IMG/VR virus record: IMGVR_UViG_3300025277_000021
Span: 1 to 60,155 of that record
Length of the DNA stretch: 60,155 nucleotides
DNA from: a virus
Taxonomy: Duplodnaviria > Caudoviricetes
Reading direction: 5' to 3' (one strand)
Shown: positions 1-60,155 of the stretch, piece after piece
How the letters are laid out: every line of letters starts with the position of its first letter
Numbering within the stretch: position 1 is the first letter of the stretch
Translations under genes and position numbers: made by a program
Notes under the pieces: model-generated
Told to the model about the DNA's origin: nothing
The model's input: the letters and a program-made list of their open reading frames with translations, nothing else
Databases searched by the model: none

Positions 1-146
1 AGATGATGTTCCGCTCAGCGTCGTCGGTAATCTCGCCGTCTGCCAGAGGGGCAGTTGACATAGAATAGCTGCCATCCCAGTTGTCCTCCAGGTCAGCGCT
101 GTCGCCGGGGCCTGCAAATTTGACATAGGCAGTGGCCCCAAGAAAC
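1..146. repeat. Terminal direct repeat / circular assembly overlap (copy 1)
   Basis: Identical to 60010-60155 except position 20 (G) vs 60029 (A); it lies inside a gene that reads through the junction. Confidence 0.95.
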
Positions 147-313
147 AGAATATTCCCTTCAGGGAAATGCGCAACAACTGCGGTACCAGCGCCGTCGGCG
201 GCTCCAGCAGCATTGACAGAAATGGCAACGTCTTCAAAGCTCAGCGATTGCTTGACAATGGCTTGTGCGGCAACCGACCCCCGGTTCAATGAGCGTGCAA
301 GTCCCTTGGCCAT
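1..313 (-). CDS. Virion head-associated (decoration-like) protein, 5' part; continues across the junction into 59798-60009 (174 aa total)
   Basis: ATG at 313 with AAGGAG RBS; translates MAKGLARSLNRGSVAAQAIVKQ...DGSYSMSTAPLADG and joins the 59798 ORF; lies just downstream of the capsid gene. Confidence 0.75.
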   Translation of the reverse strand, partial: MAKGLARSLNRGSVAAQAIVKQSLSFEDVAISVNAAGAADGAGTAVVAHFPEGNILFLGATAYVKFAGPGDSADLEDNWDGSYSMSTAPLADGEITDDAERNII

Positions 314-346
314 GGTGTATCTCCTTTGAAAGCTAGGGTCGTGTTG

Positions 347-370
347 AAAAGGGCAGCCTAAGCTGCCCTT
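347..370 (-). terminator. Rho-independent terminator
   Basis: GGGCAGC/GCTGCCC stem with a 4-nt loop and a T-run on the minus strand. Confidence 0.7.
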
Positions 371-383
371 CAGGTCTTAGGCC

Positions 384-686
384 TTAGCCTTTTTGCTCGA
401 GGTGCTCTTCTTTGACCTCGTCAACACCATCATCATTGATGTCAGTGTCTGCAGCCGCAGCAACGGGGTCCATTGTCCCGTCTTCTTCGGCCAAGAGCAT
501 TTTGTCCCGTGGGCTCACAGGCCGGGTCGGGCCACGTGGGTCCATGGTCGGACCGGGGTATTTCACGCTGGAGTTCTGGCGTTGCACGTCATACTCAACG
601 GCTTTGTCCAGTTCACGGCGCTTTTTGGCCAGGTCGCGTTCCGCCTCTTTGATGTTGTCGGCGTCGGTGGTCTTGGTTTTAGCCAT
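384..686 (-). CDS. Hypothetical acidic protein after the capsid gene
   Basis: ORF with GGAGG RBS before ATG 686 (MAKTKTT). Confidence 0.7.
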   Translation of the reverse strand: MAKTKTTDADNIKEAERDLAKKRRELDKAVEYDVQRQNSSVKYPGPTMDPRGPTRPVSPRDKMLLAEEDGTMDPVAAAADTDINDDGVDEVKEEHLEQKG

Positions 687-749
687 GATGGCCTCCATAA
701 GCTTGAGGTGAAATTAGCTGGCCATAGGGTATGGCCAGCCAACAGATAC

Positions 750-1799
750 TTAGCTCTCGCGGGTGATGAGACGCGCGATTTTGATCTGCTTCCGCTCTTG
801 GAAGACACGCTGCCAGGAACCGGCGTTTGCCAGGTTGTTGGAAGTTGCAGCATTGGTCGGACCACCCGACGGGCTTGTGCCAACGTAGGCGTGGCCAGCG
901 GGGTGCAAGCACCACATAACACGGTCAACCATGTATTCCTGGCCACCACCGTCACCTGCAAGGGGCAGACGATCGGTTTCGAAGGGGGTCTCAGGGGTAC
1001 CAACGCCATAGCGAACAGCGCCAGCGCCAAACAACCAGGTGTGATAGATACCAGGTGCGGTTTGGGCTGCGCCTTTGCCGGCGGGGTTGGGAAGACCATC
1101 ATCCACGATCACACGGCGACCAAGGAAAAACGGAATGTCGACTTGGCCCGTAGCATCCGGGATGAAGTCAATCAAGTTGTTTTTCTGGGCCCGGGCAAAC
1201 ACAATGGAGTGCATGAACGCCATACCAAGCGCCTGTGCGCTGTCGCCCATGGTCACCGCAGTGTCAATGAAGGCTTCAGCCGAGAAGTCGGTCACGCCGG
1301 CATTGTAGCCCGCGCCCGAAATATCGTTGGTCAAGTCGTCCTGGTCGTGCTCGTCACCAATAGGCGCCGCAGAGTTGTCAGCAAAGACGCCCTGCATCGA
1401 AGCAATGAACATGGCCTGCAGACGGCGTGTCCAATAGTAGCCGACACGATTGGCGATAGCAGTCATGGGCTTGGCGCCTGCGAGGTCAGCCGCAAGGTCC
1501 ATGGCGCTCCACGCTTGGTTGCGCGAGAGGCGAACGGAGATTTCCGTCAGGGTCCCGATTTTCTTCGGCACGGCATTGGAGTTGTCATCATCCGTCGAGG
1601 TGTTTTCCTCGTCGTTGTCCAGGTCTTTCCAGCTTGGCGTGTTGAAGGTCAAACCACCGCCATTAAGGAAAGCGTCGATGCTCTCATCGCGAGCCACAAC
1701 GCCGGACTGGATCAGAGCGGACTTTTCTTCAGTCACGGTCTGCTTATAGGGCGTGTAGATTTCTGGGACGACAACGTCCGAGATTTTTGTAACAGCCAT
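750..1799 (-). CDS. Major capsid protein
   Basis: 349 aa; N-terminus MAVTKISDVVVPEIYTPY and C-terminal W-x-R-V...K-x-I-x-IARL typical of YuA-like coat proteins; follows the scaffold gene; AAAGGAG RBS. Confidence 0.9.
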   Translation of the reverse strand: MAVTKISDVVVPEIYTPYKQTVTEEKSALIQSGVVARDESIDAFLNGGGLTFNTPSWKDLDNDEENTSTDDDNSNAVPKKIGTLTEISVRLSRNQAWSAMDLAADLAGAKPMTAIANRVGYYWTRRLQAMFIASMQGVFADNSAAPIGDEHDQDDLTNDISGAGYNAGVTDFSAEAFIDTAVTMGDSAQALGMAFMHSIVFARAQKNNLIDFIPDATGQVDIPFFLGRRVIVDDGLPNPAGKGAAQTAPGIYHTWLFGAGAVRYGVGTPETPFETDRLPLAGDGGGQEYMVDRVMWCLHPAGHAYVGTSPSGGPTNAATSNNLANAGSWQRVFQERKQIKIARLITRES

Positions 1800-1945
1800 T
1801 GGAATGCTCCTTTAATTGGCTCTGATCTGTAGGGAGACCTGAGCCGAGCACCATGGCCAGCTCGGTGAGGAAAGTACCAGTACCATGACCAGTCTTTTTA
1901 GTGTTGGTCGCACTTGGAACCATGTCTGTGCGCCTATAGACATAG

Positions 1946-1980
1946 AGTATGCGTCGGGAGGCCAGCGTAGTAAGCCAGCG
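1946..1980 (-). promoter_or_regulatory. Putative late promoter for the capsid gene
   Basis: CGCTGG-CTTACT-N17-CATACT; same upstream motif as the terS promoter. Confidence 0.55.
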
Positions 1981-1994
1981 TTTCAAAAAAGTGT

Positions 1995-2030
1995 AAATGA
2001 AAAGTGGCACAGGTTTCCCCATGCCACTTT
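1995..2030 (-). terminator. Rho-independent terminator after the scaffold gene
   Basis: 13-bp stem (two G-U pairs) with GAAA tetraloop, followed by a T-rich tract. Confidence 0.7.
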
Positions 2031-2047
2031 AGCTTGCTTAGCCCGGT

Positions 2048-2881
2048 TTAGGCGCTTTCGGCTGGAGCAGTAGCACCAATTTTGGAACCAGCTGCTTTGG
2101 CCAGACGCTCAGCTTTGCCGCGGTCAGCCCGGACCATAGCACCCTGAGCTTCAAAGTCCCAACCTTTGGCACTCCAGGGATTGACACCGTTGCCAGCCCC
2201 GTCTTTGCCACCGCCGGCACCACCGCCTTGAGAAGCAGGCCACCAATGCGGACGCTTTTCTTTCATATCGGTCAGCCAAATATCGGGCGTGATACCCGCT
2301 TCAATGCCACGAGCGCCTTCCTTGGCAACAATTGCCCCGTCTTCTGCAACCTCAAACAGGTGCGTGCCCATAAAGACAATATCGTCCATCGCCGAGCCCA
2401 CGACCTTTTCGTCAGCAGCCAGCGAGCGCAAGCGGCTCTCGATAGTGCCGTTGTTGATTGTGGTGTGCAGCGTGGCATTCTCGCCTTCGAGTTCCTGGTT
2501 GCGCGACTTGAGCTGGTCACGTTCGCGTTCAATGGGCTTCAGTTGACGCTTGAGACGTGCTTCAACCATTTCTTCCAATTTCGTCTCGTCGACTTTGCCA
2601 CCTTCGCCCGCTTCAATACGAGCGCGCAGGTCTTCCAGTTCGTCCAGCTGCTCAACAACTTCGTCGATGTCCACGTCGTCGCCACCCAGCTTAGCAACTT
2701 TGTCTTTTGTTTCTTTGTGGGCTTTGCGCTCTTTGTTGAGGCTGTCTTGGAGCTTCCGAGTGTCCTCAGAGGTTTTCATCCCCTTAACACCGGTCAGATG
2801 CCATTTGCCATCTTTCTCGGTATAAAGGTCTTCATAACCGCTGGGAATTTCGTCAGCAGAGTTGTACATAAGTTCAAGCAT
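2048..2881 (-). CDS. Capsid scaffolding protein
   Basis: Coiled-coil acidic protein immediately upstream of the capsid gene; LY.EKDGK N-terminal motif, GGGAGGG linker, NPW motif. Confidence 0.8.
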   Translation of the reverse strand: MLELMYNSADEIPSGYEDLYTEKDGKWHLTGVKGMKTSEDTRKLQDSLNKERKAHKETKDKVAKLGGDDVDIDEVVEQLDELEDLRARIEAGEGGKVDETKLEEMVEARLKRQLKPIERERDQLKSRNQELEGENATLHTTINNGTIESRLRSLAADEKVVGSAMDDIVFMGTHLFEVAEDGAIVAKEGARGIEAGITPDIWLTDMKEKRPHWWPASQGGGAGGGKDGAGNGVNPWSAKGWDFEAQGAMVRADRGKAERLAKAAGSKIGATAPAESA

Positions 2882-2936
2882 TGTTTGCTCCTTTTAATTG
2901 TCAAAGCGCCATGCGCTTTTGGCCCTCATGGGCCGT

Positions 2937-3950
2937 TTACTGAAACGGAACGTCCATTCCAGCGGCTTCGAAAACCCGGCTTTCTCTTTTTGCCATGGTT
3001 TCCAAATCTATTCCTCGCCAATTTGGTTCGGAGAAATTTTGTAGGTCAAGCGTGCCTTCGCGAAACGCTCTGCCTTGTCGTGGTCCAAGCACTTCGTCTT
3101 GGTCTCTTGTGGAAAGACGATTGAGCCATTTTCGATAACTGGGTAGGTTCTGGGGACCAGCTCCGACCAACGGAATTCTAGTCGATCGACAGTACCAGTG
3201 GACAGGAGGCCGAGGTCCATCATTTGCGCCGTAAACTGTTCCATGTAGGTCTTTGCATTGTTCAGTTGTTCGGGAGTCAAGCAGGGCAACGTAGATTTCC
3301 TTTCCAACTAAAGGGTTTTCCATGTTCACGTTCACGCGAGCCAGGTCAGCAAAGGTGTCTGTTGCCGTTCTTACCAGAGTATCCAGTTCGTTGCGGGCGG
3401 TGGCTGTGGCCCCTCCGCGCCCGCCGTAGCTTGCGTGGCCGATAAGCCTGGCACGCATAGCAGCCTCGTTTTCGCCGAGACGCGCACCGATAGCTAAATT
3501 CTCGCTAATGCGGTGCACATCATTGGCCAATAGCCGTTGTTGCCACTGAGGAACGCTATGGCCCATGACCAAAGCCTCTTCAGTAATGGCGCTTGGAACA
3601 TTGACGTTCTTCCCGCCCGCGCGCAATGCTGCAGAAAAGAACAGGCGCTCATAGTCTTGAACCTGTTTAAGGTTAGTGGTCAGTTGAGCCAGGGAACGCG
3701 AGAAGCCTCCGCGACGCACTGCCATAACCTCTTGCTTGTACTGGTCGAACTGGTCCAGTGTCCGCTTGTCATCAACCCGAAGTCCACCAACTCTGGCGAC
3801 TAGGGCAGCGGCACTTGCAGCAATACTTCCAAGCTCAGGCTCAGTCCTATCGAGCTCCTCCTGCGCCTGAGCTTGGTAATGGACTGACAGTTGCATCAAA
3901 CGAATTTGGTGCATGATTAGCCAGTCCAGTATCGTGTCAAAGGTTTCCAT
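2937..3950 (-). CDS. Head morphogenesis protein (SPP1 gp7 / Mu gpF family)
   Basis: LDSRTT..C..LHG...PP.HW.CRS motif; located after the portal gene. Confidence 0.85.
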   Translation of the reverse strand: METFDTILDWLIMHQIRLMQLSVHYQAQAQEELDRTEPELGSIAASAAALVARVGGLRVDDKRTLDQFDQYKQEVMAVRRGGFSRSLAQLTTNLKQVQDYERLFFSAALRAGGKNVNVPSAITEEALVMGHSVPQWQQRLLANDVHRISENLAIGARLGENEAAMRARLIGHASYGGRGGATATARNELDTLVRTATDTFADLARVNVNMENPLVGKEIYVALLDSRTTEQCKDLHGTVYGANDGPRPPVHWYCRSTRIPLVGAGPQNLPSYRKWLNRLSTRDQDEVLGPRQGRAFREGTLDLQNFSEPNWRGIDLETMAKRESRVFEAAGMDVPFQ

Positions 3951-5530
3951 CAGTTATCCGTTGTCTTGTTAGGACCTGGAGTTCCGCGGTCAGACTTCTG
4001 CCGCGGGTCTTCTGGTTTACCACGGCCCCGGTTGCGATCGTCCTCGCTGTCTGATCCGCCACCGCCAGTTTCATCGTCATTGCGAATATCCAGCACGGTT
4101 CCCATGACGAGGCTTCTCTCACCTTCAATCTCACTCATCTCCTCGTCGAAGGTCTTATCGGTCAATTCCTTCTTGCGGAAGTTGGTGTGGATAGACTTGA
4201 GCGACAGCGGAGCACCCATGGATTTCGCCTGCATATACTCCAGAACGTCCTGACCAGTAAAGGCGTCGTCGGTGAAGTCCAAGTTAGGCTCAACTTCAAC
4301 CTCGTCAGGGTTGGCCCCTACAAATTCAGCGATTTGCTTCAGGGACCGCTCGAGCCCAGCTGCTCCGGTCATTGCTAGGGTACGAAGCGTTGTTGTCCTG
4401 GCAGCTACTCGGATGCGAAGCGCATCGCCTGACTGCCTGGCCGTGTCGCCGAAGTCAAGCAGACGCGCACCACGCTCTGCAGCTTGCTCCTTATCGGCCT
4501 TAAGCGCTTCGCGTTGCTCTTGCAAACCGTCAGCAGAAACGCCAATATACTTGGCATCGCCGCCCAGAGGCACTTCGATGCGAGCGCCTGAGCCCACTTT
4601 GAGGTCTCCGTCGTCCTCGTCAATGACCGAACCGATGATAACCAGGGTATCCTGACCTTGCATGAACAGGGTCTGACGATAGTCTGCCTCACCCCGATAG
4701 ATTGCAAGAGTGAGGTTGGACAGACCGATAAGCACGGGAGCTTCAGGAGCACTTTCCAAATCACCGGCGTTGATAAACGTGAACGGAATATAGGGTAGGC
4801 CACGACCCGCAATTTTGGGCTGGACAGCCATAGCATCTGGGATATTCCCATCTTTGCCACGAACTTGCAAAGCCCAGAAACTGTTGGCGTCCCCGCCTTC
4901 GCGCTCGGCGCCCATAAGCTCCTGAAGATCAGAAGTCGGGTCCAGCAGGACGCGATACTTGTCCTGCGTTTGCCAGTTGAACCCAGAACGTTCGTCCTCT
5001 GTTTCGTCCAGCACAAGAAAGTCAAGCGAAGACTTGTTATCTTCCCGCTTGCCCGTGTCCCAGTTGATAATGTTTGGAGCTTCATACGTTGCGATATAGG
5101 GAAGAGCACTTGGCCCCTCTCCAGTGCGCACGTCGACCAGCAAACCGTAGCGTGAGTGAAGAAGCTGATGATAATTAATATCCCGCAGCAAAGCTTTCAG
5201 GGAATGCCCTTCAGCTGTGATCTTCTCGCGCAGCGGCTCCATCTTGGCCGGAAGCTTAATTTGAGCGGGTTTACGGTTCATGATGTCAACCATCATGTTG
5301 ATGGCGTCTTTCACAAAGTCGTGGTAAACCGCACGCTTGCGATAGGCCTCATAAGCCTGGTACCCAGGTTGCTGACTGGAGTTCATACCGTCAGCAACCA
5401 TATTGCTTGTAGGGAACAGGTACGTAGTCCCCGCGTCCTTAACAGTGCGTTCACCAGCGTAGGTGTCGCTCATCTGTTGCCAATCCTCAGAGAACCGGTC
5501 GAAGAGCGGGTGTTTTTCATCAACTGACAT
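3950..5530 (-). CDS. Portal protein (DUF4055-type)
   Basis: 526 aa directly after terL; Y..Y..RAVY, IINW, IPFTF and SGDALRIR motifs. Confidence 0.85.
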   Translation of the reverse strand: MSVDEKHPLFDRFSEDWQQMSDTYAGERTVKDAGTTYLFPTSNMVADGMNSSQQPGYQAYEAYRKRAVYHDFVKDAINMMVDIMNRKPAQIKLPAKMEPLREKITAEGHSLKALLRDINYHQLLHSRYGLLVDVRTGEGPSALPYIATYEAPNIINWDTGKREDNKSSLDFLVLDETEDERSGFNWQTQDKYRVLLDPTSDLQELMGAEREGGDANSFWALQVRGKDGNIPDAMAVQPKIAGRGLPYIPFTFINAGDLESAPEAPVLIGLSNLTLAIYRGEADYRQTLFMQGQDTLVIIGSVIDEDDGDLKVGSGARIEVPLGGDAKYIGVSADGLQEQREALKADKEQAAERGARLLDFGDTARQSGDALRIRVAARTTTLRTLAMTGAAGLERSLKQIAEFVGANPDEVEVEPNLDFTDDAFTGQDVLEYMQAKSMGAPLSLKSIHTNFRKKELTDKTFDEEMSEIEGERSLVMGTVLDIRNDDETGGGGSDSEDDRNRGRGKPEDPRQKSDRGTPGPNKTTDN

Positions 5531-5541
5531 TCAGTGGCTCC

Positions 5542-7185
5542 TTAGTGGTGACCAGTAGTGCTCCCGGACTTGATACTACGCCGCTTGTATCGGACACGAT
5601 ACCTGCATTCGTCGCCGATGTGATCTTCCGCATCCGTATCAACGTCGTCCATATCATTCTCGTCCCGAGGCAGCGCTGGAACAGTTCGTTGAAATTGCTC
5701 ACAAGTATTGAAGATGAACAATCCAGGTTTTTCTCTTAAGCCCTCTTCTGGAGGGTCTAGCTTCTCGGGCGGAATGGCTGCTTTCATCATAGAACGCATT
5801 TGTTCCCAGCCTTGTTTACGTGAGCCTGGAGACTTGTCCGAGTATTCCCAGTGAACGCCCTGGTATAGCTGGCCCTCGATACGAACAGGCTGAGCCATGT
5901 CAGTCGCTTTCGACTTGGCGCTTGGATCATCCTTCTTACGACCCATCTCATCATCAAAGATAGCGTTGTCCGCCGGACCCGGCTTGACCCGTGACCATCG
6001 ACGGTTATTGCGGTTTCTCCAGCCCATTTCCAGCTCAAACTCGATAATGCCTTTAGCGATTTCCCACGCTAGCATACGAGAGCCTTCATTGGGCTTTCCG
6101 GTCCAGCCATACCACTCAGCAATTCGGAATAGATCGCCTCGAACTGTTGAGCGACGGTGGCCGTAGGCGTCCGTATAATCTGACCCGTCGCTTTCGGCCC
6201 ACCAACCAACTGAGAACGGTGCGTTTGAGCCCCAGTCGAAAGAACGATCAATGCGCCAACTCGGCGGGATTGCAAAGGGCTCCAGAACAATATGGTCTTT
6301 GCCCATAAACCAAATGTCGTCGAACATACCGCCAGCGATGATGTCCCAAGAACCATCGAGCCACGCTGCAAGTTCCGCGGGGTTCCTGGCCGCAGTGCGG
6401 ATATTGCGCTTGTAGTCGGGGTCAGCAGTGAGGAGGACCCGGTTCTCGTCCAAGTATCCATGAATTGCAACCCGAGGTGCCTCGAGTTCTCCGCTTTCGT
6501 CTCGCGCATTGGTAATGAGTTGGCCGATGATCTGGCCTTTAGCAACGGGAAGTCGATAACGTGCCTTAACCCAGTTGTGCCCGACCCCATACGGGTTGGT
6601 AGTTGCCCGAACTTTCCGGGGCATGCCAACTTTGGTTGAGCGAAGGCAGGAGAACATGGATTTGAAGCACTTGTCATCGGGCCAAGTTGTAAGTTCTTCC
6701 CATCCGATAAAGGGATAGGCGTGGCCGTGATACTTCCAGTAATCGGTAGCTTTTGCGAATTGACGGAAATAGAGCTTCTCCCCACTTGGCCACTCCCAGA
6801 ATGATTTGGTCTCATTGTACTTAGCCCCAGGCCAAATACGAGGGATCCATTTGCGGGACTTCTCGATAATATCCTGCAGGTCAGGATAGCTTTTCCGAAA
6901 GATGATGCCACGCCATTCTTCGCCAAAGCCCTTGCCGACGTCCTGGCAAAAGTCCATAATCAGCGCATCAGTCTTCCCTGGACCGCGTGTCCCTTCGTAC
7001 AGAACCTCAGTGACTGGGCAACTCAGGAAAGCCTCCTGGCTCCCGGGCTGCGGTGCCCACACCACTGCTTCCTGACGACCGTTGGGTTTGACAACAAAAG
7101 CTTTGAGCCCGTCGTCGGTCTTGCGCCATTCAATGCGCTGCGACCCGGGCGCAAATTCTGCCTGGCCTCCAAAGGGTGCACTCAT
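5542..7185 (-). CDS. terL: Terminase large subunit
   Basis: Walker A GTRGPGKT, Walker B FIGWEE, ATTNP coupling motif, RNase H-like SFDWG and C-terminal EDHIGDECRY. Confidence 0.93.
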   Translation of the reverse strand: MSAPFGGQAEFAPGSQRIEWRKTDDGLKAFVVKPNGRQEAVVWAPQPGSQEAFLSCPVTEVLYEGTRGPGKTDALIMDFCQDVGKGFGEEWRGIIFRKSYPDLQDIIEKSRKWIPRIWPGAKYNETKSFWEWPSGEKLYFRQFAKATDYWKYHGHAYPFIGWEELTTWPDDKCFKSMFSCLRSTKVGMPRKVRATTNPYGVGHNWVKARYRLPVAKGQIIGQLITNARDESGELEAPRVAIHGYLDENRVLLTADPDYKRNIRTAARNPAELAAWLDGSWDIIAGGMFDDIWFMGKDHIVLEPFAIPPSWRIDRSFDWGSNAPFSVGWWAESDGSDYTDAYGHRRSTVRGDLFRIAEWYGWTGKPNEGSRMLAWEIAKGIIEFELEMGWRNRNNRRWSRVKPGPADNAIFDDEMGRKKDDPSAKSKATDMAQPVRIEGQLYQGVHWEYSDKSPGSRKQGWEQMRSMMKAAIPPEKLDPPEEGLREKPGLFIFNTCEQFQRTVPALPRDENDMDDVDTDAEDHIGDECRYRVRYKRRSIKSGSTTGHH

Positions 7186-7191
7186 CTCAAA

Positions 7192-7518
7192 TTATCCTTG
7201 TTGAAGCAAGCGGGTGCGTACCAACTCTGTTGCTGCAATCAACCCTGGTTCCCACTGGCCGACAGGATAGGTAATGCTAGACCGACTGCCCACCAATTCC
7301 ACAGCAACGACCAGTACTCTGATTTTGCCCTCCTGAGCCAGCTGCAAGAACGGTTCCAACTCGCGCATCGCGTATGCTGCCAAGTCTTCTTTAGTATCTC
7401 CGCCAGCTTCCGGAATGGGCCTGAAGCTTTCGAGTGCCACGACCTTGCCATCCTTAAGGTCGGTGCGTACCGTTTGGCCGTCGGTTGGCTCGGTCGGATC
7501 ATCAGGCGAGTGGGTCAA
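7192..7518 (-). CDS. Hypothetical protein between terS and terL
   Basis: 108-aa ORF filling the gap on the operon strand. Confidence 0.55.
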   Translation of the reverse strand: MTHSPDDPTEPTDGQTVRTDLKDGKVVALESFRPIPEAGGDTKEDLAAYAMRELEPFLQLAQEGKIRVLVVAVELVGSRSSITYPVGQWEPGLIAATELVRTRLLQQG

Positions 7519-8464
7519 TGTCGCTCTCCTCGAGTGCTTTGAGTTCTTCGGGTGTCAGCCCCGGTCTCGTGTTGTATTCAGCCCCGCGCGGACCGGACTG
7601 TTGAAGATCAGGACGCTTCAGGGGCCTACGATCCTCCCCTTTACCAATTTCCTTGTTCTCCATATACCACTTCATGAACGCGGCCTGCTTCTCTTCCAAC
7701 GCCGGGTCCTGATCCATGGCTTGCTGCGCCATTTTCTGTTCCATAACCATGCGCACAGAAGACTTGCCAGTCCGCCGCTCCAAGCCCGTCTCCGGATCAA
7801 TACCGTCCTCGGGCATTTCAGCCGGATACACGGGCGTGCCTTCAATAGTCTTGCCGTCGTCGTTATCCCTGAACCGCGCAGCCCAATCCTCAGCGCTCAG
7901 ATTAGACTGGTCGCTCTGGGGAATTGCCAGAACACCGCCACTAATCTCCGCCTCAATTTTCATGTTCTCGCGGAACTTCTCGGGTCGACGCGCCTTCAGC
8001 AGGATTTCTAGGAGCCTGTCACTGTAGCGGCGAATAGTAAGTGGAATAGGACGCCCGTGGGCATCCAATTCGAGCTCACCAGTGGTTGCGTCTCGTACGA
8101 AGGCCTGAATGCCCTTGTGTACAACTGGTTCTTCGTACCCGTCAACCGCACGCCGTTGTGCTTCCTGCTCCAAGTAGTCATTGCCAATCTCCAGTGCCGC
8201 ATCCCAAGCTTCATGGAACTCGGCGACCAGAGGTTTCCCTTCGTCGTCAAGCCCACCCATATCAATGGTGTATCCGGGGTACCCATCTTCACTCCGGCGC
8301 TTCCAATAGTACATCAACCAGGGTGTGATCCGACAACGACGGGCGGTCTCTGAGACATTGGCGCAGTCCGCCAACTCAGCAACACACTGCTCAAGCATCT
8401 CTTTAGAGCGCTTCTGGTTGTGATTTGGCTTTGCTACATTACGAGCAGGTCGGTGCATTGCCAT
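7502..8464 (-). CDS. terS: Terminase small subunit
   Basis: N-terminal HTH (NVSETARRCRI...YYWK), LE.EA.RRAV.G and YSDRLLEILLKARRPEKFRE motifs; upstream of terL. Confidence 0.8.
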   Translation of the reverse strand: MAMHRPARNVAKPNHNQKRSKEMLEQCVAELADCANVSETARRCRITPWLMYYWKRRSEDGYPGYTIDMGGLDDEGKPLVAEFHEAWDAALEIGNDYLEQEAQRRAVDGYEEPVVHKGIQAFVRDATTGELELDAHGRPIPLTIRRYSDRLLEILLKARRPEKFRENMKIEAEISGGVLAIPQSDQSNLSAEDWAARFRDNDDGKTIEGTPVYPAEMPEDGIDPETGLERRTGKSSVRMVMEQKMAQQAMDQDPALEEKQAAFMKWYMENKEIGKGEDRRPLKRPDLQQSGPRGAEYNTRPGLTPEELKALEESDIDPLA

Positions 8465-8495
8465 TTTGGCTCTCCGGAGTGGGTTAACTTTGAAC

Positions 8496-8532
8496 TATAT
8501 AGCCATCTTACAGCACCATCGTATGCCAGCGT
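8496..8532 (-). promoter_or_regulatory. Putative late promoter for the packaging operon
   Basis: ACGCTGG-CATACG-N18-TATATA. Confidence 0.5.
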
Positions 8533-8812
8533 TGGCTTATAATCGCTTAGACTGGGAGGAACTTTGGGTTCAAACCTGTTTTTCTAATATTTTTGGAGGG
8601 CTAATAAGCTATCAGAGCGCCTAGGTTCTAAGCCCCATTGCATGGAAAGGCTATTTAAGACCGGGACTTTAACTTCATTTTCCCTGATACCAGCTTTTGA
8701 AACCATTCATAGCTGCGCGAAAACAGGCCAGAGGGCACTGTATGTCGTGTGAGCTGGTCACTACCCCTACTGAATGCCGATGAAAAAAGATTGGAAAAAA
8801 GAGTTTTGTGTA

Positions 8813-8841
8813 TTTACGAAGTGTGAGTTCCAGTCTATAAA
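8813..8841 (+). promoter_or_regulatory. Sigma70-like early promoter
   Basis: TTTACG-N17-TATAAA with upstream A-tracts (UP element-like). Confidence 0.65.
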
Positions 8842-8856
8842 GAATGTATCAAGAGG

Positions 8857-8897
8857 ACAAACACAAGGACACAAACAAACAAACACAAACAAACAAA
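8857..8897 (+). repeat. ACAA/ACAC low-complexity tandem repeat in the early leader
   Basis: ACAAACACAAGGACACAAACAAACAAACACAAACAAACAAA; almost free of G and T. Confidence 0.8.
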
Positions 8898-8981
8898 GAG
8901 AGTGATGAATAAGTCACACTCAATCAGACTACCCAACTCAGAGACTTCAAAGGTCTCACACTTTCAATCTGGAGAAAACCC

Positions 8982-9203
8982 ATGTCTACTTTTAAGAACT
9001 GTACCCACGTCGTAAAAACCCTTCTTCTTGAAGGTGATCTTTCCTACAAGGAGATCGCCAACAGGGCGAGGTCCCACTTCCCTGACGCCAAGACCTCAGA
9101 CAAGTCCGTCGCGAGTATCGCCCGTGATATGAGAAAGTTGGGTCTTCTTGAAAAGAGGGAACCCAAGAGAACACGTGAAGTCCAACTTGATCTTCCTCTC
9201 TAA
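8982..9203 (+). CDS. Small HTH-like DNA-binding protein (first early gene)
   Basis: LSYKEIA...FPDAKTS helix pattern; GGAGAAAACCC RBS; C-terminal QLDLPL. Confidence 0.7.
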   Translation: MSTFKNCTHVVKTLLLEGDLSYKEIANRARSHFPDAKTSDKSVASIARDMRKLGLLEKREPKRTREVQLDLPL

Positions 9204-9273
9204 GTTGGGTTCTTGGACACACTCCTTGTGAGTGTGTCTGACTAACCCAATGTCCATGAAAAGGAGAACCCCC

Positions 9274-9447
9274 ATGGAAATTATCTTCGCCCTCATTCTT
9301 GTCGTCAGTGGTGAACCCGAGTATCAGAAGGTCTACAAGACCGAGGCCGGGTGTAAACGGGCCATTACCCGGGAGGTCAATTCTGGTGAGGCCTCCTCCG
9401 GATTTTGTAACCGTGTCGAGGTACCCTTGACCCAGGCGGGTGAATGA
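9274..9447 (+). CDS. Hypothetical early protein
   Basis: AGGAG RBS before ATG 9274 (MEIIFALIL). Confidence 0.6.
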   Translation: MEIIFALILVVSGEPEYQKVYKTEAGCKRAITREVNSGEASSGFCNRVEVPLTQAGE

Positions 9448-9650
9448 CCCAGGTCTTTATCCTGACGGTCTCTGACCGGGCGGACTTTGGCCGGGTAGTC
9501 CACTACTTGGCCTGGTCTTCCCGGGAGGGGGCCCAGCAAAAAGCGGATCAGGTGGTCCAGGCTTTGCTGGCCGATGAGCCCCAGTTCGGGGACACTTTTG
9601 AAATTGAGGTCCAGGCTGAAAAGGTCCGGGCCTTTCCGGAAGCGGAGTAA
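9444..9650 (+). CDS. Hypothetical early protein
   Basis: ATGA overlap with the previous gene. Confidence 0.6.
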   Translation: MTQVFILTVSDRADFGRVVHYLAWSSREGAQQKADQVVQALLADEPQFGDTFEIEVQAEKVRAFPEAE

Positions 9651-9719
9651 CTTGGCTGGGCTGCTGGCTTTTCGACCAGCAGTCTTCCTGGGCACTCCCG
9701 CCCTAATTTGGAGAAAACC

Positions 9720-9968
9720 ATGACCACCCTCGATCAATTCAAGGCCTCGGCCCGGGTTGTTGACCTCGAAGAGGCACCCTCCTGGATCAAAGAACTGGAC
9801 TGGCCAGCCGGCTCAAAAGTGCGGATTTACCAGGACGACTTCTGGATACTCCAGCGGCCGGATGGAGGCCACCACCTTCTTCTGGAGGCCGACGAGTTTA
9901 GCACCGGGCCGGATTGCGACCTGGCCGACCTCGAAGCCCGGCTTTTTGACTACGCCCAGAACGACTAA
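9720..9968 (+). CDS. Hypothetical early protein
   Basis: GGAGAAAACC RBS before ATG 9720. Confidence 0.65.
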   Translation: MTTLDQFKASARVVDLEEAPSWIKELDWPAGSKVRIYQDDFWILQRPDGGHHLLLEADEFSTGPDCDLADLEARLFDYAQND

Positions 9969-9995
9969 CCAACCCCTTAAATTGAGGACAACCCC

Positions 9996-10292
9996 ATGAC
10001 CCATCAAGCCCCTTCCGCGTTCTTGCGGGAACTGGTCCTAAACCACATGGAGACCTTCCTGGATGGAGGCCTGGACCCGACAAATACTGCTGACGCCCTG
10101 GAACTCCGGGCTATCATGCAGGATTGCCTCCATGCCCTTAACTTTCTTGAGCGCACAACAGACCTCCAGGGTCATGAGTGGGCCCTGGCTAGAAAGTTGA
10201 TTGAGTTCCATGAGGGAGCCCACACTGATGAGGAGCACTCTCCTTACAACCTGGCCACGTTTGATAGCCTCCTGGCTAAATTGAGGGCTTGA
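9996..10292 (+). CDS. Hypothetical early protein
   Basis: GAGGA RBS; 98 aa. Confidence 0.65.
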   Translation: MTHQAPSAFLRELVLNHMETFLDGGLDPTNTADALELRAIMQDCLHALNFLERTTDLQGHEWALARKLIEFHEGAHTDEEHSPYNLATFDSLLAKLRA

Positions 10293-10345
10293 TAAAAAGA
10301 TCGCGGGCACCCTCCACAAATATCAATAAGCCCGCGGTTTTTCAA

Positions 10346-10374
10346 TTTACAAGTCAATCAAGACTTGTTAATCT
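10346..10374 (+). promoter_or_regulatory. Sigma70-like early promoter
   Basis: TTTACA-N17-TAATCT with extended -10 TG. Confidence 0.65.
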
Positions 10375-10418
10375 ATACCTACTAACAAACACACACACCT
10401 TAAAATAAAGGAAACAAC

Positions 10419-10868
10419 ATGTCCACCCTTGAAAATCTGACCATCAAACAACTGGTTGCCAAACATGATGACCTCCCAGGTATTGAACCCATCAACAAAT
10501 GGAATGGTCGTAAAGACCTCCTGGTTGAGAAGGTTGCCCAGGCAATGAAGGACGCCCGGGGTAATAAAACCATCAGGGAAGTCTCTGAGGCCCTCCTTAT
10601 TGAGGTGTCCCACATTGAAGATGACAAACCCATTGGTCACCCCTATGACTACATCCTGGACAAGGTCCTGGAGGAATTCCCTGAGGCCAACACAACTGTC
10701 AAGTGTCTACGTTGGTATAACACTAAATTGAACTCTGACCCCAATGTTAAGATGCCAGTCCGCCCACGTAAGAAAGTGGTCAAACCTGAAGTCCAGGTTG
10801 AGCCAGAACCCAAGGCCCAGGCGGAAGAACCCGAGGCCAAGACTGAATTGGCTGACCCTCTGACCTAA
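10419..10868 (+). CDS. Putative DNA-binding protein (FP[DE]ANTT..WY domain paralogue)
   Basis: Shares EFPEANTT...WY.TKL with the 31299 protein; AAAGGA RBS; ends DPLT. Confidence 0.7.
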   Translation: MSTLENLTIKQLVAKHDDLPGIEPINKWNGRKDLLVEKVAQAMKDARGNKTIREVSEALLIEVSHIEDDKPIGHPYDYILDKVLEEFPEANTTVKCLRWYNTKLNSDPNVKMPVRPRKKVVKPEVQVEPEPKAQAEEPEAKTELADPLT

Positions 10869-11022
10869 CCAGTCAGATCACCTCCAGGGCTTAACGGCCC
10901 TGGAGTGTAGAGATGGTTAGCCAGGCACATCAAGGGTATAAGCCCTGTTACAGGCCTCCCAGGTAAATAAGCCCTGGCTAACCTTCCCTGCACTCTGCAG
11001 GACAACCTAAAGGAGAAAACCC

Positions 11023-11241
11023 ATGACTAACCCTAACATTGTTGAAGTTAACCGTGCCCGCCTGGATAAACTGGCCAACCTCTACATGGATGAACTTCAG
11101 GACAGGTGTTCTTTTACCCCAGCCAGCCTGGATGAATTCCTTCTCAAGTATGGTCCTGAAATGGGCAAGGTCGACTATGATCGGGGCCAGGCTATCCTGG
11201 GTCTCTTCCCTGAATATGGTGGTGATTGTGACCCCGAGTAA
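11023..11241 (+). CDS. Hypothetical early protein
   Basis: AAGGAGAAAACCC RBS. Confidence 0.65.
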   Translation: MTNPNIVEVNRARLDKLANLYMDELQDRCSFTPASLDEFLLKYGPEMGKVDYDRGQAILGLFPEYGGDCDPE

Positions 11242-11413
11242 GAAAGACCTTGAACGCCTACGGGCTCAAGAAGAGTGGGGCAAGTGGAATACTGCCCCTC
11301 TCGCTAACCGGATTTATGGCAAACCCTGGAAGGGCTGGGATTATATCATGCCCTTAATTGGCCTCCTGCCCTTTATCCTCATGGCCTACGCAATTTGGAG
11401 TAAGACACAATGA
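11228..11413 (+). CDS. Small membrane protein
   Basis: Probable GTG start at 11228; hydrophobic C-terminal helix. Confidence 0.5.
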   Translation: MTPSKKDLERLRAQEEWGKWNTAPLANRIYGKPWKGWDYIMPLIGLLPFILMAYAIWSKTQ

Positions 11414-11769
11414 CCCTATCAGAACTAATCCAGACCCTCGTCGACCAGGCGATCGAACTTAACCCAGGTTGGACCCTGGATGATGAGATGGAGATTGACC
11501 CTGTGGTCCTCCTGGCGCACCAGCCCTCCTGGCCTTTTGAATACCAGGTCGGCACAGTTGCCCTTCTGGATAGCAAGCAATACGAGCTGGACGAGTTGTC
11601 TGAAGCCCTTGCGGAACTGGGTCCTGATGACGAGGAAGACCGGGCCGGTATTAAGGATGCCATGGTTGATGTCGAAGCCCACGGCCCTGAACCAGTCTTG
11701 TTTATCGGTGAGGGCGGAGGCCAGCAATACCTCCGTGAGGGCGGCGCGACGGCTCTGGGCTGGCGCTAA
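11410..11769 (+). CDS. Hypothetical acidic protein
   Basis: ATGA overlap; HQPSWPFEY motif. Confidence 0.65.
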   Translation: MTLSELIQTLVDQAIELNPGWTLDDEMEIDPVVLLAHQPSWPFEYQVGTVALLDSKQYELDELSEALAELGPDDEEDRAGIKDAMVDVEAHGPEPVLFIGEGGGQQYLREGGATALGWR

Positions 11770-12041
11770 CAATACTGGGCCTGGCACAACGGGCGGACTA
11801 GTTCCCTCGTTGGGCCGTACCCCAAAAACCAGTAAATCTGGCTGGGTCATCGCCATTAAACTAGCATTGCCTGCACCAGCGTGTTGGCGTACTGGCTGTC
11901 AGCTGGGGCCAGCGTTGAAGCTTACTGCAGGTAGCGAGAGTGGGAAACTTTCCCAACAACATCGGGCGGCGCAGATTTTAGCCATTATTTTGCTAAGTGT
12001 CCAACCACCACAGCGATGAAGAATAAATCAGAGAATAGAGG

Positions 12042-12070
12042 TTCACAGTTCTCCATTCTCATGATACACT
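12042..12070 (+). promoter_or_regulatory. Sigma70-like early promoter
   Basis: GG-TTCACA-N17-TACACT with extended -10 TG. Confidence 0.6.
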
Positions 12071-12092
12071 AAAAACATCAGTACAAAGGAAC

Positions 12093-12437
12093 ATGTCTAT
12101 GTCCAACTACGCGAAAGTCGCGGCCCAATACCTGACGGCCTGGTGCCGGGCCACTTATGAGGTCGAACCAGATCGCATGGGATCAACCATGGCCTCCGGT
12201 GATATGATCGACGTCTTTGACCACACAGGCTATGTCACTCACAAGTATATCCCGGCTGACTATCTCACTGAGACCCTTGGTGAACTCCCGGGCGCCGGCG
12301 TATACGGGGCCTGGCGCATGAAAGATTGTACCTATCTTCTCCTGACCTGCCGAGGCGAACTGGCTTACTGGTCAGGGGAGGACGGCGACCACGCACACTG
12401 GCATGGCCTACGCAAACCAGAAGGTAAAGTCCAATGA
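12093..12437 (+). CDS. Hypothetical early protein
   Basis: AAAGGA RBS; 114 aa. Confidence 0.65.
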   Translation: MSMSNYAKVAAQYLTAWCRATYEVEPDRMGSTMASGDMIDVFDHTGYVTHKYIPADYLTETLGELPGAGVYGAWRMKDCTYLLLTCRGELAYWSGEDGDHAHWHGLRKPEGKVQ

Positions 12438-12928
12438 CCTATCAACCCTATGTCCACCTCTACTCCGGGGCTACCTGTGAGGACGTCTACGCCGAACAAG
12501 ATGATCGGAACTACGACGTAACCTTGGAACTCCTGGCCACCCCTCAGTGCAGCCTGGTATCCTCTGAATATTCCGAGGTCCTGGTTGAAACCATGGCCCG
12601 GGAAATGTGGGATGAAATCTCTGAGTTCTACCAGATGGATCGTGACGACAACCCCGAGGCCCCAGACATCAAGTTTGAAGACCTGATTGTTGTGACTTCA
12701 ACCAAGGTCGTTGAATACCCTGAAGACTACACGGGTGAGCGGTCCCTCAAGGAGATAACCGTCATTGAATATGCCTCCAACCTTCAACCCGAAGCCTTGA
12801 TCCAAATCGTCGTTCAGACACGACGACTAAGCCGACCGAACAACCTGACACAGACCGACACCGATCGTGTCACAGACTTCGACACGGCCCCGGGGGTAAT
12901 TGGAAATCAGTCCGGAGTAACCGAATGA
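12434..12928 (+). CDS. Hypothetical acidic early protein
   Basis: ATGA overlap; 164 aa. Confidence 0.65.
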   Translation: MTYQPYVHLYSGATCEDVYAEQDDRNYDVTLELLATPQCSLVSSEYSEVLVETMAREMWDEISEFYQMDRDDNPEAPDIKFEDLIVVTSTKVVEYPEDYTGERSLKEITVIEYASNLQPEALIQIVVQTRRLSRPNNLTQTDTDRVTDFDTAPGVIGNQSGVTE

Positions 12929-13110
12929 CCAAGATCGTGACAGTGATATTCTTTGGGGCACTAGGCCTAGTCACTCTGAACGGTGTACGCCTAACATTCT
13001 TCCCTGCCCACGCATGTAACCTAGTCCGTGAGAACCAGTTAGTCCCGGTATCCCAGTCAGTAATGGACTTCCATCGAGACCAGGCGTTACGTGAGGCTGA
13101 ACAGGAGTAA
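12925..13110 (+). CDS. Small hypothetical protein with hydrophobic N-terminus
   Basis: ATGA overlap; 61 aa. Confidence 0.45.
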   Translation: MTKIVTVIFFGALGLVTLNGVRLTFFPAHACNLVRENQLVPVSQSVMDFHRDQALREAEQE

Positions 13111-13239
13111 GCCCTAAGCCAGGCCCGGGATAGTTCAAACTCTCGGGCCTGGACCTCCACCCAAGAAAGAGTGTAGTGACTGGAGCTGCTGGGTTTACGA
13201 CCAAGAGAAACCCGAGCTCCCGCTCAGGGAAACGCCTAA

Positions 13240-13550
13240 AACTTACTGGCGCAGTCGCAGTCGAGCCAATAGTCAGATGGTAGTCGAGGCATTTATCGTT
13301 AGTTTTTAAGCACTTAAGACCTCTTTTGACTTTTGACTATGACTTTATGTTAGTATTTTATAGGGGTATTATGTATGTATGTATTATCGTAAGATTGATA
13401 TTTTATGGTTACATTCGTACATAACGGACGATTTCGGCGGTTTTAAAACGAGCGTTAGCCGACAGTAATTTTCGATCCCCCGAGGTCTAAGGCTATGTTA
13501 CTAAATATAAAAAAGGCTTGACTGCGCAAAACGACTACGCGCAGTTGCTA
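13240..13550. other. Candidate replication origin (AT-rich core flanked by inverted AGTC/GACT repeats)
   Basis: Lies in the largest ORF-free gap; AT-rich 13290-13420; GCGCAGTC/GACTGCGC and CAGTCGAGCC/GGCTTGACTG inverted pairs. Confidence 0.4.
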
Positions 13551-13795
13551 GGAGCCGACACCGTGGGACTCAACTCTTTGAAGCGCCTATAACCCATCAA
13601 GCTCATGCGCTCTAGTCTGCATTCAGGTTGTGAGCCTAGCGTTTGTCACCGCTGAGACGCGATTAGAGCAGGAGCTCCGACCAGCAACCCAGGCGGAAGC
13701 CTATACTATCTAAAACCGCCCGTCAGCGTCCACCCACTCCTGTTAACAGCCTACCGCCTATAAAATATATTTACTGGTCGACGGGCTCTATACAC

Positions 13796-13827
13796 TGGCA
13801 TACTAGGCGGCAGAGGCGGTTTATGGT
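13796..13827 (+). promoter_or_regulatory. Putative promoter of the TGG-CWTAC class
   Basis: TGG-CATACT-N17-TATGGT upstream of the 13878 gene. Confidence 0.45.
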
Positions 13828-13877
13828 TACACACGCCGCGCGCACACACGATGCGCCCAAGTTAAAAGGACTAGACA

Positions 13878-14363
13878 ATGGAACTGACAAGTGACAAAGT
13901 ACGGGCGGACCTTCAGCGCTCGATCCAGGGAAAGAAGCCGAAGCGCCGGCAGGCCCTGCGAATTACCCTGCTGACACGGCCCGGGGATGCTGATTATCCC
14001 TCGTGGGTTATCATGTGGTACATGCCGGCGGCTAAGGGAAATGGCGGCTCCGGGCACCGGATTTACGGGCGGGCCAAGCAAAATATCTTCAAGGATAAGT
14101 TCAAGGCCATAGAGCAGGTTAACGAGTACCTGCGGACCCGGCCAGCCCTGGAAGGCTGTACCCTGGAGATTGAGCATGAGATCGAGTTCTATGAGGAACT
14201 GGCCAGTGCTCGCAAGGCCCGGATAACCATGGACGAGGAACGGGAACTAGAGGCGTTCCGGGCTATCAACATGACCATCCCTGACAACCCGGAGAGCACA
14301 GACCGCAAGACCCCGACCAGCCAAGATAGAGACCCGGACGAAGAAATCGATCCGCTTGAATAG
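13878..14363 (+). CDS. Hypothetical protein (basic N-terminus, acidic DPLE tail)
   Basis: AAAGGA RBS; 161 aa. Confidence 0.7.
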   Translation: MELTSDKVRADLQRSIQGKKPKRRQALRITLLTRPGDADYPSWVIMWYMPAAKGNGGSGHRIYGRAKQNIFKDKFKAIEQVNEYLRTRPALEGCTLEIEHEIEFYEELASARKARITMDEERELEAFRAINMTIPDNPESTDRKTPTSQDRDPDEEIDPLE

Positions 14364-14371
14364 AGTGATGG

Positions 14372-14400
14372 TTTACAGTTCTATTCTAATACTGTATTCT
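14372..14400 (+). promoter_or_regulatory. Sigma70-like early promoter
   Basis: GG-TTTACA-N17-TATTCT. Confidence 0.65.
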
Positions 14401-14425
14401 ATTTATATCAACAACGGAGAAAACT

Positions 14426-14635
14426 ATGAACCTTGTATCAACCACCCCGTTCACCATGACCAAACCTGTTTCTCAACTTCTGTGGGGACAAATCCTGAAG
14501 GATGTGGAATTCTACGACCAGGAAGACTCCGCCCGTTTCGTAGTCATACTGGCGGCCCTCGGGTATACCCGGGGCTCCAAATTCATGACCCGGGAATACG
14601 ACATCCTGGTTGAGACTTCTAAGGAGGGACAGTAA
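14426..14635 (+). CDS. Hypothetical protein
   Basis: GGAGAAAACT RBS. Confidence 0.6.
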   Translation: MNLVSTTPFTMTKPVSQLLWGQILKDVEFYDQEDSARFVVILAALGYTRGSKFMTREYDILVETSKEGQ

Positions 14636-14946
14636 TGTCCCTCATCAACCACCTATCGGCTCCGGACTATAATCTCCTACACCATACACCTATCACTGAC
14701 CTGGCGGAGGCCAAGGCCTACATCAAGGTCCTGGTGAACAACAGTCTGGTGTACCACTTTGAAGAGGACCCCGAGGACATTCTTTGGGGTCTGTCAGCCG
14801 ATCGGCTCCCGACAGAGGCCGACAAACAGGCTCTGAACACCCGAACTCGTGAGTGTTATCAGAAGTCCATCGACTGGAGTCAGGACGGCGACTGCCCGAT
14901 CGGGTATTGTCTGATTTGCCTTGAAGAACAAGGGCTTGTACCGTGA
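14635..14946 (+). CDS. Hypothetical protein
   Basis: AAGGAGG RBS; TAATG overlap. Confidence 0.65.
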   Translation: MSLINHLSAPDYNLLHHTPITDLAEAKAYIKVLVNNSLVYHFEEDPEDILWGLSADRLPTEADKQALNTRTRECYQKSIDWSQDGDCPIGYCLICLEEQGLVP

Positions 14947-15245
14947 GGCTCTATTCCGAGGAGCGCAATGTCTTAGCCTTGGTCGGCGTGGGGGCGGTGC
15001 TCATTATTGGGTCCTTGATCTTCTTCGCCGTCCGGGAGAACGCCAAGCAGGTCCGGCTTATCGACGGTGGGACCTGCGACCAGGTGACTGAGGCACTCTA
15101 CCATCCGCCCCCGAGTTACGTCTGCACCATGCGAAACGCCGATGGGGGCTGTACAATGCAGACACCCATCTATAAGTCCCCGTACATGCGCACCCTCTGG
15201 CGCTGCGATGGGGAAAAAGACTTTTGGAGACGGAGTGAACCATGA
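14943..15245 (+). CDS. Membrane-anchored Cys-containing protein
   Basis: GTGA overlap; N-terminal TM helix; 4 Cys in the C-terminal domain. Confidence 0.6.
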   Translation: MRLYSEERNVLALVGVGAVLIIGSLIFFAVRENAKQVRLIDGGTCDQVTEALYHPPPSYVCTMRNADGGCTMQTPIYKSPYMRTLWRCDGEKDFWRRSEP

Positions 15246-15418
15246 CCCTACGACAAGCCCACGACGAGAAAGCCAAGGCGTTCCGCCACCTGGCGTGCGC
15301 AGCCTTCCACGAACGCCGCGGCCTTCCAGGACAAGAGCAAGCCAAGCAAGAGCGTCAGAGCGCCGTCCTGGCCTTCCGCAAAGCCGCTCAGTATCTGCGC
15401 CTAGACCTATACCTATAA
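15242..15418 (+). CDS. Small hypothetical protein (58 aa, not in the ORF track)
   Basis: ATGA overlap, GGAG RBS; MTLRQAHDEKAKAFRHLACAAFHERRG...LRLDLYL. Confidence 0.55.
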   Translation: MTLRQAHDEKAKAFRHLACAAFHERRGLPGQEQAKQERQSAVLAFRKAAQYLRLDLYL

Positions 15419-15453
15419 ATAAGTAGGCCCCGAGATATTTCTATCTCGGGGCC
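15415..15453. terminator. Terminator between convergent early genes and the primase gene
   Basis: GGCCCCGAGATA-TTTC-TATCTCGGGGCC, a 12-bp hairpin. Confidence 0.75.
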
Positions 15454-15516
15454 AAACCAGGGGAGCTGCTCAGGGTTTGCGGACACATGGAGGTCCCTGG
15501 TATTCGGTGTTACGCC

Positions 15517-17859
15517 TCAGGCAAGAGGATCGGCATCGCGCTTAATCAAGTCTTCAACCGTCTCGTCTGACAAGTCTGTGTGTCTTCGGTGCCGATTAGG
15601 CAGTGTGACAATAGCCGCCGATGTGTCGTCAATGTCATCGGCATTATCCCAATTATCCCCAGTCACCGCATCCTCAGCCTGCTGCTGGGCCTCAATGCTC
15701 ATTTCACGGTTATAGATCACGGCACGCATCTTGGGAGCGCGCTGATCCTCCCGGGCCTTGAGCTTCTGTTGAGCAGTCTGGAGATTATCATCTTCAGCGC
15801 TCAGCTTGTTCTCGGGCAAAGCCCACAGAACTAAGCGGCCTTTATTAGTGTGGGCCTGCTTCTTGGTATTAAAGGCCGGGACAGTATTGTTGAGGAACTT
15901 ACGGGCATGGCCCCGGGTATTCCGCATCTGCATCTTTTCAGGCAGGGCGTCAACAAGGTCCTGCTCTGCCACGTACTGTCCATGGAACGGCGGCAAGCTG
16001 CTTTGATAGAGGTGCAACCATTTGGCGTCGTAGTCTGATCTGGAGGCCTCACGCATCTCAGATTTAGAACTGGTCGACGGCGCTCGTCCCTTCCCGTTGA
16101 ACTTGCCGACGTCCCGCTTTTTGAGGTAGTCCCAGATAACCGCATCGCCACCCTCTTTTTCCGCCCAATTAAATAGACGATGGTAGTACTCATCGCCCTT
16201 GGGGAATGCCTCAGAGATGGCAATCGCATAACGGCGGTCGTCGTCCTCAACAGGCAAGGCGTCGTCGTGGTTGGTAAAAGCCAGGATCACACAGTTGTTG
16301 GTGATGCGCTGAGTAGGCTGATATTTCTCATTGACCTCGATGATTGGGTCAGTAACCATTGGCTTGAGGTGGTTCATGAGGTCCACCCGGCCTTTGACCA
16401 TCAGTTCCTCAATAACGACCAGCTTGACATTCCGTGCCCAACCGTTGAACTGCGATTGGATAGATGCGTTCATGGGCCGGCCGGTATTGTGTGGGCCAAA
16501 GATACGTTCCATGACCTGGCCAATAAAGGATTTACCCGTGCCCTGCTTGCCTTTGATGACAAGTGCAAAGTTGGGCTTCTGAGCCGGGTTCTGAACACAC
16601 CAGGCGAGGTAGTCAAGCACCATATTCCGTTCGGCCGCGCCCTCAAACATGTATTCCATGTGCTCAAGGAAGATTGACGGGTCGCCTTCAATAGGCTCCA
16701 GGTCACTTGGCCTCCAGGTATTGTACACGGCATCCACAAACTCGGGCTGCTCAGGCAAGAAGTCCATACGGTCAAACTTCCGCATAGTCCGGCCGCCTGC
16801 AAAGACCTCACCAGAGATGCTGCCCTTGTTATCCAGCATATGGTTGAACATGCTGTCAAAGGACTTGGTGTCAAACATCATGCCATCGCGGCGGCGGAAA
16901 AACATTTTGGCCTGGGCAATCCATACCCACTGATCCATAATGCCCGAGTATCTTTCCTCCTGCTCACCGTTAACAGGCGGCGGGCCATATTGACCCTCGT
17001 CGTCTTCGATGTCCGGGTCGCCAAAGTCATGCTCCGGGGTATCTCCGCCTGGAGGCACGACGCTTGCATAGTTGAAGGCGTTCTTAACCAAACTGGTAAG
17101 TTCCTCCGGCGACCAAGGCGGCTGGCATCGGTCATTCCAATGCTCGGTCAAAAGCTCCAGGGTCTTGTCCTCAGACACGCCCTTCTCGCGGAGTACGCAG
17201 ATTAGGTTGAACGTGCAGGTGTTGCCGTTCTGCCCAGAGATAGCGACCTTGGCGTCATATTTGAGGTGCTCAATAGCCCAGTTAATGTACTGCGGTTGAT
17301 CCTGGTCGACGACCGCTTCCTGGGTGTGCTCACGATCAGCGCGGCGCCCGGCTAGGTGTACAAGCCAATCAGGAACCTTGGCAACCGGGATTTGGCTGCT
17401 TTCTTCCCACTCGTATTCGCCCACCTCGGTATTCGAACCAGGAGCCAAGACGTAACCGCCTGCCCCACCGGAGCCGCGGGTATCGATGCCGTCCCCGACT
17501 TGCTCAACTGTGGTGCGCGCCGAGCCCGCAAAATAAAGATGGAAGCCACCGCTTGGTGTAGTAGCCCGGAGAGTGGCAGGGAGTTCGCCATAATCAAGCT
17601 CTAGGTCGTCAAGCGTCTTCTGTCCATTTTTACCGTGCTTCATGTCCACGTCGACGACGCAGAGGCCAGATGGTCCGGTGGCAATGCCGATGTTGTCATT
17701 AGGCCGGCTTGTCCACCATGCCTCGATAGTCTTTTTGTCAGTGGTGGCTTCAGTGCCCCACTTAACCCTCGGCTTGTTTGTGGTCCCTTCTGAAATAGGG
17801 AAAACATGCCACCCTTTAGTGGCATAAGACAAAGCGAGGGAGAGTTTAGATGAACCCAT
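15517..17859 (-). CDS. DNA primase/polymerase (bifunctional Prim-Pol) fused to SF3/D5-like helicase
   Basis: GWHVFP, NIGIATG, VVDVD, TPSGGFHLYF and GGYVLAPGS Prim-Pol motifs; PriCT-like W..RCQPPW; Walker A GKQGTGKS, VVIEE, DDDRR. Confidence 0.9.
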   Translation of the reverse strand: MGSSKLSLALSYATKGWHVFPISEGTTNKPRVKWGTEATTDKKTIEAWWTSRPNDNIGIATGPSGLCVVDVDMKHGKNGQKTLDDLELDYGELPATLRATTPSGGFHLYFAGSARTTVEQVGDGIDTRGSGGAGGYVLAPGSNTEVGEYEWEESSQIPVAKVPDWLVHLAGRRADREHTQEAVVDQDQPQYINWAIEHLKYDAKVAISGQNGNTCTFNLICVLREKGVSEDKTLELLTEHWNDRCQPPWSPEELTSLVKNAFNYASVVPPGGDTPEHDFGDPDIEDDEGQYGPPPVNGEQEERYSGIMDQWVWIAQAKMFFRRRDGMMFDTKSFDSMFNHMLDNKGSISGEVFAGGRTMRKFDRMDFLPEQPEFVDAVYNTWRPSDLEPIEGDPSIFLEHMEYMFEGAAERNMVLDYLAWCVQNPAQKPNFALVIKGKQGTGKSFIGQVMERIFGPHNTGRPMNASIQSQFNGWARNVKLVVIEELMVKGRVDLMNHLKPMVTDPIIEVNEKYQPTQRITNNCVILAFTNHDDALPVEDDDRRYAIAISEAFPKGDEYYHRLFNWAEKEGGDAVIWDYLKKRDVGKFNGKGRAPSTSSKSEMREASRSDYDAKWLHLYQSSLPPFHGQYVAEQDLVDALPEKMQMRNTRGHARKFLNNTVPAFNTKKQAHTNKGRLVLWALPENKLSAEDDNLQTAQQKLKAREDQRAPKMRAVIYNREMSIEAQQQAEDAVTGDNWDNADDIDDTSAAIVTLPNRHRRHTDLSDETVEDLIKRDADPLA

Positions 17860-18027
17860 TGTGGCTCTCCTCCATGATCCGCTTGACCAGAATACGCCAT
17901 TCGACTTAAAATGGAAACCATTTTGTCATGTGGATGAAGCAACACAGGTTTACTCACATCATATTCCGCGCGTGCGCGTGAGGCGGCAACCAGCGCCGTC
18001 CGGCCTTTCCTGCGTTGTATTTGCGGG

Positions 18028-18056
18028 TTTCTATGGCAATCAGGTTTGTCTATAGT
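18028..18056 (+). promoter_or_regulatory. Putative middle promoter
   Basis: GG-TTTCTA-N17-TATAGT. Confidence 0.5.
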
Positions 18057-18101
18057 GAAATTGTTGAATGTATCACAAGGCACGAACAGAGGAGCCTAAC
18101 C

Positions 18102-18665
18102 ATGACGAAGACCATTGACGAACAGCTTGAGCGGTTCGCATCAGCCCAGGAACGATCGGCCGTAGCGCTCGAGGGTATTCTTGAAGCTCTGACAAACGGC
18201 GCAGTTGTTGGGAGCACCGCGAACAACACTTCAGTGGCCGACGTCAGCACCCCGGAGGACACCGATGCCGGAACCAGTGACGAAACTACCACCGAAGAAG
18301 TTTCCAACGAAGAAGCGGAAACACCAGAAGTCCAGGAAGAAGCGCCAACCGCTGAACCCGAGCCCGAGCCCGAGGACAGTGGAAGCCAGGACGAACCGGC
18401 GGAAGCAGAAGCAGCTGGAGAAGAAAGCGATGAAGGAGACCCTCTCGGTGATGGAGGCACTTCTTCAGACCCGTACGCCCTCCCCGAAAAGCTGACGAAC
18501 GACACGCTTCGGGGGTTTGCCCGGGACCTCATGGAGAAAGAGGGCAAGGCCGCAGTTTTCGAAGTGCTTGCCGAGAGCGGCAAGGGCTACAAAGCGGTGG
18601 GCGAAGTGTCGAAAGACGACCTGCGCGAGGCTCACGAAAACATGGCAAACCGTCTGCGCGGTTAA
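18102..18665 (+). CDS. Highly acidic, low-complexity protein with a C-terminal helical domain
   Basis: GAGGAG RBS before ATG 18102. Confidence 0.7.
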   Translation: MTKTIDEQLERFASAQERSAVALEGILEALTNGAVVGSTANNTSVADVSTPEDTDAGTSDETTTEEVSNEEAETPEVQEEAPTAEPEPEPEDSGSQDEPAEAEAAGEESDEGDPLGDGGTSSDPYALPEKLTNDTLRGFARDLMEKEGKAAVFEVLAESGKGYKAVGEVSKDDLREAHENMANRLRG

Positions 18666-18931
18666 CCAAGCCTGAACTTTCAGAGCTACGGGATAAGGCC
18701 CACAAATCCTTTGATCGTCTGTGGAAAGAAGGGCATATGTCCAGAACTTTTGCCTACAAGTGGTTATGCCATAGACTTGGCTTAACGCGACGGCAAGGGC
18801 ATATGTCCAAAATGGACACCCGAGAACAACTGGAAGAGGTTGTAGCAATCTCGGATGCCCTTCTAGGCCGCACTGTGCTGGAAGACGACTTTACGTCGGC
18901 CCCACCCATACCACCAACCGGCCGGGATTAA
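18662..18931 (+). CDS. DUF3268-like helical domain; true start unclear (possible -1 frameshift extension of the 18102 gene)
   Basis: In-frame LSELRDKAHKSFDRLWKEGH precedes ATG 18737 and completes the LR..AH..FD.LW...MSR..AY.WL...LG motif. Confidence 0.55.
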   Translation, partial: LTKPELSELRDKAHKSFDRLWKEGHMSRTFAYKWLCHRLGLTRRQGHMSKMDTREQLEEVVAISDALLGRTVLEDDFTSAPPIPPTGRD

Positions 18932-18946
18932 CTTCCCGGCCTTTTT
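18920..18946 (+). terminator. Rho-independent terminator
   Basis: GGCCGGGA/TCCCGGCC stem plus TTTTT. Confidence 0.75.
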
Positions 18947-18960
18947 AACAGGAGAGCGCT

Positions 18961-19200
18961 ATGCCCCGATTTCAAGTTGATATTGCCCCCGCCGACCAAG
19001 AACAAGTGCCGTCGCTAGTCGTTCATCATTTGGCCCTAGCAATGGGGTACTTCCAGGCAATGCCTGAAGGCAATGAGCGCGAGGTTCTGCAAACGCATAT
19101 TGACCAGCAATTCCAAGGGTTTAACATTGAAGCAGAGACAGCCAGCCGGTTCGCCAACGACCTCTGTGCTCGCTATGACGCGCTCAAGGAGGACGACTAA
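18961..19200 (+). CDS. Hypothetical protein
   Basis: AGGAG RBS. Confidence 0.65.
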   Translation: MPRFQVDIAPADQEQVPSLVVHHLALAMGYFQAMPEGNEREVLQTHIDQQFQGFNIEAETASRFANDLCARYDALKEDD

Positions 19201-19463
19201 TGGCTGACAAAGAGCAAGCCTTCCCATACGACGTTGCCTATGGCTTGAGCCGTATGTTCCGCGTGCGTTGCTTGAATGTGGGAACGTACCACATTGAACA
19301 GAAGGTTGCGCGGGCCACCGAGACTGAACCGGCAAAGTGGCAATGCTTGGCCATCAGCAATCATTTCAGCGCTGACGAAGCTTTGGGGGTTATGCACGAA
19401 GCTCAAATGTCGTATGCTGTTGAGGTACAGTCCCGACGCAAAGCAATAGGAGCACAGGCGTGA
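19200..19463 (+). CDS. Hypothetical protein
   Basis: GGAGG RBS; TAATG overlap. Confidence 0.6.
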   Translation: MADKEQAFPYDVAYGLSRMFRVRCLNVGTYHIEQKVARATETEPAKWQCLAISNHFSADEALGVMHEAQMSYAVEVQSRRKAIGAQA

Positions 19464-19654
19464 CTTACCTTCTGATTATCATACTTTCCTCAAATGGGTT
19501 TGGCGGCAAAGAAGCCGTCCAAATTCCTATGGAAACTCGCCGGCTATGCGAGGAAGCCCGCAATGAGTATGCTGACAGCGGGGCGCATAGCTTTACCAGC
19601 CGTGAGCTAGCCCTTGAGAAAACGATGTGCTTGCAAGTACGTCTCCCATTCTGA
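19460..19654 (+). CDS. Small hypothetical protein
   Basis: AGGAG RBS; GTGA overlap. Confidence 0.55.
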   Translation: MTYLLIIILSSNGFGGKEAVQIPMETRRLCEEARNEYADSGAHSFTSRELALEKTMCLQVRLPF

Positions 19655-19668
19655 TAAAGGATAAACCA

Positions 19669-20571
19669 ATGGTACCCAAAATTGATTTAATGCTTGACCT
19701 GGAAACACTCGACACAAAACCGGGTGCAACCGTGCTGTCAATCGGCGCCGCATTCTTTAACCGGGCCACGGCGGTGATCGAAGGCCTGTTTTATGTGGAA
19801 GTGAACATCGAAAGCCAGCTTCCGCTTCACACCACTGTGTCGGCAGATACAATGGACTTCTGGCAGAGGACCAATCCCAAGTGGATTGAGAAAGTCATGT
19901 CCACGGAATATCAGAAAGAAAACACCATTCCAGTCAGCGAGGCCTTGATGGAGCTTGATGCTTGGGTGCAAGACTTTTACTTGAAGTTTGACCTAGGCAG
20001 CGTTTGGGCACAAGGCCAGGATTTCGACTTCCCCATCCTGGCTGAACTCTACAACCGGGTGCGGAATGGCGAAATGAACGCCGAGACTGGTAGCTTTTTG
20101 CCGTGGCCTTTCTGGCTGCACCGTGATACTCGCACCGCCTACGACATCAGCGGGTTTAACGCTCATGATGTGAAGCGCAATGGGACACACCATAACGCCC
20201 TGGACGATTGCTTGCATCAGATCAAGTGCTTGCACATGGCCTTGAACAACTTCCGCCCGTTCAGCAAAGTATCACCGGCGGAATTGGAACGTCTTGCCAT
20301 GCTTGCAGAAGAGGCCGGCGAAATTGTTCAGATGGTTGGTAAGACCCTCCGGCATGGCTACGAGAGCTTCCATCCGGATAACCCGGGTATCACCAACCGG
20401 GGCTTGCTAGAGAATGAAATTGCCGACCTGCACGCAGTGCAATTAATAATGGAGGAAAAAGGGGATATTGAAAACCTCAGTCCTCAAGCCTCGGATGCTG
20501 TCGGGCACGCAATGGAGAAGAAAGCCAAGTATACGCATCATCAACAGACCGTCCCTGATGCAAAGGCTTGA
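19669..20571 (+). CDS. DEDDh 3'-5' exonuclease fused to a C-terminal MazG-like NTP-pyrophosphatase domain
   Basis: LDLETL, FDFPIL and HHNALDDC exonuclease motifs; then LAEEAGEI...ENEIADL, a MazG EExxE..ExxD pattern. Confidence 0.75.
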   Translation: MVPKIDLMLDLETLDTKPGATVLSIGAAFFNRATAVIEGLFYVEVNIESQLPLHTTVSADTMDFWQRTNPKWIEKVMSTEYQKENTIPVSEALMELDAWVQDFYLKFDLGSVWAQGQDFDFPILAELYNRVRNGEMNAETGSFLPWPFWLHRDTRTAYDISGFNAHDVKRNGTHHNALDDCLHQIKCLHMALNNFRPFSKVSPAELERLAMLAEEAGEIVQMVGKTLRHGYESFHPDNPGITNRGLLENEIADLHAVQLIMEEKGDIENLSPQASDAVGHAMEKKAKYTHHQQTVPDAKA

Positions 20572-20722
20572 AGACCTATATGTTTGTGAGGCCTGCAGAG
20601 AACATGATAGCTCTGTAGGCCTTTTGTGTGAAGGGTGCAACTGCTGCCAAGAGTGCTGCAATTGCGAGGATACCGACTGCGATTGCCTAGCTTGCTTAGA
20701 ACGGAGAGAAGCACATGAGTAA
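20558..20722 (+). CDS. Cys-rich microprotein (12 Cys in 54 aa)
   Basis: MQRLEDLYVCEAC...CEGCNCCQECCNCEDTDCDCLAC; overlaps both neighbours. Confidence 0.55.
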   Translation: MQRLEDLYVCEACREHDSSVGLLCEGCNCCQECCNCEDTDCDCLACLERREAHE

Positions 20723-21602
20723 ACAATTCAAGCCGTTGCTGGCCTACACCGTTAAAGACGCTGAGGCCTTGCGCTATCCAGTTCTGGCGTCACCAAAGCT
20801 TGATGGCATTAGGTGCGTGATCCACGACGACCAGCCAGTCTCTCGCACACTCAAACCTATTCCCAACCGGTTCATCCAGAACGAGCTTGGGTTCTATCCA
20901 CCGTTCGATGGAGAACTGTTGGTCGGCGATCCCACTGATCCATCAGCTTTCAATAAGTCCACCAGAGGCATCATGTCTCATGGCGGGGACCCGGCCTTTA
21001 CTTTCTGGGTATTCGATTGGGTTCATGAGGCCGATGTGCATTTGCCCTTTGAGGATCGCCTGCAAATTGTCAAAGACCACCTTGCGATCACTGAGCGGTG
21101 GCCTTGGGCTAGAATTGTTCCGCACACTCGCGTGGACAATGCCAAAGAACTTATGGAGCTAGAGGCTCACTATGTTGCCCTTCAATACGAGGGCATCATG
21201 GTTCGTAGCTCCTCCGGGTCGTACAAATACGGGCGCTCCACGGCAAACCAGCAATTGCTCGGTAAGGTAAAGCGATTTGCCGACACCGAAGGAACTATCG
21301 TTGGCTTTGAGGAACTCATGCACAATGAGAATGAGGCCGAAATCAATGAGCTTGGCTATACTGAGCGGTCACACGCATTAGCGGGCCAGGTTCCGGGCAA
21401 TACCCTTGGGTCCCTCGAAGTCTCGCATCCTGACTGGGCTGAAACGTTTGGAATTGGAACCGGATTTTCGGCTGATGAAAGGCTTACGCTATGGCAAATG
21501 CGTGACATGCTCAAAGGACAAAGCGTGAAATTCAAACACCAACCAAGCGGCGCCAAAGACAAGCCTCGCTTCCCAGTTTACTTGGGATTAAGAAAGGATT
21601 AA
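20715..21602 (+). CDS. ATP-dependent DNA ligase
   Basis: Motif I SPKLDGIR, FDGEL, VFD, EGIMVR, GTGF and C-terminal PRFP. Confidence 0.92.
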   Translation: MSKQFKPLLAYTVKDAEALRYPVLASPKLDGIRCVIHDDQPVSRTLKPIPNRFIQNELGFYPPFDGELLVGDPTDPSAFNKSTRGIMSHGGDPAFTFWVFDWVHEADVHLPFEDRLQIVKDHLAITERWPWARIVPHTRVDNAKELMELEAHYVALQYEGIMVRSSSGSYKYGRSTANQQLLGKVKRFADTEGTIVGFEELMHNENEAEINELGYTERSHALAGQVPGNTLGSLEVSHPDWAETFGIGTGFSADERLTLWQMRDMLKGQSVKFKHQPSGAKDKPRFPVYLGLRKD

Positions 21603-21604
21603 GT

Positions 21605-21856
21605 ATGGACGGGCTGTTTAAGATCAAACCAGTTCCGCTGTCGGATACCGTTTACTCGGAGACCCTGAGCAATCTTGATGAGGCTGAGCGCTTGAAGGAC
21701 GGCAAGTGGATTTGCGAGCTTCATGTTGAGGCCTTTATTCTGTTGAAAGAACAGGGCCTTGTAGACGACAACAATTGCGTGAGCGTGGGGCGTTATAAGT
21801 CTCTGCTCTGGCATTGCCACCTGGACGCACAAATTCCCGAAGGAGACCCAAAGTAA
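21605..21856 (+). CDS. Hypothetical protein
   Basis: AAAGGA RBS. Confidence 0.6.
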   Translation: MDGLFKIKPVPLSDTVYSETLSNLDEAERLKDGKWICELHVEAFILLKEQGLVDDNNCVSVGRYKSLLWHCHLDAQIPEGDPK

Positions 21857-22239
21857 TGCAAATTCTTCCCAGCCACCCGATGTCGCAGTACATCCAAGCA
21901 GTAGAGCTAAATGGCGAGGCCATCAATGCCACGTTCGTTGACATGGAAACCGGACGCGTTCAATATTGGAACGCCGGCGAGCAAGTGGAAGGCGTTGGCC
22001 AGGTTCGTATCCTGCTTGAGTCCAAGTCTAAGGCTCTAACCCTGGACCCGGCTATGGCCGTGGAACTCGATGCTCTGCTCGAAAAGACCAAGCAGCAACT
22101 GGCGTGTATGTCCCCCGAGGATCGCGCCCGGGTGTACGAGGAGCAGAAGCAATCCCTTGCGCGTGCCCTGTCAACGCCGTGCAAGCACGGTGAGCTGGAC
22201 TTTGAGCAATGCGATCAGTGCCGCATGGGGGACGTCTAA
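21856..22239 (+). CDS. Hypothetical protein with C-terminal C-x-H...C-x2-C Zn site
   Basis: AAGGAG RBS; TAATG overlap. Confidence 0.6.
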   Translation: MQILPSHPMSQYIQAVELNGEAINATFVDMETGRVQYWNAGEQVEGVGQVRILLESKSKALTLDPAMAVELDALLEKTKQQLACMSPEDRARVYEEQKQSLARALSTPCKHGELDFEQCDQCRMGDV

Positions 22240-23619
22240 ATGGCTTTCCACGCTAAGCTATCAGCCTCAGGGTCAAAGCAATGGATGAACTGCCCTGGTT
22301 CCGTTGCTGCTGAAGCTATGAACCCAAACCCCCGGGGCTCATCTATTTTTGCTCAGGAAGGCACCGCGGCGCACCTCCTGTGTGAGCTTTATGCCAATGA
22401 TGGTATCCACCCGGAAGACTTTCTGGGGGATACCATTCTCATTTGGAATGACGACGCGGTGCTTGAGAAAGACCTTAACAGGCTTCGCGAGGACGTACGC
22501 AGTGGCAAGGTCACTTCAAGACGTCCAATGGACCCGGACGCTGAAGTAGAGGCAGAGTTCCTTGTCGACCAGGACATGGTTGATGCCGTCGAGTACTTTG
22601 TGGCGGCAGTGGAGGCTTCGCGCGCACGCCTGGACCCGCGAGGCCGTGAAGAGCGGTCTGAGCAGTGGCTAGGCAAGCTCGAGGAGCTTCATCCCCTGCT
22701 TGGCGGCACGGCTGACTATATCGGGATTGAAGCCTTTGGCTGGGCTGAATTGATTGACTATAAGCATGGGCGGGGCGTTCTCGTTGAAGTGCGTGACAAC
22801 TCCCAGCTTAAGACATACGGGCTAGGCACTTTACTGGAGTTTCCAGATTGTGAGGGCGTTCGCATGACAATCGTCCAGCCTCGCAAGGAGCATGAAGACG
22901 GGCCCATTCGTTCTATCGAGTATACCCGGCAAGAGCTTTTGGACTTTGGCGAAGAACTGAAGGCCGCAGCCGAGGCCACTCAGCACGTCAATGCTGAACG
23001 GGCTGCAGGCGACTGGTGTACCTTCTGTGACGCAAAGGCATTCACTGATGAGAACGGGGTATTCCAAGAGTGTCCCGCACTTGTCACTGCCATGCAGGAA
23101 AGTGCCCAGTTTGACTTTGCTGACGAGCCACCTGAGGTGGGATTAGGCATTCCGACCAAGATGAACGAGCTTGCTGAGCGGGCTAAGTGGCTTGGTACTT
23201 TCGACAAGTATGTGAAAGCCATTGAGGGAGCTATTCAGCGCGAACTTCTTGCTGGTCGTCCTGTCGAGGGTAAGAAGCTCGTGCGGAAGAAGGCCAACCG
23301 GACATTTGGCGTTTACGTCGAAGAGCTGGACGAGCTAACTGAGACCGAGGACAACTACTGGGAGAGCCTGTCTGCCGGTGACGTCGAGGCAATCATGGAA
23401 AGTGAGCTTGGGCTTACCCGCGATCAGTGCTATCAGCCTGGAAAACTGAAGTCCCCGGCGCAGTTTGAAAAGATGGGCAAAGACGTAAAAAGGCTTATTG
23501 GTGAGATGGCCTACAAGCCGGAGGGAGGTCTGACAGTCGCTGACGAAGATGACCCGAGACCGGCCGTCGAAGTGGCTGTAGGTGGCTCTGCGGACTTCCC
23601 TGACGACTTGGAGGACTAA
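22240..23619 (+). CDS. Cas4-like PD-(D/E)xK exonuclease (DUF2800 family)
   Basis: HAKLSAS...W..CPGS, EGTAAH, GTAD, IDYKHG, QLKTY and C-terminal WCTFC..C cluster. Confidence 0.85.
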   Translation: MAFHAKLSASGSKQWMNCPGSVAAEAMNPNPRGSSIFAQEGTAAHLLCELYANDGIHPEDFLGDTILIWNDDAVLEKDLNRLREDVRSGKVTSRRPMDPDAEVEAEFLVDQDMVDAVEYFVAAVEASRARLDPRGREERSEQWLGKLEELHPLLGGTADYIGIEAFGWAELIDYKHGRGVLVEVRDNSQLKTYGLGTLLEFPDCEGVRMTIVQPRKEHEDGPIRSIEYTRQELLDFGEELKAAAEATQHVNAERAAGDWCTFCDAKAFTDENGVFQECPALVTAMQESAQFDFADEPPEVGLGIPTKMNELAERAKWLGTFDKYVKAIEGAIQRELLAGRPVEGKKLVRKKANRTFGVYVEELDELTETEDNYWESLSAGDVEAIMESELGLTRDQCYQPGKLKSPAQFEKMGKDVKRLIGEMAYKPEGGLTVADEDDPRPAVEVAVGGSADFPDDLED

Positions 23620-23621
23620 CA

Positions 23622-23933
23622 GTGACAAGCAAGCGCACCGTGCTGTTTGATGGCGACAGTGCCTATCTACTGGAAGGCTTTCGTGACACCCGCAACCACA
23701 TTCGTGGGCGCGTTGTCAACGGGGGCTGGACTATGTACATCGTCAAGGACAATGAGTTTAGCTGGCAGGTCTATACTGCTTGCAATCGGGAGCAATGCGT
23801 AGCGGGCAACCATATACGCAATATTGACCCGTCCGACGTTTCACTTGTTGAAGTCCCCGAGACAGTGTTTGGGGACTACAATGTGGTAATCAATTGGGCA
23901 AGAACCAGAAAGGAGGACCCATGCGAAAGCTGA
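23622..23933 (+). CDS. Hypothetical protein
   Basis: GGAGG RBS; GTG start. Confidence 0.6.
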   Translation: MTSKRTVLFDGDSAYLLEGFRDTRNHIRGRVVNGGWTMYIVKDNEFSWQVYTACNREQCVAGNHIRNIDPSDVSLVEVPETVFGDYNVVINWARTRKEDPCES

Positions 23934-24304
23934 TTAAATGGTTTTCAGACCTTCAGCGCTTGACAGAAGAGAACGAGCACCTAAAGGCTGAAATTGCAAC
24001 ACTTGAGTCCAGGCTACGTCAGGAGCTTGGCAAACCGGCATTTGAGCAAGTCTCTAAAAACTTCACCCTGGACGGGCTTCATAAGCGGGTATACGACCGG
24101 GTCATTGAAGATTTTGCAGGCTTTGTCTCTCGGGACGCCCTGGAGTTGCTAAAGGCGGCATTTCACCCTAATGCCTATAGGTCTGCGTCTGGCTCAGCTG
24201 ACGTGGCCTATAACCGGGACAGCCAGGTGTTCCAAATGCGATTTACCCTGCCTTCAGTGCATACTGAGGTAGTGGTGCACCAGGATATGGTTTATGGGCG
24301 TTGA
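23921..24304 (+). CDS. Hypothetical coiled-coil protein
   Basis: AGGAGG RBS before ATG 23921. Confidence 0.6.
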   Translation: MRKLIKWFSDLQRLTEENEHLKAEIATLESRLRQELGKPAFEQVSKNFTLDGLHKRVYDRVIEDFAGFVSRDALELLKAAFHPNAYRSASGSADVAYNRDSQVFQMRFTLPSVHTEVVVHQDMVYGR

Positions 24305-24482
24305 TCCTGCAGAGTTGCTTACGCTGGCAAAGCGAGTTCATGCTGAAGTGGACAAAGTGTGTCCAGACCAGGACCCGCTAAAGATGAGAGCAGTCGCTCT
24401 GCTGGTCGGCGAGGCCTATCTTCAAGTTGCGGCGTTAGACAAAACCATAGCTGACCATTACCGGCGCCCTCCATCTAAATAA
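24294..24482 (+). CDS. Small hypothetical protein
   Basis: AGGA RBS; overlap with the previous gene. Confidence 0.5.
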   Translation: MGVDPAELLTLAKRVHAEVDKVCPDQDPLKMRAVALLVGEAYLQVAALDKTIADHYRRPPSK

Positions 24483-24493
24483 ACGTTTCCCCG

Positions 24494-24521
24494 TTGACAA
24501 ACTTCGGGGTAATGTTATTAA
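24494..24521 (+). promoter_or_regulatory. Sigma70-like promoter upstream of ssb
   Basis: TTGACA-N16-TATTAA with extended -10 TG. Confidence 0.6.
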
Positions 24522-24670
24522 ATCTCATGGCACTCGCCAGACACATGGTCCGAAGGTAATCTTCAGCGCAGGATCGTTTGGCGTAGGACGGGATAAAAAC
24601 GACTGGGCCCCCAGGCCACAAGGGTCCAGTCTCCAAGTGTAAAGTATCTAGGTAGTCAAGGAGACACCAA

Positions 24671-25252
24671 ATGGCCGAACGTTTGAAAGCGGTTACCCCG
24701 CCTTTCCGAGTGAGTTTCCCTTCGATTTTCGAAGCATCGTCCTATCAAGGCGGTGACCCGAAGTATTCGGTGGCAATGCTCTTCTATCCCGACAAATTCA
24801 GCGAAGCCGACAAGCGTGCTTGGCAGGCCATGCAAGCGATTGCAGACGCCGCGTCCAAGGACAAGTTCAAAAAGCTGATTAAGGACTTGCCGGGCAACTT
24901 CAAGCGGCCACTCCGCGATGGTGCTGAAAAAGCTCATCTCGACGGCTATGGCGAAGGGATGATGTTCGGCACTGCCTCGTCCAAGCAGCGCCCTGGCCTT
25001 GTTGACCGGAACAAGCAACCGATCCTCACTGAGGAAGAGTTCTATCCCGGCTGCTGGGCTCGTGCAACTGTCACGGCGTATCCCTACGACAACGTGGGCA
25101 AAGGTGTGGCCTTCGGCTTGCACAACCTGCAGAAGCTCGGCGACGATGAGAACTTCACTGGCCGCATGGCTGCTGAGGACGACTTCGACGATGATGCTGA
25201 CACAGTTTGGCAGGGCGCGGACATCGCCCCTGAGGATGATCCTACGGCGTAA
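24671..25252 (+). CDS. Single-stranded DNA-binding protein (DUF2815 / T7 gp2.5-like)
   Basis: RVSFP..F, PLRDG, FYPGCWAR, GVAFGLHNLQKL; acidic tail. Confidence 0.88.
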   Translation: MAERLKAVTPPFRVSFPSIFEASSYQGGDPKYSVAMLFYPDKFSEADKRAWQAMQAIADAASKDKFKKLIKDLPGNFKRPLRDGAEKAHLDGYGEGMMFGTASSKQRPGLVDRNKQPILTEEEFYPGCWARATVTAYPYDNVGKGVAFGLHNLQKLGDDENFTGRMAAEDDFDDDADTVWQGADIAPEDDPTA

Positions 25253-25286
25253 CCCGTAGGATTTAGCGCGGACTGTCCCCCGCGTG

Positions 25287-25326
25287 AGGCCAGCAGAATA
25301 ATCTGCTGGCCTTTTCTTTTTGTTTT
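25287..25326 (+). terminator. Rho-independent terminator
   Basis: AGGCCAGCAG/CTGCTGGCCT stem plus long T tract. Confidence 0.85.
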
Positions 25327-25360
25327 ACAGGTTTCTTCTCTATGAAACTCAGTGCATTCT
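25327..25360 (+). promoter_or_regulatory. Putative middle promoter
   Basis: ACAGG-TTTCTT-N17-CATTCT; close match to 31904-31940. Confidence 0.55.
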
Positions 25361-25398
25361 AATCATATCAACAACATGTTCACTGAAAGGAACACACG

Positions 25399-26037
25399 AT
25401 GAAACTGCAAGGAACTATGAGCAAGCTGCTTGGCCAGGTATTCGCACAGGTTGACGGCGTTGTCTGGGACTTGATGTCCAATACGACAGGTGTGAAACGT
25501 GACGACGGCATCTATACCCTGGCCGAAGACGGCACTGTCGAACTCAACCCTTTCGATGCAATGTCCATGGCGATCCCGGCCTTCAGCCAGTTGACGCCCG
25601 TCGACCAAGTTAAACGTGGCGACGTCCTGATGAACAACGGCAAGCCGTCTGGCTGGATCGTCGACGTTAAGGCTACCAAAGCCAAGGCCGAGAAACCTGA
25701 AAGTGTATCCCTGCGGGCCTTGTCCTTCAATGGCCACGAAACGCAGTTCCGTCCCAAGGCTGTCAAGATGCTTGGCATGAGCGGTGTGACCGTTGTGCGG
25801 TCTCCCTTGAACTTCGGCAACACCTCGGGCGAGCAGAAGCAGGCCGGTGGCTTCGGGGACATGGCGTCGATGCTTCCGCTGATGATGCTTGCTGACGGCA
25901 AGAAAGGCTCCGGCATCGATACCAAGACCATGATGCTGATGTCCATGATGGGCGGCGGCGGCAATGCCGGTGGCCTGAACCCGATGATGCTCGCGCTCAT
26001 GCTGGGTGACGACGACGAGGGTTTTCCGAAGCGGTAA
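25399..26037 (+). CDS. Hypothetical protein with Met/Gly-rich C-terminus
   Basis: AAAGGA RBS; MLPLMML...MMLMSMMGGGG...NPMMLALM. Confidence 0.75.
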   Translation: MKLQGTMSKLLGQVFAQVDGVVWDLMSNTTGVKRDDGIYTLAEDGTVELNPFDAMSMAIPAFSQLTPVDQVKRGDVLMNNGKPSGWIVDVKATKAKAEKPESVSLRALSFNGHETQFRPKAVKMLGMSGVTVVRSPLNFGNTSGEQKQAGGFGDMASMLPLMMLADGKKGSGIDTKTMMLMSMMGGGGNAGGLNPMMLALMLGDDDEGFPKR

Positions 26038-26086
26038 CACCAGCGGGTCGGTCTGCTCACACTAGCCTGAGTAGACCGGGTGTTAC
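26019..26086 (+). other. Programmed -1 ribosomal frameshift signal
   Basis: In-frame G GGT TTT heptamer (26019-26025), 8-nt spacer, stem GTAACACC/GGTGTTAC enclosing CGGTCTGCTCA/TGAGTAGACCG. Confidence 0.7.
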
Positions 26087-26828
26087 TTGCAAAGACTGTG
26101 GGGGTACTGGCGAAGTCGTAACGGCTAAGCTGTACCCCTCCGGGCACACCGAAGTTCATGAAGAATGCGACACTTGCAACGGCGCTGGAGAGGTCTATCA
26201 AGAACCTCAAATGGGCTGCAACGTTGGTGGTCAAATTCCATGTCCTGACTGTGTAGAACCCTTCAAGCCAGGTAAGGCGTCAGGCGCACAAAACTTGGCG
26301 TATATCCTGGATGGTGAAGACGTCTTTGGGGCCAAAACGTGGGACTACCTCAAAGACCTGTCAAGCAAAACGGCGCCAGGCTTCGATGTTCATGACCTCA
26401 ACTTCCCCAACTATAGTGAGGTTGGCTTGGCTTTGAACAAGACCGACAATTCCGTCCCAACGGTATCGACAATGCTTCCATTGACTTCGTCAGTTGTGGG
26501 CAACTCCTACCGGGACGGGAACCAGCAGTCGGCTTTGCGGAATAAGAACCCGGGGAACCGAGTTCTGATTGTTCCAGAGCCTGCTAACCCGCATGATCCC
26601 TGTGCCCTGGCAGTTGTCGTGGCACGTGGATTTGGTGGAAAGTCGGGCTTTGTCTGGGTTCACGTCGGTTACGTACCGCGGGATCAAGCAAAGAAACTTG
26701 CGGCTGTCTGGCCCAAGTATCGTGGACGTCCTCTGGTCGGCGAAGGTCGATTGACTGGACATCCAGGCCGTGACAAAAACCCTGCGATTGTTGTCGAAGG
26801 GTCATTCAGGAATTATTTCCCTGATTAA
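26025..26828 (+). CDS. DnaJ-type Zn finger plus HIRAN domain (probable -1 frameshift extension of the 25399 gene)
   Basis: Frame open from 26010; CKDCGGTG and CDTCNGAG lie upstream of ATG 26211; HIRAN motif VVGNSYR...EPANPHDPCALAV...VGYVPR. Confidence 0.7.
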   Translation, partial: SEAVTPAGRSAHTSLSRPGVTCKDCGGTGEVVTAKLYPSGHTEVHEECDTCNGAGEVYQEPQMGCNVGGQIPCPDCVEPFKPGKASGAQNLAYILDGEDVFGAKTWDYLKDLSSKTAPGFDVHDLNFPNYSEVGLALNKTDNSVPTVSTMLPLTSSVVGNSYRDGNQQSALRNKNPGNRVLIVPEPANPHDPCALAVVVARGFGGKSGFVWVHVGYVPRDQAKKLAAVWPKYRGRPLVGEGRLTGHPGRDKNPAIVVEGSFRNYFPD

Positions 26829-26838
26829 ACAAGATTGG

Positions 26839-26867
26839 TGTACGCGGCACTTCCTGTCGCGTATACT
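26839..26867 (+). promoter_or_regulatory. Promoter for the structured RNA / polA
   Basis: GG-TGTACG-N17-TATACT. Confidence 0.55.
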
Positions 26868-26873
26868 GAACAA

Positions 26874-27172
26874 GCTGCCTCTCATATGGCAACTGCTACC
26901 TGGCCAGGTAGTCATGACCAGCACAAGCCTTAGGGTTCTATGTTAGACTGGTTGAGTTTCTTGAGAGGCAGCGCTTTTAGATTACCCGCCGGGCTCAGCC
27001 TCCATGCGCGCCCGGGTCAAGTAAGCAGGCTGAAAGAAGTCTGTGGGAAGGGCCGTCATAAGGTTTATGACGTCTGGCTCCGCCGGCGGGTATTCTAAGA
27101 GCGCAACCGGGTTTTCTCCCCATTTATGGCCGCGCTCTCGGGGCTAAGTGTTTGGACATGGCACTTAGCCCC
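26874..27172 (+). ncRNA. Putative structured non-coding RNA(s) or polA leader
   Basis: Three consecutive closed domains with 11-bp, 22-bp and 11-bp stems and internal hairpins; no ORF in the track. Confidence 0.5.
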
Positions 27173-27192
27173 ACTTTACTTTAGGAGGCTAC

Positions 27193-29466
27193 ATGACAGT
27201 TGACGTCATATTAGATTTCGAGACTAGGTCCGCGTGTGACCTAATGAAAGCCGGAGCCTATGCCTACTCGACGCATCCCACTACCAAAGTCATGTGCGCC
27301 TGTTGGCATTTCGCCGGCGATCCAATTGAAAAGGTTTATGCTTGGCAAGCAGGTTTCCCGCACCTCGGCATCGACCAGTCAGAGTATCCTCAAGAGCTGG
27401 CCGATCGTATTGCGGCTGGGGAAATCCTGGAAGCCCACAATGCTTTCTTTGAATTTTGTATTTGGAATAACGTTTGGCGCAAGGTCTATCCTCAGCTTCC
27501 AGAGCTTAAGCTAGCTCAAATCAGATGCTCTGCAGCCAAAGCGGCAGCGTTTGCCTTGCCACGTGCTCTTGATAAAGCCATTTCTGCTCTCGGTCTTCCT
27601 CAGAAGAAAGACCTGGAGGGCTCGGCTATCATGAAGAAGCTGGCTAAGCCTCGCAACCCAACCGCTGCAGAGAAGCGCGAGCTTAAAGCTGAGGGCAAGC
27701 GTCCAGAAGACGTTATCCTATGGCTTGAAGACAAGGACATGATCCTGCGCAATACTGTCTATTGCCAGCAAGACGTTCGGGCAGAGCACGGGCTGTCCTC
27801 AGTCCTGCGTGATTTGCCTCCCCGTGAGTTTGAGTTTTGGCAGATGGACTTGCGCATGAACCTGCGCGGGATTACCTGTGACATTGAGCTAGTACATATT
27901 GCCATTGAGCTGGCTGAGGTTGAGGCTAACCGTCTGAACGCTGAACTGCAGGAACTCACTGATGGGTTTGTGCAGAAGACTACTGGTCGAATTAAGTTCA
28001 AGCAATGGATGGAAGACAACGGGTCTAAAATTCCAAACACCCAAGGTGCGACCCTGGATATTATCCTCGGGCATGACCATGACGACAAAGAGGCGACGGC
28101 AGAGCTTAAGGCAGAGCTTCAAGGCATTGTCCTCAATGACGTTACCCGACGCGCCTGTGAGATTGTACGTGACGGCAATCGGTCGTCCTTGGCTAAGTAC
28201 AAGCAGATGCTTATTCAATTGTCAGACGGCAATCGCTTGCGGGACATGATGCTCTATTGCGGGGCGTCCAGGACCGGTCGGTGGTCAGGGAAAGGCACAC
28301 AGCCCCATAACTTTATTCGTGGGTATTCTGAAATTATGGAGGAAGTCTGCCAGGACATCCTCAAAGCTGATCCAGAGGCTTTGAAACTGCTCTATGGCGG
28401 GTCAGTCCTGGAAATTCTCTCTAAGGCTACTCGGGGCGCTTTAATTGCCTCTAAAGGCAAAAAGCTGATGGTAGCTGACTTTGCTGCCATTGAAGCGCGT
28501 GTTCTCCTCTGGCTGGCCAAAGCCACTGAAGCACTGCAAGTCTTCTATCGTGGTGAGGATATTTACCTGGATATGGCCACGTCCATCTTCGCGTACCCGT
28601 GCACCAATAAAGACGACTTTCCTTTTGAGCGTAAAGTTGGCAAGGCTGCGATCCTTGGCCTGGGCTATCAGATGGGCTGGGAGAAGTTCGAAGACGAGTG
28701 TCGCAACAAGAACGGGATCACCGACCAGGAACCTAAATTCTTCAAGGACGTTGTGCGGGTCTATCGCAAAGAGCGCTTCCCTGAAGTCTCGTCCTTCTGG
28801 TATGACCTTGAAGAGGCTGCAATCCTAGCGGTCAAGAAGTATGACCACACTAAAGGCGCCAGGGGCCCCCGGGTCGAATGCCGCAAGCTCACCTGGTTTA
28901 TGTGGGGCCAGTTCCTACATATGGAATTGCCTTCAGGGCGTTTGCTGTCCTACTTCCGGCCGTCAGTCAAAGTCCGCACGTCCATGCTGTTTCCGGCAAT
29001 CAATGAGCGGGGCTATGAGTGCTCAGTGACGGTAAACGGGCCTAAAGATATGACTGTTGCCCAGGGTCGGCGCAAAGCGGCACGTTTGGCTAAGGTAGCC
29101 AATAAGCAATTGGTGCCGAAAGCCGAACCGACGACATTTACCAATGAAACTCTGACCTTCATGCACGAGAACTCTAAGACCCGCCAGTGGGAACGGAAAG
29201 AGACCTACGGCGGAGAGCTTGTTGAGAACGCAACCCAAGCAACTGCTCGGGACTTGATGGCAGAGGCAATGCTCCGCGTCGACCAGCATCCTGATTATGA
29301 CCTGCTCCTATCAGTTCACGACGAAGAAATCGCAGAGATAGAAGACGAGAAAATCCACGAGGGCTCCGTTAAGGAGTTTGAAGCGCTGATGGAAGAACTG
29401 CCCGCTTGGGCTGAAGGCTGTCCAGTAGACGCTGAAGGCTGGATGGGCCACAGGTATAGGAAATAG
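27193..29466 (+). CDS. polA: DNA polymerase family A with 3'-5' exonuclease domain
   Basis: LDFET exo I, AHNAFFE, RTGRWSG, motif A DFAAIEAR, motif B RKVGKAAILGLGY, motif C SVHDE. Confidence 0.93.
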   Translation: MTVDVILDFETRSACDLMKAGAYAYSTHPTTKVMCACWHFAGDPIEKVYAWQAGFPHLGIDQSEYPQELADRIAAGEILEAHNAFFEFCIWNNVWRKVYPQLPELKLAQIRCSAAKAAAFALPRALDKAISALGLPQKKDLEGSAIMKKLAKPRNPTAAEKRELKAEGKRPEDVILWLEDKDMILRNTVYCQQDVRAEHGLSSVLRDLPPREFEFWQMDLRMNLRGITCDIELVHIAIELAEVEANRLNAELQELTDGFVQKTTGRIKFKQWMEDNGSKIPNTQGATLDIILGHDHDDKEATAELKAELQGIVLNDVTRRACEIVRDGNRSSLAKYKQMLIQLSDGNRLRDMMLYCGASRTGRWSGKGTQPHNFIRGYSEIMEEVCQDILKADPEALKLLYGGSVLEILSKATRGALIASKGKKLMVADFAAIEARVLLWLAKATEALQVFYRGEDIYLDMATSIFAYPCTNKDDFPFERKVGKAAILGLGYQMGWEKFEDECRNKNGITDQEPKFFKDVVRVYRKERFPEVSSFWYDLEEAAILAVKKYDHTKGARGPRVECRKLTWFMWGQFLHMELPSGRLLSYFRPSVKVRTSMLFPAINERGYECSVTVNGPKDMTVAQGRRKAARLAKVANKQLVPKAEPTTFTNETLTFMHENSKTRQWERKETYGGELVENATQATARDLMAEAMLRVDQHPDYDLLLSVHDEEIAEIEDEKIHEGSVKEFEALMEELPAWAEGCPVDAEGWMGHRYRK

Positions 29467-29469
29467 GCT

Positions 29470-29688
29470 ATGACACTTGGAATTATGAACACCCTTGGGT
29501 TTTGGACTGGGTTGCATGATCGCAATGGACGTAAAGTCCATATTGGCGACACCTTAGAGTTTGATCCTAAGGAATGGGGCGGTGACAACGAAACGGTTGT
29601 CCAGTTCATAGACGGGGAGCTTAATGTCCTCGGTGGCGTTTCAGCGGTTGCTGAATGGAGCGTCGTAACCGTTGGCTACGATGAATGA
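29470..29688 (+). CDS. YopX-like small protein
   Basis: TGLHDRNGRKVHIGDTL matches the YopX TGLxDxNGxxIxxGD motif. Confidence 0.65.
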   Translation: MTLGIMNTLGFWTGLHDRNGRKVHIGDTLEFDPKEWGGDNETVVQFIDGELNVLGGVSAVAEWSVVTVGYDE

Positions 29689-31199
29689 TGGTTACTTATC
29701 TTAAATCTGGAGTGGCTAATTGGCCGCTAGTTGATCCAAGCAAACCGCGGTGGGGCCACCAAGCCGAGGAGCTAGAAAGCTATGGCACTGACAAAGCCCG
29801 CGGTCTTCTGTGGGGTATGCGGACCGGTAAGAGCCGCGTCATAGTTGACAGCGCTTGCGCTCTACGCTCAGGCAACCGAATACGTGGTGGCCTAGTCTTT
29901 GCACCGAATGGGGTGCATATGAACTGGGTGCTTAAGCAAATCCCGTTCCACACCTGGCCAGGCATGACCTGGGAAGCGCAATATTGGTCCTCTAACTTTG
30001 CGCGGGAAAATCCACGTCTCTGGTCGGAGCGCTTCAACTCCCTACTTAACTCAACGGCAGATATGCGCTGGTTCACTGTTAACTCAGAGAGCCTAATCAT
30101 GCCTGCCGTCAAGAAGGCCATTAGTGACTTCCTAGATAGTACCCAGGGTGAAGTAATTGCCATTGCTGATGAAAGCGTGGACTTCCGCACCCCCGGGTCT
30201 AAGCGCACAAGAGCGGCTAGAGGGCTTTTCAAGAAGCTCCCTTATCGGCGTATCCTCGATGGTACAGCCTTGATGAACAGCCCCTTGCACGCGTTCAGCC
30301 AGTTTGAGCTACTTGAGCCTGGTGCTCTAGGGTTCAAAACTTTTGAAGAGTTCAAGGGTTACCACTCAGTCTGGAAGCAACAACGAACCAAAAGCGGGCG
30401 ATACTATCCAGCACTGGATAGATACACAAATCTAGAAACCCTGCGTGAGAATATCGGGGACTATGCCTCGGTCGTCCTCCGCGAAGACTGTGACGACATG
30501 CCGGAACTGTTGCCCATCGATGTGCCAGTGGAAATGTCTAAGCCTCAGAAAGAAGCCTATCTTGAGCTACTGGAAAAGTATCTACTTGAATTTGACAATG
30601 GTGCTGAGATTGACGCACTTGAAGGTGGCAAGCGGGCAATCAAGTTCCATCAGATCGTATCGGGATTTGCCATTGACGACTTTGGTGAAGTCCAGAACAT
30701 TGATGAAGACCCGCCGCTACTGCAGGAACTAAGGAGGCAGGTAAGTGATACACCCAAGTATATTGTATGGTGCCGTTTCCGCGAGGACATTAGAAGAGTA
30801 TGCGTCGCGCTACGCCACCTTGGACATACCATTGTTGAGTATCACGGAGGAGTACCGCAGGGCCTTCGGGCAGAAAATGTCGACCAGTTTAATAATGACC
30901 CTGGAACAGTTGGATTTGTCGGACAGCCGCAAGCTGGTGGCCGAGGACTTGAACTCCCCGCTGACACTATCATCTGGTATTCCAGCACTTATGACGCGAT
31001 TATCAGAAACCAAGCCAACGAGCGCGGAACTGTTATGGGCGGACGCTCTGTTTCCATTGTCACACTCTCAACGCCGGGAACTGTACACGACGACATCATT
31101 GCGTCGGCAGAAGGTAAAATTCGAACCGGTGACTGGGTTTCCGGAGCCGGATTGCGTGACAAACTAAAGGAATGGAAACAAAATTTGACCAGCAGCTGA
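29685..31199 (+). CDS. SNF2/SF2-family DNA helicase
   Basis: HQ motif, MRTGKS Walker A, IADES Walker B, LDGT, GGRGL and QANER motifs. Confidence 0.88.
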   Translation: MMVTYLKSGVANWPLVDPSKPRWGHQAEELESYGTDKARGLLWGMRTGKSRVIVDSACALRSGNRIRGGLVFAPNGVHMNWVLKQIPFHTWPGMTWEAQYWSSNFARENPRLWSERFNSLLNSTADMRWFTVNSESLIMPAVKKAISDFLDSTQGEVIAIADESVDFRTPGSKRTRAARGLFKKLPYRRILDGTALMNSPLHAFSQFELLEPGALGFKTFEEFKGYHSVWKQQRTKSGRYYPALDRYTNLETLRENIGDYASVVLREDCDDMPELLPIDVPVEMSKPQKEAYLELLEKYLLEFDNGAEIDALEGGKRAIKFHQIVSGFAIDDFGEVQNIDEDPPLLQELRRQVSDTPKYIVWCRFREDIRRVCVALRHLGHTIVEYHGGVPQGLRAENVDQFNNDPGTVGFVGQPQAGGRGLELPADTIIWYSSTYDAIIRNQANERGTVMGGRSVSIVTLSTPGTVHDDIIASAEGKIRTGDWVSGAGLRDKLKEWKQNLTSS

Positions 31200-31212
31200 A
31201 TTAAGTTCTTTT

Positions 31213-31246
31213 GCTGGCTTACAACTCTGCAGCTGCAGCATATCTT
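31213..31246 (+). promoter_or_regulatory. Putative promoter of the GCTGG-CWTAC class
   Basis: GCTGG-CTTACA-N17-TATCTT. Confidence 0.5.
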
Positions 31247-31298
31247 CAATCTTGTTCGCTGAGAATGAAAAACCAGGCCACATATGAGGAGCCACACA

Positions 31299-31814
31299 AT
31301 GAAATCGATTATCGCACTTTCCGCAAGCATCCTGCCGCTTATTGCCTTCGCTGCTGCCGACGCCAACTCCGGTGCCGCCGGCGGGACTTCGGGCGCCGCT
31401 GGTGCCAAGCCCACGGCTGACCCCAAAGCAACCGATGCAAAGGCCCAAGCCAATGCCAAAGCCAAGGCTGATGCCAAAGCTGAAGGCAAAGAGAAAGAGC
31501 CCAAGCAGCCCAAGCGCGGTGTTGGTACCGTAGCGATGGAAGCCATTCTGGACGGTGCATCGAACGAAGAAGCCCTGGCCGCTGTTCGCAAGGAATTCCC
31601 CGACGCGAACACCACAAAGGCGTCGATCAACTGGTACCGCAACAAGCTGCGCAAAGACGGCACTGTGTCGACCGGCGGCGCCTGGAAGGGCAAGCCCGTT
31701 CCGAACGCTCGTGAAATGGCCAAAGCAGCTAAAGAAGCCCAGGAAGGCAAAGACGCCGAAAACGCAAAAGCGGGCGACAACAAGCCGACCGCCGGCGACG
31801 ACCCCATGGCATGA
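31299..31814 (+). CDS. Putative DNA-binding protein (Ala/Lys-rich linker plus FPDANTT..WY domain)
   Basis: GAGGAG RBS; AKA repeats; paralogous domain to the 10419 and 8982 proteins; ends DDPMA. Confidence 0.7.
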   Translation: MKSIIALSASILPLIAFAAADANSGAAGGTSGAAGAKPTADPKATDAKAQANAKAKADAKAEGKEKEPKQPKRGVGTVAMEAILDGASNEEALAAVRKEFPDANTTKASINWYRNKLRKDGTVSTGGAWKGKPVPNAREMAKAAKEAQEGKDAENAKAGDNKPTAGDDPMA

Positions 31815-31866
31815 AAACCTGAGAGCCGCCTAACCTCGGCTCTCACGTTTCTGCTGAACTACAAAG

Positions 31867-31896
31867 AGGCCTGAGCTTAGTGCTCAGGCCTTTTCT
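31867..31896 (+). terminator. Rho-independent terminator
   Basis: AGGCCTGAGC/GCTCAGGCCT stem plus TTTCT. Confidence 0.8.
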
Positions 31897-31903
31897 AATT
31901 GCA

Positions 31904-31940
31904 TTTACAGGTTTCCTCTCTAATCGTTTTACGATATTCT
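31904..31940 (+). promoter_or_regulatory. Putative middle promoter
   Basis: TTTACAGG-TTTCCT-N17-TATTCT. Confidence 0.55.
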
Positions 31941-31963
31941 AATTATAGAGCAAGGAGAAAACC

Positions 31964-33037
31964 ATGACCACAACAATGACCGCTGCCCCTATTGAAATGA
32001 ACGGGGTCTTCTTCCAAAAAGTGTTTTATCAGCCGATGACAAAAGGCATGGGTGGCGACAGCAAAGGCCTTTACGAAATCAAAGACCCACCAAACACCGG
32101 CTGGTCCCGGGCTCTGGTTATTTGGCCTGAAGACAACCAACCTGAGACCACGTCCAAGCGCAAGAAGCAAGCGGCCAAGCGTGTCACAGTCTTCTGCCCC
32201 TACACGCTGAGCGCCTATCAGGTTCGGTTCACGGCTCGCGAGGTTGCCAACCAGAAGGCTTACCCGCTTACGCCTAAGCTCATTGATAGCCTGGCAGCTA
32301 TCATCGACAAGAACTGGAAAATGTATACCAATTTTGGGTTCCATAAAGCCTATGATGTTGCAGCCCTGGTGCTCACGCGTTTAGGCAAACCAGTTCCAAG
32401 CTACATGTCACCTAAGCTTGAAAACCTGGAATACAATGAGACCAGTGTGCCTAACCGGCATGGCAAGCCAGTTGCAGACACCCTGCTTCGACCAGTAAAA
32501 TCCTCGAGTAAGCGCGGGCAAGTTTGTGCCTTCTTTATGGCTGATGGAACAGGCTCTTTGCGTGAGGCCATGGCCAAGTTTGATATGTCTCGGTCAGGTG
32601 TTCTGACGCACTTGCATGGACTTCACAAAGACCACGGCCTTGGCTATGTATTGCAGGGCGATATGGCAACTCTGATGTTGCCTGCAGGTTGCACTGACCC
32701 AATGATCGACGGCGCCCAGGCTGAAGTCCATCAGAAGACCGTGGCTCAAACAACTGCCCGGAAAGCAGGCAAGCCTTGCAAGCCCACTGTCACTGCTCTA
32801 CCAAAGAAAGGCAAGCGACGGGAAGTTGCCTTGTCTTTGGTCGAAGAGGGCTCTATTGCTGAAGTCGCCGAAAAGGCTGGATGCACACCGAACTCAGTGA
32901 GGTCTCACCTCCACGACCTGCATACGAAGCACGGCTTCGGTTATGAGTTGTCCTCAGACAAGTCTCGTGGTAAACTGATCGCACCGGAGGGATGGACACC
33001 AGACTATGATCCCGAAGAACTTGACCCGCTAGCCTAA
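31964..33037 (+). CDS. Protein with two tandem winged-HTH-like repeats (candidate transcription regulator)
   Basis: KR..V......GS..E......S.S.V..HLH.LH..HG.GY repeated twice; ends DPLA. Confidence 0.7.
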   Translation: MTTTMTAAPIEMNGVFFQKVFYQPMTKGMGGDSKGLYEIKDPPNTGWSRALVIWPEDNQPETTSKRKKQAAKRVTVFCPYTLSAYQVRFTAREVANQKAYPLTPKLIDSLAAIIDKNWKMYTNFGFHKAYDVAALVLTRLGKPVPSYMSPKLENLEYNETSVPNRHGKPVADTLLRPVKSSSKRGQVCAFFMADGTGSLREAMAKFDMSRSGVLTHLHGLHKDHGLGYVLQGDMATLMLPAGCTDPMIDGAQAEVHQKTVAQTTARKAGKPCKPTVTALPKKGKRREVALSLVEEGSIAEVAEKAGCTPNSVRSHLHDLHTKHGFGYELSSDKSRGKLIAPEGWTPDYDPEELDPLA

Positions 33038-33046
33038 GGAGCTATA

Positions 33047-34144
33047 ATGGAACTGAAATCAACCGCAAGCTGGATGGAACGCTATCTTGAGCTTGTCTAT
33101 CACTTCAATACTGAGATTATCGGGTTGCCGATCCCCAGTCAGCCGAGCCGTCTCAATGACGGCCGCAAAGATTGGGCTATGTCTGCGCTCAATGAAGAGG
33201 TCTCCGAGTTCTTCCAGGCCGAGACCTTGGAAGACGAGGTCGATGCTCTGTTGGACCTTGCATACTTTGCTTTGGGCCGTATCATTGAAATGGGCGTTGT
33301 GCCTGGGGCTACATTCGAGGAAGTCCATGCTGCCAATATGGCCAAGAAGCGTGGCGAGTTGTCCAAACGGCCGAATGCGCAGGGCTTTGATGCGCTTAAA
33401 CCAGAAGGGTGGCAGCCTCCGAACCTGCTTCCGTATCTCGCTCTGGATCGCCGACAGACGCGTGCCGCGTATGAAGCTGCGCTCTCTGAACGAGAAGCTG
33501 CCGAAGCTGTCACAGAGCGCGATATGCTCTCGATGAACGACGGAAATCCGAAGCTTGTCATTATCGGTCATGCGCGACACGGCAAGGACACCGTTGCTGA
33601 AATCATAAGCCGGGAATATGGCTTTTCCTTCACTTCGTCGTCTTTGTTCTGCGCCAACCATGTGATTATGAAGGCAATCAATAATCCCAAAGAGGCGCTT
33701 GACCGGTACGTCGAAGCAGGCTGCCCAGGGCTCACTGAATTGCAACTGCGCGATGAGCTGGAGCTTATGAAGGCTCGGGGCTATAAAGACGCGGATCAGT
33801 GCTTTGAAGACCGGATCAATTTCCGCACTGCCTGGTTCTCGTTGATTGCGACCTATTGCTATCCTGAGCGCGAGCGGCTGGCTCGGGAAATCTTTGATGA
33901 CAATGACCTCTATATTGGCATTCGTGACAAGCGTGAGTTTCATGCTGTCGCCAATTCAGGCCTTGTCGATGGCGTGATTTGGGTTGACGCTTCAGAGCGG
34001 GTTGAACGCGAGCCAATGGCCTCTTGCACTGTCGAGCCCTGGATGGCAAACTGGGTTATCGATAACAACGGGACAGAAGACGACCTGCACCGCAACGTTC
34101 ACCAACTTATGGCTCAGTTTGGCCTTGAAAGGATCACGCAATGA
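33047..34144 (+). CDS. MazG-like (d)NTP pyrophosphohydrolase fused to deoxynucleoside monophosphate kinase
   Basis: EEVSE...DALLDLAYF...EVHAANMAK...KPEGW N-domain; GHARHGKDT P-loop and W..DNNG C-domain. Confidence 0.8.
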   Translation: MELKSTASWMERYLELVYHFNTEIIGLPIPSQPSRLNDGRKDWAMSALNEEVSEFFQAETLEDEVDALLDLAYFALGRIIEMGVVPGATFEEVHAANMAKKRGELSKRPNAQGFDALKPEGWQPPNLLPYLALDRRQTRAAYEAALSEREAAEAVTERDMLSMNDGNPKLVIIGHARHGKDTVAEIISREYGFSFTSSSLFCANHVIMKAINNPKEALDRYVEAGCPGLTELQLRDELELMKARGYKDADQCFEDRINFRTAWFSLIATYCYPERERLAREIFDDNDLYIGIRDKREFHAVANSGLVDGVIWVDASERVEREPMASCTVEPWMANWVIDNNGTEDDLHRNVHQLMAQFGLERITQ

Positions 34145-34422
34145 TTACTATGGTCTACGGCCCGCAAGCAAGCGGCAAAACCCGCAACAAAGACGCCCTG
34201 GCAAAGCACTTCGATCATATGCGGGTGCTTGACGGGGTACACCAGCCGCAACGGTCAGGCCAGTTCCGCACTGACGACGGGCGGGTGCATACTCAGGTGC
34301 CCACCGACGCACTTCTGCTCACAACCATGAGCCGCGAGGAGTGTGTCAAGTTCATGGCCAAGCATGAGGTCACCGGAGCTTTGGTGCCGATCCACGAAGC
34401 CCTTTTGGAGATTAAGAAATGA
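34141..34422 (+). CDS. Small P-loop protein
   Basis: VYGPQASGKT Walker A in a 93-aa ORF. Confidence 0.6.
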   Translation: MITMVYGPQASGKTRNKDALAKHFDHMRVLDGVHQPQRSGQFRTDDGRVHTQVPTDALLLTTMSREECVKFMAKHEVTGALVPIHEALLEIKK

Positions 34423-35309
34423 AGAGCCAACCTTTTCAACAGGTCTATCGCGACCTACTAAGCGAAATCATGGACAATGGCGTCGATGAGAAAAACGCCC
34501 GTACCAATGTGCAGATCAAGATGCTGCAGGGCGGGCATTCGTTCAAGCTGGACCTCACTGACGGTAAGCTGCCTATTGCGGGCAACCGGCGCTACTTTCC
34601 ACAAGTGGCGGCGGCTGAAACGGCTTGGCAGTTCATGGGCACTAAAGACCCGGAGTTTATTGTCGGGAAGGCACCTAAACTCTGGTCGAAGTTCGTCGAG
34701 GACGGGGAGCTTAAAACCGCCTATGGCTATCGCTGGCGCAAAGAGTTTGGCCGGGATCAATTGGCCTTGGCTTGTAAAGAGTTGAAGGACAATCCGACCA
34801 ACAGACAGTTGTTTGTCTCTGCATGGGACCCACGGCATGACGGCCTTGGCGGAGAGCAGCCGAAGAATATCCCGTGCCCTGTCGGCTTCACGGTATCCCG
34901 TTATAACCATGACCTGCACATGAGCGTGTTCATTCGTTCCAGTGACGTGTTTGTCGGGCTTCCTTATGACGTCATGGCCTATGCTTTGACGGCAGATGCA
35001 ATCGCAGCCACCGTGGGCCTCCGTCCTGCTTCACTGCACGTCACACTGGCGCATCCTCACTTGTACAAGCCGCATTGGAATGCAACTCGGGCTTGCCTCA
35101 CTGGTGACTGGGACAGCTCTGAATGGCGCGAGCAGAAAGAGTTTGCTGATGTTGCCACTACTTGGCCGACTGATGTGTCGCCCAATCTGCCTGGCTGGGG
35201 CATCGGCATGATTGAAGGCCATCCTGACGCCTATATTGATGTCGTCAAGCAGTTGACCCGCCGCACGTCGCAGAACCCTTGGAACCCACTTCCTGAAGTT
35301 ATTGAATGA
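34419..35309 (+). CDS. Thymidylate-synthase-family enzyme, predicted dCMP-specific (5-methyl- or 5-hydroxymethyl-dCMP synthase)
   Basis: YGYRWR, DQL, SAW, catalytic IPC, RSSDVFVGLPYD (Asp where ThyA has Asn), HLY. Confidence 0.8.
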   Translation: MKSQPFQQVYRDLLSEIMDNGVDEKNARTNVQIKMLQGGHSFKLDLTDGKLPIAGNRRYFPQVAAAETAWQFMGTKDPEFIVGKAPKLWSKFVEDGELKTAYGYRWRKEFGRDQLALACKELKDNPTNRQLFVSAWDPRHDGLGGEQPKNIPCPVGFTVSRYNHDLHMSVFIRSSDVFVGLPYDVMAYALTADAIAATVGLRPASLHVTLAHPHLYKPHWNATRACLTGDWDSSEWREQKEFADVATTWPTDVSPNLPGWGIGMIEGHPDAYIDVVKQLTRRTSQNPWNPLPEVIE

Positions 35310-35401
35310 ACTGGCGTCTCGCATTCCTTCTGGCCCTCGTAGCTTTCACTTCTGGCTTCGGGGGCCAGTTTCTTTATGACCTCCTTACTAAGGGAAATTG
35401 A
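35306..35401 (+). CDS. 31-aa membrane peptide (not in the ORF track)
   Basis: ATGA overlap; MNWRLAFLLALVAFTSGFGGQFLYDLLTKGN. Confidence 0.45.
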   Translation: MNWRLAFLLALVAFTSGFGGQFLYDLLTKGN

Positions 35402-35402
35402 C

Positions 35403-35870
35403 ATGAACGACCCCTCATCTCAAATGGACAAGTGGGACACTAGGTTCCTGCGCCTTGCTGTCGAAGCACGGTCCTGGACTAAAGGCTTAGGCGCTGGTGT
35501 CGACCGTGGAGTTGGCGCTTGCGTTGTCTCTCCGAACCGTCACCAGTTCTCGCTTGGTTATGCTGGCTTTCCTCAGGGCGTTGACGACAACCCTGAACGT
35601 CTCGCCAGCCCCGACTATCGCGCCTATCATACTGTCCATGCGGAATTGAATGCAATTCTCAATGCCCGCTGTTCAGTTGAAGGCTGGACAATCTATGTGA
35701 CAGAAGCCCCGTGTCATGAGTGTTCCAACGCAATCATCCAGGCTGGCATTAAGCGTGCAGTGACTGGAACACCTCGCCGGGACTCAAGCTGGTACCGATC
35801 GCAGCTTGAAGGCCGTGAAACAATGCGTGAAGCTGGTCTCATCATTGATACCCTGGAGATGCCAGTATGA
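35403..35870 (+). CDS. dCMP deaminase
   Basis: WD.RFL.LA, VGACVV, HAELNAI, PCHEC...IIQAGIKR. Confidence 0.9.
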   Translation: MNDPSSQMDKWDTRFLRLAVEARSWTKGLGAGVDRGVGACVVSPNRHQFSLGYAGFPQGVDDNPERLASPDYRAYHTVHAELNAILNARCSVEGWTIYVTEAPCHECSNAIIQAGIKRAVTGTPRRDSSWYRSQLEGRETMREAGLIIDTLEMPV

Positions 35871-36430
35871 AACTCATTATGGCCATAAGTGGTAATGGCT
35901 TTGTTGCCACTGGTGAAGACGATGATATGTCCTGGACTGGACCGGTCGATAAAGCGGTATTCAAACTGCTGACAAGCACTAGCGACGTTCTCGCCGTATC
36001 GGCTAAGACCTTGCAATATATGCCAAAAGAACTCCCCGGGCGCGGCAAGCTCTATGGTTTGTCGACAAACCCGAGCAAGGGTGTTCAGCTTGAAGACTTT
36101 GCAGCCATGTTCCCCAATGCCTGGTTGCTTGGTGGACAAGAGCTTGGGCTATTTGCAATGAAGAACGGGTTTGTGGATACCGTTTACCTTTGCCGGGCGG
36201 TTGACACTATGTTGGTCGCAGCCGGGCCCGCGCTATTCGCCACTGACCCAAGCGAAGACCCACCTCAGGACGTGGAAGACACGCGCATCCCCGATAAGAT
36301 CAGCCGCTATCTGGAACGGAGGCAGCACTCTCCCGGCCGGGGCTCCTGGTGGGAACAAACTATGCGGGTGAAGATTGAGAACCTGCTAGTCGAAACATGG
36401 AAACGCGGGAGTTCAGTTGATGGCGAGTAA
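35867..36430 (+). CDS. Dihydrofolate reductase-like protein (divergent)
   Basis: IMAISGNG, MSW..P.D...FK..T, KT...MP..LPGR, LLGG, DTVYL. Confidence 0.7.
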   Translation: MKLIMAISGNGFVATGEDDDMSWTGPVDKAVFKLLTSTSDVLAVSAKTLQYMPKELPGRGKLYGLSTNPSKGVQLEDFAAMFPNAWLLGGQELGLFAMKNGFVDTVYLCRAVDTMLVAAGPALFATDPSEDPPQDVEDTRIPDKISRYLERRQHSPGRGSWWEQTMRVKIENLLVETWKRGSSVDGE

Positions 36431-36887
36431 AACCGCAGAGAAAAACCTGTGGAACCGGATGCGGGAGGCTATGAGGGTCTTCCGCGCCGACGTTCACTAT
36501 ACCCGCATTGAAAACTCGGTTTCAGATAGCTACCCTGATGTCGAAGTATCCCTGCTCTATGAAGGGGTTAATTACGGCGCAACCTTTGAGTTGAAGACAG
36601 CAAGTCGACCAGTGCACTTTGAAACTTCCGTTCCTGTGCATGTTCGTCCTGGACAGGTGCGCTGGCTTAAGAAGCGCTGGAATGTCAGAGGTTCGGCATG
36701 GCTTTTGGTTCAAGTAGGTTCAGGCAAGGACTTGGCGCGCTACCTGCTTCCCGGTGACCTTGCCGGACCAGCCGAGGAAGGCCAAAGCGAAAGCTGGTTT
36801 GCAAAGCACTCAGTCTGTAAGCATGATGACCCACTTGACGAAATTGTTAAACTGGGGTGCACCTGGAGGTGGCTAGATGAGAATTGA
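36420..36887 (+). CDS. VRR-NUC / Holliday-junction-resolvase-like PD-(D/E)xK nuclease
   Basis: E..LW, RIEN....YPDV, FELK, RPGQVRW. Confidence 0.75.
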   Translation: MASKTAEKNLWNRMREAMRVFRADVHYTRIENSVSDSYPDVEVSLLYEGVNYGATFELKTASRPVHFETSVPVHVRPGQVRWLKKRWNVRGSAWLLVQVGSGKDLARYLLPGDLAGPAEEGQSESWFAKHSVCKHDDPLDEIVKLGCTWRWLDEN

Positions 36888-37206
36888 TACCGCAATTGCT
36901 GGTGCCACGTTCCGTGAGGGCGGCACGGAGATTGTTACGGGGTTAAAGGTTGGGCAGCGCTACCGGTTGGAGCGCGAGCCCTCTAACCCGTACGACCCAA
37001 ACGCGGTCAAAGTACTGGTTGAGAATTACCAATTCGGCCGGGCCCAACCAAAGACATACCATTTGGGCTACATTCCGCGCAAGTGGTCAGGAACGGTATC
37101 TGCAGCCCTTAAAAACAACAATCTTCATGTTTGGGCTGTTAAGAAAGACGATTACTGGGGAACAATTTCCGTTCTGTGGGTTGACGCGTCAAATGATCCG
37201 CTATAA
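36877..37206 (+). CDS. HIRAN domain protein
   Basis: IAGATFR...LEREPSNPYDPNAVKV...LGYIPR; ends NDPL. Confidence 0.85.
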   Translation: MRIDTAIAGATFREGGTEIVTGLKVGQRYRLEREPSNPYDPNAVKVLVENYQFGRAQPKTYHLGYIPRKWSGTVSAALKNNNLHVWAVKKDDYWGTISVLWVDASNDPL

Positions 37207-37209
37207 TAT
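37179..37209 (+). promoter_or_regulatory. Sigma70-like promoter overlapping a 12-bp palindrome
   Basis: GG-TTGACG-N17-TAATAT; TTGACGCGTCAA palindrome at 37181-37192. Confidence 0.55.
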
Positions 37210-37238
37210 AAAAGGACGTTAAAAAGGAATGTCCAATT

Positions 37239-37694
37239 ATGTTTATCTGTCGTCAAACCCGCTCTGACACAAATCCTAACGGCCGTCGCATCATCTTAGA
37301 AGCGACCCACGACGCCATTGACCTGTTCTTGCAAAGCGTCGCAAAAGTGGACAGCCGCGCAAGCAAAGACGCCGCGTTGATGGCCTTGGCTAATGGTCAT
37401 GATGTACGCGGCATTAACGACGGAGCCCTCTGGTACCGCGTTGAAAAGCCTGCGACCTTTGTCCCCGCGCCAACTCACTGTGACCTTTCGCAACGTACCC
37501 TCACTGACGTGATGTATGACGGGCGGGTCAATAACAGTGCACGGTGGGCGACAATGGACGAGCAAAGCTGGCAACTATACGGCTGCGGCATTCTGGGCAC
37601 AGGCAATGGCCAAAAGTATCAGCGCGGCTTGGATGGTTTGTTCTATGTTTCCGAAGGCATGGCCTCGGTTCGCCGATTTGGGGTAACAGCATGA
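37239..37694 (+). CDS. Hypothetical protein
   Basis: AAAGGA RBS; LGTG.GQKY motif. Confidence 0.65.
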   Translation: MFICRQTRSDTNPNGRRIILEATHDAIDLFLQSVAKVDSRASKDAALMALANGHDVRGINDGALWYRVEKPATFVPAPTHCDLSQRTLTDVMYDGRVNNSARWATMDEQSWQLYGCGILGTGNGQKYQRGLDGLFYVSEGMASVRRFGVTA

Positions 37695-38011
37695 CAGTCC
37701 TGTCCTTCTTCATCATTCGCAATAAAAAGACTGGGCAGTACTTGCCGCCCGGTATGGGTAGTGGCGCTCGTGGAACTACGCATCAAGACCTTGTTACGCC
37801 CTGCGAAACACGCCCACCTAAACTGTACCATACTGAAGCGGCGGCAAAGTCTTCTCTAACCTGGTGGCTAAAAGGTGTAACTTCTGTTAACCGGTTTACC
37901 ATTGGCAGCTCATGGGAAGGCTATGAAACTGACGAAAGTTGGGGCACTGAGCCTGATCCAAGCCGCATTGCCGAAGACATGGAAATTGCTCAAGTGGACC
38001 TACACTTATGA
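37691..38011 (+). CDS. Hypothetical protein
   Basis: ATGA overlap; IRNKKTGQYL. Confidence 0.6.
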   Translation: MTVLSFFIIRNKKTGQYLPPGMGSGARGTTHQDLVTPCETRPPKLYHTEAAAKSSLTWWLKGVTSVNRFTIGSSWEGYETDESWGTEPDPSRIAEDMEIAQVDLHL

Positions 38012-38388
38012 CCCGTATTAACTGCATCCCACCCTCTGAGCTTACGCGACAGCACTTGGTCGCCGAGTATCGTGAGCTTCCCCGTGTGTTTGGCATGGTT
38101 CTTGGCATGGTTGAGCGTGGCGTCACTGACCCGTCTCTTGCCGTTATACCTCCGACGTACCGCATGGGCACGGGGCACATGAAATTCTTTGTCGACAAGC
38201 TGGGTTACCTGGTCAAACGCCAAAAAGCCCTAATTGCCGAAATGCAAGCCCGGGGTTATCAGCCTAATCATACTGACCCAGACAATCTGCTGGCGAATAT
38301 TCCCGTATCGTATCACGGCGACTGGGAGCCAACTGATGAAGCGCTTGCCATATCTCGCGCTCGTATACAGGAGCGCCTCGATGGCTAA
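38008..38388 (+). CDS. denV: Pyrimidine-dimer DNA glycosylase / endonuclease V
   Basis: MTRIN...EL..QHL.AEYRELPRVF and G.GH..FF..KL.YL..R, matching T4 DenV as recalled. Confidence 0.92.
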   Translation: MTRINCIPPSELTRQHLVAEYRELPRVFGMVLGMVERGVTDPSLAVIPPTYRMGTGHMKFFVDKLGYLVKRQKALIAEMQARGYQPNHTDPDNLLANIPVSYHGDWEPTDEALAISRARIQERLDG

Positions 38389-38713
38389 TTCCGTTACTCC
38401 AAAAGTCGCTAACGCAATGCAGGCCAAGGCCACAACCTATAAAGTGCTTTGCGCCATTGTCAAGCTTTATGACGAAGCAACGGTAGTTGAAATCCAAGCC
38501 AAGTACAATAAAATTGCAGGCCCCTGGAATTTGCCTATTGATTATGTGACAGTTGAAAGCGCCCGGGCTCATTTAAGCCAGGGCGTGAGAAACGGTCTCC
38601 TGCGTTATGAGCGCCGGCGTAAAGGCCAGAAAGTTGAACGTCGCATCACTGGTATGGCTGATGGCGTTGGTTACTATATTTGGGACGGCGATAAAGACGA
38701 GGGCGCTGAATAG
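38381..38713 (+). CDS. Hypothetical protein (winged-helix-like)
   Basis: AGGAG RBS before ATG 38381. Confidence 0.55.
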   Translation: MANSVTPKVANAMQAKATTYKVLCAIVKLYDEATVVEIQAKYNKIAGPWNLPIDYVTVESARAHLSQGVRNGLLRYERRRKGQKVERRITGMADGVGYYIWDGDKDEGAE

Positions 38714-38714
38714 A

Positions 38715-38745
38715 GGTTCGCGTCAAAGCTCAATTCTGATATTGT
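38715..38745 (+). promoter_or_regulatory. Putative promoter
   Basis: GG-TTCGCG-N17-TATTGT with extended -10 TG. Confidence 0.45.
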
Positions 38746-38773
38746 ATTTATATGAGCAATGAAAGGAAACAAC

Positions 38774-39199
38774 ATGTCCAATAACTCTGTGAAAACAACC
38801 CGCTACTCCGCGTCGACCAGCGAGGTCGTTGAAGCGGCCTGGAAGTTGAAGCGGCTGACCGAGACCCACGAGATGCGCCAACGGGCTCTCCAGGAAGAAT
38901 ACAAAAAGAAGTCCATCGCCATTACTGATGAGCTTCAAGTATCCCAGAGCGCCGCTTTTGAGAGCGTTCGTAAAGAGCTGGACATTCCGGACAGCGACTG
39001 GGGCGACGGTCAAGATTGGGCTCTGAATATCTCGGAACTTGGCAATGGCACTGTGGCCATGGTTCACAAGACTGACGGCGATGCGCCAAACCAGAAAGGC
39101 GGTTGTGGCTGCCCGGCGTGCACATTGGCTGGCCTTCTGGGTCTCACTGATAATGACGAGGACGACAGCGATGTCCAAGCTCACGGGACGTTGCACTGA
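38774..39199 (+). CDS. Hypothetical protein with CGCPAC motif
   Basis: AAAGGA RBS before ATG 38774. Confidence 0.65.
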   Translation: MSNNSVKTTRYSASTSEVVEAAWKLKRLTETHEMRQRALQEEYKKKSIAITDELQVSQSAAFESVRKELDIPDSDWGDGQDWALNISELGNGTVAMVHKTDGDAPNQKGGCGCPACTLAGLLGLTDNDEDDSDVQAHGTLH

Positions 39200-39387
39200 T
39201 GGGCCACAGGATTAATGAGCGCATCTTCTGGACTAAGGAAGAGGCCGAAGAAGATCAGAAGACGAAGGGCACTCCGGGGTATAGCGAGGTCTATCCAAGA
39301 GGCATCTCGCCCTGCAAAGCCAAGCATCCTGAAACGGGCGAACCGACTGACGCCTGGAAGTCAACGACTGAAGTCTATTCGGGGTAA
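39199..39387 (+). CDS. Small hypothetical protein
   Basis: TGATG overlap. Confidence 0.5.
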   Translation: MGHRINERIFWTKEEAEEDQKTKGTPGYSEVYPRGISPCKAKHPETGEPTDAWKSTTEVYSG

Positions 39388-39413
39388 GATTGGAACCGGC
39401 AGGTAGCACTGCC

Positions 39414-39444
39414 GGTTTTCCCCGTTTTAGATACATGCTAGACT
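39414..39444 (+). promoter_or_regulatory. Putative promoter for the RNR gene (follows a terminator-like hairpin at 39393-39417)
   Basis: GG-TTTTCC-N17-TAGACT with extended -10 TG. Confidence 0.5.
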
Positions 39445-39471
39445 GAGCATCTCCATAATATGAGGAAACCC

Positions 39472-41781
39472 ATGGAACACCCTGCTATTGCAACCCAAAT
39501 TTGGGATAAGAAATACCGTTTCAAAGATGCGAAAGGCGAGCCCATTGATACTACTGTCCATGACACTTGGGCCCGTATTGCTCAAGCTCTGGCGGAAGCC
39601 GAAAGCGACGACCCGGAAGTAGTGGCTGAGTACTTCTCCCAGTTCTACTTCGCTCTTGATGAATACCAGCTCTTGCCTGCTGGCCGCATCACCGCTGGTG
39701 CCGGCACCGGTCGTCAGGTTACCCTATTCAATTGTTATGTCATGGGCACGATCCCAGACAGCATGGACGGCATCTTCTCAATGCTCCGTGAAGCCGCTCT
39801 GACAATGCAGCAAGGCGGTGGCATTGGTTACGACTTCTCAACCATTCGTCCTTCTGGTGCGACTGTCAAAGGTGTGGCAGCAGACGCCTCTGGACCGCTT
39901 TCCTTTATGGACGTTTGGGATCGCATGTGCCGCACCATCATGTCGGCAGGTGAACGGCGCGGTGCAATGATGGCAACCATGCGCTGTGATCATCCTGATA
40001 TTGAGGAGTTCATTGAAGCTAAGCGTGAAGCTGGACGCCTTCGCATGTTCAACCTCTCAGTGCTTGTTACTGATGCGTTCATGAAGGCAGTCGAGCGCAA
40101 TGATGACTGGCAACTGTGGCACAAATCTGAACCAAGCTCAGGGCTGCCAGGACACGCTGATTACGGCGATGGGTTTGTTTATAAAACCATTCCAGCACGT
40201 GAGCTTTGGAATAAGATCATCCAAGCAACCTATGACGTGGCCGAGCCAGGGGTTATCTTCATTGACCGCATCAACCAGCTGAACAACTTGGGGTACTGCG
40301 AGACCATTGCTGCCACAAACCCATGCGGGGAACAGCCGTTGCCGCCGTATGGGGCTTGCCTCCTGGGTTCGATCAATTTGTCCCGCCTTATCAGTGCCGC
40401 CTTTACCGCACAGGCTAGCTTGGACCTCGACCAGCTCGACCAGCTAGTTGCAACTGCGGTGCGGATGATGGATAACGTGGTCGACGTTTCTCTGTTCCCA
40501 GTCGCACAACAAGAAATTGAGGCCAAGGACAAGCGCCGTATCGGCCTCGGTGTAACAGGACTTGCAGACGCTCTGGCGATGTGCCGTGTGAAGTACGGAA
40601 CCGACGAGGCGGCTGAGCTAGTTGAGGAATGGATGGAAGCAATTGCTCTGTCAGCCTATTCCGCCTCAATTGAACTGGCCAAAGAGAAAGGGCCTTTCCC
40701 TAAGTTCGACGCTGACGGCTTCCTGCGTGAGGGCTCTTTTGCTGATCTGCGTTTGCCGCTGGAAATGAAGAATGACATTCGCAAGCATGGCATTCGGAAC
40801 GCCCTCCTTACTTCGATTGCGCCAACCGGGACAATCAGTCTCTACGCCGGCAACGTCTCCTCGGGCATTGAGCCTATCTTTGCCTATGGTTACACACGCA
40901 CCATCCTTAACGGCGACGGGTCTAAGCGTCAGGAAGAAGTAGTGGACTATGCGGTTGCCCTTCATCAGGAAATGCACCCTGGCGAAGAACGCCCAGACTA
41001 CTTCACCACGGCTCAGCACCTCACACCAGCCGAGCATTTGAAGATGCAAGCGGCTGCGCAGAAGTGGGTCGATAGCTCCATCTCTAAGACGATCAACGTT
41101 CCGGCTGACATTTCCTTTGAAAGCTTCCGCAACGTTTATGAGGAAGCCTATAAGCAGGGTTGCAAGGGCTGTACAACGTACCGTCCAAATGACATTACTG
41201 GGTCTGTCTTGGAAGTGAAGACTGACAAGCCAAAGTCCAAGTCGTCCAGTGAAAAGCCAGCCGATCGGCCTCGTCGTTTGGAAGGGGCAACCTACAAGCT
41301 GAAATGGCCAAACGAGCCTCATGCCTTCTATCTGACCTTCACCGATCAGATTGATGATGCTGGTGGTCGTCGTCCGTTTGAGGTGTTTATCAACTCCAAA
41401 AACGTGGATCACTATCAGTGGATGGTTGCTCTTACTCGCATGGTCTCTGCAGTGTTCCGTCGCGGTGGCAATGTGTCCTTTGTGGCTGACGAGCTTCGTG
41501 AGGTCTTTGATCCTAAGGGCGGCGCCTGGATGAGCGGAAAGTATGTTCCGTCTTTGCTTGCAGCCATGGGCAATATTGTCGCAGACCATATGACCCAAAT
41601 TGGCTATGGCGACTTCAAGGGGGCTCTCACCGACCAGGAACCTGCGGGCGATATTGAAGTCGAGAAGACTGAACCTGTAGTCCTTGGTGCCAGCACTTGT
41701 AAAGACTGCGGAAGCTGGAATACTGAGCACCAAGGCGGGTGTGAAGTATGTAAAGACTGCGGCTCTAGCAAGTGCGGCTAA
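39472..41781 (+). CDS. nrdJ: Class II (B12-dependent) ribonucleotide reductase
   Basis: LFNCYV, TNPCGEQPL, CLLGSINL, IAPTGT, DSSISKT, KGCTTYR, C-terminal CxxC..CxxC; no beta-subunit gene. Confidence 0.9.
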   Translation: MEHPAIATQIWDKKYRFKDAKGEPIDTTVHDTWARIAQALAEAESDDPEVVAEYFSQFYFALDEYQLLPAGRITAGAGTGRQVTLFNCYVMGTIPDSMDGIFSMLREAALTMQQGGGIGYDFSTIRPSGATVKGVAADASGPLSFMDVWDRMCRTIMSAGERRGAMMATMRCDHPDIEEFIEAKREAGRLRMFNLSVLVTDAFMKAVERNDDWQLWHKSEPSSGLPGHADYGDGFVYKTIPARELWNKIIQATYDVAEPGVIFIDRINQLNNLGYCETIAATNPCGEQPLPPYGACLLGSINLSRLISAAFTAQASLDLDQLDQLVATAVRMMDNVVDVSLFPVAQQEIEAKDKRRIGLGVTGLADALAMCRVKYGTDEAAELVEEWMEAIALSAYSASIELAKEKGPFPKFDADGFLREGSFADLRLPLEMKNDIRKHGIRNALLTSIAPTGTISLYAGNVSSGIEPIFAYGYTRTILNGDGSKRQEEVVDYAVALHQEMHPGEERPDYFTTAQHLTPAEHLKMQAAAQKWVDSSISKTINVPADISFESFRNVYEEAYKQGCKGCTTYRPNDITGSVLEVKTDKPKSKSSSEKPADRPRRLEGATYKLKWPNEPHAFYLTFTDQIDDAGGRRPFEVFINSKNVDHYQWMVALTRMVSAVFRRGGNVSFVADELREVFDPKGGAWMSGKYVPSLLAAMGNIVADHMTQIGYGDFKGALTDQEPAGDIEVEKTEPVVLGASTCKDCGSWNTEHQGGCEVCKDCGSSKCG

Positions 41782-41791
41782 TCGGCTAAGC

Positions 41792-41847
41792 AAAATGAAC
41801 GAAGCCCGGGCGACTTCCATAGTCCCCCGGGCTTCTGTGTCTTTCTG
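41792..41847. terminator. Terminator between convergent replication and lysis arms
   Basis: GAAGCCCGGG...CCCGGGCTTC hairpin with T/A-rich flanks. Confidence 0.75.
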
Positions 41848-41884
41848 TAACGCTTTCGGCGCGCGTAAGCTAAGTGGTTATGCG

Positions 41885-42427
41885 CTAATTCTGAGCCGGA
41901 ATGCTCACCGGTTCTTCTATAACGCAAAACTCATTAGACCTATTTGAGACTAGCCGAGGGGGTTTAATGCGATCGTCATGCACTTCCCATACGGTGTCCA
42001 CCACATAGCATCCGATAGGCAGTGGATAGAAGTTTTCCCGGCAATACTGCCCCGGGGTGCTCCGATCAATGAAAAGCCAAAAGTCAAACAAGTGAGTAGG
42101 GTTAGGCAGAAATGAAGTGTTGGGATTGTACGGGTGGGCTCCGGTGTTGCCACAAATCCATTCGCCATCAGTGGTGCTAATGCTTGTAGTCCAGGTACCT
42201 GGAAAAGGCTTCTTAACACGCCGGTCCACCTCCATTACCGGGTCCATACCATAAATGGTATCCTCAATAAAGACGCTATACACCTCGAAAAACGAGCTGA
42301 CCGGGTAGTTGGCACCAGCAGTTGTGCGCCCAATTGAAAAGAAAATTAGGAACAGCATATGAAGAACCAAACTTAGGGCTACAACAAGAATGGTCAGGGC
42401 GGTATTTACTCGATGAACTCTGGTCAT
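41885..42427 (-). CDS. Membrane-anchored hypothetical protein (lysis region)
   Basis: N-terminal TM helix; Cys-containing extracytoplasmic domain. Confidence 0.6.
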   Translation of the reverse strand: MTRVHRVNTALTILVVALSLVLHMLFLIFFSIGRTTAGANYPVSSFFEVYSVFIEDTIYGMDPVMEVDRRVKKPFPGTWTTSISTTDGEWICGNTGAHPYNPNTSFLPNPTHLFDFWLFIDRSTPGQYCRENFYPLPIGCYVVDTVWEVHDDRIKPPRLVSNRSNEFCVIEEPVSIPAQN

Positions 42428-42675
42428 GGGTTAACCTTTGATGAAAGATTGCGAACAGTTTCAGTCAGGTTATCAATGCGGACTTCAAGCCGGGTAACAC
42501 GGTCTGAGTTGGTCGAATACCGAAGGTTCTCAGACTCCACCTGGTCAATGCGTACAGAAAGCTGGCCCATCCAAAAAGCAAAACCTGCTGTCTGGAGAAG
42601 TAGGGTAAAAATAAGGGCCACTGGAATTTTCTTATCGATTTGCCAGGTGTCCCTATTTACGTTTGTATCCGCCAT
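42424..42675 (-). CDS. Single-TM coiled-coil protein (holin/antiholin-like candidate)
   Basis: AAGGA RBS before ATG 42675; KKIPVALIFTLLLQTAGFAFW followed by a coiled coil. Confidence 0.55.
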   Translation of the reverse strand: MADTNVNRDTWQIDKKIPVALIFTLLLQTAGFAFWMGQLSVRIDQVESENLRYSTNSDRVTRLEVRIDNLTETVRNLSSKVNP

Positions 42676-42769
42676 GGTGCGCTGTCCTTGCGAAAAGTCG
42701 AAAGCAAGCATTGCCGGCCTTCGACTTTAATTGTAATGTATACAGGTTTGCTGGCAAATAAACCAACAT

Positions 42770-43063
42770 TTACTCTGCCGGGTCCTCGGTCTTAGCGCCC
42801 AAGATAATATCCATTGTGGAATTGTGCTCGTTGACTAGGCCTGCATGACGGCTGCGGCAATTCACTAGATTGCGCCGGTCGACCAGCCAGTAGTCCTCAG
42901 TTTCAGACTGGCTCAGCACTCGGTTAGGCAAAAAGACTGGACGCGCGCACTCCTGGGTAAGTGATGCAGGAGCGCGCTCTACGTTCAAGCCTTCAGCGGA
43001 TTGAATTGAGTCGCCGCACGCTGCCAGTGCCAAGGGCAGGGCGATCAGCATCAGGGTCTTCAT
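42770..43063 (-). CDS. o-spanin (Rz1-like lipoprotein)
   Basis: MKTLMLIALPLALAAC lipobox; overlaps the 3' end of the i-spanin gene; C..P...W..DR..L..C. Confidence 0.8.
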   Translation of the reverse strand: MKTLMLIALPLALAACGDSIQSAEGLNVERAPASLTQECARPVFLPNRVLSQSETEDYWLVDRRNLVNCRSRHAGLVNEHNSTMDIILGAKTEDPAE

Positions 43064-43304
43064 TGGCTTCTCTCCTAAGCTTGTCAACCTCAGCATTGAG
43101 GTCTTCCATTTCCTTAAGCCGCTGAACCTCTAGGCGTACTAGGGCTTGACGTGCCGTAGTTAGTTCAGCATTAAGGGCGTCTAAAGCTTCCTGCTGCTCT
43201 AGCCGTTCAGCGGATTGCCCGTCAGCACGACCTTTCAGGTATGCGCTACCTGTCAAGGTGCCAATAACGGCTAAAGCGGCTAGAAGGATATAAATCCTAT
43301 TCAT
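42993..43304 (-). CDS. i-spanin (Rz-like)
   Basis: N-terminal TM helix then periplasmic coiled coil; downstream of the endolysin. Confidence 0.75.
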   Translation of the reverse strand: MNRIYILLAALAVIGTLTGSAYLKGRADGQSAERLEQQEALDALNAELTTARQALVRLEVQRLKEMEDLNAEVDKLRREANEDPDADRPALGTGSVRRLNSIR

Positions 43305-43318
43305 TATCAAACACCTCG

Positions 43319-43552
43319 TCAGGTCCTTACTGGGGGCTTAACTTGCTTTGCCCAGCTATCCATTCCAAAGGCCGCAGCAGCAAAGCCATAGACCCAGATT
43401 GCCAGTCCAATTGCCAGATCGACCAGGGACGAGAGGTCTCGGTCATTCTGAGTAAGGGCAATATAAACAATGCTCATAACAAGCGCCCAATGCAGCACGA
43501 GCTGGATTGTTGCGGTCTCACGTTTGAAGGTCTTTTTCTTTTCAGCAGGCAT
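43319..43552 (-). CDS. Holin candidate (2 TM)
   Basis: Two hydrophobic helices, basic N-terminus, directly after the endolysin. Confidence 0.6.
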   Translation of the reverse strand: MPAEKKKTFKRETATIQLVLHWALVMSIVYIALTQNDRDLSSLVDLAIGLAIWVYGFAAAAFGMDSWAKQVKPPVRT

Positions 43553-43554
43553 TC

Positions 43555-44379
43555 TTAAAGCCTCGCTGCTTGGACATGCATCCAGTCGTAATTGCGGGCA
43601 CGGCCAAGGGACAGCCATCCCTCGCTTTCCCAACAGCGCCAAAATTCAACGCATTCTGAGGTTGCCAGTTTCGCGCGATCATTGCCCCACTTCAAACGAT
43701 TGCGTTCTGGGTCAGTATCAATTGCAATGCCCCAAGCATGTGTGGATAGTGTGCTGCCACCACGCTTTTTACGGAAGTTATAGCAGCCACCAAATAAGTC
43801 AAAGCCCAAACGTTCAATATCGGCTTGCGAATAAGCGCTGGCGATTTTGGTATAGACACGCTCAGCACTGTCGGCGACCTTCTCATGACAGCTAAAGCGG
43901 GTTATACTTTGGCTCTTGTCCCACGCAATTTTCATGGTGAAAGGTAAATTGACTTTGCCAGCAGTGCATTGTGGGCCACCGGCTTCGCCATAAAACCTGG
44001 TCATATCCTGGCCCGTTTGATTTGGCCAGGGAGTAATATTCAGCTCTGGTTGGGCAGCTTCCTCATTATCGCGCCAACTGGACGGGCGACGGCCATTGGC
44101 CTGAGTTGCCTCCCAAAGGCTCAAGGCATATTCTGTGTCAGGGCCATACAAACCATCGATCGGCCCGACTTCCTCGAAGCCCGCATATTTCAGTATCAAC
44201 TGGGCCGCTGCAACAGCCCGACGAGCCTGGCTCCATTTGCGACTGCCCACGGCAAGTTCATTGGCGCGCCTGTCCAGTATTTTGTTGACAGCAGCAACAG
44301 ATTTTGGGCCCATATCATTCAGGTCCCCATTGTAATATCCAGCAGCTGTGAGCAGCTGGTTGATTGAGCGTATATTCAT
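43555..44379 (-). CDS. Endolysin: peptidoglycan-binding domain plus M15-family peptidase
   Basis: DGLYGPDT PG-binding motif; YNFR, STHAWGIAID, DWMHVQ Zn-peptidase motifs. Confidence 0.85.
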   Translation of the reverse strand: MNIRSINQLLTAAGYYNGDLNDMGPKSVAAVNKILDRRANELAVGSRKWSQARRAVAAAQLILKYAGFEEVGPIDGLYGPDTEYALSLWEATQANGRRPSSWRDNEEAAQPELNITPWPNQTGQDMTRFYGEAGGPQCTAGKVNLPFTMKIAWDKSQSITRFSCHEKVADSAERVYTKIASAYSQADIERLGFDLFGGCYNFRKKRGGSTLSTHAWGIAIDTDPERNRLKWGNDRAKLATSECVEFWRCWESEGWLSLGRARNYDWMHVQAARL

Positions 44380-44390
44380 GTCTGTCTCCT

Positions 44391-45113
44391 TTATGAGGTT
44401 GCAGCCCCAAGCTGAAGGTACTGGATTGAAACGGTGACTGCGCCGCCAGTAAAGTCTCCGCCGTTAGCCGTAAGCGTGACAGGGGTATTGGAATAAAAGG
44501 CTGTTGGCCCGATAACCCCAATATTGCTAGCCCCGGGGGTAATACCCAGCGAACCGCCATAGGCGCTCTGAGAGCCTCCCGAGGGACCGCAATCGTAGCT
44601 GGTCGCTCCGGTAATATCTGCGGTGGTCAAGGTGGATACCCCGAGCAGCACACATCGTGCCGGGATAACAATCGAAGTATCGACCGAGGGTCCCGTCAAG
44701 CCAGTAAGCTCTTCTTCATTGATGCCCATTTGCAAAGATGCGCCATTTGGGCTAATAACGCCAGCGCCAGCGTCGTCCTCGCCTTCGGCAGACCAAGCGC
44801 CCATGCTGAAGCGACAGGCAACAGCCTCGTCTTCAACCCAGCAGAGCCAACCTTCGTTTGGCGCATAAAAGACCCAGCCGTTGCCGTCATAGAGGGCAAT
44901 ATTATTGGCTTTACCCAGCCAGTCGCTCGAAGCAGGGCTGGCAACAAGGTACGTGTCACCCAAAGTTGGGTTGCTTGGCGGCGCGCCCAAATCGCGGTCT
45001 AGCACCGAGAGCTGGACAAGGGTGTCAATGGTAGCCAAAGCCTCATTGAAGGTTACGTGCTTCTGAGACTGGCTTGCAGTCATTTCGGGAATATTCAGTT
45101 TAGTGGTGCTCAT
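44391..45113 (-). CDS. DUF2793 tail fibre / baseplate protein (GTA-like)
   Basis: SQSQKHVTFNEAL..D.LVQL, W.F..P..GW..WVEDE. Confidence 0.85.
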   Translation of the reverse strand: MSTTKLNIPEMTASQSQKHVTFNEALATIDTLVQLSVLDRDLGAPPSNPTLGDTYLVASPASSDWLGKANNIALYDGNGWVFYAPNEGWLCWVEDEAVACRFSMGAWSAEGEDDAGAGVISPNGASLQMGINEEELTGLTGPSVDTSIVIPARCVLLGVSTLTTADITGATSYDCGPSGGSQSAYGGSLGITPGASNIGVIGPTAFYSNTPVTLTANGGDFTGGAVTVSIQYLQLGAATS

Positions 45114-48100
45114 CGTTCAATAATCTCCTCAGCTTTGATACCGCGACCAACGGTGGCACTCATTTGATAGACCCTAATCTTAATCTGGTCTGTTTGAACG
45201 GCGCCAAAGTCCGCGATTTGCATGGCCTCTGTGTAAGTGTACGCCGGCGATGCCAGGTCTGTAACCTCGCGAACAACTGTCGAGCCGTCCATGATTTCTA
45301 GTTCATAGCTCTCAGTCTCTTCGTTAAGTGGTACGCTGGCCAGTTCCCATGGGTCCCCTTCAAAGCGTGTACGACGTACCCAAGAAAGAGCAATATCATT
45401 GCTGGTGCTCAGGTGCCAGCGAGCTTTTAGGTGAACCGGGGCATAGGGCTTTTTGGCCATAGCCTCGTGCCGGAAGCTTGTTTCCAAATACGCCGTATCG
45501 TCCTCAAGAGCTTTGTAGGCGCTGCCAAACCTCACGTCAATTACGGTATCACGTGCGCTAGGTGCAAGTGGCAAATATGGTGCCGTAGTCGGATCGATAG
45601 AGAATTGGTTCTCCATAAATACAAATGCGGCACCAGCGTTAAACGACGCCTCGTCCATAACCCATTCAGTGCCAAGCTGGCCACGAATAAGCCCGCTAAG
45701 AACGTAGTCCCCGCTGGATGTCAACGTTGCAGTGGTGTACTGAAAAATTTCCCAGTGCCCTTCCGCGTTCTGCATAGCACAGGTATTTTCCCCGTTCAGA
45801 ACCCGCTCTTCGCTAGCGGCGCTTGGCATTGTGCCACCAAGCAAAGTGACAGTAATGGTTTGGTTACGCAACCAAACCCCTGTCTTTGCCGGCTCAACAC
45901 TTTGGACCAAAAAGCCCATAGTGTTATTGACACTAAGAGTTCTGCCCAACTGCCATTCTTCGCTGTCTGGGCTTGGGTCGTCGTCCCTAAAGACGTTGAC
46001 GTTCCCAGGCCATGGCGAAGCAAAGGTTGCCAGCCGCGGCGACCAGTCAGACGGTTCGTTTCCAGAAAAGAGCGGAATGTCCATAACATAGAGTTCCGGG
46101 AAGCCAGGCACTCGAGTGACAGCCGCAGCCTTGTATTGAGGCGGATAGACTGGAAGCGTGAACAGGCTCATATCGAAAGACTGGAAAGATACCTCATGGA
46201 ACTCGCCGGTATCAATAGACTGAATACGCCCCTGGCCCACCCGGTCACCGATCGGGAAAACAATGCCGTCACCCGGGTCAAGCCGAAAGAACGACGGCGG
46301 CAGGTTCAACGCCCCGTTTTCACGGGCGGCCCAGGCCTGGTGCAGAATACTGTCAGCCAGCCCGCGAACATAGTCTGGAGCCAGAGACTGTGGAAGCTGG
46401 ATAGTAGAAACGTCGCTGTTGTTGGTTTGATGGCGCTTTGCATCAAGCGAGGACACCTCATAATCATTATAGGCGTCGATAAAGTCCACAATCACGCTTT
46501 TGGGCAGTTCACTGTCCTGCGCTCGCGTAATGGTAAAACCAAGCGGGTCATTTTCAGTGGACACAAAGTCATCAGTGTAAAGGACCGTCATGCTGGTCGA
46601 CGACTTAAGGGCAAATTTGATCTTGCCCTCACTTTCAAACGCATCGAATTGGAACCCAGTCATAAGAGATGCGATAGCATCCCGAGGAGCAGTAATGCCC
46701 TCGATATGGTAGCCTTTCACAAGGCCCTGGGTGCCATTTAGCTGCGTTGTATCAACGTCCGTTACACCGACTTCGGCACAGAGCTTCTCAACCAGGCGTG
46801 GGAGCGCAGGATAAGCATTGCGGCCTGTCATCCAGTGCCCATAGCGCCACAAGTCGCCGTCACTCCAAACGTCCATACGCGTAGGGTACTCAGGGAACGG
46901 GCGTGCGTCCCAGCACCAAATAAACATGTTGTCAATATCCAACATGCCAGCTGGAGCTTCGTCGCGCCAGTACTGAAGCATAGCCTCGGCGTAAACGCGG
47001 GAGATATACTCGTCCTGCTGCCCGCTTGAGTAGTACGGCAGGAAGCTTTCCGAGGACTTAGGGTCATAGAACACATTGGGCTGGTTTGTGCCCTTGTCTG
47101 CACAGGGGCAACCAAACTCAGTGAACCAGATAGGCTTAGAGCCTGGGGTGTATTCTGTGGGAGTTGCCGCTTCTGATCCGCCAGGGCGGTTATAATGAGC
47201 ATTTGCCCACCAGTTGCGAATGTCCTTCTGACGGTAAACCCAGGGCTTGCCGGCGCTATCAGTAATCGGGGTCCTGATTTGACGGTCTCGGGCGTCCATA
47301 TCCTCATAGTACCAGTCATAATACTCACCACCCTCAATATTCGACTTCAAGTAGTCAATATTGTGGGGTGAGACAACCCCGTTGTCTGCGTCGTAGTCAA
47401 GATGGGTTGTACCATCGCGCCAGTCAGACAATGGCAGGTAGTTATCAATCCCGATAAAATCGATGTTAGGGTCTGCCCACAGAGGGTCAAGATGGAAGTA
47501 CACGTCGCCGGAGCCATCGCCGGGACGATGAGAATGGTACTCCGACCAGTCGGCTGCGTAACCCACCTTAGTATCAGGGCCCATGATGCCTTTGACGGTT
47601 GCCGCCAGCTTCTTGAACTCAGTTACCGCGGGGTAGGTGTTTTCAGATGATCTGATGGTCGTTGTGCCCACCATCTCAGTACCAATGATGAACGCGTCAA
47701 CGCCGCCAGCATGATCGCACAGGGCAGCATAGTGCTCAACCATGCGATTGAAGCCCCATTCACCATTGAAAAAATGATCTACCTGATCGGCTGCGGCTGC
47801 GGTCTTGTCGACAGACCCGGCAAAACCTGCCGCCGGACTACAGGTGATCCGACCGCGCCAGGGGAAGATTGGTTGACCGATGCTTTCGGCGTTGTCGCTG
47901 TACGGCGTCGGAAGCTCGTTGCCCTCAGTTACGTGCATGAAAACAAAAGGATAGAATACGACCCGGTGACCCCGTTCTTTGAGCCAGCGGATGGCCTCAA
48001 TCACTACATCATCTGACGGAGTGCCACCATAGATTGGATTGCCCTCGGCGTCACGTCCAACTTCTCGAGCGCCGTCTTGAGACCGCACCAGCTGGTTGAC

Positions 48101-49162
48101 GTTCCACTCGCGCGGGGTAACAATACCGGAGCGCTCCTTGTATTCCACGTAAGGGTGAATTTCGCATTCTCCAATACGCAGGTCATCTCCAAACCATCCA
48201 ACGACCAGCATAACTGCGTCAAGATTTGGCTGGAGCAACTCGAGCTGGGTCATAGAGCGGACAAAGTCGCTCTCACCATGCTGGTTGTGCATATTCATAT
48301 AAGTGGCTGGAGTACGGTCACTCTCGCGCTCAGGAATGAACAGCGGGTGGTTATCCCAGCTCCCGAACAAGCCGCCAAAGAAGGTGGACATCACATTGCG
48401 GGTGGCGCTTTGCAGGGTATAAACATCAGTCCCATAAACAAACTCGCCAGAGCCCGGGATAAGGCAGAACGAACGTCCAATATTAGAAATATCGTCGGGA
48501 TCGTTGGTTTCCATTGGAGCAATAAGCTCGGCGGTCACCTGGGGGATACGGTTGCTGAAGTCGGTTAGCTCAAAGTCTTCAAAGACAATGTAGGCCGTGC
48601 CCCGGAAAGCCGGGGTATTGTCCACGCCTTCAATACTTTGGATAACGGAGTCAGGCTCCTGGTCTTCAGTGCCACGATAGAACACTGTGGAGGCCAATGA
48701 GAGGTCAATCTCTTTGCCATCCATCCATAGGCGCCCTAGCTGAGTGCGTTCATTGCCCTCGCCAAATGCAACGGCAAAAGAGCAAGTGTAGGTATAGGTA
48801 GTGGTCTCGACCTTTTGACCGCCGCCCCCTTTGCCACCTACCTCTTCACGCTCAACGGACTTGGTCTCTTTGAACCGGGCAGACCAGATGAGGTTCCCAC
48901 CAACTCGCATAATGCCATAGAGGCGGCCAACAGAGGCCCCCTCAGATGATTGCATTACCGTGATTTCTTGCAGTCTAGGTCCCTCGTTCCGAATAGCCGG
49001 AGTGAGGGAGGAGATAATCATGTTATCAACCATACCACCAACAGCTGCACCGATTGAGCCACCAATCGATGCTGCTGTTAGGGTTGCCCCGAGCATGGTG
49101 ATACTACCACCAATCGCCGTACCAATTGCTGTACCGACAAGACCTAGGGCAAGAGTAGCCAT
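45110..49162 (-). CDS. GTA-like megatron / host-specificity tail protein (GTA TIM-barrel domain)
   Basis: 1350 aa; YGGTPSD, FPWRGRIT, YAADWSEY, KPIWFTEFGC..DKGTNQPNVF, WDARPFP, RGQLGTE. Confidence 0.9.
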   Translation of the reverse strand: MATLALGLVGTAIGTAIGGSITMLGATLTAASIGGSIGAAVGGMVDNMIISSLTPAIRNEGPRLQEITVMQSSEGASVGRLYGIMRVGGNLIWSARFKETKSVEREEVGGKGGGGQKVETTTYTYTCSFAVAFGEGNERTQLGRLWMDGKEIDLSLASTVFYRGTEDQEPDSVIQSIEGVDNTPAFRGTAYIVFEDFELTDFSNRIPQVTAELIAPMETNDPDDISNIGRSFCLIPGSGEFVYGTDVYTLQSATRNVMSTFFGGLFGSWDNHPLFIPERESDRTPATYMNMHNQHGESDFVRSMTQLELLQPNLDAVMLVVGWFGDDLRIGECEIHPYVEYKERSGIVTPREWNVNQLVRSQDGAREVGRDAEGNPIYGGTPSDDVVIEAIRWLKERGHRVVFYPFVFMHVTEGNELPTPYSDNAESIGQPIFPWRGRITCSPAAGFAGSVDKTAAAADQVDHFFNGEWGFNRMVEHYAALCDHAGGVDAFIIGTEMVGTTTIRSSENTYPAVTEFKKLAATVKGIMGPDTKVGYAADWSEYHSHRPGDGSGDVYFHLDPLWADPNIDFIGIDNYLPLSDWRDGTTHLDYDADNGVVSPHNIDYLKSNIEGGEYYDWYYEDMDARDRQIRTPITDSAGKPWVYRQKDIRNWWANAHYNRPGGSEAATPTEYTPGSKPIWFTEFGCPCADKGTNQPNVFYDPKSSESFLPYYSSGQQDEYISRVYAEAMLQYWRDEAPAGMLDIDNMFIWCWDARPFPEYPTRMDVWSDGDLWRYGHWMTGRNAYPALPRLVEKLCAEVGVTDVDTTQLNGTQGLVKGYHIEGITAPRDAIASLMTGFQFDAFESEGKIKFALKSSTSMTVLYTDDFVSTENDPLGFTITRAQDSELPKSVIVDFIDAYNDYEVSSLDAKRHQTNNSDVSTIQLPQSLAPDYVRGLADSILHQAWAARENGALNLPPSFFRLDPGDGIVFPIGDRVGQGRIQSIDTGEFHEVSFQSFDMSLFTLPVYPPQYKAAAVTRVPGFPELYVMDIPLFSGNEPSDWSPRLATFASPWPGNVNVFRDDDPSPDSEEWQLGRTLSVNNTMGFLVQSVEPAKTGVWLRNQTITVTLLGGTMPSAASEERVLNGENTCAMQNAEGHWEIFQYTTATLTSSGDYVLSGLIRGQLGTEWVMDEASFNAGAAFVFMENQFSIDPTTAPYLPLAPSARDTVIDVRFGSAYKALEDDTAYLETSFRHEAMAKKPYAPVHLKARWHLSTSNDIALSWVRRTRFEGDPWELASVPLNEETESYELEIMDGSTVVREVTDLASPAYTYTEAMQIADFGAVQTDQIKIRVYQMSATVGRGIKAEEIIER

Positions 49163-49164
49163 TT

Positions 49165-49599
49165 TTAATCCTCAACGTTTGGGAACTTAAAGGCTGCAAC
49201 GACCTTAGGCTCCCATCTTTTACCAAGGGTCACCTCATAGACCTTATGGCCGCTATGGGAATGAACCATATCTGTTTCATTGGTCATGATGCCACAGTGC
49301 CACGCTACCAACTTAGGGTGGGCCCTGAACACCAGAATGACCGCGGGCCCGCGTGTTTCAACGGGAACTTCGACCAAGTACTCTCTTGCAGCCTCAAGCA
49401 TGGTCTCACCGCCTGAGGTGCGGCGAGGAGGTCGACCCCGAGTTACTGGGACAGCAATTGGCTCAGCCCCTAGCATCTCAGCATAAACGCCCCGAATAAG
49501 ACCAAGGCAATCGCACCCTTGACCCTTAACCGCCATTATGTTATGATACGGTGTTCCGATCCAAGAGCGAGCCAGTGTTACAACGTCCTGCGCTTGCAT
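49165..49599 (-). CDS. NlpC/P60 cell-wall peptidase (GTA g14-like)
   Basis: ARSWIGTPYH...GCDCLGLIRGV...HCGI. Confidence 0.9.
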   Translation of the reverse strand: MQAQDVVTLARSWIGTPYHNIMAVKGQGCDCLGLIRGVYAEMLGAEPIAVPVTRGRPPRRTSGGETMLEAAREYLVEVPVETRGPAVILVFRAHPKLVAWHCGIMTNETDMVHSHSGHKVYEVTLGKRWEPKVVAAFKFPNVED

Positions 49600-49614
49600 T
49601 TAAGGTCTCCTTAG

Positions 49615-50511
49615 TTAATTGAACAGAGATTTACCGTCCAAATTATCATCACCAATTTTTGGATAGAACAGCAGCATGTCCGGACCTGGAATGAGATTGA
49701 AGCCGCGGAAGTTGGCAATGTTATTGAACTTTTTCTGACAGGTCGCCGCATCTTGCTTGCAGCCCACCGTGATCACGAAGGTATCTCCGGGAGCTACGGT
49801 ATCTGGCATTGGCTGCCATAGCTCAATAGTGGCTACTCCGTCAAGCATACTGTGGAATTTAACTTCCATGCCTGCGCCGGCATTGTCTCCGGAAGTCCAA
49901 TTCAGCATACCCGCTTCAAACCAGTCAGAAGCAAAGTCCGCCAGGCCGGTAACGGTAAATACACGACTGCTGCTTGCCTGGTCAACGGCACCCGTACCTC
50001 GGTAGGCGGGGTTTGTCAGGTCGACTTTGCAGCGGGCATCACCAATAATAGCATTGCAATAGCGCTGATACTTGCGCCCTACTTTTTGCTGAAGCATATT
50101 GGACAGGCCGCGCATCTCCGCAGAGAACATTCCTCCGTGGCGCTTGACCTCACCAATATAGCCTTTGCTCTTAAGGTGCCGCTGAGACACGTCGCTCCAG
50201 TTCACCCAGAAAACCTCCACAACAGCGTTGTCATAGAAGCCCTTAACCAAATCAGTTTCATTGATATTGCTGGAAGACAACGCCCCTTCAACCTCAAAGT
50301 TATCAACTGCCAAGCCTAGGCTAGAGGCAAATTGAGAGGCTGTGAACCCAGTAGCCGCTTCGTAGGTCACCCCATCAAAAGTCAGGTCATTGTCGTGGTC
50401 AGTGAACCCTTGGACAAGGCCGTCGTTACGAGTGATTTTCCAGCAGTACACCATTTTGGTGGCACGGCCGTCTAGGTGGGTTTGCAACCCGGGGCTTACA
50501 GATTTGACCAT
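49615..50511 (-). CDS. Baseplate hub protein (DUF2163, GTA g13-like)
   Basis: GFTDHD.DL, C....GD..C, GC.....TC..KF.N..NFRGF..IPG.D. Confidence 0.9.
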   Translation of the reverse strand: MVKSVSPGLQTHLDGRATKMVYCWKITRNDGLVQGFTDHDNDLTFDGVTYEAATGFTASQFASSLGLAVDNFEVEGALSSSNINETDLVKGFYDNAVVEVFWVNWSDVSQRHLKSKGYIGEVKRHGGMFSAEMRGLSNMLQQKVGRKYQRYCNAIIGDARCKVDLTNPAYRGTGAVDQASSSRVFTVTGLADFASDWFEAGMLNWTSGDNAGAGMEVKFHSMLDGVATIELWQPMPDTVAPGDTFVITVGCKQDAATCQKKFNNIANFRGFNLIPGPDMLLFYPKIGDDNLDGKSLFN

Positions 50512-51143
50512 TAGACTTTAACCTCGATTACGTTTACTTGGGGCACCTGGCCCACGTTGAACAAATCCACGGTAACGTCAATATGGTCGTTTGTAAACCT
50601 CACAGGAACATCAAACTCAAAGCCCACGCGCACTTCAGCGTTGTTTGCTGGAGGATTGTTGAAAGTGAGAAGACCAGTCTCTGGGTTTACAGAATAATAA
50701 GCCTGGCTAACTGGGGCCCCGTCCACTTCGACCACAACTGTTCCATTTACCGGCTTTTTAATGGTGCGGGTGTAGGCAGACGGGCCGGAGATATAGGTTT
50801 TCACCAGTTGAAACTGAGTGCGAACCCCGTCGCCGAAGCCAACTCCTTGGTCGCTGCTGGATACTCTCTGTGTAGGAGGACAGGATTTATAATCTGCCCA
50901 GTCTTTCCATCGAAAGCCGTACAGACGCCCTAGACGTGCTTCAAAGAAGGCAAGGACATCATGCAAGTCATCGAGGTTGCGGATGCCCAAGCCAGCGTCG
51001 TACTCTCGACGGCTGTCAGCCCAAACAGAGTTGCGCTCTTCATACCCGGAACGAAGGGTAACCACATCAGTGCGACGCCGTGGGCCCCCTGAGGACCCAC
51101 GGCTTACGGACGTTGGAAACTGGATTTCGTGAAAGTCAGCCAT
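50511..51143 (-). CDS. Distal tail protein (DUF2460, GTA g12-like)
   Basis: FHEIQFP...SGGP.R.T, FFEAR.G.L.GFRWKDW.D, GFEFDVPVRF. Confidence 0.9.
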   Translation of the reverse strand: MADFHEIQFPTSVSRGSSGGPRRRTDVVTLRSGYEERNSVWADSRREYDAGLGIRNLDDLHDVLAFFEARLGRLYGFRWKDWADYKSCPPTQRVSSSDQGVGFGDGVRTQFQLVKTYISGPSAYTRTIKKPVNGTVVVEVDGAPVSQAYYSVNPETGLLTFNNPPANNAEVRVGFEFDVPVRFTNDHIDVTVDLFNVGQVPQVNVIEVKV

Positions 51144-54100
51144 TAGCTATTCCTTTGTCCTCTTGCCAGCATACGCTGGGCTCTTGCCGCCATTTGACCC
51201 TCAGATCGGCGGAAGCTCTCGGCGTCTGGGGTAGTGATGTTGAACACCACGGTACCATTACCATTTGAAGCCTCTTTGCCGGCAGGTGTGACCTGGACAC
51301 GCTCGCCACGAGAGGCTCGGAAGGCAACGACGTTCTTGTCCACGCCACCGGTGCCACCAACCATAAAGTCGGCCCCTTCGTTATGTCCTGGAAGGGCACT
51401 TGCAGCCTTGGCCGCTGAAGCTCCCGGGATAAGCCCGTCCAAAATGCCGCCAAAGAAGTCTTTCAATGGAGCGATAACCATCATTTGCATTCCGATTTGA
51501 GCCAAGTCTTTGATAACCGAAGAGGCGAACTCGCTGAACTTGAAAGTGCCGTTCTCAACAAAGGTATTCAAAGAGCTTTCCATATTATTGAAAACCGCGT
51601 CATTGATGGAGTCAATAAGCTCCATGCGCTTTTCAAGCTGGCTAAGCGCATCAGCTTGAGCCCGGATAAGCTCAACGTCTTTTTGAGCTAGGATGGTGCT
51701 TTCCTGCTGCGCAATCTTTAGGGCGCTCATGAGAAGCTCTTGCTCCCGCATACCCTGAGTATTCCGCATGATATTCTCAAAGCGGGTTTCCAGCTCCTGG
51801 TTGATAAGCTCAATGGTCTTGAGATAGTCTTTGGACTGGCCTGACCGATCGGAGCCCATGAACCGGTTATTCTGGCTTTTGGGAGTAACCGAGACTTGCT
51901 CACCTTTGGACGCCCAGAAAGCAATGAGGTTCTGGTCAATGCCGCCGTTCCCGCCGACTGTGAAAGAGCCGCCCGAGTTGAGGGTCATAAGACCATTTGT
52001 CCCCATCTGGTCTCGCGTAACGCCGGGGCGGTACGAAGCCATAATTGGAGCATTTGTATTACTGGGGGCTTCCATATTGTTGATAATGGAAGCCGCCCCT
52101 GCAGCCCGGATAAGTTGGTCCGCAAACCCTCGCGCTCCCTCTTCAAGAGGAACAAAGTTGATCTTATCCAGTGTTGCCTCAGTTTCAACAGTCGCGCCCG
52201 CAGCGCCCTCAAGGGGAGTGCGGAAACGTTCTGCCTCTGTGGCAAGTTCATTGAGACGCTCGGTATTGGCGCCAAGAGCCTCCATCATTGAGCTTTCCAG
52301 GTCTCGGGCATCTTGCAATGCCTTCAGTAGGTCAGCGGTATCGGAAATCCAGCTGGAGCCACGAACCAAGTTACCCGCCATTTGAGCGGACTCAAGCCCG
52401 GCTTGCAAGGCCCGCAAAGCCTCAACTTTTTCGGGCAAGCTTTGGGCCTCTGCTGCCGCAGCAATCTCAGTGTCCAGCCCACCAATAGCCTCGGCGATGT
52501 TAGCCAATTGCTCTTCGGCTTGCTTTAGCCAGTGCGATGCTTGCTCAGTCGGTGCCTCTGAAAGATCATCGGGCAAAGCGTCAATAGCGACCGCCAGGTC
52601 AGAAACTGCCGCTTCAACTTCAGGTCCGACACCACGAACCCGTTCAACTGCTTTATAGAAGTCTTCAATGGTACCCGTACCATCTTGAACTGCGGAAAGC
52701 AGGTTATACAGGTTTTCAATATCAGCACTGCGGAAAGACCACATGTCTTCGCCGCCATTATCAAAGTCACGGAACCCGCCCATGCTGGCAATCTCGTCCA
52801 TGGCCGCGCGAATGTTATCCATATTGAATGGATTAAAGCCCGTGCCGTTGATCTCGCTTTCCATGCCTTTGATTTCGTCTTGCAGAGCACCAAGCGAGGC
52901 TTGCAGTTCAGCACGAGACTGGCGGAGCATGGCTTCAGTGGTCAGGTTAACAACCCCACCAAGTTCAGCCTGTTCCTGTTTGGTGATTTTGATGGCCTCG
53001 TTATACTTCTGAAGGGCATCAACACCGTCGCCCATGACCTCACGAAGCCGCTCAATCTTATCGGCAGCGGTCTCCGTATTCTGGTAAACAAAGAAGGCAA
53101 CGCCGGCTAGAGCGGCAAGACCGGCAACAATAGGCCCACCCATAAAGCCAATAGCCACCTTTAGCCCAGAGGCTGCCGTGGCCAAAGCTCCCACGCTGGT
53201 GGCCATTCGACCAACTGCAAGAATTTTGCTAGCCGTAAAGCCTACGCCCCAGGCAATGCCCAGGGAGAACAGAAGGTCAGCAAGTGGCTCAATGTTGTCG
53301 GAGATGAGCAAGATGGTATTGGCAACGGCCTCTGAGATGGTCTGAGCTTCTTCGGAAGTCGAGATATACTCGGTAAGCTTGTTCCGGAATACCGTAATCG
53401 ACTGACTGATGGTCGACGAGGTCTGTTCAAACATACCTGCGATCATCGGGTACTGCGACATGATGGCATTGAAGAATTGCTCTGAAGAAACCTCGCCCTC
53501 AATAACCATGCGACGCAAGCGAGCCACAGAACCACCAGCCTCGTCGATGCCTTTTGCCGCAGCCAGGGCAATTGGATAGGCGCCTTCAAGGATGGAGTTA
53601 AATTCTTCAGCCCGCACAATGTCAGTACCAATTGCCTGGGACAACTGAACCAGGGCACCTCGTGCCGTCTGAGCAGAGGAGCCTTGAACAGCCAGGCCCA
53701 TACCAACAGCTTCAACAAACTGAAGGACTTGCTTCTGGTCGACACCCAATTCGTTAGACGCCATCATGCCTTTTTGGAACAGCTGAGCTAGTTCTTCAAT
53801 TGGCGTTCTGGTACGACGGGCGATTGCATAAAGCTCCTCCATAGAGGCAGCTGCTTCCCCGTTAGTGTCGCTCACAATGTTGATGCGGTTGGCAACCACG
53901 GTTGCGCTATCTGCCAAGCGCATCATCTCCATGGCTACAACACTTGCACCGAAGGCGCCAACGTACCGGTTGAGGAGCAAGAACGGCTTGTTGGCGCCCC
54001 GGGCCGAGTCCCCAACACGATCTACCCCTTCGGCTAGATCACGAGAACCACGGGCGGCTCGTTCCACATCAGAGGCATAGCGATTGACCTCTGGAAGCGA

Positions 54101-54574
54101 AACAACTGATGGGACAACCGGCGCAACGCCAGTTGTCTTATCTCGAACGTTATTGTTGGAAATGAAGTCTGTCTGCATGGAGCGAACAGCCCGCAATTTG
54201 CGCATGACATCATCCAGCTCCGCCTCAGCTTGGCGGAACTCCTGGACAGCACTCCATTCAACGTTAGAACCCATCTCACGACGAGCGCTGCGGAGGTTGG
54301 TGCCAATCTGCACAAGCCCGGCGTTGGCTTGAGCAATTGGGGTGCTAAGCCATGACGCTTTGGACCGCGGAGCCGCCAGGGCTCGACGCAGCGACTGGAT
54401 TTGCTCCATTGTGCGGTTAAGTTCCGACGTGGGCGAAATGTTCTTTAGGGAACGGCGAAGGTCGACCAGTTCACTTCCTGCCCGATCAGAAGCCCCTGCG
54501 AGGTCTTCGATGTTCCGCTTAACTTGGCGGGTGCCACGCTCCGTGACGATGATGTCAATACGTTCTGTTGGCAT
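51143..54574 (-). CDS. Tail tape measure protein
   Basis: 1143 aa, helical; QLSQAIG....RAEEFNSILE tape-measure motif; after the tail chaperones. Confidence 0.9.
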   Translation of the reverse strand: MPTERIDIIVTERGTRQVKRNIEDLAGASDRAGSELVDLRRSLKNISPTSELNRTMEQIQSLRRALAAPRSKASWLSTPIAQANAGLVQIGTNLRSARREMGSNVEWSAVQEFRQAEAELDDVMRKLRAVRSMQTDFISNNNVRDKTTGVAPVVPSVVSLPEVNRYASDVERAARGSRDLAEGVDRVGDSARGANKPFLLLNRYVGAFGASVVAMEMMRLADSATVVANRINIVSDTNGEAAASMEELYAIARRTRTPIEELAQLFQKGMMASNELGVDQKQVLQFVEAVGMGLAVQGSSAQTARGALVQLSQAIGTDIVRAEEFNSILEGAYPIALAAAKGIDEAGGSVARLRRMVIEGEVSSEQFFNAIMSQYPMIAGMFEQTSSTISQSITVFRNKLTEYISTSEEAQTISEAVANTILLISDNIEPLADLLFSLGIAWGVGFTASKILAVGRMATSVGALATAASGLKVAIGFMGGPIVAGLAALAGVAFFVYQNTETAADKIERLREVMGDGVDALQKYNEAIKITKQEQAELGGVVNLTTEAMLRQSRAELQASLGALQDEIKGMESEINGTGFNPFNMDNIRAAMDEIASMGGFRDFDNGGEDMWSFRSADIENLYNLLSAVQDGTGTIEDFYKAVERVRGVGPEVEAAVSDLAVAIDALPDDLSEAPTEQASHWLKQAEEQLANIAEAIGGLDTEIAAAAEAQSLPEKVEALRALQAGLESAQMAGNLVRGSSWISDTADLLKALQDARDLESSMMEALGANTERLNELATEAERFRTPLEGAAGATVETEATLDKINFVPLEEGARGFADQLIRAAGAASIINNMEAPSNTNAPIMASYRPGVTRDQMGTNGLMTLNSGGSFTVGGNGGIDQNLIAFWASKGEQVSVTPKSQNNRFMGSDRSGQSKDYLKTIELINQELETRFENIMRNTQGMREQELLMSALKIAQQESTILAQKDVELIRAQADALSQLEKRMELIDSINDAVFNNMESSLNTFVENGTFKFSEFASSVIKDLAQIGMQMMVIAPLKDFFGGILDGLIPGASAAKAASALPGHNEGADFMVGGTGGVDKNVVAFRASRGERVQVTPAGKEASNGNGTVVFNITTPDAESFRRSEGQMAARAQRMLARGQRNS

Positions 54575-55080
54575 TACGCGCTCCCACCGAAGTCGTCAAA
54601 AATTTTGTTCCGGCGGACTTCAAACCGTGCTTGGTCCAAAGCGCGGCGAACCCATCCAGCTGCTTGCTGCTTTGAATGCCCTTTATCCAGAGCATCAATA
54701 TAGTAGACCGGGTTGGAGACATAGAAGGACGTGCCGCCTGCAGCCTCCGTGATCCCGGCGTCTAGAAAGCCTTTCAGGAACCCAGCGGACGGCGCTCTAT
54801 CAATACGCGCATAGGCGTCTGCGATGGTAGCTGCGGCGTTCCGTGTTTCACCGATGCCCAACCGGCGCCCAGGTGAAAAGGCAGACCGCACTGATGCCGG
54901 TGTGGCTCCAGTCGCGACCTGCCAGTTCGACCTTGCAGTCCCCGTGTCGACGGGCGTTGATCGGATGAGTGAGCCAACAAGGACTTTGGTGGCTTTACGG
55001 GGAGTAGCGTGGCTCCATCGGCCAACTTGGTAGGCACGGACCCGCAGCCGTCTTCCAAGTTCGCCAAATTCATCAGCCAC
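54574..55080 (-). CDS. Tail completion protein (HK97 gp10-like)
   Basis: TPVDTG.ARSNW and N...YI..L..GHSKQ...GWV. Confidence 0.8.
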   Translation of the reverse strand: MADEFGELGRRLRVRAYQVGRWSHATPRKATKVLVGSLIRSTPVDTGTARSNWQVATGATPASVRSAFSPGRRLGIGETRNAAATIADAYARIDRAPSAGFLKGFLDAGITEAAGGTSFYVSNPVYYIDALDKGHSKQQAAGWVRRALDQARFEVRRNKIFDDFGGSA

Positions 55081-55417
55081 CGCTCTTGCCCCCGTTTTCC
55101 TTTTCCGCTTTCTTTCGTCTATACTCCAGCAAAGCGTTATCCAAGTTCCTGATATGATACCTCATATCATCTGCCAGCTCACCCCCGATACCCTCGTCCC
55201 GATTGTAGGCCCTGATCGCTGAACCAGGAATTGGCCCGTCCATTCGTTCCGAGGAAAGCTCCTGAAAAGCTTTATAGAAAAATCCCAAGCCCAAGGGTAT
55301 TTCAGGAGCATTTGCGATGGGGTCCGGAAGAGGTTGGTTGGACCTCATTGCAATCTTGATAATCTGTTCCTCTACTGGCCCTTGTTCCAGCTGATAGATG
55401 AGGAACTGGGTTAACCG
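55073..55417 (-). CDS. Tail assembly chaperone frameshift extension (gpGT C-terminal part)
   Basis: The -1 frame after the G GGA AAC heptamer (55423-55417) reads RLTQFLIYQLEQG...MRSNQPLP to 55073. Confidence 0.8.
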   Translation of the reverse strand, partial: RLTQFLIYQLEQGPVEEQIIKIAMRSNQPLPDPIANAPEIPLGLGFFYKAFQELSSERMDGPIPGSAIRAYNRDEGIGGELADDMRYHIRNLDNALLEYRRKKAEKENGGKSGG

Positions 55418-55893
55418 TTTCCCTCAGTTTCCCGCCGTGTCTGGAGGAACAGAGCCTCTTTGCCCGACTGCGTCCGGAGGTCATGGTACAGGTTTTGGAT
55501 TTCTTTGTGCTGGAGAACAGCCAGCACATTTTCCCAGGTGAAAGGCAGAAGCTCACCGGTGTCCGGGTCTTCCAGGCCTTGCGCCCAGGTCGTGCCGTCG
55601 GGATCAGGGTTGCCCTCAGCGTCGACCAAGACTTCCCAATTCAGAATAATGGCCTTTGCCATTGCTTCCTTCATGATCTTCTCGGAGACCTTCTGGTCGA
55701 GGGTTTCCAGCTGGATCGCACGGCGATATGGCTTGGTCAGAGCTTCAAGAATGCGCTCATACGACTTGTTGGCACCACCGGCGCGTGCAAGTGTAACCCG
55801 GAACGGACCGTAGTCCAGTTCGACGCCCTCTTGTTCAGCCGCGGTGTCGGAACGGAACGAGCCGTAGCCACCCTTTTTCTTTCGGTCAGTCAT
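55411..55893 (-). CDS. Tail assembly chaperone (gpG-like)
   Basis: Between the major tail and tape measure genes; ends ...EGNG with slippery GGGAAAC. Confidence 0.85.
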   Translation of the reverse strand: MTDRKKKGGYGSFRSDTAAEQEGVELDYGPFRVTLARAGGANKSYERILEALTKPYRRAIQLETLDQKVSEKIMKEAMAKAIILNWEVLVDAEGNPDPDGTTWAQGLEDPDTGELLPFTWENVLAVLQHKEIQNLYHDLRTQSGKEALFLQTRRETEGNG

Positions 55894-55978
55894 TGTTTGC
55901 TCCTCAGCAAGTTAAGGTTGCCCGCTATTATTCCGGGCTGTCAACGTTTTCCGGCCGTCGCCATGCTTGTGAGAGTTA

Positions 55979-57493
55979 TTAGCCCTCAGCTGCATCCGGT
56001 AGGTAGTCATAGAAGCTCATGACGATGGTGTGCGCGAGGCTGTCGTTCACGTCCTCGCCATCAGCTGCCATAAGACCAAGCGGGATGGTAACCGCTTGGT
56101 TCAGTTCCACATTCAAACGACCGTCGTCCAGGGCCAGAAGAGGCAAGTCGAAGGCAAAGCCTGCGTTGTCCTTCACCACACAGACGTCCAGGGTGACGTC
56201 GGCATTGTCACGGAGGGCTTCCAGAGCCGATGTGTTCTGGAAATAGGCCGTGATGTTGCCGCCAACCTCGAAAGTGCCTGCAGTCACTTCAAACCCGCCG
56301 AGCGTCCCGACAGCCTTGTTGATGGTCAGGTTGTTGTTGATGGACAACCGGACTTCAGTGACGTAGGCAAACATTGCGTCCACATACTCGTCCACATCGC
56401 TTGTCAAGCCCATGCGAATGCGCGTGACGTGGGTCGAGGTGTTGAACGCTTTGCCGGTACCAAGCGACGGGCGTGCACCCACTTTAAGACCCTCAACAGC
56501 ATTGTTGGTCTCATAGTCAATGCCCATGAAGCCCATGTCAACCATGATTTTGTCCGCGGTGTCGATGGACATCGTCATTTCGTTGGGCACCGCACCGACG
56601 ACGTACTCAGCTTGGGTGTTCGAGGGCACCGCGTCGTCCGGGGCTCCCAACTCACGTTCAAGCTGGTAAGTCGTGCGAGTGATCGCAGGGCCTTCCTGGT
56701 TTTTGAGGGTGCGACCAAAGAAAATTTGGATCGTCTTGCCCGCGCCAGCGTCAGTCACCATTTGGCCAGAGGCTTTGTCCAGAATGACCTCGTTGGCCCC
56801 GGTAGTTGTCCGCACACGGCACCAGCCATTGTCAGTCGCCGTGCCAAACTCGGAAGCCGCAGTGTCGCCACCAATGAAGATAAGCTCACCGTCAACCAGA
56901 CCGAGTTCCGTGAGGTCCTTGGCCGAGGTTGTGATAACGGGCAAGTTACCAGTGACATCAATCCCGAGGTCACCCGCTTCAAACTGGTGGCCCACACGAA
57001 CAATGCGAGCGCCGAAGGGAGGCGAAGCTTCAGCCACAAGACCAGCAACGGCAACGTCGCCAGCCCCGGTACCCGTCACCAGCTTCAGACCGTTATTGGC
57101 ACTGTTCGAGAACCCAGAAGCAAAGACGAGGTCGTTGGCCACAAAAGCGCCTTCGTCCAGGACGGTGTACCCAGTGCCTGAAACGTCGGTGACAAGTTGC
57201 CAGCCCTTTTCTTCGAATTTGTCAAACACAAAGCCCTGGAACAGGTCCTGGATGTTCGACTGGGTCATGTCAATGTTGAACCCGCCGGCGCTCTCGAGGT
57301 CCGTCAGAACCCCTTTGTACCGGGAGCGGCGATTGTTGATAGGCGTGCGCGCGGTTTTGGTGAAGCTGCCCCCAAAGTCGTTATACGAGTTTGGATCAAG
57401 GGGGAACCAAGTGTCGCCGGCGACCCCAAGAGACTGCTCAACGCAGTAGCGAAGTCCCGTCGCATTGCTATCGATCTTGCTGACCTGTGCCAT
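55979..57493 (-). CDS. Major tail tube protein
   Basis: 504 aa; KIDSN.TGLRY..E, PNSYNDFG, L.INNNL, G.FEVGG.ITAYF; AGGAGG RBS. Confidence 0.85.
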   Translation of the reverse strand: MAQVSKIDSNATGLRYCVEQSLGVAGDTWFPLDPNSYNDFGGSFTKTARTPINNRRSRYKGVLTDLESAGGFNIDMTQSNIQDLFQGFVFDKFEEKGWQLVTDVSGTGYTVLDEGAFVANDLVFASGFSNSANNGLKLVTGTGAGDVAVAGLVAEASPPFGARIVRVGHQFEAGDLGIDVTGNLPVITTSAKDLTELGLVDGELIFIGGDTAASEFGTATDNGWCRVRTTTGANEVILDKASGQMVTDAGAGKTIQIFFGRTLKNQEGPAITRTTYQLERELGAPDDAVPSNTQAEYVVGAVPNEMTMSIDTADKIMVDMGFMGIDYETNNAVEGLKVGARPSLGTGKAFNTSTHVTRIRMGLTSDVDEYVDAMFAYVTEVRLSINNNLTINKAVGTLGGFEVTAGTFEVGGNITAYFQNTSALEALRDNADVTLDVCVVKDNAGFAFDLPLLALDDGRLNVELNQAVTIPLGLMAADGEDVNDSLAHTIVMSFYDYLPDAAEG

Positions 57494-57506
57494 GTGTTAA
57501 GGCCTC

Positions 57507-57935
57507 CTATTTGATTTGGTCATATTCAAAGTCCGCACTAACATTTGTGGTTCGAAAGGAGCCGGACTTTCCCTCCTCCGTTCCACGCACGTTCCTGAAG
57601 ATGACCCCACCAGGGGTGGTCACGCCTTCAAGGGCATCGTGCACGATCGTAGCAAGTTCGTCGGCCAGCGTCAACCCGTCACCTTCAGGGGTGCGTACCA
57701 GCACTTCGAGGTACCCGTACCGACGAAATGTTCTGTTGGTCGACTTGTTGCCCATCGTAACTTGGCCGCCTGCAGTATGGTACACGCCAATTTCAGCATG
57801 TGGGATACGACCGGAGGGGCGCCCTTCACGATCGTCGTCATACCACTGAATGACAAAGTCAGGGTCATACGCCTTAAGGGGCGTATAAACTGTGGACATC
57901 ATCTCATCTCTGGCTTGGGCTCGAGTAAGGCTCAT
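57507..57935 (-). CDS. Tail terminator protein
   Basis: Position before the major tail gene; FRRYG...V..P.G.G; GGGGAG RBS before ATG 57935. Confidence 0.7.
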   Translation of the reverse strand: MSLTRAQARDEMMSTVYTPLKAYDPDFVIQWYDDDREGRPSGRIPHAEIGVYHTAGGQVTMGNKSTNRTFRRYGYLEVLVRTPEGDGLTLADELATIVHDALEGVTTPGGVIFRNVRGTEEGKSGSFRTTNVSADFEYDQIK

Positions 57936-57936
57936 A

Positions 57937-58326
57937 TCAACGCTCCCCGTATAGGATATAAGCAACTCTCTCGTCGCTTGGCTCGACGATTTCCACGCCG
58001 TCAATGCTCCATACGTTCCCTGCAGTGTCCTCCAGGTCAACCGCGGTAGTCAGGTCGACCTCGGTAAACTGCGGATTACCATCCGTATTGTTTTCCGAAA
58101 CAATAAAGCGGGAATGACTGTTGCGCCAGGAAGCATCTGGCGCCTCTTCGGCCTCATAGGCGTACTGCACTGCCCGCACAGTTACCTTAGTGGTACCTGT
58201 AGAGCCACGCCAGGGCTTACCGTCCTCGCGATCAGGTGTTTGAGCGCGAGCCGTGACAATCATGTCCGCGCCATACTTTGTCACCAGTCGCGCAGCAGTT
58301 TTCTGGAGGCGAGACGCTAGGCTCAA
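57937..58326 (-). CDS. Head-closure / stopper protein
   Basis: Neck position; A.RL..KYG, KPW, W.I..V....P. Confidence 0.65.
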   Translation of the reverse strand: MSLASRLQKTAARLVTKYGADMIVTARAQTPDREDGKPWRGSTGTTKVTVRAVQYAYEAEEAPDASWRNSHSRFIVSENNTDGNPQFTEVDLTTAVDLEDTAGNVWSIDGVEIVEPSDERVAYILYGER

Positions 58327-58895
58327 CGAACTACCCCTTTCGAGCTACGCAAGAAGGGCCCCACCAGCAGATCAGCTTCGGGGTATTGGACTAGACGATT
58401 GGCGTCGACCAGCGAACTTCCCGAGCTAACTCTGGAGGCATTTGCCCCACTGATTGAATAGTAGGTTTCCTCATAGACAGGACCAACTTTTTCCACTTTG
58501 CGGTTGATCCGCCCAAATGGAACAGGCGCTCCGTCAGCAACGGGATACACAATCGGCGGAATGAGGTCATTGTCCAGGGCATAGCGGGCGTACCAGCAGC
58601 AAGCCTGTTGCCACTTGATAGGCACACCGATGATCCGGGTACCACGCTCATCATAGGCGTGATCCCGCGGGAACTCAAGGCCCTGCAAGGAATTTGAAAT
58701 AATGCCCTTAAGCTTGGTGCCAAAGCGCTTGCTCATATAGCGTGTGGCTTGAATGAGCTTTTCTTCTTTTGTGGCTTGCGTTGCGGCAGCCCAAGTGGCT
58801 TCGTTAATCTCAGCAAAGAAAGCGTCAGCGAAGGCCACCGAAGTGAAAGAGTTGGCTGTCACCAGGCCGGTGCCGTCTTCAGGGATAAAAGGCAT
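58323..58895 (-). CDS. Head-tail adaptor protein
   Basis: EDGTGL..ANS..SV..AD.F, LIQAT.Y, Q.LEFPR, KVGP, YP.AD.L. Confidence 0.8.
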   Translation of the reverse strand: MPFIPEDGTGLVTANSFTSVAFADAFFAEINEATWAAATQATKEEKLIQATRYMSKRFGTKLKGIISNSLQGLEFPRDHAYDERGTRIIGVPIKWQQACCWYARYALDNDLIPPIVYPVADGAPVPFGRINRKVEKVGPVYEETYYSISGANASRVSSGSSLVDANRLVQYPEADLLVGPFLRSSKGVVR

Positions 58896-59040
58896 CTAGC
58901 TCTCCTCGGGTTCCTCAGCTTCATTGCTCTTGGCCTCGGCCATGCGAGCCAGTCTGCGTTTGCGGGCAGCATAAAGTGCGGCGCTCAAACGATTGCGAAC
59001 CGCAACTGGGCCTTTTTTCTGTTGCGGTTCGCTGGGCCAT
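58896..59040 (-). CDS. Small basic protein requiring a +1 frame change at an A6 run
   Basis: ATG 59040 frame MAQRTATEK; the +1 frame continues GPVAVRNRLSAALYAARKRRLARM...EES to a TAG abutting the next ATG. Confidence 0.4.
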
Positions 59041-59042
59041 GG

Positions 59043-59747
59043 TTAACCGATATGGCCGCTTGGACGGCGTGCCTTACGACGGGCGTTCATGGCCGCATCG
59101 AGAGGCGAGGACGAACCGCCCAGGCCGTGCATGCGGGCACGCTTGGCTTGTTCACTGCGTTGGAACTGCTGAATTGCAGCGGCGGGCGACAATGGCGGGA
59201 ATGCATCGTTTTTCGCTTGAATAGCTTCCGCCAGCGATTGCTCAGCCCGAAGCAGCTCCAAGCGCCCTTGCTCCAAAGCGGTACGAAGGTCATCCGCGTA
59301 GACGCGAGCTTCCTCGATACGGGCATCGTATTCTGCCTCTTCATCGCCTGGGCCCTCGGCCAACGGATCGTCATTGCCAGCATCTACAAACGGGTCACCT
59401 GAGGCCTCGGCGTTATCGACCGAGGCATCCTTATCAGGTTCGGCTGTCGTAGCCGTTTCGGTCTCTGTCGTCGGCTCGGGGGACTGCTGAACAGTCTCGG
59501 GTGCGTCGCTTTCGACCGGCGGCTCGTCAACGGGCGGTTCCCCATCTTGGGGCGCGTCGACCAGTTCACTCGCAACTGCGCGGGTATAGTTCGGCGCAGC
59601 ATTGGTAACGCTTTTGCGGGACACATCGCCACCAAGCAGGTTCTCCACGGCGTCAAGCCGGGGCATACCGTCAGTGGTCCAGTGCTCATCGTTTTTCGGG
59701 TCAAGACCGCGTACGGCCTCAAGAATTTCTTCGTTGGTCTTTGCCAT
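59043..59747 (-). CDS. Hypothetical acidic virion-module protein
   Basis: GAGGAG RBS before ATG 59747; LDP.ND.HWT.DG.P motif. Confidence 0.7.
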   Translation of the reverse strand: MAKTNEEILEAVRGLDPKNDEHWTTDGMPRLDAVENLLGGDVSRKSVTNAAPNYTRAVASELVDAPQDGEPPVDEPPVESDAPETVQQSPEPTTETETATTAEPDKDASVDNAEASGDPFVDAGNDDPLAEGPGDEEAEYDARIEEARVYADDLRTALEQGRLELLRAEQSLAEAIQAKNDAFPPLSPAAAIQQFQRSEQAKRARMHGLGGSSSPLDAAMNARRKARRPSGHIG

Positions 59748-59797
59748 CTGTTTGCTCCTCAGGGTTACAGTGGGCTGGCCGAAGCCAGCCACACCAA

Positions 59798-60155
59798 TTA
59801 GTCGTCGCCCAGTACAATATAGGCGAGGTGAACAATGCCCGAAGCACTGATGTCCACGCTGGCATCTTCAGTGATGCCTGCAGCGTTGACAATCAAGTTC
59901 AGGTTGATTTCCAGGGAAGCATCTGTGTTATCAAACACAAACACCCCGCCCCGTTCCCCGCGTATAAGACCGGTCACTTCAGCGTCAGCGCCACCAAACC
60001 CGGAGGTATAGATGATGTTCCGCTCAGCATCGTCGGTAATCTCGCCGTCTGCCAGAGGGGCAGTTGACATAGAATAGCTGCCATCCCAGTTGTCCTCCAG
60101 GTCAGCGCTGTCGCCGGGGCCTGCAAATTTGACATAGGCAGTGGCCCCAAGAAAC
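59798..60155 (-). CDS. 3' part of the head-associated protein that starts at 313
   Basis: Same reading frame across the circular junction. Confidence 0.75.
   Translation of the reverse strand, partial: FLGATAYVKFAGPGDSADLEDNWDGSYSMSTAPLADGEITDDAERNIIYTSGFGGADAEVTGLIRGERGGVFVFDNTDASLEINLNLIVNAAGITEDASVDISASGIVHLAYIVLGDD
60010..60155. repeat. Terminal direct repeat / circular assembly overlap (copy 2)
   Basis: Matches 1-146 with one synonymous mismatch. Confidence 0.95.

Follow-up and report, generated by a model that had tools for sequence, protein, structure and literature searches.

The window, i.e. the whole 60,155-nucleotide stretch of DNA analysed here, derives from an RDJL3-like roseophage and is 99% complete. 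Eight window proteins terminate in D-P-[LMT]-x, or in D-P-L in the case of the HIRAN protein. Their coordinates were confirmed by translation, and all endings read exactly as given in the original prediction. The carriers are listed below together with two internal copies of the motif and the gene of a candidate receptor.

7502–8464, minus strand: TerS, small terminase subunit, 320 aa, ending in SDIDPLA (DPLA at 7505–7516); phrog_4044, E 5.6e-28
10419–10868, plus strand: 149-aa protein ending in ELADPLT (DPLT at 10854–10865); paralogue of the 31284 protein
13878–14363, plus strand: 161-aa protein ending in EEIDPLE (DPLE at 14349–14360)
15517–17859, minus strand: primase-helicase, Prim-Pol and D5/VapE-like, 780 aa, ending in RDADPLA (DPLA at 15520–15531)
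18438–18449, plus strand: internal DPLG (DEGDPLG) in the acidic linker of the 18015–18665 protein
24671–25252, plus strand: SSB, T7 gp2.5/Enc34-type, 193 aa, ending in PEDDPTA (tip DPTA at 25238–25249)
27193–29466, plus strand: family-A DNA polymerase (PolA), identified by the RDJL3 annotation and weak Pol I structure matches; putative receptor of the tails
31284/31299–31814, plus strand: 31284 protein, 176 aa, ending in AGDDPMA (tip DPMA at 31800–31811)
31964–33037, plus strand: HTH protein, 357 aa, ending in EELDPLA (DPLA at 33023–33034); phrog_11422, E 8.6e-72
36877–37206, plus strand: HIRAN protein, a stand-alone domain, 109 aa, ending in ASNDPL (DPL at 37195–37203); PF08797, E 6.2e-15
59358–59369, minus strand: internal DPLA (NDDPLA) in the 59043–59792 protein of the structural module

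Most carriers had been expected to handle DNA, and this holds for every carrier with a recognised domain. The primase-helicase features PF09250 (E 2.7e-42) and PF19263 (E 4e-22) and matches phrog_1156 (DNA primase). The SSB is of the gp2.5/Enc34 type (PF10991, E 8.1e-44; phrog_112, 'Gp2.5-like ssDNA binding protein', E 1.1e-48). In its AF2 model, pLDDT values are above 90 in the OB core and 54–68 for residues 161–193, and its last 15 residues have a net charge of −4. Residues 285–325 of the HTH protein gave weak sigma-70 region 4 and HTH matches. The 13878 protein is without a Pfam or PHROG match. The 31284 protein features a signal-peptide-like N-terminus, a three-helix domain (residues 80–125), a Lys/Ala/Glu linker and the tip, with AF2 pLDDT values of about 93 in the core and 53–57 in the tail. 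Comparison with the PDB yielded nothing significant for this protein, the weak matches being winged-helix domains. It has a core domain in common with the 10419 protein, based on blastp (2e-6), the alignment and three shared PHROGs (38698, 17205 and 34102). Hence, seven unrelated folds bear the tails, not eight, and the description of the carriers as mostly unrelated stands with the exception of this pair.

The gene set used for statistics was heuristic and compiled without a gene caller, although C-termini are independent of the choice of start; it comprised 88 ORFs (18,722 aa), of which 69 have a blastp orthologue in RDJL3 and 19 are non-overlapping ORFs of at least 50 aa. DP[LMT] tripeptides occur 21 times in this set and eight of these form the extreme C-terminus, compared to 0.197 expected (Poisson 4.8e-11). 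For D-P at positions −4/−3, seven occurrences were observed against 0.40 expected (2.3e-7), so that the earlier estimate of well under one chance occurrence is confirmed. None of the 586 remaining window ORFs of at least 30 aa has such a tail.

An explanation of the pattern by chance, as a compositional effect of acidic, proline-containing C-termini, is in line with a slight enrichment of D (8.0%) and P (5.5%) in C-terminal 20-mers relative to the whole proteome. For a look-elsewhere test, the last 12, 20 or 40 residues of each protein were shuffled, and the highest count was taken over all dipeptides and all fixed offsets within the final 8 residues. The observed count of seven was matched in 5, 1 and 3 of 5000 shuffles, respectively. 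For the 69-protein set, the observed count of six was matched in 11, 9 and 13 of 5000. The enrichment thus survives a matched background that keeps the composition. With eight tails seen where about 0.2 are expected, none among the other ORFs, and the tail kept across orthologues despite drifting flanks and codons (see below), chance is effectively refuted.

Conservation was examined in RDJL3, in its near-complete relatives G003, G004 and G005, and in a distant syntenic phage fragment (G001). D-P is kept in every carrier orthologue examined (RDJL3 7/7, G004 7/7, G005 8/8, G003 7/7). The residues before D-P drift, e.g. SDIDPLA, LGFDPLA and DELDPLA for TerS. Tail codons vary from copy to copy in the window (GAC/GAT; CCA/CCT/CCG/CCC) and differ synonymously among orthologues. 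Since the codons vary while D-P is fixed, what is selected in the tail is the peptide and not a DNA signal, in agreement with the earlier reading of the codon differences.

The orthologues of the primase-helicase end in DADPLA, NADPLA or GYDPLA, those of the 10419 protein in ADPLA (RDJL3, G004), ADPLL (G005) or ADPTA (G003), and those of the HIRAN protein in ADPL, KDPLA, ADPF, FDPL or LDPL. For the 13878 protein, the sole homologue found is that of G005 (41% identity, ending in NGDPLE), and tblastn against RDJL3, G003 and G004 gave no match. Among TerS homologues, 34 of 41 end in D-P-L-[AR], including all 34 with at least 61% identity, while the 31284 family has a DP tip on 32 of its best 150 representatives. 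HTH homologues of at least 57% identity end in [LI]DPLA in 24 of 26 cases. Those at 33–42% identity mostly stop at ..PKGWTP and are tailless, the extension being missing in 23 of 24 distant homologues. The HTH and HIRAN homologues of the distant fragment (36% and 28% identity, respectively) both end in DPLA, the latter in EEGDPLA.

Comparison of 120 SSB homologues showed that 75 end in DP plus one or two residues (DP[LMT][AG]), the remaining ends being DFLx, DLLx, DF and, in seven, the bacterial-SSB-like PF; some distant homologues end in F. These values indicate that DPxA is one of several interchangeable tips of the family. Between related phages the tips vary widely (DPLA, DFLD, DLLA, SLFG, DIFK, SDLE).

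That acidic SSB tails organise replisomes is textbook knowledge; in T7, the SSB (gp2.5) and the primase-helicase (gp4) have such a tail in common, with Phe as its last residue. The T7 gp2.5 tail is described as anchoring to a basic patch at the front of the gp5 DNA polymerase, where a peptide of the gp4 tail is located at the same site (PDB 6P7E), and a DTDF peptide is mentioned for the T7 tail (PMC12339929). The analogy to gp2.5/gp4 drawn in the original prediction is a close fit, since the window SSB is itself of this structural type (PF10991/Enc34 gp2.5-like, as characterised in PMC5686142), bears an acidic tail modelled as disordered by AF2 and ends in one tip of the acidic tail of its family. 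One tip is present on both the SSB (EDDPTA) and the primase-helicase (DADPLA), and both are kept in RDJL3, G003, G004 and G005. The window system differs from T7 in its tip, which is D-P-[LMT]-[AG] instead of an acidic run ending in Phe, in its eight carriers (including small terminase, HTH and HIRAN proteins) instead of two, and in its primase-helicase, which is of the Prim-Pol and D5/VapE type, while T7 gp4 is DnaG/DnaB-like. The window tails, with A, T, E or L as last residue, lack the terminal aromatic residue that defines T7 tails, which counts against docking.

Tip sharing outside the RDJL3-like clade was analysed with this clade left out. In heuristic sets of ORFs, scored simply by BLOSUM over their last four residues, non-SSB ORFs match the SSB tip of their own phage better than SSB tips elsewhere, with scores of 568 versus 457 ± 24 for 51 loci (0 of 20000 permutations) and 413 versus 331 ± 20.5 for 38 clusters (1 of 20000). 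Prim-Pol/VapE primases ending in TSDLE or ESDFLG accompany SSBs ending in ASDLE or DEDFLA, and a TerS ending in DGLLE accompanies an SSB ending in DALLD; GapR-like proteins end in DDFLD or VDPLA. The sharing is sporadic (primase-helicase 2/31, DUF2800 5/88, SNF2 1/49, TerS 1/4, 31284 family 5/11). The phage-wide scale of the proposed motif system, with eight carriers, is specific to the RDJL3-like clade; elsewhere one to three proteins share a tip. The tip is phage-lineage-specific, yet uniform within one phage. This co-variation of sequences between the SSB and other proteins indirectly supports a common receptor for the tails.

The tips of the SSB family and the resemblance of tails within one phage identify the tail as the tip of a T7-style acidic SSB tail. 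We consider it moderately probable that it serves as a docking motif for one shared, probably phage-encoded receptor in the DNA-replication/processing machinery. The tip D-P-[LMT]-[A/G/x] would have its home in the gp2.5/Enc34-type SSB and, in the RDJL3-like clade, would have been appended to seven more proteins (primase-helicase, small terminase, HTH protein, HIRAN protein and three small proteins), usually behind an acidic or flexible linker. A single receptor site would accommodate Asp-Pro plus one hydrophobic residue at a free C-terminus, and the carriers may be recruited to one place in the machinery or compete there.

A phage-encoded receptor is most likely, with the family-A polymerase and the SSB's own beta-sheet groove as the two leading candidates. 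An SSB-like tail was found on PolA at 0 of 83 loci, which makes it the protein of the module that never bears one. For the groove, PMC5686142 describes crystals of Enc34 ORF6, other DUF2815 proteins and gp2.5 in which the C-terminus of one molecule occupies the concave beta-sheet of the next. This offers a concrete site, the evidence being crystal contacts only and of SSB tails only. Such a receptor would directly explain why other proteins copy the tip of the SSB. It counts against docking that neither TerS nor the HTH regulator is an obvious client for a polymerase or SSB. The same applies to the Sec-signal-like N-terminus of the 31284 protein (encoded at 31299–31370), as the tail of an exported protein would be unable to meet a cytoplasmic hub.

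The receptor could instead be a host protein, with the tails recruiting or hijacking a conserved bacterial replication, repair or chaperone factor, in parallel to bacterial SSB tails and clamp-binding motifs, which address host hubs. We regard this as unlikely. Prophage loci assigned to very different bacteria (Clostridia, Negativicutes, Klebsiella and Prosthecobacter) have one and the same DFLx tip, as would also be expected if the receptor were a host protein with universal conservation, and the seven PF ends indicate that the gp2.5/Enc34-type SSB family is able to adopt host-type tails. However, the tips of related phages vary widely, whereas known host hub motifs are stable across bacteria, and DP[LMT]A fits neither the bacterial SSB tip nor the clamp motif. 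The bacterial SSB tip, with the consensus D-D-D-I-P-F, acts as an interaction hub and resembles the window tails in being acidic and disordered, with a free end that contains Pro and a hydrophobic residue. In the window, these two residues stand in the opposite order and a small residue closes the tail; the SSB ends in DDPTA and not in ..D-I-P-F. Moreover, bacteria use one tail for many partners, while in the window many proteins have one tail. Clamp-binding motifs and PIP boxes are likewise short, often C-terminal motifs by which unrelated DNA-handling proteins address one hub, but none of the eight tails has the Gln or the hydrophobic pair at the spacing of the beta-clamp consensus QL[SD]LF. 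Of the 30 window proteins scanned with Pfam, none was recognised as a sliding clamp, and none is listed in the RDJL3 annotation.

It is also quite unlikely that the tails lack a common receptor and that each bends back to occupy the DNA-binding surface of its own protein and inhibits it by mimicking DNA, with the shared tip being a generic solution or the result of tail exchange between genes. The DNA-handling nature of the recognised carriers would suit such a function, and PMC5686142 describes that removal of the Enc34 ORF6 tail alters DNA selectivity and that DNA affinity increases once gp2.5 or gp32 has lost its tail. The same invariant D-P would not be expected from seven unrelated folds, though, and the tip follows the phage and not the protein family. 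The HIRAN tail extends only about five residues past the last strand and is too short to reach back. The codon differences between copies indicate that no recent gene conversion took place.

That the tail is a C-terminal degron, by which a host or phage protease times protein removal, appears very improbable. There is a loose resemblance to degradation tags in the free C-terminal position and in the last residues, which are small or non-polar (A, G, L). However, ssrA-like degrons have a non-polar ..L-A-A at the carboxyl end, which is absent from the eight tails (PLA, PTA, PMA, PLT, PLE, PL). SSB, primase-helicase and TerS are abundant and needed throughout infection, and a conserved protease would be hard to reconcile with so many tip variants. 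A Pfam scan of 30 window proteins recognised neither a protease nor an adaptor gene.

Returning to docking on a phage-encoded receptor, a broader reading is more tentative, and we put it forward as a possibility rather than an expectation. Phages with the DUF2800, gp2.5-like SSB and PolA module may use a private, fast-evolving 'tail code', in which the last three to four residues of the SSB would be an address copied onto proteins working at replicating phage DNA. The RDJL3-like network would then have eight clients and couple priming, fork processing (HIRAN), an HTH regulator or initiator and DNA packaging (TerS) to one site on the SSB or polymerase, and tip variants would insulate it from the host and from co-infecting phages.

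The principle of tail sharing known from T7 is seen here in eight proteins with seven unrelated folds, and reaches DNA packaging and gene regulation. If binding is confirmed, the tip would be a four-residue handle with which a phage interaction network can be mapped by sequence alone. Uncharacterised phage proteins, such as the 10419, 13878 and 31284 proteins and a viral family with 1728 matches in the representative library, could be annotated as clients of the replication machinery, and the phages would provide a natural system for motif-receptor co-evolution. RDJL3 grows on a laboratory strain, Roseobacter denitrificans OCh 114, which makes it a tractable test bed.

The two internal copies, DEGDPLG and NDDPLA, are both present as claimed. 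The internal DPLG of the 18015–18665 protein is kept in all five genomes compared, with a tandem duplicate in G003, and DPLAEGP of the 59043–59792 protein is retained in four of the five.

Eight proteins encoded in the window end in the C-terminal tail D-P-[LMT]-x. Their genes are located in the early/replication arm (approximately 10-37 kb), with the small terminase gene at 7.5-8.5 kb. All eight C-terminal sequences listed in the original prediction were found as described when the tail coordinates were checked.

Proteins of the window carrying the D-P-[LMT]-x tail
7502-8464, minus strand: small terminase (TerS), phrog_4044
10419-10868: protein without a named family
13878-14363: protein without a named family
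15517-17859, minus strand: primase-helicase (Pfam and PHROGs: Prim-Pol, PriCT, DUF5906/VapE)
24671-25252, plus strand: SSB of the gp2.5/Enc34 type (PF10991, phrog_112)
31284-31814: protein without a named family
31964-33037, plus strand: HTH protein (phrog_11422)
36877-37206, plus strand: HIRAN protein (PF08797)

The carriers had been described as mostly unrelated. This holds for all pairs except the 10419 and 31284 proteins, which share a paralogous small core domain; no similarity was detected between the remaining pairs. A second HIRAN protein (26211-26828; PF08797, E 2.7e-11) ends in ..RNYFPD, and among the HIRAN proteins of the window the tag is present only on the stand-alone one of 109 aa. 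An 83-aa protein (21605-21856) with the end ..PEGDPK (DPK at 21845-21853; EGDPK in RDJL3, EGDPE in the related locus L003) is a borderline ninth carrier; its D-P-x end is conserved but lacks the hydrophobic residue. The ORF at 42770-43096 (minus strand) ends in TEDPAE and is doubtful as a gene.

For the chance tests we used a heuristic set of 88 ORFs, consisting of 69 with orthologues in Roseobacter phage RDJL3 and 19 non-overlapping ORFs of at least 50 aa; the positions of ORF stops are independent of this choice. DP[LMT] occurs 21 times in the set, eight times at the extreme C-terminus compared to 0.197 expected (Poisson 4.8e-11). Since the motif was defined only after it had been seen, a look-elsewhere shuffle was applied, in which each protein's own tail was shuffled and counts were taken for all dipeptides at all fixed offsets in the last eight residues. 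The observed count was reached in 5, 1 and 3 of 5000 shuffles for tails of 12, 20 and 40 residues, respectively, and in 11, 9 and 13 of 5000 with the stricter set of 69 proteins. None of the 586 other window ORFs of at least 30 aa has the motif end. In the 48-kb phage G002, which encodes a related polymerase, none of 440 ORFs ends in DP plus one or two residues, and a search for a DPLA-stop DNA pattern yielded no hit.

The window record, 60,155 bases with an estimated completeness of 99%, shares a nucleotide identity of 75-78% with RDJL3 (OK283305.1; host Roseobacter denitrificans OCh 114), in which the 69 ORFs with a blastp orthologue have the same gene order. D-P is kept in every carrier with an orthologue in RDJL3 (7/7) and in the near-complete relatives G003 (7/7), G004 (7/7) and G005 (8/8). 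The 13878 protein yielded no tblastn homologue in RDJL3, G003 and G004; its homologue in G005 (41% identity) ends in NGDPLE. The flanking residues drift in TerS (SDIDPLA, LGFDPLA, DELDPLA) and in the primase-helicase (RDADPLA, EGYDPLA), and the HIRAN tail varies between SNDPL, SKDPLA, TADPF and SLDPL. The tail codons differ between copies and vary synonymously between orthologues while the peptide is kept, as expected from the proposed selection on the peptide; an explanation at the DNA level is therefore ruled out. The window itself contains no tRNA and no Rfam match at gathering thresholds. The internal DPLG (18438-18449) is kept in 5/5 genomes and the internal DPLA (59358-59369, minus strand) in 4/5; in G003 the internal DPLG is tandemly duplicated (GDPLGDDPLGDG). 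The RDJL3 orthologue of the primase-helicase (7017-9353) is labelled 'integrase' in its record, whereas Pfam and PHROGs identify a primase-helicase.

Among 41 TerS homologues, 34 end in D-P-L-[AR], and these are all the homologues with at least 61% identity; the seven distant, shorter matches lack this end. HTH homologues of at least 57% identity end in [LI]DPLA in 24 of 26 cases, and the remaining two appear truncated, with an earlier stop. More distant HTH homologues (n = 24) mostly end in ..PKGWTP and only one, P0042, has the tail, indicating that the HTH tail is an appended extension. P0042 is encoded on G001, a 34-kb phage fragment (65.5% GC) in which synteny begins at the SNF2 helicase; the HIRAN homologue of this fragment (28% identity) also has the tail, ending in EEGDPLA. 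Searching the Atlas with the HTH protein gave no usable match.

Of 200 matches to the window SSB, 120 listed homologues (52-100% identity) were examined. DP plus one or two residues ends 75 of these 120, mostly as DPLA, DPMA, DPTA or DPLG; other tips are DDPLLG, DDFL[NSD], DDLL[AG] and SDLE, and seven have the ..PF end that is also found in bacterial SSBs. Based on this diversity, the DP motif is one tip variant of the acidic tail of T7-type SSBs. The AF2 monomer of the window SSB shows high confidence for the OB core and low confidence for the tail (residues 161-193). Among the SSBs of 50 loci taken from bacterial assemblies, most of them prophage-like regions (Clostridia, Negativicutes), the end is almost uniformly DDDFL[SGAND]. 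That the DFLx tip is so uniform in distant host phyla would fit a conserved host receptor and also a phage receptor that is co-inherited.

We retrieved 80 IMG/VR loci surrounding SSB homologues and left out eight from the RDJL3-like clade. For each ORF other than the SSB, the terminal residues were compared with the tip of the SSB encoded at its own locus and with SSB tips from other loci. Own-locus matches amounted to 568, compared to 457 ± 24 after permutation (51 loci; 0/20000 permutations). When each SSB cluster (70% identity) was represented by a single locus, the values were 413 and 331 ± 20.5 (38 clusters; 1/20000 permutations). The ORFs of these loci are greedy longest-ORF sets including spurious ones, which adds noise and should not create own-locus matches.

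Examples of tips shared with the SSB of the same locus
L041, L076: primase-helicase EFDPLA; SSB ..DPLA
L042: TerS DGLLE; SSB DALLD
L047: 186-aa protein DDDPLA; SSB DDDPLA; 31284-family protein VDPTA
L052, L131: Prim-Pol/VapE primases TSDLE or ESDFLG; adjacent SSBs ASDLE or DEDFLA
L053: TerS ESYLD; SSB EDFLD; GapR-like protein DDFLD
L113: SNF2-type helicase DGFFD; adjacent SSB DDFLS

The phage-encoded GapR-like DNA-binding protein of L053 lies at 11731-12114 (PF10073, E 2.9e-27). Another one, in L051 (7056-7397; PF10073, E 2.6e-23), ends in VDPLA, with EDPFD on the SSB.

Loci outside the RDJL3-like clade in which the tail matches the tip of the SSB encoded there
31284 family: 5/11
TerS: 1/4
Primase-helicase: 2/31
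DUF2800 nuclease: 5/88
SNF2: 1/49
PolA: 0/83

Tip sharing outside the clade is sporadic, and the tip follows the phage, not the protein family.

The 31284-type domain has 1728 matches at E ≤0.001 in a representative library. Among the best 150 of these, 32 have a DP tip and ten a hydrophobic-Leu tip. A three-helix core is followed by a linker of very variable length and then the tip. The domain shared by the 31284 and 10419 proteins has no match in Pfam, only clusters of viral 'hypothetical proteins' in the Atlas and, in a Foldseek search of the PDB, none at E ≤0.001 with weak winged-helix rows only. The start of the 31284 protein, MKSIIALSASILPLIAFAAADANS (31299-31370), resembles a Sec signal peptide or a membrane anchor; it is kept in close relatives and missing from short family members, e.g. 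in L053 and L073. If the protein were exported, its tail could not meet a cytoplasmic hub, with which the segment would fit badly. Alternatively, the segment could be a membrane anchor for replication.

Taken together, the tail is a C-terminal motif under selection at the peptide level. It occurs on seven unrelated folds and is identical to the end of the SSB tail of the same phage. We infer a putative docking motif for one receptor. An acidic tail common to SSB and primase-helicase is known from T7. According to PMC12339929, the front basic patch of gp5 is the anchoring site of the gp2.5 tail, and in a solved structure this site is occupied by a peptide from the gp4 tail. The Enc34 study (PMC5686142) presents the T7-type SSB tail as a mediator of contacts with polymerase and primase-helicase, and reports crystal packing in which the C-terminus of one molecule occupies the beta-sheet groove of the next, for Enc34 ORF6, other DUF2815 proteins and gp2.5. 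From these precedents, two candidate receptors follow, the family-A polymerase PolA (27193-29466) and the SSB groove. Of the universal module proteins, PolA alone is always without such a tail. Docking in the SSB groove would give a direct reason for clients to copy the tip of the SSB itself. T7 tails have a terminal Phe, whereas the window tail has none. A predicted complex of PolA (11-row alignment) with SSB residues 150-193 scored 0.25 compared to a mark of 0.32, without control runs, and weighs neither for nor against binding; a structure search with PolA toward the gp5 basic patch matched only Pol I structures, weakly. We regard PolA and the SSB groove as equally plausible, each somewhat tentatively; another phage protein or a host factor seems rather unlikely, to a similar degree, and the lack of any common receptor is roughly the least probable case.

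Our literature search, made without supplements, returned the T7 and Enc34 work and no DP[LMT]x or DFLx tail common to several phage proteins. Three features appear to be absent from the searched literature: the D-P-[LMT]-x tip itself, its occurrence on as many as eight proteins (small terminase, HTH and HIRAN proteins among them), and tips uniform within a phage and diverse between phages across a large phage group.

A further C-terminal motif, [DE]-F-[PD]-D-D-L, was found in the last ten residues of 14/2927 ORFs of the fetched loci, compared to 20 internal copies among 607,722 residues, and may represent a second docking tail. In the RDJL3-like clade it is located on the DUF2800/PD-(D/E)XK nuclease; in the window, the nuclease gene (22240-23619) has the motif at its end (23596-23616), and the protein tail there reads SADFPDDLED. 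In L072 and L077 the carriers are the primase-helicase and a small protein homologous to window 18737-18931, and the motif was also noted for L045, L053 and L073. The locus L109 (contig CAYOHT010000007.1, 21.7 kb), filed in an 'uncultured Cocleimonas sp.' MAG, is a fragment of an RDJL3-like phage; the filing is probably a binning artefact or a sign of another host. Its SSB is 93% identical, its primase-helicase ends in RDVDPLA and its DUF2800 protein in SDFPDDLE.

Follow-up and report, generated by a model that had tools for sequence, protein, structure and literature searches.

A probable programmed -1 ribosomal frameshift linking a Met/Gly-rich phage protein to a zinc-finger-HIRAN extension

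How is a long coding stretch expressed when it overlaps the end of a phage gene in the -1 frame and has no evident start of its own? The question is raised by ORF1 (25399..26037, + strand, 0 frame), which encodes 212 aa ending in ...GDDDEGFPKR*. The window is the whole stretch of DNA that was analysed, 60,155 nt of a Caudoviricetes virus record; all features given by coordinates below are on its + strand. The -1 frame is open over 26010..26828, between a TGA at 26007-9 and its own stop at 26826-8. A sequence-only reading had proposed that ribosomes shift at the end of ORF1 to join it to a hidden zinc-finger-HIRAN module, so that a 212-aa form and a fusion of about 476 aa are made. Codons read directly, GAG(26017) GGT TTT CCG AAG CGG TAA(26035-37), agree with that reading in the ending of ORF1, the position of the heptamer and the opening of the -1 frame at 26010. 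The TAA (26035..26037) is three codons past the heptamer and falls within the outer stem of a predicted hairpin, on its 5' side. The whole overlap available for a shift is 28 nt. After a slip, -1 decoding starts at 26025 (TCC), and the recomputed fusion is 209 + 267 = 476 aa. Its new part reads ...GFSEAVTPAGR...CKDCGGTG...CDTCNGAG...M(26211)GC...CPDC..., followed by a HIRAN domain; the Met, ATG 26211, is the first ATG, GTG or TTG of the frame. We consider it highly likely that this early/replication-module gene ends in a programmed -1 ribosomal frameshift cassette of the classical type; a one-base backward slip by some ribosomes near the gene end very probably lets one message give two proteins.

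ORF1 has a beta-rich N-terminal part (about residues 15-135) and then a low-complexity tail rich in Met and Gly. It matched no family in Pfam or PHROG. A profile search at E<=0.001 places it in a large viral family of 544 clusters (50% identity), its Atlas neighbours are all viral and labelled 'hypothetical protein', and 20 phage records contain a match. The structure model has a pLDDT of about 80 over residues 15-135, and residues 62-135 weakly resemble SH3, Tudor and EF-P domain I folds (Z 5.9, VIA; best Foldseek E 0.013). This weak, model-based likeness is below the informative level and would give no functional clue. A two-copy complex prediction scored 0.00, which carries no weight for or against self-association.

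The HIRAN domain that had been read in the -1 frame is present at 26487..26768 and matches PF08797 well above the curated cut-off (E 4.5e-11, 42.9 bits vs 24.7). The window's HIRAN part alone found no match among PDB sequences with phmmer. A family profile matched 3k2y (3e-7) and the HIRAN domain of HLTF (1.2e-5), and the top folds for the extension model are 3k2y and DNA-bound HLTF HIRAN. Distant extensions searched alone against PF08797 fell below the cut-off, with E values of 1.8e-4 to 0.026 in four of five. In HLTF, HIRAN is a binder of 3'-OH DNA ends. The Cys-rich zinc-finger region precedes the domain at 26088..26252, and ATG 26211 falls inside it. Of the two motifs called DnaJ-type, CKDCGGTG and CDTCNGAG, the sequences and their place before the ATG stand, but the resemblance of the window extension to the Pfam DnaJ_CXXCXGXG family (E 3.3e-6, 27.7 bits) is below the cut-off of 32.7. 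The window has two canonical CXXCXGXG repeats plus C..CPDC, and not the four repeats and the score of the DnaJ central cysteine-rich domain (PF00684); two relatives (L093 and L048) have just two CXXC pairs. The zinc-finger model (pLDDT 77-91, residues 22-60) resembles DnaJA2/DnaJ zinc-finger chains with an rmsd of 1.7 A over 41 columns. The region is a DnaJ-like zinc ribbon and a non-member of PF00684.

The slippery heptamer G_GGT_TTT (26019..26025) stands in X_XXY_YYZ register, because the ORF1 codons read GAG GGT TTT CCG, and lies within the two-frame overlap; a slip would take the P site from GGT to GGG and the A site from TTT to TTT. Its conservation was examined in 65 distinct complete ORF1-family loci, out of at least 544 family clusters. 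An extension HMM matches 33 of them (15 of its seeds and 18 non-seeds), always in the -1 frame (33/33) and never in frame 0 or +1. Many of the 'distinct' loci are closely related, and the extension-bearing ones form 14 clusters at 70% ORF1 identity. An in-register heptamer at most four codons before the stop occurs in 30/33 loci with the extension vs 1/32 without it (Fisher p 5.6e-14), or 26/28 vs 1/24 when each ORF1 cluster at 90% identity is taken as one lineage. The chance rate in the bodies of ORF1-family genes is 42 in 15627 codon positions (0.27%). The letters differ by lineage, with GGGTTTT (RDJL3, L093), CCCTTTC/T, TTTTTTC and CCCTTTA at the homologous site, and the X_XXY_YYZ pattern is kept in many unrelated phages. 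The distance from heptamer to stop in the 30 canonical loci is three codons in 23, two in five, and four and one codon in one locus each. Where an extension follows, the Pro codon at the site is CCT in 26/26 loci, whereas Pro-Phe tails without an extension use CCG, CCA or CCC in 7/7 (CCT 0/7). The overlap, taken from the upstream -1-frame stop to the 0-frame stop, is 16-31 nt in 14 loci, and 13 of these hold a canonical heptamer, the exception being L048.

Re-pairing in the P site is imperfect in three of the 33 loci, L004 and L062 (T_CCT_TTT) and L048 (G_GAT_TTT), and two Acinetobacter phages with CCT TTT TAA likewise lack perfect P-site re-pairing. Judged by these codons, all five would need A-site-only slippage (a U_UUU tetramer) or stop-adjacent slippage. 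According to PMC4066793, H_HH.U_UU.Y heptamers are among the most efficient in E. coli, with 'high level frameshifting' on C_CC.U_UU.C, and R_RR.U_UU.Y heptamers are exceptions, compensated by the shiftiness of UUY; the heptamer of the window, G_GGU_UUU, is outside the top efficiency class there.

Coding constraint in the -1 frame extends back to the shift site. The -1 peptide GFSEAVTP is conserved in RDJL3, L093 and L048. A change of CCG to CAG in RDJL3 replaces Pro by Gln in frame 0 and is synonymous (TCC to TCA) in the -1 frame, and the TGA or TAA stops of ORF1 are decoded there as CTG or CTA (Leu). In the distant group, homologous extension sequence starts 4 nt ahead of where the ORF1 stop ends. 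Coding is conserved from the shift site onward, without a separate initiation signal for the frame. A -1-frame ATG first recurs at +95, in 11/33 loci, where it is the Met of VGMRF within the HIRAN domain. A word-based search for longer homologues returned only a protein of reverse order, P0151 (378 aa), in which a single frame encodes both HIRAN and the ORF1 module, a functional link between the two. A distant extension (L010) had no tblastn match among 50,697 phage records.

Downstream of the heptamer, a spacer of 5 nt (26026..26030; about 3-7 nt in relatives) leads to a predicted two-tier hairpin at 26031..26090, with an outer stem (26031-41/26079-90), an inner stem (26049-59/26068-78) and a loop (26060-67). 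The core of the outer stem, as first described, pairs GTAACACC (26034-41) with GGTGTTAC (26079-86) around CGGTCTGCTCA/TGAGTAGACCG; the minimum-energy fold lengthens this stem to 26031 and so gives the 5-nt spacer. The fold of 26019-26140 has an energy of -55.2 kcal/mol (z -3.78), and none of 200 shuffles was as stable. The predicted hairpins have z <= -2.28 in 14/16 loci. Among four close relatives, 96.3% of hairpin cells are paired vs 28-42% when the pairing is slid, and six of the ten inner pairs show a compensatory change. The outer stem is 79.5% paired in 18 distant relatives vs 13-38% when slid (0/500 shuffles as high), with 7/11 of its pairs compensatory, and in one relative both stem substitutions preserve pairing. 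Taken alone, the outer arm reached p<=0.05 by shuffling in only 12/33 loci. RNAalifold found no consensus pairs in a plain MAFFT alignment of 16 sites, because the hairpin arms were misaligned in four alignment rows; the covariation figures are explicit pair counts on alignments, in place of RNAalifold. Stimulatory structures lie about 5-9 nt downstream of the heptamer, and the predicted hairpin, at 5 nt and with covariation, has this position. A further pairing had been suggested, a pseudoknot of the loop sequence TAGCC with GGCTA (26123-7). It is unsupported: at 26126, contigs X8 and X10 from two other runs carry a T>C change that is synonymous in the -1 frame, and no change is listed in the loop partner.

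The GenBank annotation of RDJL3, RHph_TM30 and others implies two ordinary genes, with ORF1 read to its TAA, a separate 205-aa HIRAN protein begun at ATG 26211 (26211..26828, the choice of annotators in RDJL3), and the -1 stretch upstream of it untranslated. The ATG is there, and in RDJL3 and L093 a GGAG lies near an ATG or GTG of the zinc-finger region, where a truncated product may to some extent be initiated independently. Against this, the window has no SD-like motif 4-18 nt before ATG 26211, in line with the earlier remark that the codon lacks a well-spaced ribosome-binding site and that no start precedes it. Initiation at this ATG would split the Cys-rich domain and exclude both CXXCXGXG motifs, and in the distant group protein homology reaches back to the ORF1 stop, some 95 nt ahead of the first recurrent ATG. 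Two separate genes would also leave the heptamer statistics and the confinement of the extension to the -1 frame unexplained. This arrangement is very unlikely, and the 205-aa ORF is probably not the main product. Translation of the zinc-finger-HIRAN part from a non-canonical codon, or by termination-reinitiation after the ORF1 stop, is less likely again. CTG 26067, named beforehand as a possible start, is in the -1 frame, and the stop overlaps that frame as in coupled genes; but no SD-like sequence precedes the CTG, it is not conserved, it falls where the loop of a strong hairpin passes into the 3' arm, and the conserved GFSEAVTP peptide lies upstream of it. The distant loci have no start codon near the stop: their first -1-frame ATG, GTG or TTG is 11 to 128 nt downstream at unconserved positions, and in 20/28 C-group loci the first start is at least 38 nt past the stop.

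The same fusion could come from transcriptional slippage, in which RNA polymerase lengthens the T run by a base and ribosomes read on unslipped; by genome comparison alone the outcome is the same as that of ribosomal slippage. The run is short, T4 in the window and up to T6 in two relatives (L046, L071), and most sites have T3 (CCCTTTC, 19 loci), whereas the homopolymer runs known for transcriptional slippage are far longer than T3. The conserved feature is moreover a two-codon X_XXY_YYZ register with a hairpin at ribosomal spacing, and a contig from an RNA library has no indel at the site, although contigs drop rare variants. We place this account between the two preceding ones in probability. 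The least likely of the four is that a one-base deletion in a T5 run, by sequencing error or mutation, split a continuous 476-aa gene. In its favour, the site is homopolymeric and the virus record of the window derives from a metagenome, yet the same frame relation recurs in 33 loci, 28 lineages, many assemblies and five cultured phages, and an ORF1 followed in-frame by HIRAN was found in none of ten long matches tested, drawn from the best 150 of 544. Other runs likewise lack an indel. X8, a DNA contig of another study, covers 25979-26241 without gaps. X10, the 1560-nt contig from the RNA library, spans 25800-26350 and differs by 43 substitutions; its deletions are in-frame only (6 nt and 3 nt), and 26009-26057 is unchanged. 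This check was made with X1 and X2 set aside as possible sources of the window, and X3 and X4 miss the slip site. The other assemblies and the 28 lineages exclude an indel, which the sequence-only reading had asked to be checked.

The proposal of a programmed -1 frameshift into a zinc-finger-HIRAN frame is thus upheld by the constant frame of the extension, the heptamer, the use of CCT and the covariation of the hairpin. Sequence and comparison establish the signal, its conservation, this covariation and the lack of a separate start, and they argue strongly that ribosomes do slip. We infer the efficiency of slipping and the function of both products. Most ribosomes would end at the ORF1 TAA and release the 212-aa protein, with its SH3/Tudor-like beta barrels and Met/Gly-rich tail. 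Some would pause at the hairpin (26031-90) while GGT occupies the P site and TTT the A site, slip one base back on G_GGT_TTT and go on in the -1 frame, giving a 476-aa product in which the same N-terminal body is followed by the zinc finger and HIRAN. The extension would likely act as a DNA-3'-end-binding head on a sub-population of the ORF1-based protein in phage DNA replication or repair, a role suggested because the gene sits between an Enc34-type SSB and DNA polymerase A. More tentatively, in a reading that we hold less likely than not, ORF1 may define a new type of modular viral adaptor, with SH3/Tudor-like barrels and a tail rich in methionine, sub-stoichiometrically given a HIRAN 3'-end hook by recoding, here with a zinc finger added, and so be a recoding-controlled replication accessory factor. 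The ratio of the two forms, which the sequence-only reading had supposed to be fixed and to give perhaps a mixed oligomer, would then be set by termination vs slippage at the stop-containing hairpin. Assemblies of both forms would hold or shield nascent 3' ends in intermediates of phage replication or recombination. If this were so, the factor would be spread over siphoviruses, T4-like phages and jumbo phages.

The neighbours in the window are a DUF2800 nuclease, the Enc34 SSB and PolA; in other phages the gene is beside NAD-salvage genes. Long tail-module ORFs of the window are at 45-55 kb on the opposite strand. The gene has no match to a tail assembly chaperone (TAC) family and is not positioned upstream of a tape-measure gene, so the frameshift lies outside the tail module, as had been supposed. 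Five of six cultured-phage records have the arrangement, and each annotates the two frames as separate hypothetical genes. Hosts of phages with the cassette are Roseobacter, Rhizobium, Acinetobacter and Ralstonia, and many uncultured large phages also carry it. The probable frameshift is of the classical -1 kind and was previously unannotated in the phage records checked. A tie between HIRAN and frameshifting was not found in the main texts of the literature searched. HIRAN is not mentioned in PRFect (PMC10885494) or in the available part of a 2016 recoding review (PMC5009743), and the only phage genome paper among the matches listed (PMC10927666) mentions HIRAN and frameshift separately.

A widespread recoding event would thereby be added to the small set of phage frameshifts beyond tail and capsid genes, with the cassette in about half (33/65 loci) of the sampled members of a family that counts at least 544 clusters. 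The HIRAN ORFs of these genomes appear to be mis-annotated, either cut at an internal ATG or split, and the halves should be joined. Three heptamers at one homologous site, with a stop-enclosing hairpin, make a natural experiment on bacterial -1 sites, and since cultured phage-host pairs exist the frameshift is directly testable. The case further draws attention to a phage protein family, so far unstudied, with a functional tie to a DNA-end-binding domain.

One close parallel is E. coli dnaX, in which tau and gamma depend on A_AAA_AAG, an upstream SD-like element and a downstream stem-loop. Both cases combine a -1 slip on X_XXY_YYZ with a hairpin in a non-structural, replication-associated gene, and in both two proteins share an N-terminal body and differ in their C-terminal domains. 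The shifted product of dnaX is the shorter one, because a stop comes at once in the -1 frame, whereas in the phage 267 aa with new domains would be gained by shifting; the phage heptamer is of the U type and that of dnaX is A_AAG, and the sequences are unrelated. In the tail assembly chaperones G/GT, too, a -1 frameshift conserved among phages lies close to the 3' end of a short gene and adds a second domain, and the chief evidence in both systems is that the frameshift signal persists in very divergent phages. They differ in that the window's gene is in a replication module, not before a tape-measure gene, and would gain a DNA-binding HIRAN domain. OrfA-OrfAB of IS3 and IS911 elements resembles the cassette in having a structured stimulator a few nt past the heptamer, a 0-frame stop close by and an extra functional domain on the longer fusion. 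Insertion sequences mostly use A_AAA_AAG/A (72% of their heptamers, PMC4066793), whereas the phage motifs are C_CCU_UUY, G_GGU_UUU and U_UUU_UUC, and the phage stimulator is a long two-tier hairpin that holds the stop codon, with no supported pseudoknot. The added domain itself is like HIRAN of HLTF/Rad5, given its PF08797 score above the cut-off, the profile matches to HLTF chains and best folds that are HIRAN domains, one of them DNA-bound. The phage HIRAN differs from these in standing without a SNF2 helicase or RING ligase and in being joined, by probable recoding, to a Met/Gly-rich viral protein.

ORF1, the Met/Gly-rich 0-frame gene of the window (25399-26037, plus strand; 212 aa), ends with the codons GAG GGT TTT CCG AAG CGG TAA. 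These include the slippery heptamer G_GGT_TTT (26019-26025, plus strand) in the X_XXY_YYZ register of ORF1. On the same strand the -1 frame is open after the TGA at 26007-26009 up to 26828, and its first ATG, GTG or TTG is ATG 26211, inside a Cys-rich region. The -1-frame peptide reads GFSEAVTPAGR..., next CKDCGGTG, CDTCNGAG and C..CPDC, and last a HIRAN domain. The sequence-only reading of the ORF1 3' end, heptamer, open frame and first start holds on re-reading. Its "DnaJ-type motifs" followed by HIRAN stand in part: both Cys motifs are present and the HIRAN domain scores 42.9 bits against a Pfam cut-off of 24.7, but the DnaJ_CXXCXGXG match of the Cys-rich region falls under its cut-off (27.7 vs 32.7). 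ORF1 has no family match in Pfam or PHROG. In this entire virus record (60,155 bp, estimated 99% complete), the gene is preceded by a DUF2800/PD-(D/E)XK nuclease and an Enc34-type ssDNA-binding protein and followed by a family-A DNA polymerase. Two long antisense ORFs overlap ORF1 (25363-26040 and 25512-26234, minus strand; 225 and 240 aa). Equivalents occur in Roseobacter phage RDJL3, whose record annotates a 38-aa minus-strand CDS over the slip site (4697-4813 of its locus, L001); the antisense ORFs look like by-products of composition, not genes.

Comparison of related loci indicates that the site is very probably a true programmed -1 ribosomal frameshift, built in the classical way from heptamer, spacer and hairpin. 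The ORF1 message would give the 212-aa protein and, after a -1 slip, a 476-aa protein. RDJL3, the closest named genome (74% nucleotide identity), shares the arrangement: its ORF1 ends GGG GGT TTT CAG AAG CGG TAA, the -1 frame is open across the site, and CDTCYGDG is encoded upstream of the annotated ATG. The difference between CCG in the window and CAG in RDJL3 exchanges Pro for Gln in frame 0 and is synonymous in frame -1 (TCC to TCA). The GenBank record of RDJL3 enters the pieces as separate hypothetical proteins.

Loci were gathered from IMG/VR, metagenomes and MAGs with ORF1 and a 12-sequence ORF1 alignment, A1. The 96 loci, including RDJL3 and the window, gave 65 distinct complete loci after removal of 25 duplicates and 6 loci cut before the stop. 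The three forward frames downstream of ORF1 were scanned in these 65 with an HMM made from 15 -1-frame extensions (the zinc-finger/HIRAN or HIRAN-like part). The extension is present in 33 loci, 18 of them not HMM seeds, and the match is in the -1 frame in 33/33. Of these 33 loci, 30 have an in-register X_XXY_YYZ heptamer 0-4 codons ahead of the ORF1 stop, usually at a distance of 3 codons as in the window, vs 1 of the 32 loci without extension (Fisher p 5.6e-14). The background is 42 in-register heptamers in 15,627 codon positions. Counted by lineage (ORF1 clusters at 90% identity), the heptamer is found in 26/28 with the extension vs 1/24 without.

Most lineages have CCCTTTC or CCCTTTT as heptamer; the window, RDJL3 and L093 have GGGTTTT, L046 and L071 TTTTTTC, and L058 CCCTTTA. 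Across all variants the -1-frame peptides align as homologous, with the pattern [PG]-F-x-x-x-[LV]-T. The possible shift interval is just 16-31 nt in 14 loci, and a canonical heptamer lies inside it in 13, L048 being the exception. The extension loci L004/L062 (T_CCT_TTT) and L048 (G_GAT_TTT) have no canonical heptamer and keep only the A-site U_UUU. Where ORF1 has a Pro-Phe tail and the extension follows, Pro is CCT in 26/26 loci, with C before it in 24; Pro-Phe tails without extension have CCG, CCA or CCC in 7/7. At the level of sequence, this codon choice gives a natural control for the slippery site. According to Sharma et al. (2014, PMC4066793), H_HH.U_UU.Y is among the most efficient heptamers in E. 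coli, C_CC.U_UU.C gives high-level frameshifting, R_RR.U_UU.Y heptamers are exceptional in that the shiftiness of UUY rescues them, and among tetramers only A_AA.G surpasses U_UU.C and U_UU.U.

One ORF1 cluster at 70% identity can hold loci with and without the extension (e.g. L014/L037/L038 vs L003/L011/L083), so there seems to have been repeated gain or loss of the extension and its slippery site. L079 (stop at 2067), the one locus with a heptamer and no extension, and L078 (stop at 2173) have -1-frame ORFs of 182 and 155 aa that the extension HMM does not match. Since T_TTT_TTC stands immediately 5' of the stop in L079, this locus may shift into a different domain.

The long stem-loop proposed after the heptamer is recovered as a predicted two-stem hairpin (26031-26090, plus strand), which starts 5 nt past the heptamer and has the TAA in its 5' arm. 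A 122-nt stretch of the window has a predicted fold of -55.2 kcal/mol (z -3.78; 0/200 shuffles as good). The 110 nt past the heptamer fold with z <= -2.28 in 14/16 loci, L023 and L031 excepted (100 mononucleotide shuffles each). The common element is the outer stem, whose 5' arm lies over the stop codon (e.g. GGCTGACCG) and whose 3' arm lies about 58-68 nt beyond it, enclosing a variable inner hairpin. The median duplex energy of the outer arm with its partner is -15.5 kcal/mol in extension loci vs -5.65 in others, and per-locus shuffle tests of this arm reach p<=0.05 in 12/33 vs 1/32. Across 18 distant sites aligned with MAFFT, pairing in the 11-bp outer stem covers 79.5% of cells vs 13-38% with the partner slid 1-3 columns; compensatory changes occur in 7/11 pairs, and 0/500 shuffles match the observed values. 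In the window, RDJL3, L093 and L048, 96.3% of 81 cells are paired vs 28-42% when slid, a figure from four sequences and from the structure predicted for the window itself; pairing reaches 100% in the inner helix, where both sides changed in 6/10 pairs. The linker peptide of the hairpin stretch is poorly conserved, yet pairing is retained.

Two readings compete with a frameshift: an indel that fuses the two ORFs, and separate initiation in the -1 frame. The first was checked with contigs of other public runs compared with window positions 25800-26350. X8, a DNA contig from a separate study, aligns without gaps to 25979-26241 and differs there by 7 substitutions. X10 is a contig of 1560 nt from a metatranscriptome (an RNA source, though presence there is no proof of transcription); it spans all of 25800-26350 with 43 substitutions and two in-frame deletions of 6 and 3 nt; 26009-26057 is unchanged, and neither contig has an indel at the T run. 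Two X10 substitutions fall in the hairpin, C-G to U.G (26058) and G.U to G-C (26072). The pseudoknot proposed between the loop and GGCTA near 26123 is not upheld: T>C at 26126 in both X8 and X10 breaks the pairing without compensation. As for initiation, no Shine-Dalgarno sequence was found at ATG 26211, in agreement with the sequence-only reading, and a start there would leave two Cys motifs outside the product. In the distant group the extension-profile match starts 4 nt upstream of where the ORF1 stop ends, and the first -1-frame start codon past that stop lies 11 to 128 nt downstream at no conserved position. A recurrent ATG at +95 (11/33 loci) encodes the Met in VGMRF, a strand within HIRAN. 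RDJL3 and L093 have GGAG close to an internal ATG/GTG and may therefore have minor independent initiation. A separate case is the contig holding L016/L043 (about 2770-2860), where an ORF1 homologue is interrupted within its body, the conserved SGVMVLRSL... resumes in the +1 frame, with what seems to be another break beyond it. The interruption probably reflects sequencing error or decay of this copy rather than the conserved recoding site.

The frameshift arrangement is also found in cultured phages. A tblastn search with ORF1 gave 20 phage records, of which five were examined besides RDJL3. The slip site is AAG GGT TTC TAA in Ralstonia phage RP13 (144-aa HIRAN-like -1 ORF), AGT TTT TTC GAC AAC TAA in Rhizobium phage RHph_TM30 (143 aa), and CCT TTT TAA in Acinetobacter phages vB_AbaM_3098 (L097, 2120-3130; 329 aa) and Ab1-TPeters (L098; 282 aa); none of the four is annotated as a join. 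In the two Acinetobacter phages the slip site adjoins the stop, P-site re-pairing is imperfect, and the much longer -1 ORFs have an extra region ahead of the VGMR(F/Y) HIRAN-like part. The Ab1-TPeters ORF matches the extension HMM (E 1.4e-5); that of vB_AbaM_3098 does not reach E 0.01 and has a VVGMRF motif. Vibrio phage phiKT1024 has an ORF1 homologue without extension.

The ORF1 model is beta-rich (pLDDT 62 over the whole chain and about 80 in residues 15-135), with a weak likeness of residues 62-135 to SH3/Tudor/EF-P-domain-I barrels (Z 5.9) and a Met/Gly-rich tail modelled without confidence. The model of the extension shows a confident zinc-finger hairpin pair along with a HIRAN core; its best folds are lp_0118 (3k2y), DNA-bound HLTF HIRAN and DnaJ zinc fingers, and the extension-family profile matches HLTF HIRAN sequences (E 1.2e-5). 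The zinc finger is confined to the window, RDJL3, L093 and L048. P0151, a 378-aa metagenome protein, has an N-terminal HIRAN and a C-terminal ORF1-like module with a Met-rich tail. Because it holds both in a single frame, in reverse order, HIRAN and the ORF1 module are functionally tied without recoding. No in-frame fusion of ORF1 followed by HIRAN was found among 10 long matches tested from the best 150 of 544 clusters, nor in a word-based search for longer family proteins, which is weak evidence.

Those 544 are the representative clusters that the A1 profile matches (E<=0.001) in a set of 1.84 billion proteins, and the ESM-Atlas neighbours of ORF1 are all viral "hypothetical protein" entries. 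In one subgroup (e.g. the database proteins P0071, P0073, P0083, P0092 and P0127) a tail ...PPL(T/Q/R)R(L/T/I).. replaces the PF/FF tails. In large-phage contigs the ORF1-family gene adjoins an NMNAT-Nudix fusion, NAMPT, adenylosuccinate synthetase and a phrog_2971 protein (neighbour genes at L005 706-1857, L010 1199-2401, L002 1059-2462, L008 812-2323 and L003 3998-5263; L005 3619-4515 and L003 3109-3993). The phrog_2971 protein has about 300 aa, a DVTGSMG motif and no assigned function. The window's tail region has a very long ORF on the minus strand (51143-54574, 1143 aa), from length and position probably a tape-measure-like protein, and positions 196-340 of the phrog_2971 profile give a partial match inside it (53165-53587, minus strand; E 6e-7). 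These NAD-salvage surroundings differ from the replication module of the window, where HIRAN and gene position suggest that the fusion could be the subpopulation that binds DNA 3' ends within an ORF1-based factor.

The frameshift mechanism is of an already known kind. As far as literature searches without supplementary tables show, the recoding case is new in its gene family, its added domain and its stop-containing hairpin.

Follow-up and report, generated by a model that had tools for sequence, protein, structure and literature searches.

A conserved three-way-junction RNA motif before a phage DNA polymerase gene and in the spacer of permuted phage tmRNA genes

The window analysed here comes from a marine phage and corresponds to a near-complete virus record in IMG/VR (60,155 bp), in which a HIRAN-domain gene and a family-A DNA polymerase gene, both on the + strand, are separated by a gap of 364 nt (26829-27192). 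The surrounding replication and nucleotide-metabolism module holds exonucleases, a ligase, a Cas4-like exonuclease, an Enc34-type ssDNA-binding protein, a helicase and a primase, along with thymidylate synthase and ribonucleotide reductase; 14 open reading frames were scanned, most of them from the 30 of at least 250 amino acids, and the named matches were replication or nucleotide-metabolism genes. The thymidylate synthase gene (34419-35309) and the ribonucleotide reductase, whose large subunit is the open reading frame at 39460-41781 (PHROG 84, E 2.6e-191), give this phage a sizeable nucleotide-metabolism block. The gap is a composite of five structures, namely hairpin 0, domain 1, a three-way-junction core, an alternative helix (P5) and a terminator-like hairpin (hairpin 3), which are listed here with their flanking genes and the basis of each call.

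26211-26828, + strand: HIRAN-domain gene (Pfam HIRAN, E 2.7e-11), a marker of the conserved genomic slot
26837-26867, + strand: hairpin 0, a 13-bp stem with a 6-nt loop and with two promoter-like hexamers in opposite arms (covariation)
26874-26972, + strand: domain 1, a branched fold with an 11-bp closing stem (fold; lineage-specific insertion)
26969-27104, + strand: core, a three-way junction of 136 nt (covariation; 153.2 bits with covariance model R1)
26971-26992/27083-27104, + strand: P1, 22 bp with one G-U pair and one U-U mismatch (pairing)
26997-27000/27076-27079, + strand: P2, 4 bp, AGCC/GGCU (kept in relatives)
27001-27008, + strand: junction UCCAUGCG, holding the invariant CCA (sequence)
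27010-27013/27050-27053, + strand: P3, GCCC/GGGC, enclosing GGGUCAAG..GGGAA (core model)
27026-27031/27038-27043, + strand: P3a, an optional hairpin, CAGGCT/AGTCTG (kept in relatives)
27054-27061/27065-27072, + strand: P4, CGTCATAA/TTATGACG, stacked on P3 (pairing)
27098-27138, + strand: P5, AGAGCGC at 27098-27104 with GCGCUCU at 27132-27138, around a small variable hairpin (covariation)
27140-27182, + strand: hairpin 3, 12-13 bp with a U-rich tail (terminator-like call; covariation)
27183-27195, + strand: AGGAGG ribosome-binding site and ATG of the polymerase gene (sequence)
27193-29466, + strand: family-A DNA polymerase gene (Pfam DNA_pol_A)

The + strand of the gap folds at -159.1 kcal/mol, compared with -127.9 +/- 5.7 kcal/mol for 100 shuffles (z -5.47, 0/100 equal), and the - strand gives z -4.24. 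Among paired cells of the alignments G-U outnumbers A-C by 29:9 in the core and by 18:1 downstream (47:10 combined), and the + strand is therefore taken to be the folded one. An earlier note, made from the letters of this DNA, had read its G-U pairs as a sign of selection on RNA structure, and the same ratio bears it out for the + strand; the elements that it described all lie where it placed them. A conserved small protein at this locus would have spoken against its reading. No open reading frame in the gap is conserved in RDJL3, L005 or L007; the 52-amino-acid frame at 26940-27098, for example, has no counterpart in any of the three.

Among the phages of GenBank the sole relative found was Roseobacter phage RDJL3, which is 77.9% identical across 99% of a 701-nt query. 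Aligned to RDJL3, the gap has a mean column identity of 88%, its differences fall in compensating pairs, and it is conserved better than the flanking coding sequence. Ten viral contigs were fetched in addition by a polymerase protein search, and in 6 of the 10 (L003-L007 and L012), as in RDJL3 and L215, the element sits directly before the polymerase gene while the upstream gene varies. It is absent from L008-L010, distant polymerase relatives in which the upstream region is covered, and L011 starts inside the polymerase gene.

The fold of the core is maintained by compensatory change. Across 8 sequences its 43 pairs are paired in 92.3% of cells, and 21 pairs have changed on both sides, a count that 0 of 500 shuffles equalled; when the partners were slid by 1-3 columns only 33.5-43.6% of cells remained paired. 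The long outer stem that the earlier note had drawn, 22 bp with one G-U pair and one mismatch, is present as P1 of this covarying core, and in homologous gaps nearly all of the helices it proposed are kept by compensatory changes. One that did not survive is a CAGCCT/AGGCTG arm, in place of which relatives keep AGCC/GGCT and CAGGCT/AGTCTG. P3 encloses an internal loop in which GGGUC faces GGGAA.

Domain 1, by contrast with the helices shared across the clade, is confined to the window and RDJL3. Its closing arms (26874-26884 with 26962-26972) enclose a fold of -41.6 kcal/mol (z -2.46), and its inner hairpin differs between the two phages by compensatory changes. It is absent in L004-L007 and L012, L003 has unrelated sequence at the site, and an exact 23-nt domain 1 pattern found no match in the viral contig collection.

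At the 5' end of the gap the earlier note had seen a promoter, and the hexamers that it named are present (TGTACG at 26839-26844, a 17-nt spacer, TATACT at 26862-26867). They lie, however, inside hairpin 0, which begins 9 nt after the upstream stop codon and is itself a covarying structure: in 7 relatives 98.9% of its cells are paired, 6 of its 13 pairs have changed on both sides, one G-U pair is invariant and further G-U pairs occur. A consensus promoter scan made no call at the hexamers in the window and did call L005 there (TTTACG-18-TATACT, 9/12). Related phages have a promoter-like site or an A/T-rich stretch ending 6-8 nt before the first stem. A phage RNA polymerase or an N4-type hairpin promoter was considered and set aside, as no open reading frame of RNA-polymerase size is present and none of the frames scanned encodes a phage RNA polymerase. 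With the promoter-like hexamers placed in a hairpin and domain 1 limited to two phages, the single promoter-driven RNA of three domains that the earlier note described gives way to the composite listed above. In L003 (2660-2750) another hairpin with a T-run replaces hairpin 0 and an A/T-rich stretch ends 8 nt before P1, an arrangement whose sequence suggests a separate transcription unit starting at the core. In RcSimone-Hastad (L270 3955-3990) a 12-bp hairpin of different sequence follows directly on the HIRAN stop codon, at the position of hairpin 0.

Contigs from RNA libraries of a related strain cover 26300-26946 and 26789-26987, leave the core uncovered, and carry no information on ends, strand or level. 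The libraries are two metatranscriptome runs of one study, of a kind in which DNA may be present; neither run has cover over 26990-27540, which is uninformative either way. The longer contig (1,560 nt) begins before 26300, crosses both the HIRAN gene and hairpin 0 and reaches 26946, a hint, from a contig without strand or level information, that hairpin 0 is transcribed from upstream. Such transcription would fit the G-U pairs of hairpin 0 and weakens the promoter reading.

Downstream of the core the 5' arm of P5 is the 3' strand of the base of P1. In 9 sequences the 7 pairs of P5 are paired in 92.1% of cells and 3 have changed on both sides. Since the two helices share this strand and both covary, the outer 7 bp of P1 and P5 are mutually exclusive and both maintained. 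The minimum-energy fold of the whole gap uses P5, and in it the freed 5' strand of P1 pairs with the GGAGG region. Hairpin 3 follows (stem-loop 27140-27172, then ACTTTACTTT, AGGAGG and the ATG at 27193). Its 12 aligned pairs are 99% paired in 9 sequences, with 7 changed on both sides, and for P5 and hairpin 3 jointly the figures are 96.3% and 10 of 19. Hairpin 3 has the form of an intrinsic terminator, with 13 pairs of which 7 are G-C and with ACTTTACTTT as its tail; the tail is U-rich in relatives also, and its end lies 1 nt before the ribosome-binding site. The loop (27153-27161, UGGAC(A/G)UGG) is nearly invariant in the window and its relatives, on a stem that covaries. A tertiary pairing of this loop with the CCAU junction or the GGGUC loop was considered and rejected, as the 3-5 bp were matched by eye and do not covary.

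Outside the window's clade the core was followed with R1, a covariance model of the core run on contigs fetched by short pattern scans. R1 gave 46 matches in 39 sources, viral and metagenome contigs, of which 35 distinct rows remained once 7 echoes of strong members on the opposite strand, 3 duplicates and 1 truncated row had been removed. All 10 of the metagenome contigs fetched by a 23-base pattern match R1, and from a first loose pattern scan, whose at least 118 stretches were mostly chance, R1 retained L071, L033 and L110. The family is wide, and it lies on viral contigs. Over the 35 members the inner part of P1, P2, P3a and P4 vary with compensation, and CCA, GCCC/GGGC, GGGUC and GGGAA show almost no variation. 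Members of a GC-rich clade (58-73% G+C) have no hairpin 3; in them the motif precedes, by a few to roughly 30 nt, the strong ribosome-binding site of unrelated small open reading frames. Rfam tRNAs lie 7 nt upstream of the motif in L226, 8 nt downstream in L219 and 91 nt upstream in L229; in L267 a tRNA-like 3' end can be read by eye 4 nt before it. No gene co-occurs with the motif across all clades.

A pattern scan of genome contigs, limited to a 37-nt gap that excludes long forms of the motif, yielded 27 loci at which R1 agreed with the pattern site only in L190, rejected as a long inverted repeat that by eye has no CCA junction. Of 401 alphaproteobacterial genomes, the unpublished genome G192 among them, 2 gave a hit to the motif pattern; one of the two is G001, in which R1 found no match. 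R1 had 0 matches in 151 genomes of one alphaproteobacterial order, a weak test in which 20 candidates were scored per genome, and a BLAST search of GenBank phages and plasmids with a distant member found no match.

The motif also occurs within permuted tmRNA genes. All five viral or phage tmRNA genes met here with ARAGORN and Rfam are permuted and carry it: three on contigs (L167, L208 and L211) and two in the Rhodobacter phages RcSimone-Hastad (L270) and RcRudolph (L271), which were reached by BLAST of L208 against GenBank phages. In the three contigs about 1 nt separates the CCA of the acceptor piece from the start of the motif, and 5 nt lie between the motif and the G run that opens the coding piece; relative to the Rfam models RF01849 (alpha_tmRNA) and RF04321 (tmRNA_permuted) the motif is an insertion in the spacer loop between the CCA and the 5' G run. 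R1 scores these spacers at 31.5-43.1 bits (RcSimone-Hastad 33.6, RcRudolph 31.5). ARAGORN assigns the tag ANDNVRMDAQALAA to the permuted tmRNA of both Rhodobacter phages, with the motif as spacer. The permuted alpha-type tmRNA gene is unannotated in the RcSimone-Hastad record (MW677525.1; L270 3965-4378), and in that of RcRudolph (OP009285.1; L271 3968-4382) a 'hypothetical protein' coding sequence overlaps it. According to one published account, transcripts of permuted tmRNA genes are cut by tRNA-processing enzymes and the intervening sequence can hold a tRNA gene (PMC11915505). Chromosomal tmRNA genes differ: RF01849 is found in 60 of 61 Alphaproteobacteria (G192 again in the sample), and of 30 chromosomal tmRNA loci fetched from these genomes 0 match R1, which speaks for a phage-specific motif.

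Both Rhodobacter phages are annotated with a Cas4 exonuclease, two hypothetical proteins, HIRAN, directly after it the RNA gene and later a DNA polymerase, and the order that they have in common with the window is Cas4 exonuclease, SSB-like protein, HIRAN, the RNA and, further downstream, DNA polymerase. This shared order indicates that the slot in the window is the slot of the phage tmRNA gene, with the motif present there and the tRNA-like and tag parts missing. ARAGORN finds 0 tmRNA genes in the window, Rfam gives no tmRNA match at E<=10 over 26300-27700, and ARAGORN reports no tag-peptide reading frame; the same tools detect tmRNA in L167, L208, L211, L270 and L271. RcSimone-Hastad and RcRudolph also have a hairpin with a T-run immediately ahead of the polymerase start, some 2-4 kb away from the motif, and that of RcSimone-Hastad was called terminator-like by the scan. 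A hairpin before the polymerase gene with the motif kilobases away implies that hairpin 3 is a feature of the polymerase gene and not a part of the motif.

The core matches no Rfam family. Rfam 15 at E<=10 gives three weak matches over 26300-27700, none inside the gap, and at E<=1 only tRNAs at 8 distant member loci; the known ribozyme models of Rfam do not match. The novelty that the earlier note had put to an Rfam search therefore holds against that database, as does its observation that there is no tRNA T-loop, since neither ARAGORN, which reports no tRNA or tmRNA in the window, nor Rfam finds a cloverleaf. Likenesses to K-turns, T-loops, SRP-like folds and CsrA sites were considered and not retained. 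No description of the motif was found in literature on roseophages, phage permuted tmRNA and candidate structured RNAs. One survey of IMG/VR intergenic regions reports 8,495 unnamed structured-RNA candidates of 29-151 nt; it was mined from the collection that holds the window and its main text names no such motif, so that the motif may be catalogued already, without a function, in its supplementary list (PMC10690425). On the reading favoured below, the 136-nt core is the functional centre of the gap and belongs to a so far undescribed RNA family from phages of Alphaproteobacteria.

Phage T4 makes two small stable RNAs, species 1 and 2, that are encoded among its tRNA genes, and GOLLD and ROOL are large tRNA-associated phage RNAs. 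The present motif is likewise phage-borne, has tRNA neighbours and a presumed release by tRNA-processing enzymes, and those RNAs were long without a known function. There is no relation of sequence or structure to them (no Rfam match at E<=10 in the window), and the motif is far smaller than GOLLD or ROOL.

There is reason to think that the core is a portable, self-contained phage RNA module that is freed from longer transcripts and in the window is coupled to a terminator next to the polymerase gene, and the probability of this reading is put at roughly 0.45. The portability of the module is observed: it occurs as a tmRNA spacer, in the neighbourhood of tRNAs, or upstream of unrelated small open reading frames, and this range of contexts fits a portable module better than a polymerase-specific sensor. 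The gap would be transcribed on the + strand into an RNA holding five separate structures, and the module, made within a longer transcript, would be cut out by host RNases acting beside P1; in the tmRNA and tRNA contexts the cutters may be the tRNA-processing enzymes. The product, an RNA of about 135 nt whose ends are paired, would resist nucleases, and by analogy with permuted tmRNA precursors the motif is probably released as a stable RNA of this kind. The invariant CCA, GGGUC and GGGAA could together offer a surface to which a protein or an RNA binds, and the invariant junction implies a specific partner. In the window's clade the module has come to lie immediately ahead of the terminator-like hairpin that belongs to the polymerase gene, and the competition of P5 with the base of P1 links the two, so that folding or release is probably coupled to read-through into, or translation of, the polymerase gene. 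The earlier note had proposed small RNAs released by processing. That proposal draws indirect support from the motif as intervening segment of tmRNA and as neighbour of tRNA, while in the window itself release would follow only by analogy.

The principal competitor, possible but doubtful, is a cis-acting leader of the polymerase mRNA, in which the junction senses a small ligand, a protein or RNA polymerase itself, and the balance of P1 and P5 governs how far hairpin 3 terminates transcription or how accessible the ribosome-binding site is, in the manner of a riboswitch or of put/EAR antitermination. HK022 put and EAR are processive antiterminator RNAs. Mutually exclusive covarying helices upstream of a terminator-like hairpin and a ribosome-binding site are the classic layout of a cis attenuator or riboswitch, and this is a point against the free module; the hairpin, with its stem and position kept in 9 clade members, is one that polymerase expression must pass. 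The predicted pairing of the freed P1 strand with the ribosome-binding site would count for a leader; its dependence on U-G pairs counts against one. The promoter-like or A/T-rich sites just before the first stem in relatives also favour a leader, and the many distant members in which a strong ribosome-binding site follows the motif within a few to some 30 nt suggest cis control and again weigh against a free module. Unlike known leaders, which it resembles in having a junction domain, a closing stem opposed to a downstream helix, a terminator-like hairpin and a ribosome-binding site, the motif matches no known class, its alternative helix lies off the terminator, and what follows it is inconsistent: polymerase, unrelated small open reading frames, tRNAs or the coding piece of a tmRNA. 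Formation of P5 costs P1 only 7 of its 22 bp and leaves the terminator stem untouched, in the five tmRNA genes the motif is discarded as spacer and has no gene to act on, and in RcSimone-like phages the polymerase-proximal hairpin exists with no motif nearby. The autoregulatory leader specific to polA that the earlier note had offered is a poor fit, because beyond the closest clade no polymerase gene adjoins the motif; an attenuator role may still apply within the window's clade, where the alternative helix is conserved.

A translational operator is found in the mRNA of the phage T4 DNA polymerase (gp43), and the hairpin with a conserved loop right before the polymerase ribosome-binding site resembles it; RcSimone-like phages have a hairpin at the same position. 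Here the hairpin is long and GC-rich and is followed by a U-rich tract, as in a terminator.

A new class of phage 'hitch-hiker' RNA is unlikely. It would sit directly beside tRNA-like ends or in the tmRNA spacer, be released as a stable RNA of about 135 nt by host tRNA-processing or by self-cleavage, and act in trans on host tRNA or tmRNA metabolism or on defence.

RNase III sites separate the early genes of phage T7, and the stems in the gap might similarly be sites of cleavage or protection by RNase III, E or P that part the upstream and polymerase messages, the excised piece itself having no function. The spacing of the motif in other settings (1 nt after the tmRNA CCA, 5 nt before the 5' G run, 4-9 nt from tRNA ends) agrees with this, as do the 22 bp of P1 in the window and the position of hairpin 0 so close behind the upstream stop codon. 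Plain helices would do for such a purpose, however, yet CCA, GGGUC and GGGAA are almost invariant in 35 members whose stems have freely diverged, and chromosomal tmRNA genes manage without the motif (0/30), so that a processing or stability cassette is judged rather improbable.

Two further readings are very improbable. An element acting at the DNA level, as structures in single-stranded DNA or as a transcript that primes an origin beside the replication genes, would suit the location in a replication module (exonucleases, ligase, SSB-like protein, HIRAN, polymerase, helicase, primase), and folded single-stranded DNA also tolerates G-T pairs, but the motif lies within tmRNA genes or beside tRNA genes always in their orientation, which points to RNA. 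A decaying, functionless remnant of a phage tmRNA gene whose tRNA-like and tag parts have gone would fit the slot shared with RcSimone-Hastad and RcRudolph, and hairpin 3 bears by eye, in its 5' strand and loop, a loose resemblance to the 5' end of a tmRNA coding piece, but neither the tmRNA models nor ARAGORN find anything in the window, and a remnant would hardly be better conserved than the flanking coding sequence or maintained by compensatory change in every helix across up to 9 diverged clade members.

Few phage structured RNAs have a comparative case as strong as that for this core, and fewer can be tested in cultured systems. Isolated phages carry the motif, and their hosts are tractable: RDJL3 infects Roseobacter denitrificans, and both RcSimone-Hastad and RcRudolph infect Rhodobacter capsulatus. 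One module in three settings, as a polymerase leader, as a neighbour of tRNA genes and as the discarded spacer of a tmRNA, offers a handle on the orphan small RNAs of phage tRNA regions and on why some phages carry tmRNA genes, and it shows that a separate, conserved structured RNA can reside in the 'spacer' of a permuted tmRNA gene.

Long open reading frames overlap the motif in GC-rich members, and 6 of 6 are without a Pfam or PHROG match. In L110 and L220 the profile of GC by codon position is flat from about -700 to +100 around the motif, and on these two grounds the frames are read as non-coding. The approximately 700 nt upstream of the motif in L110 and L220 may be a larger non-coding RNA region, and several GC-rich members have conserved hairpins in this upstream stretch.
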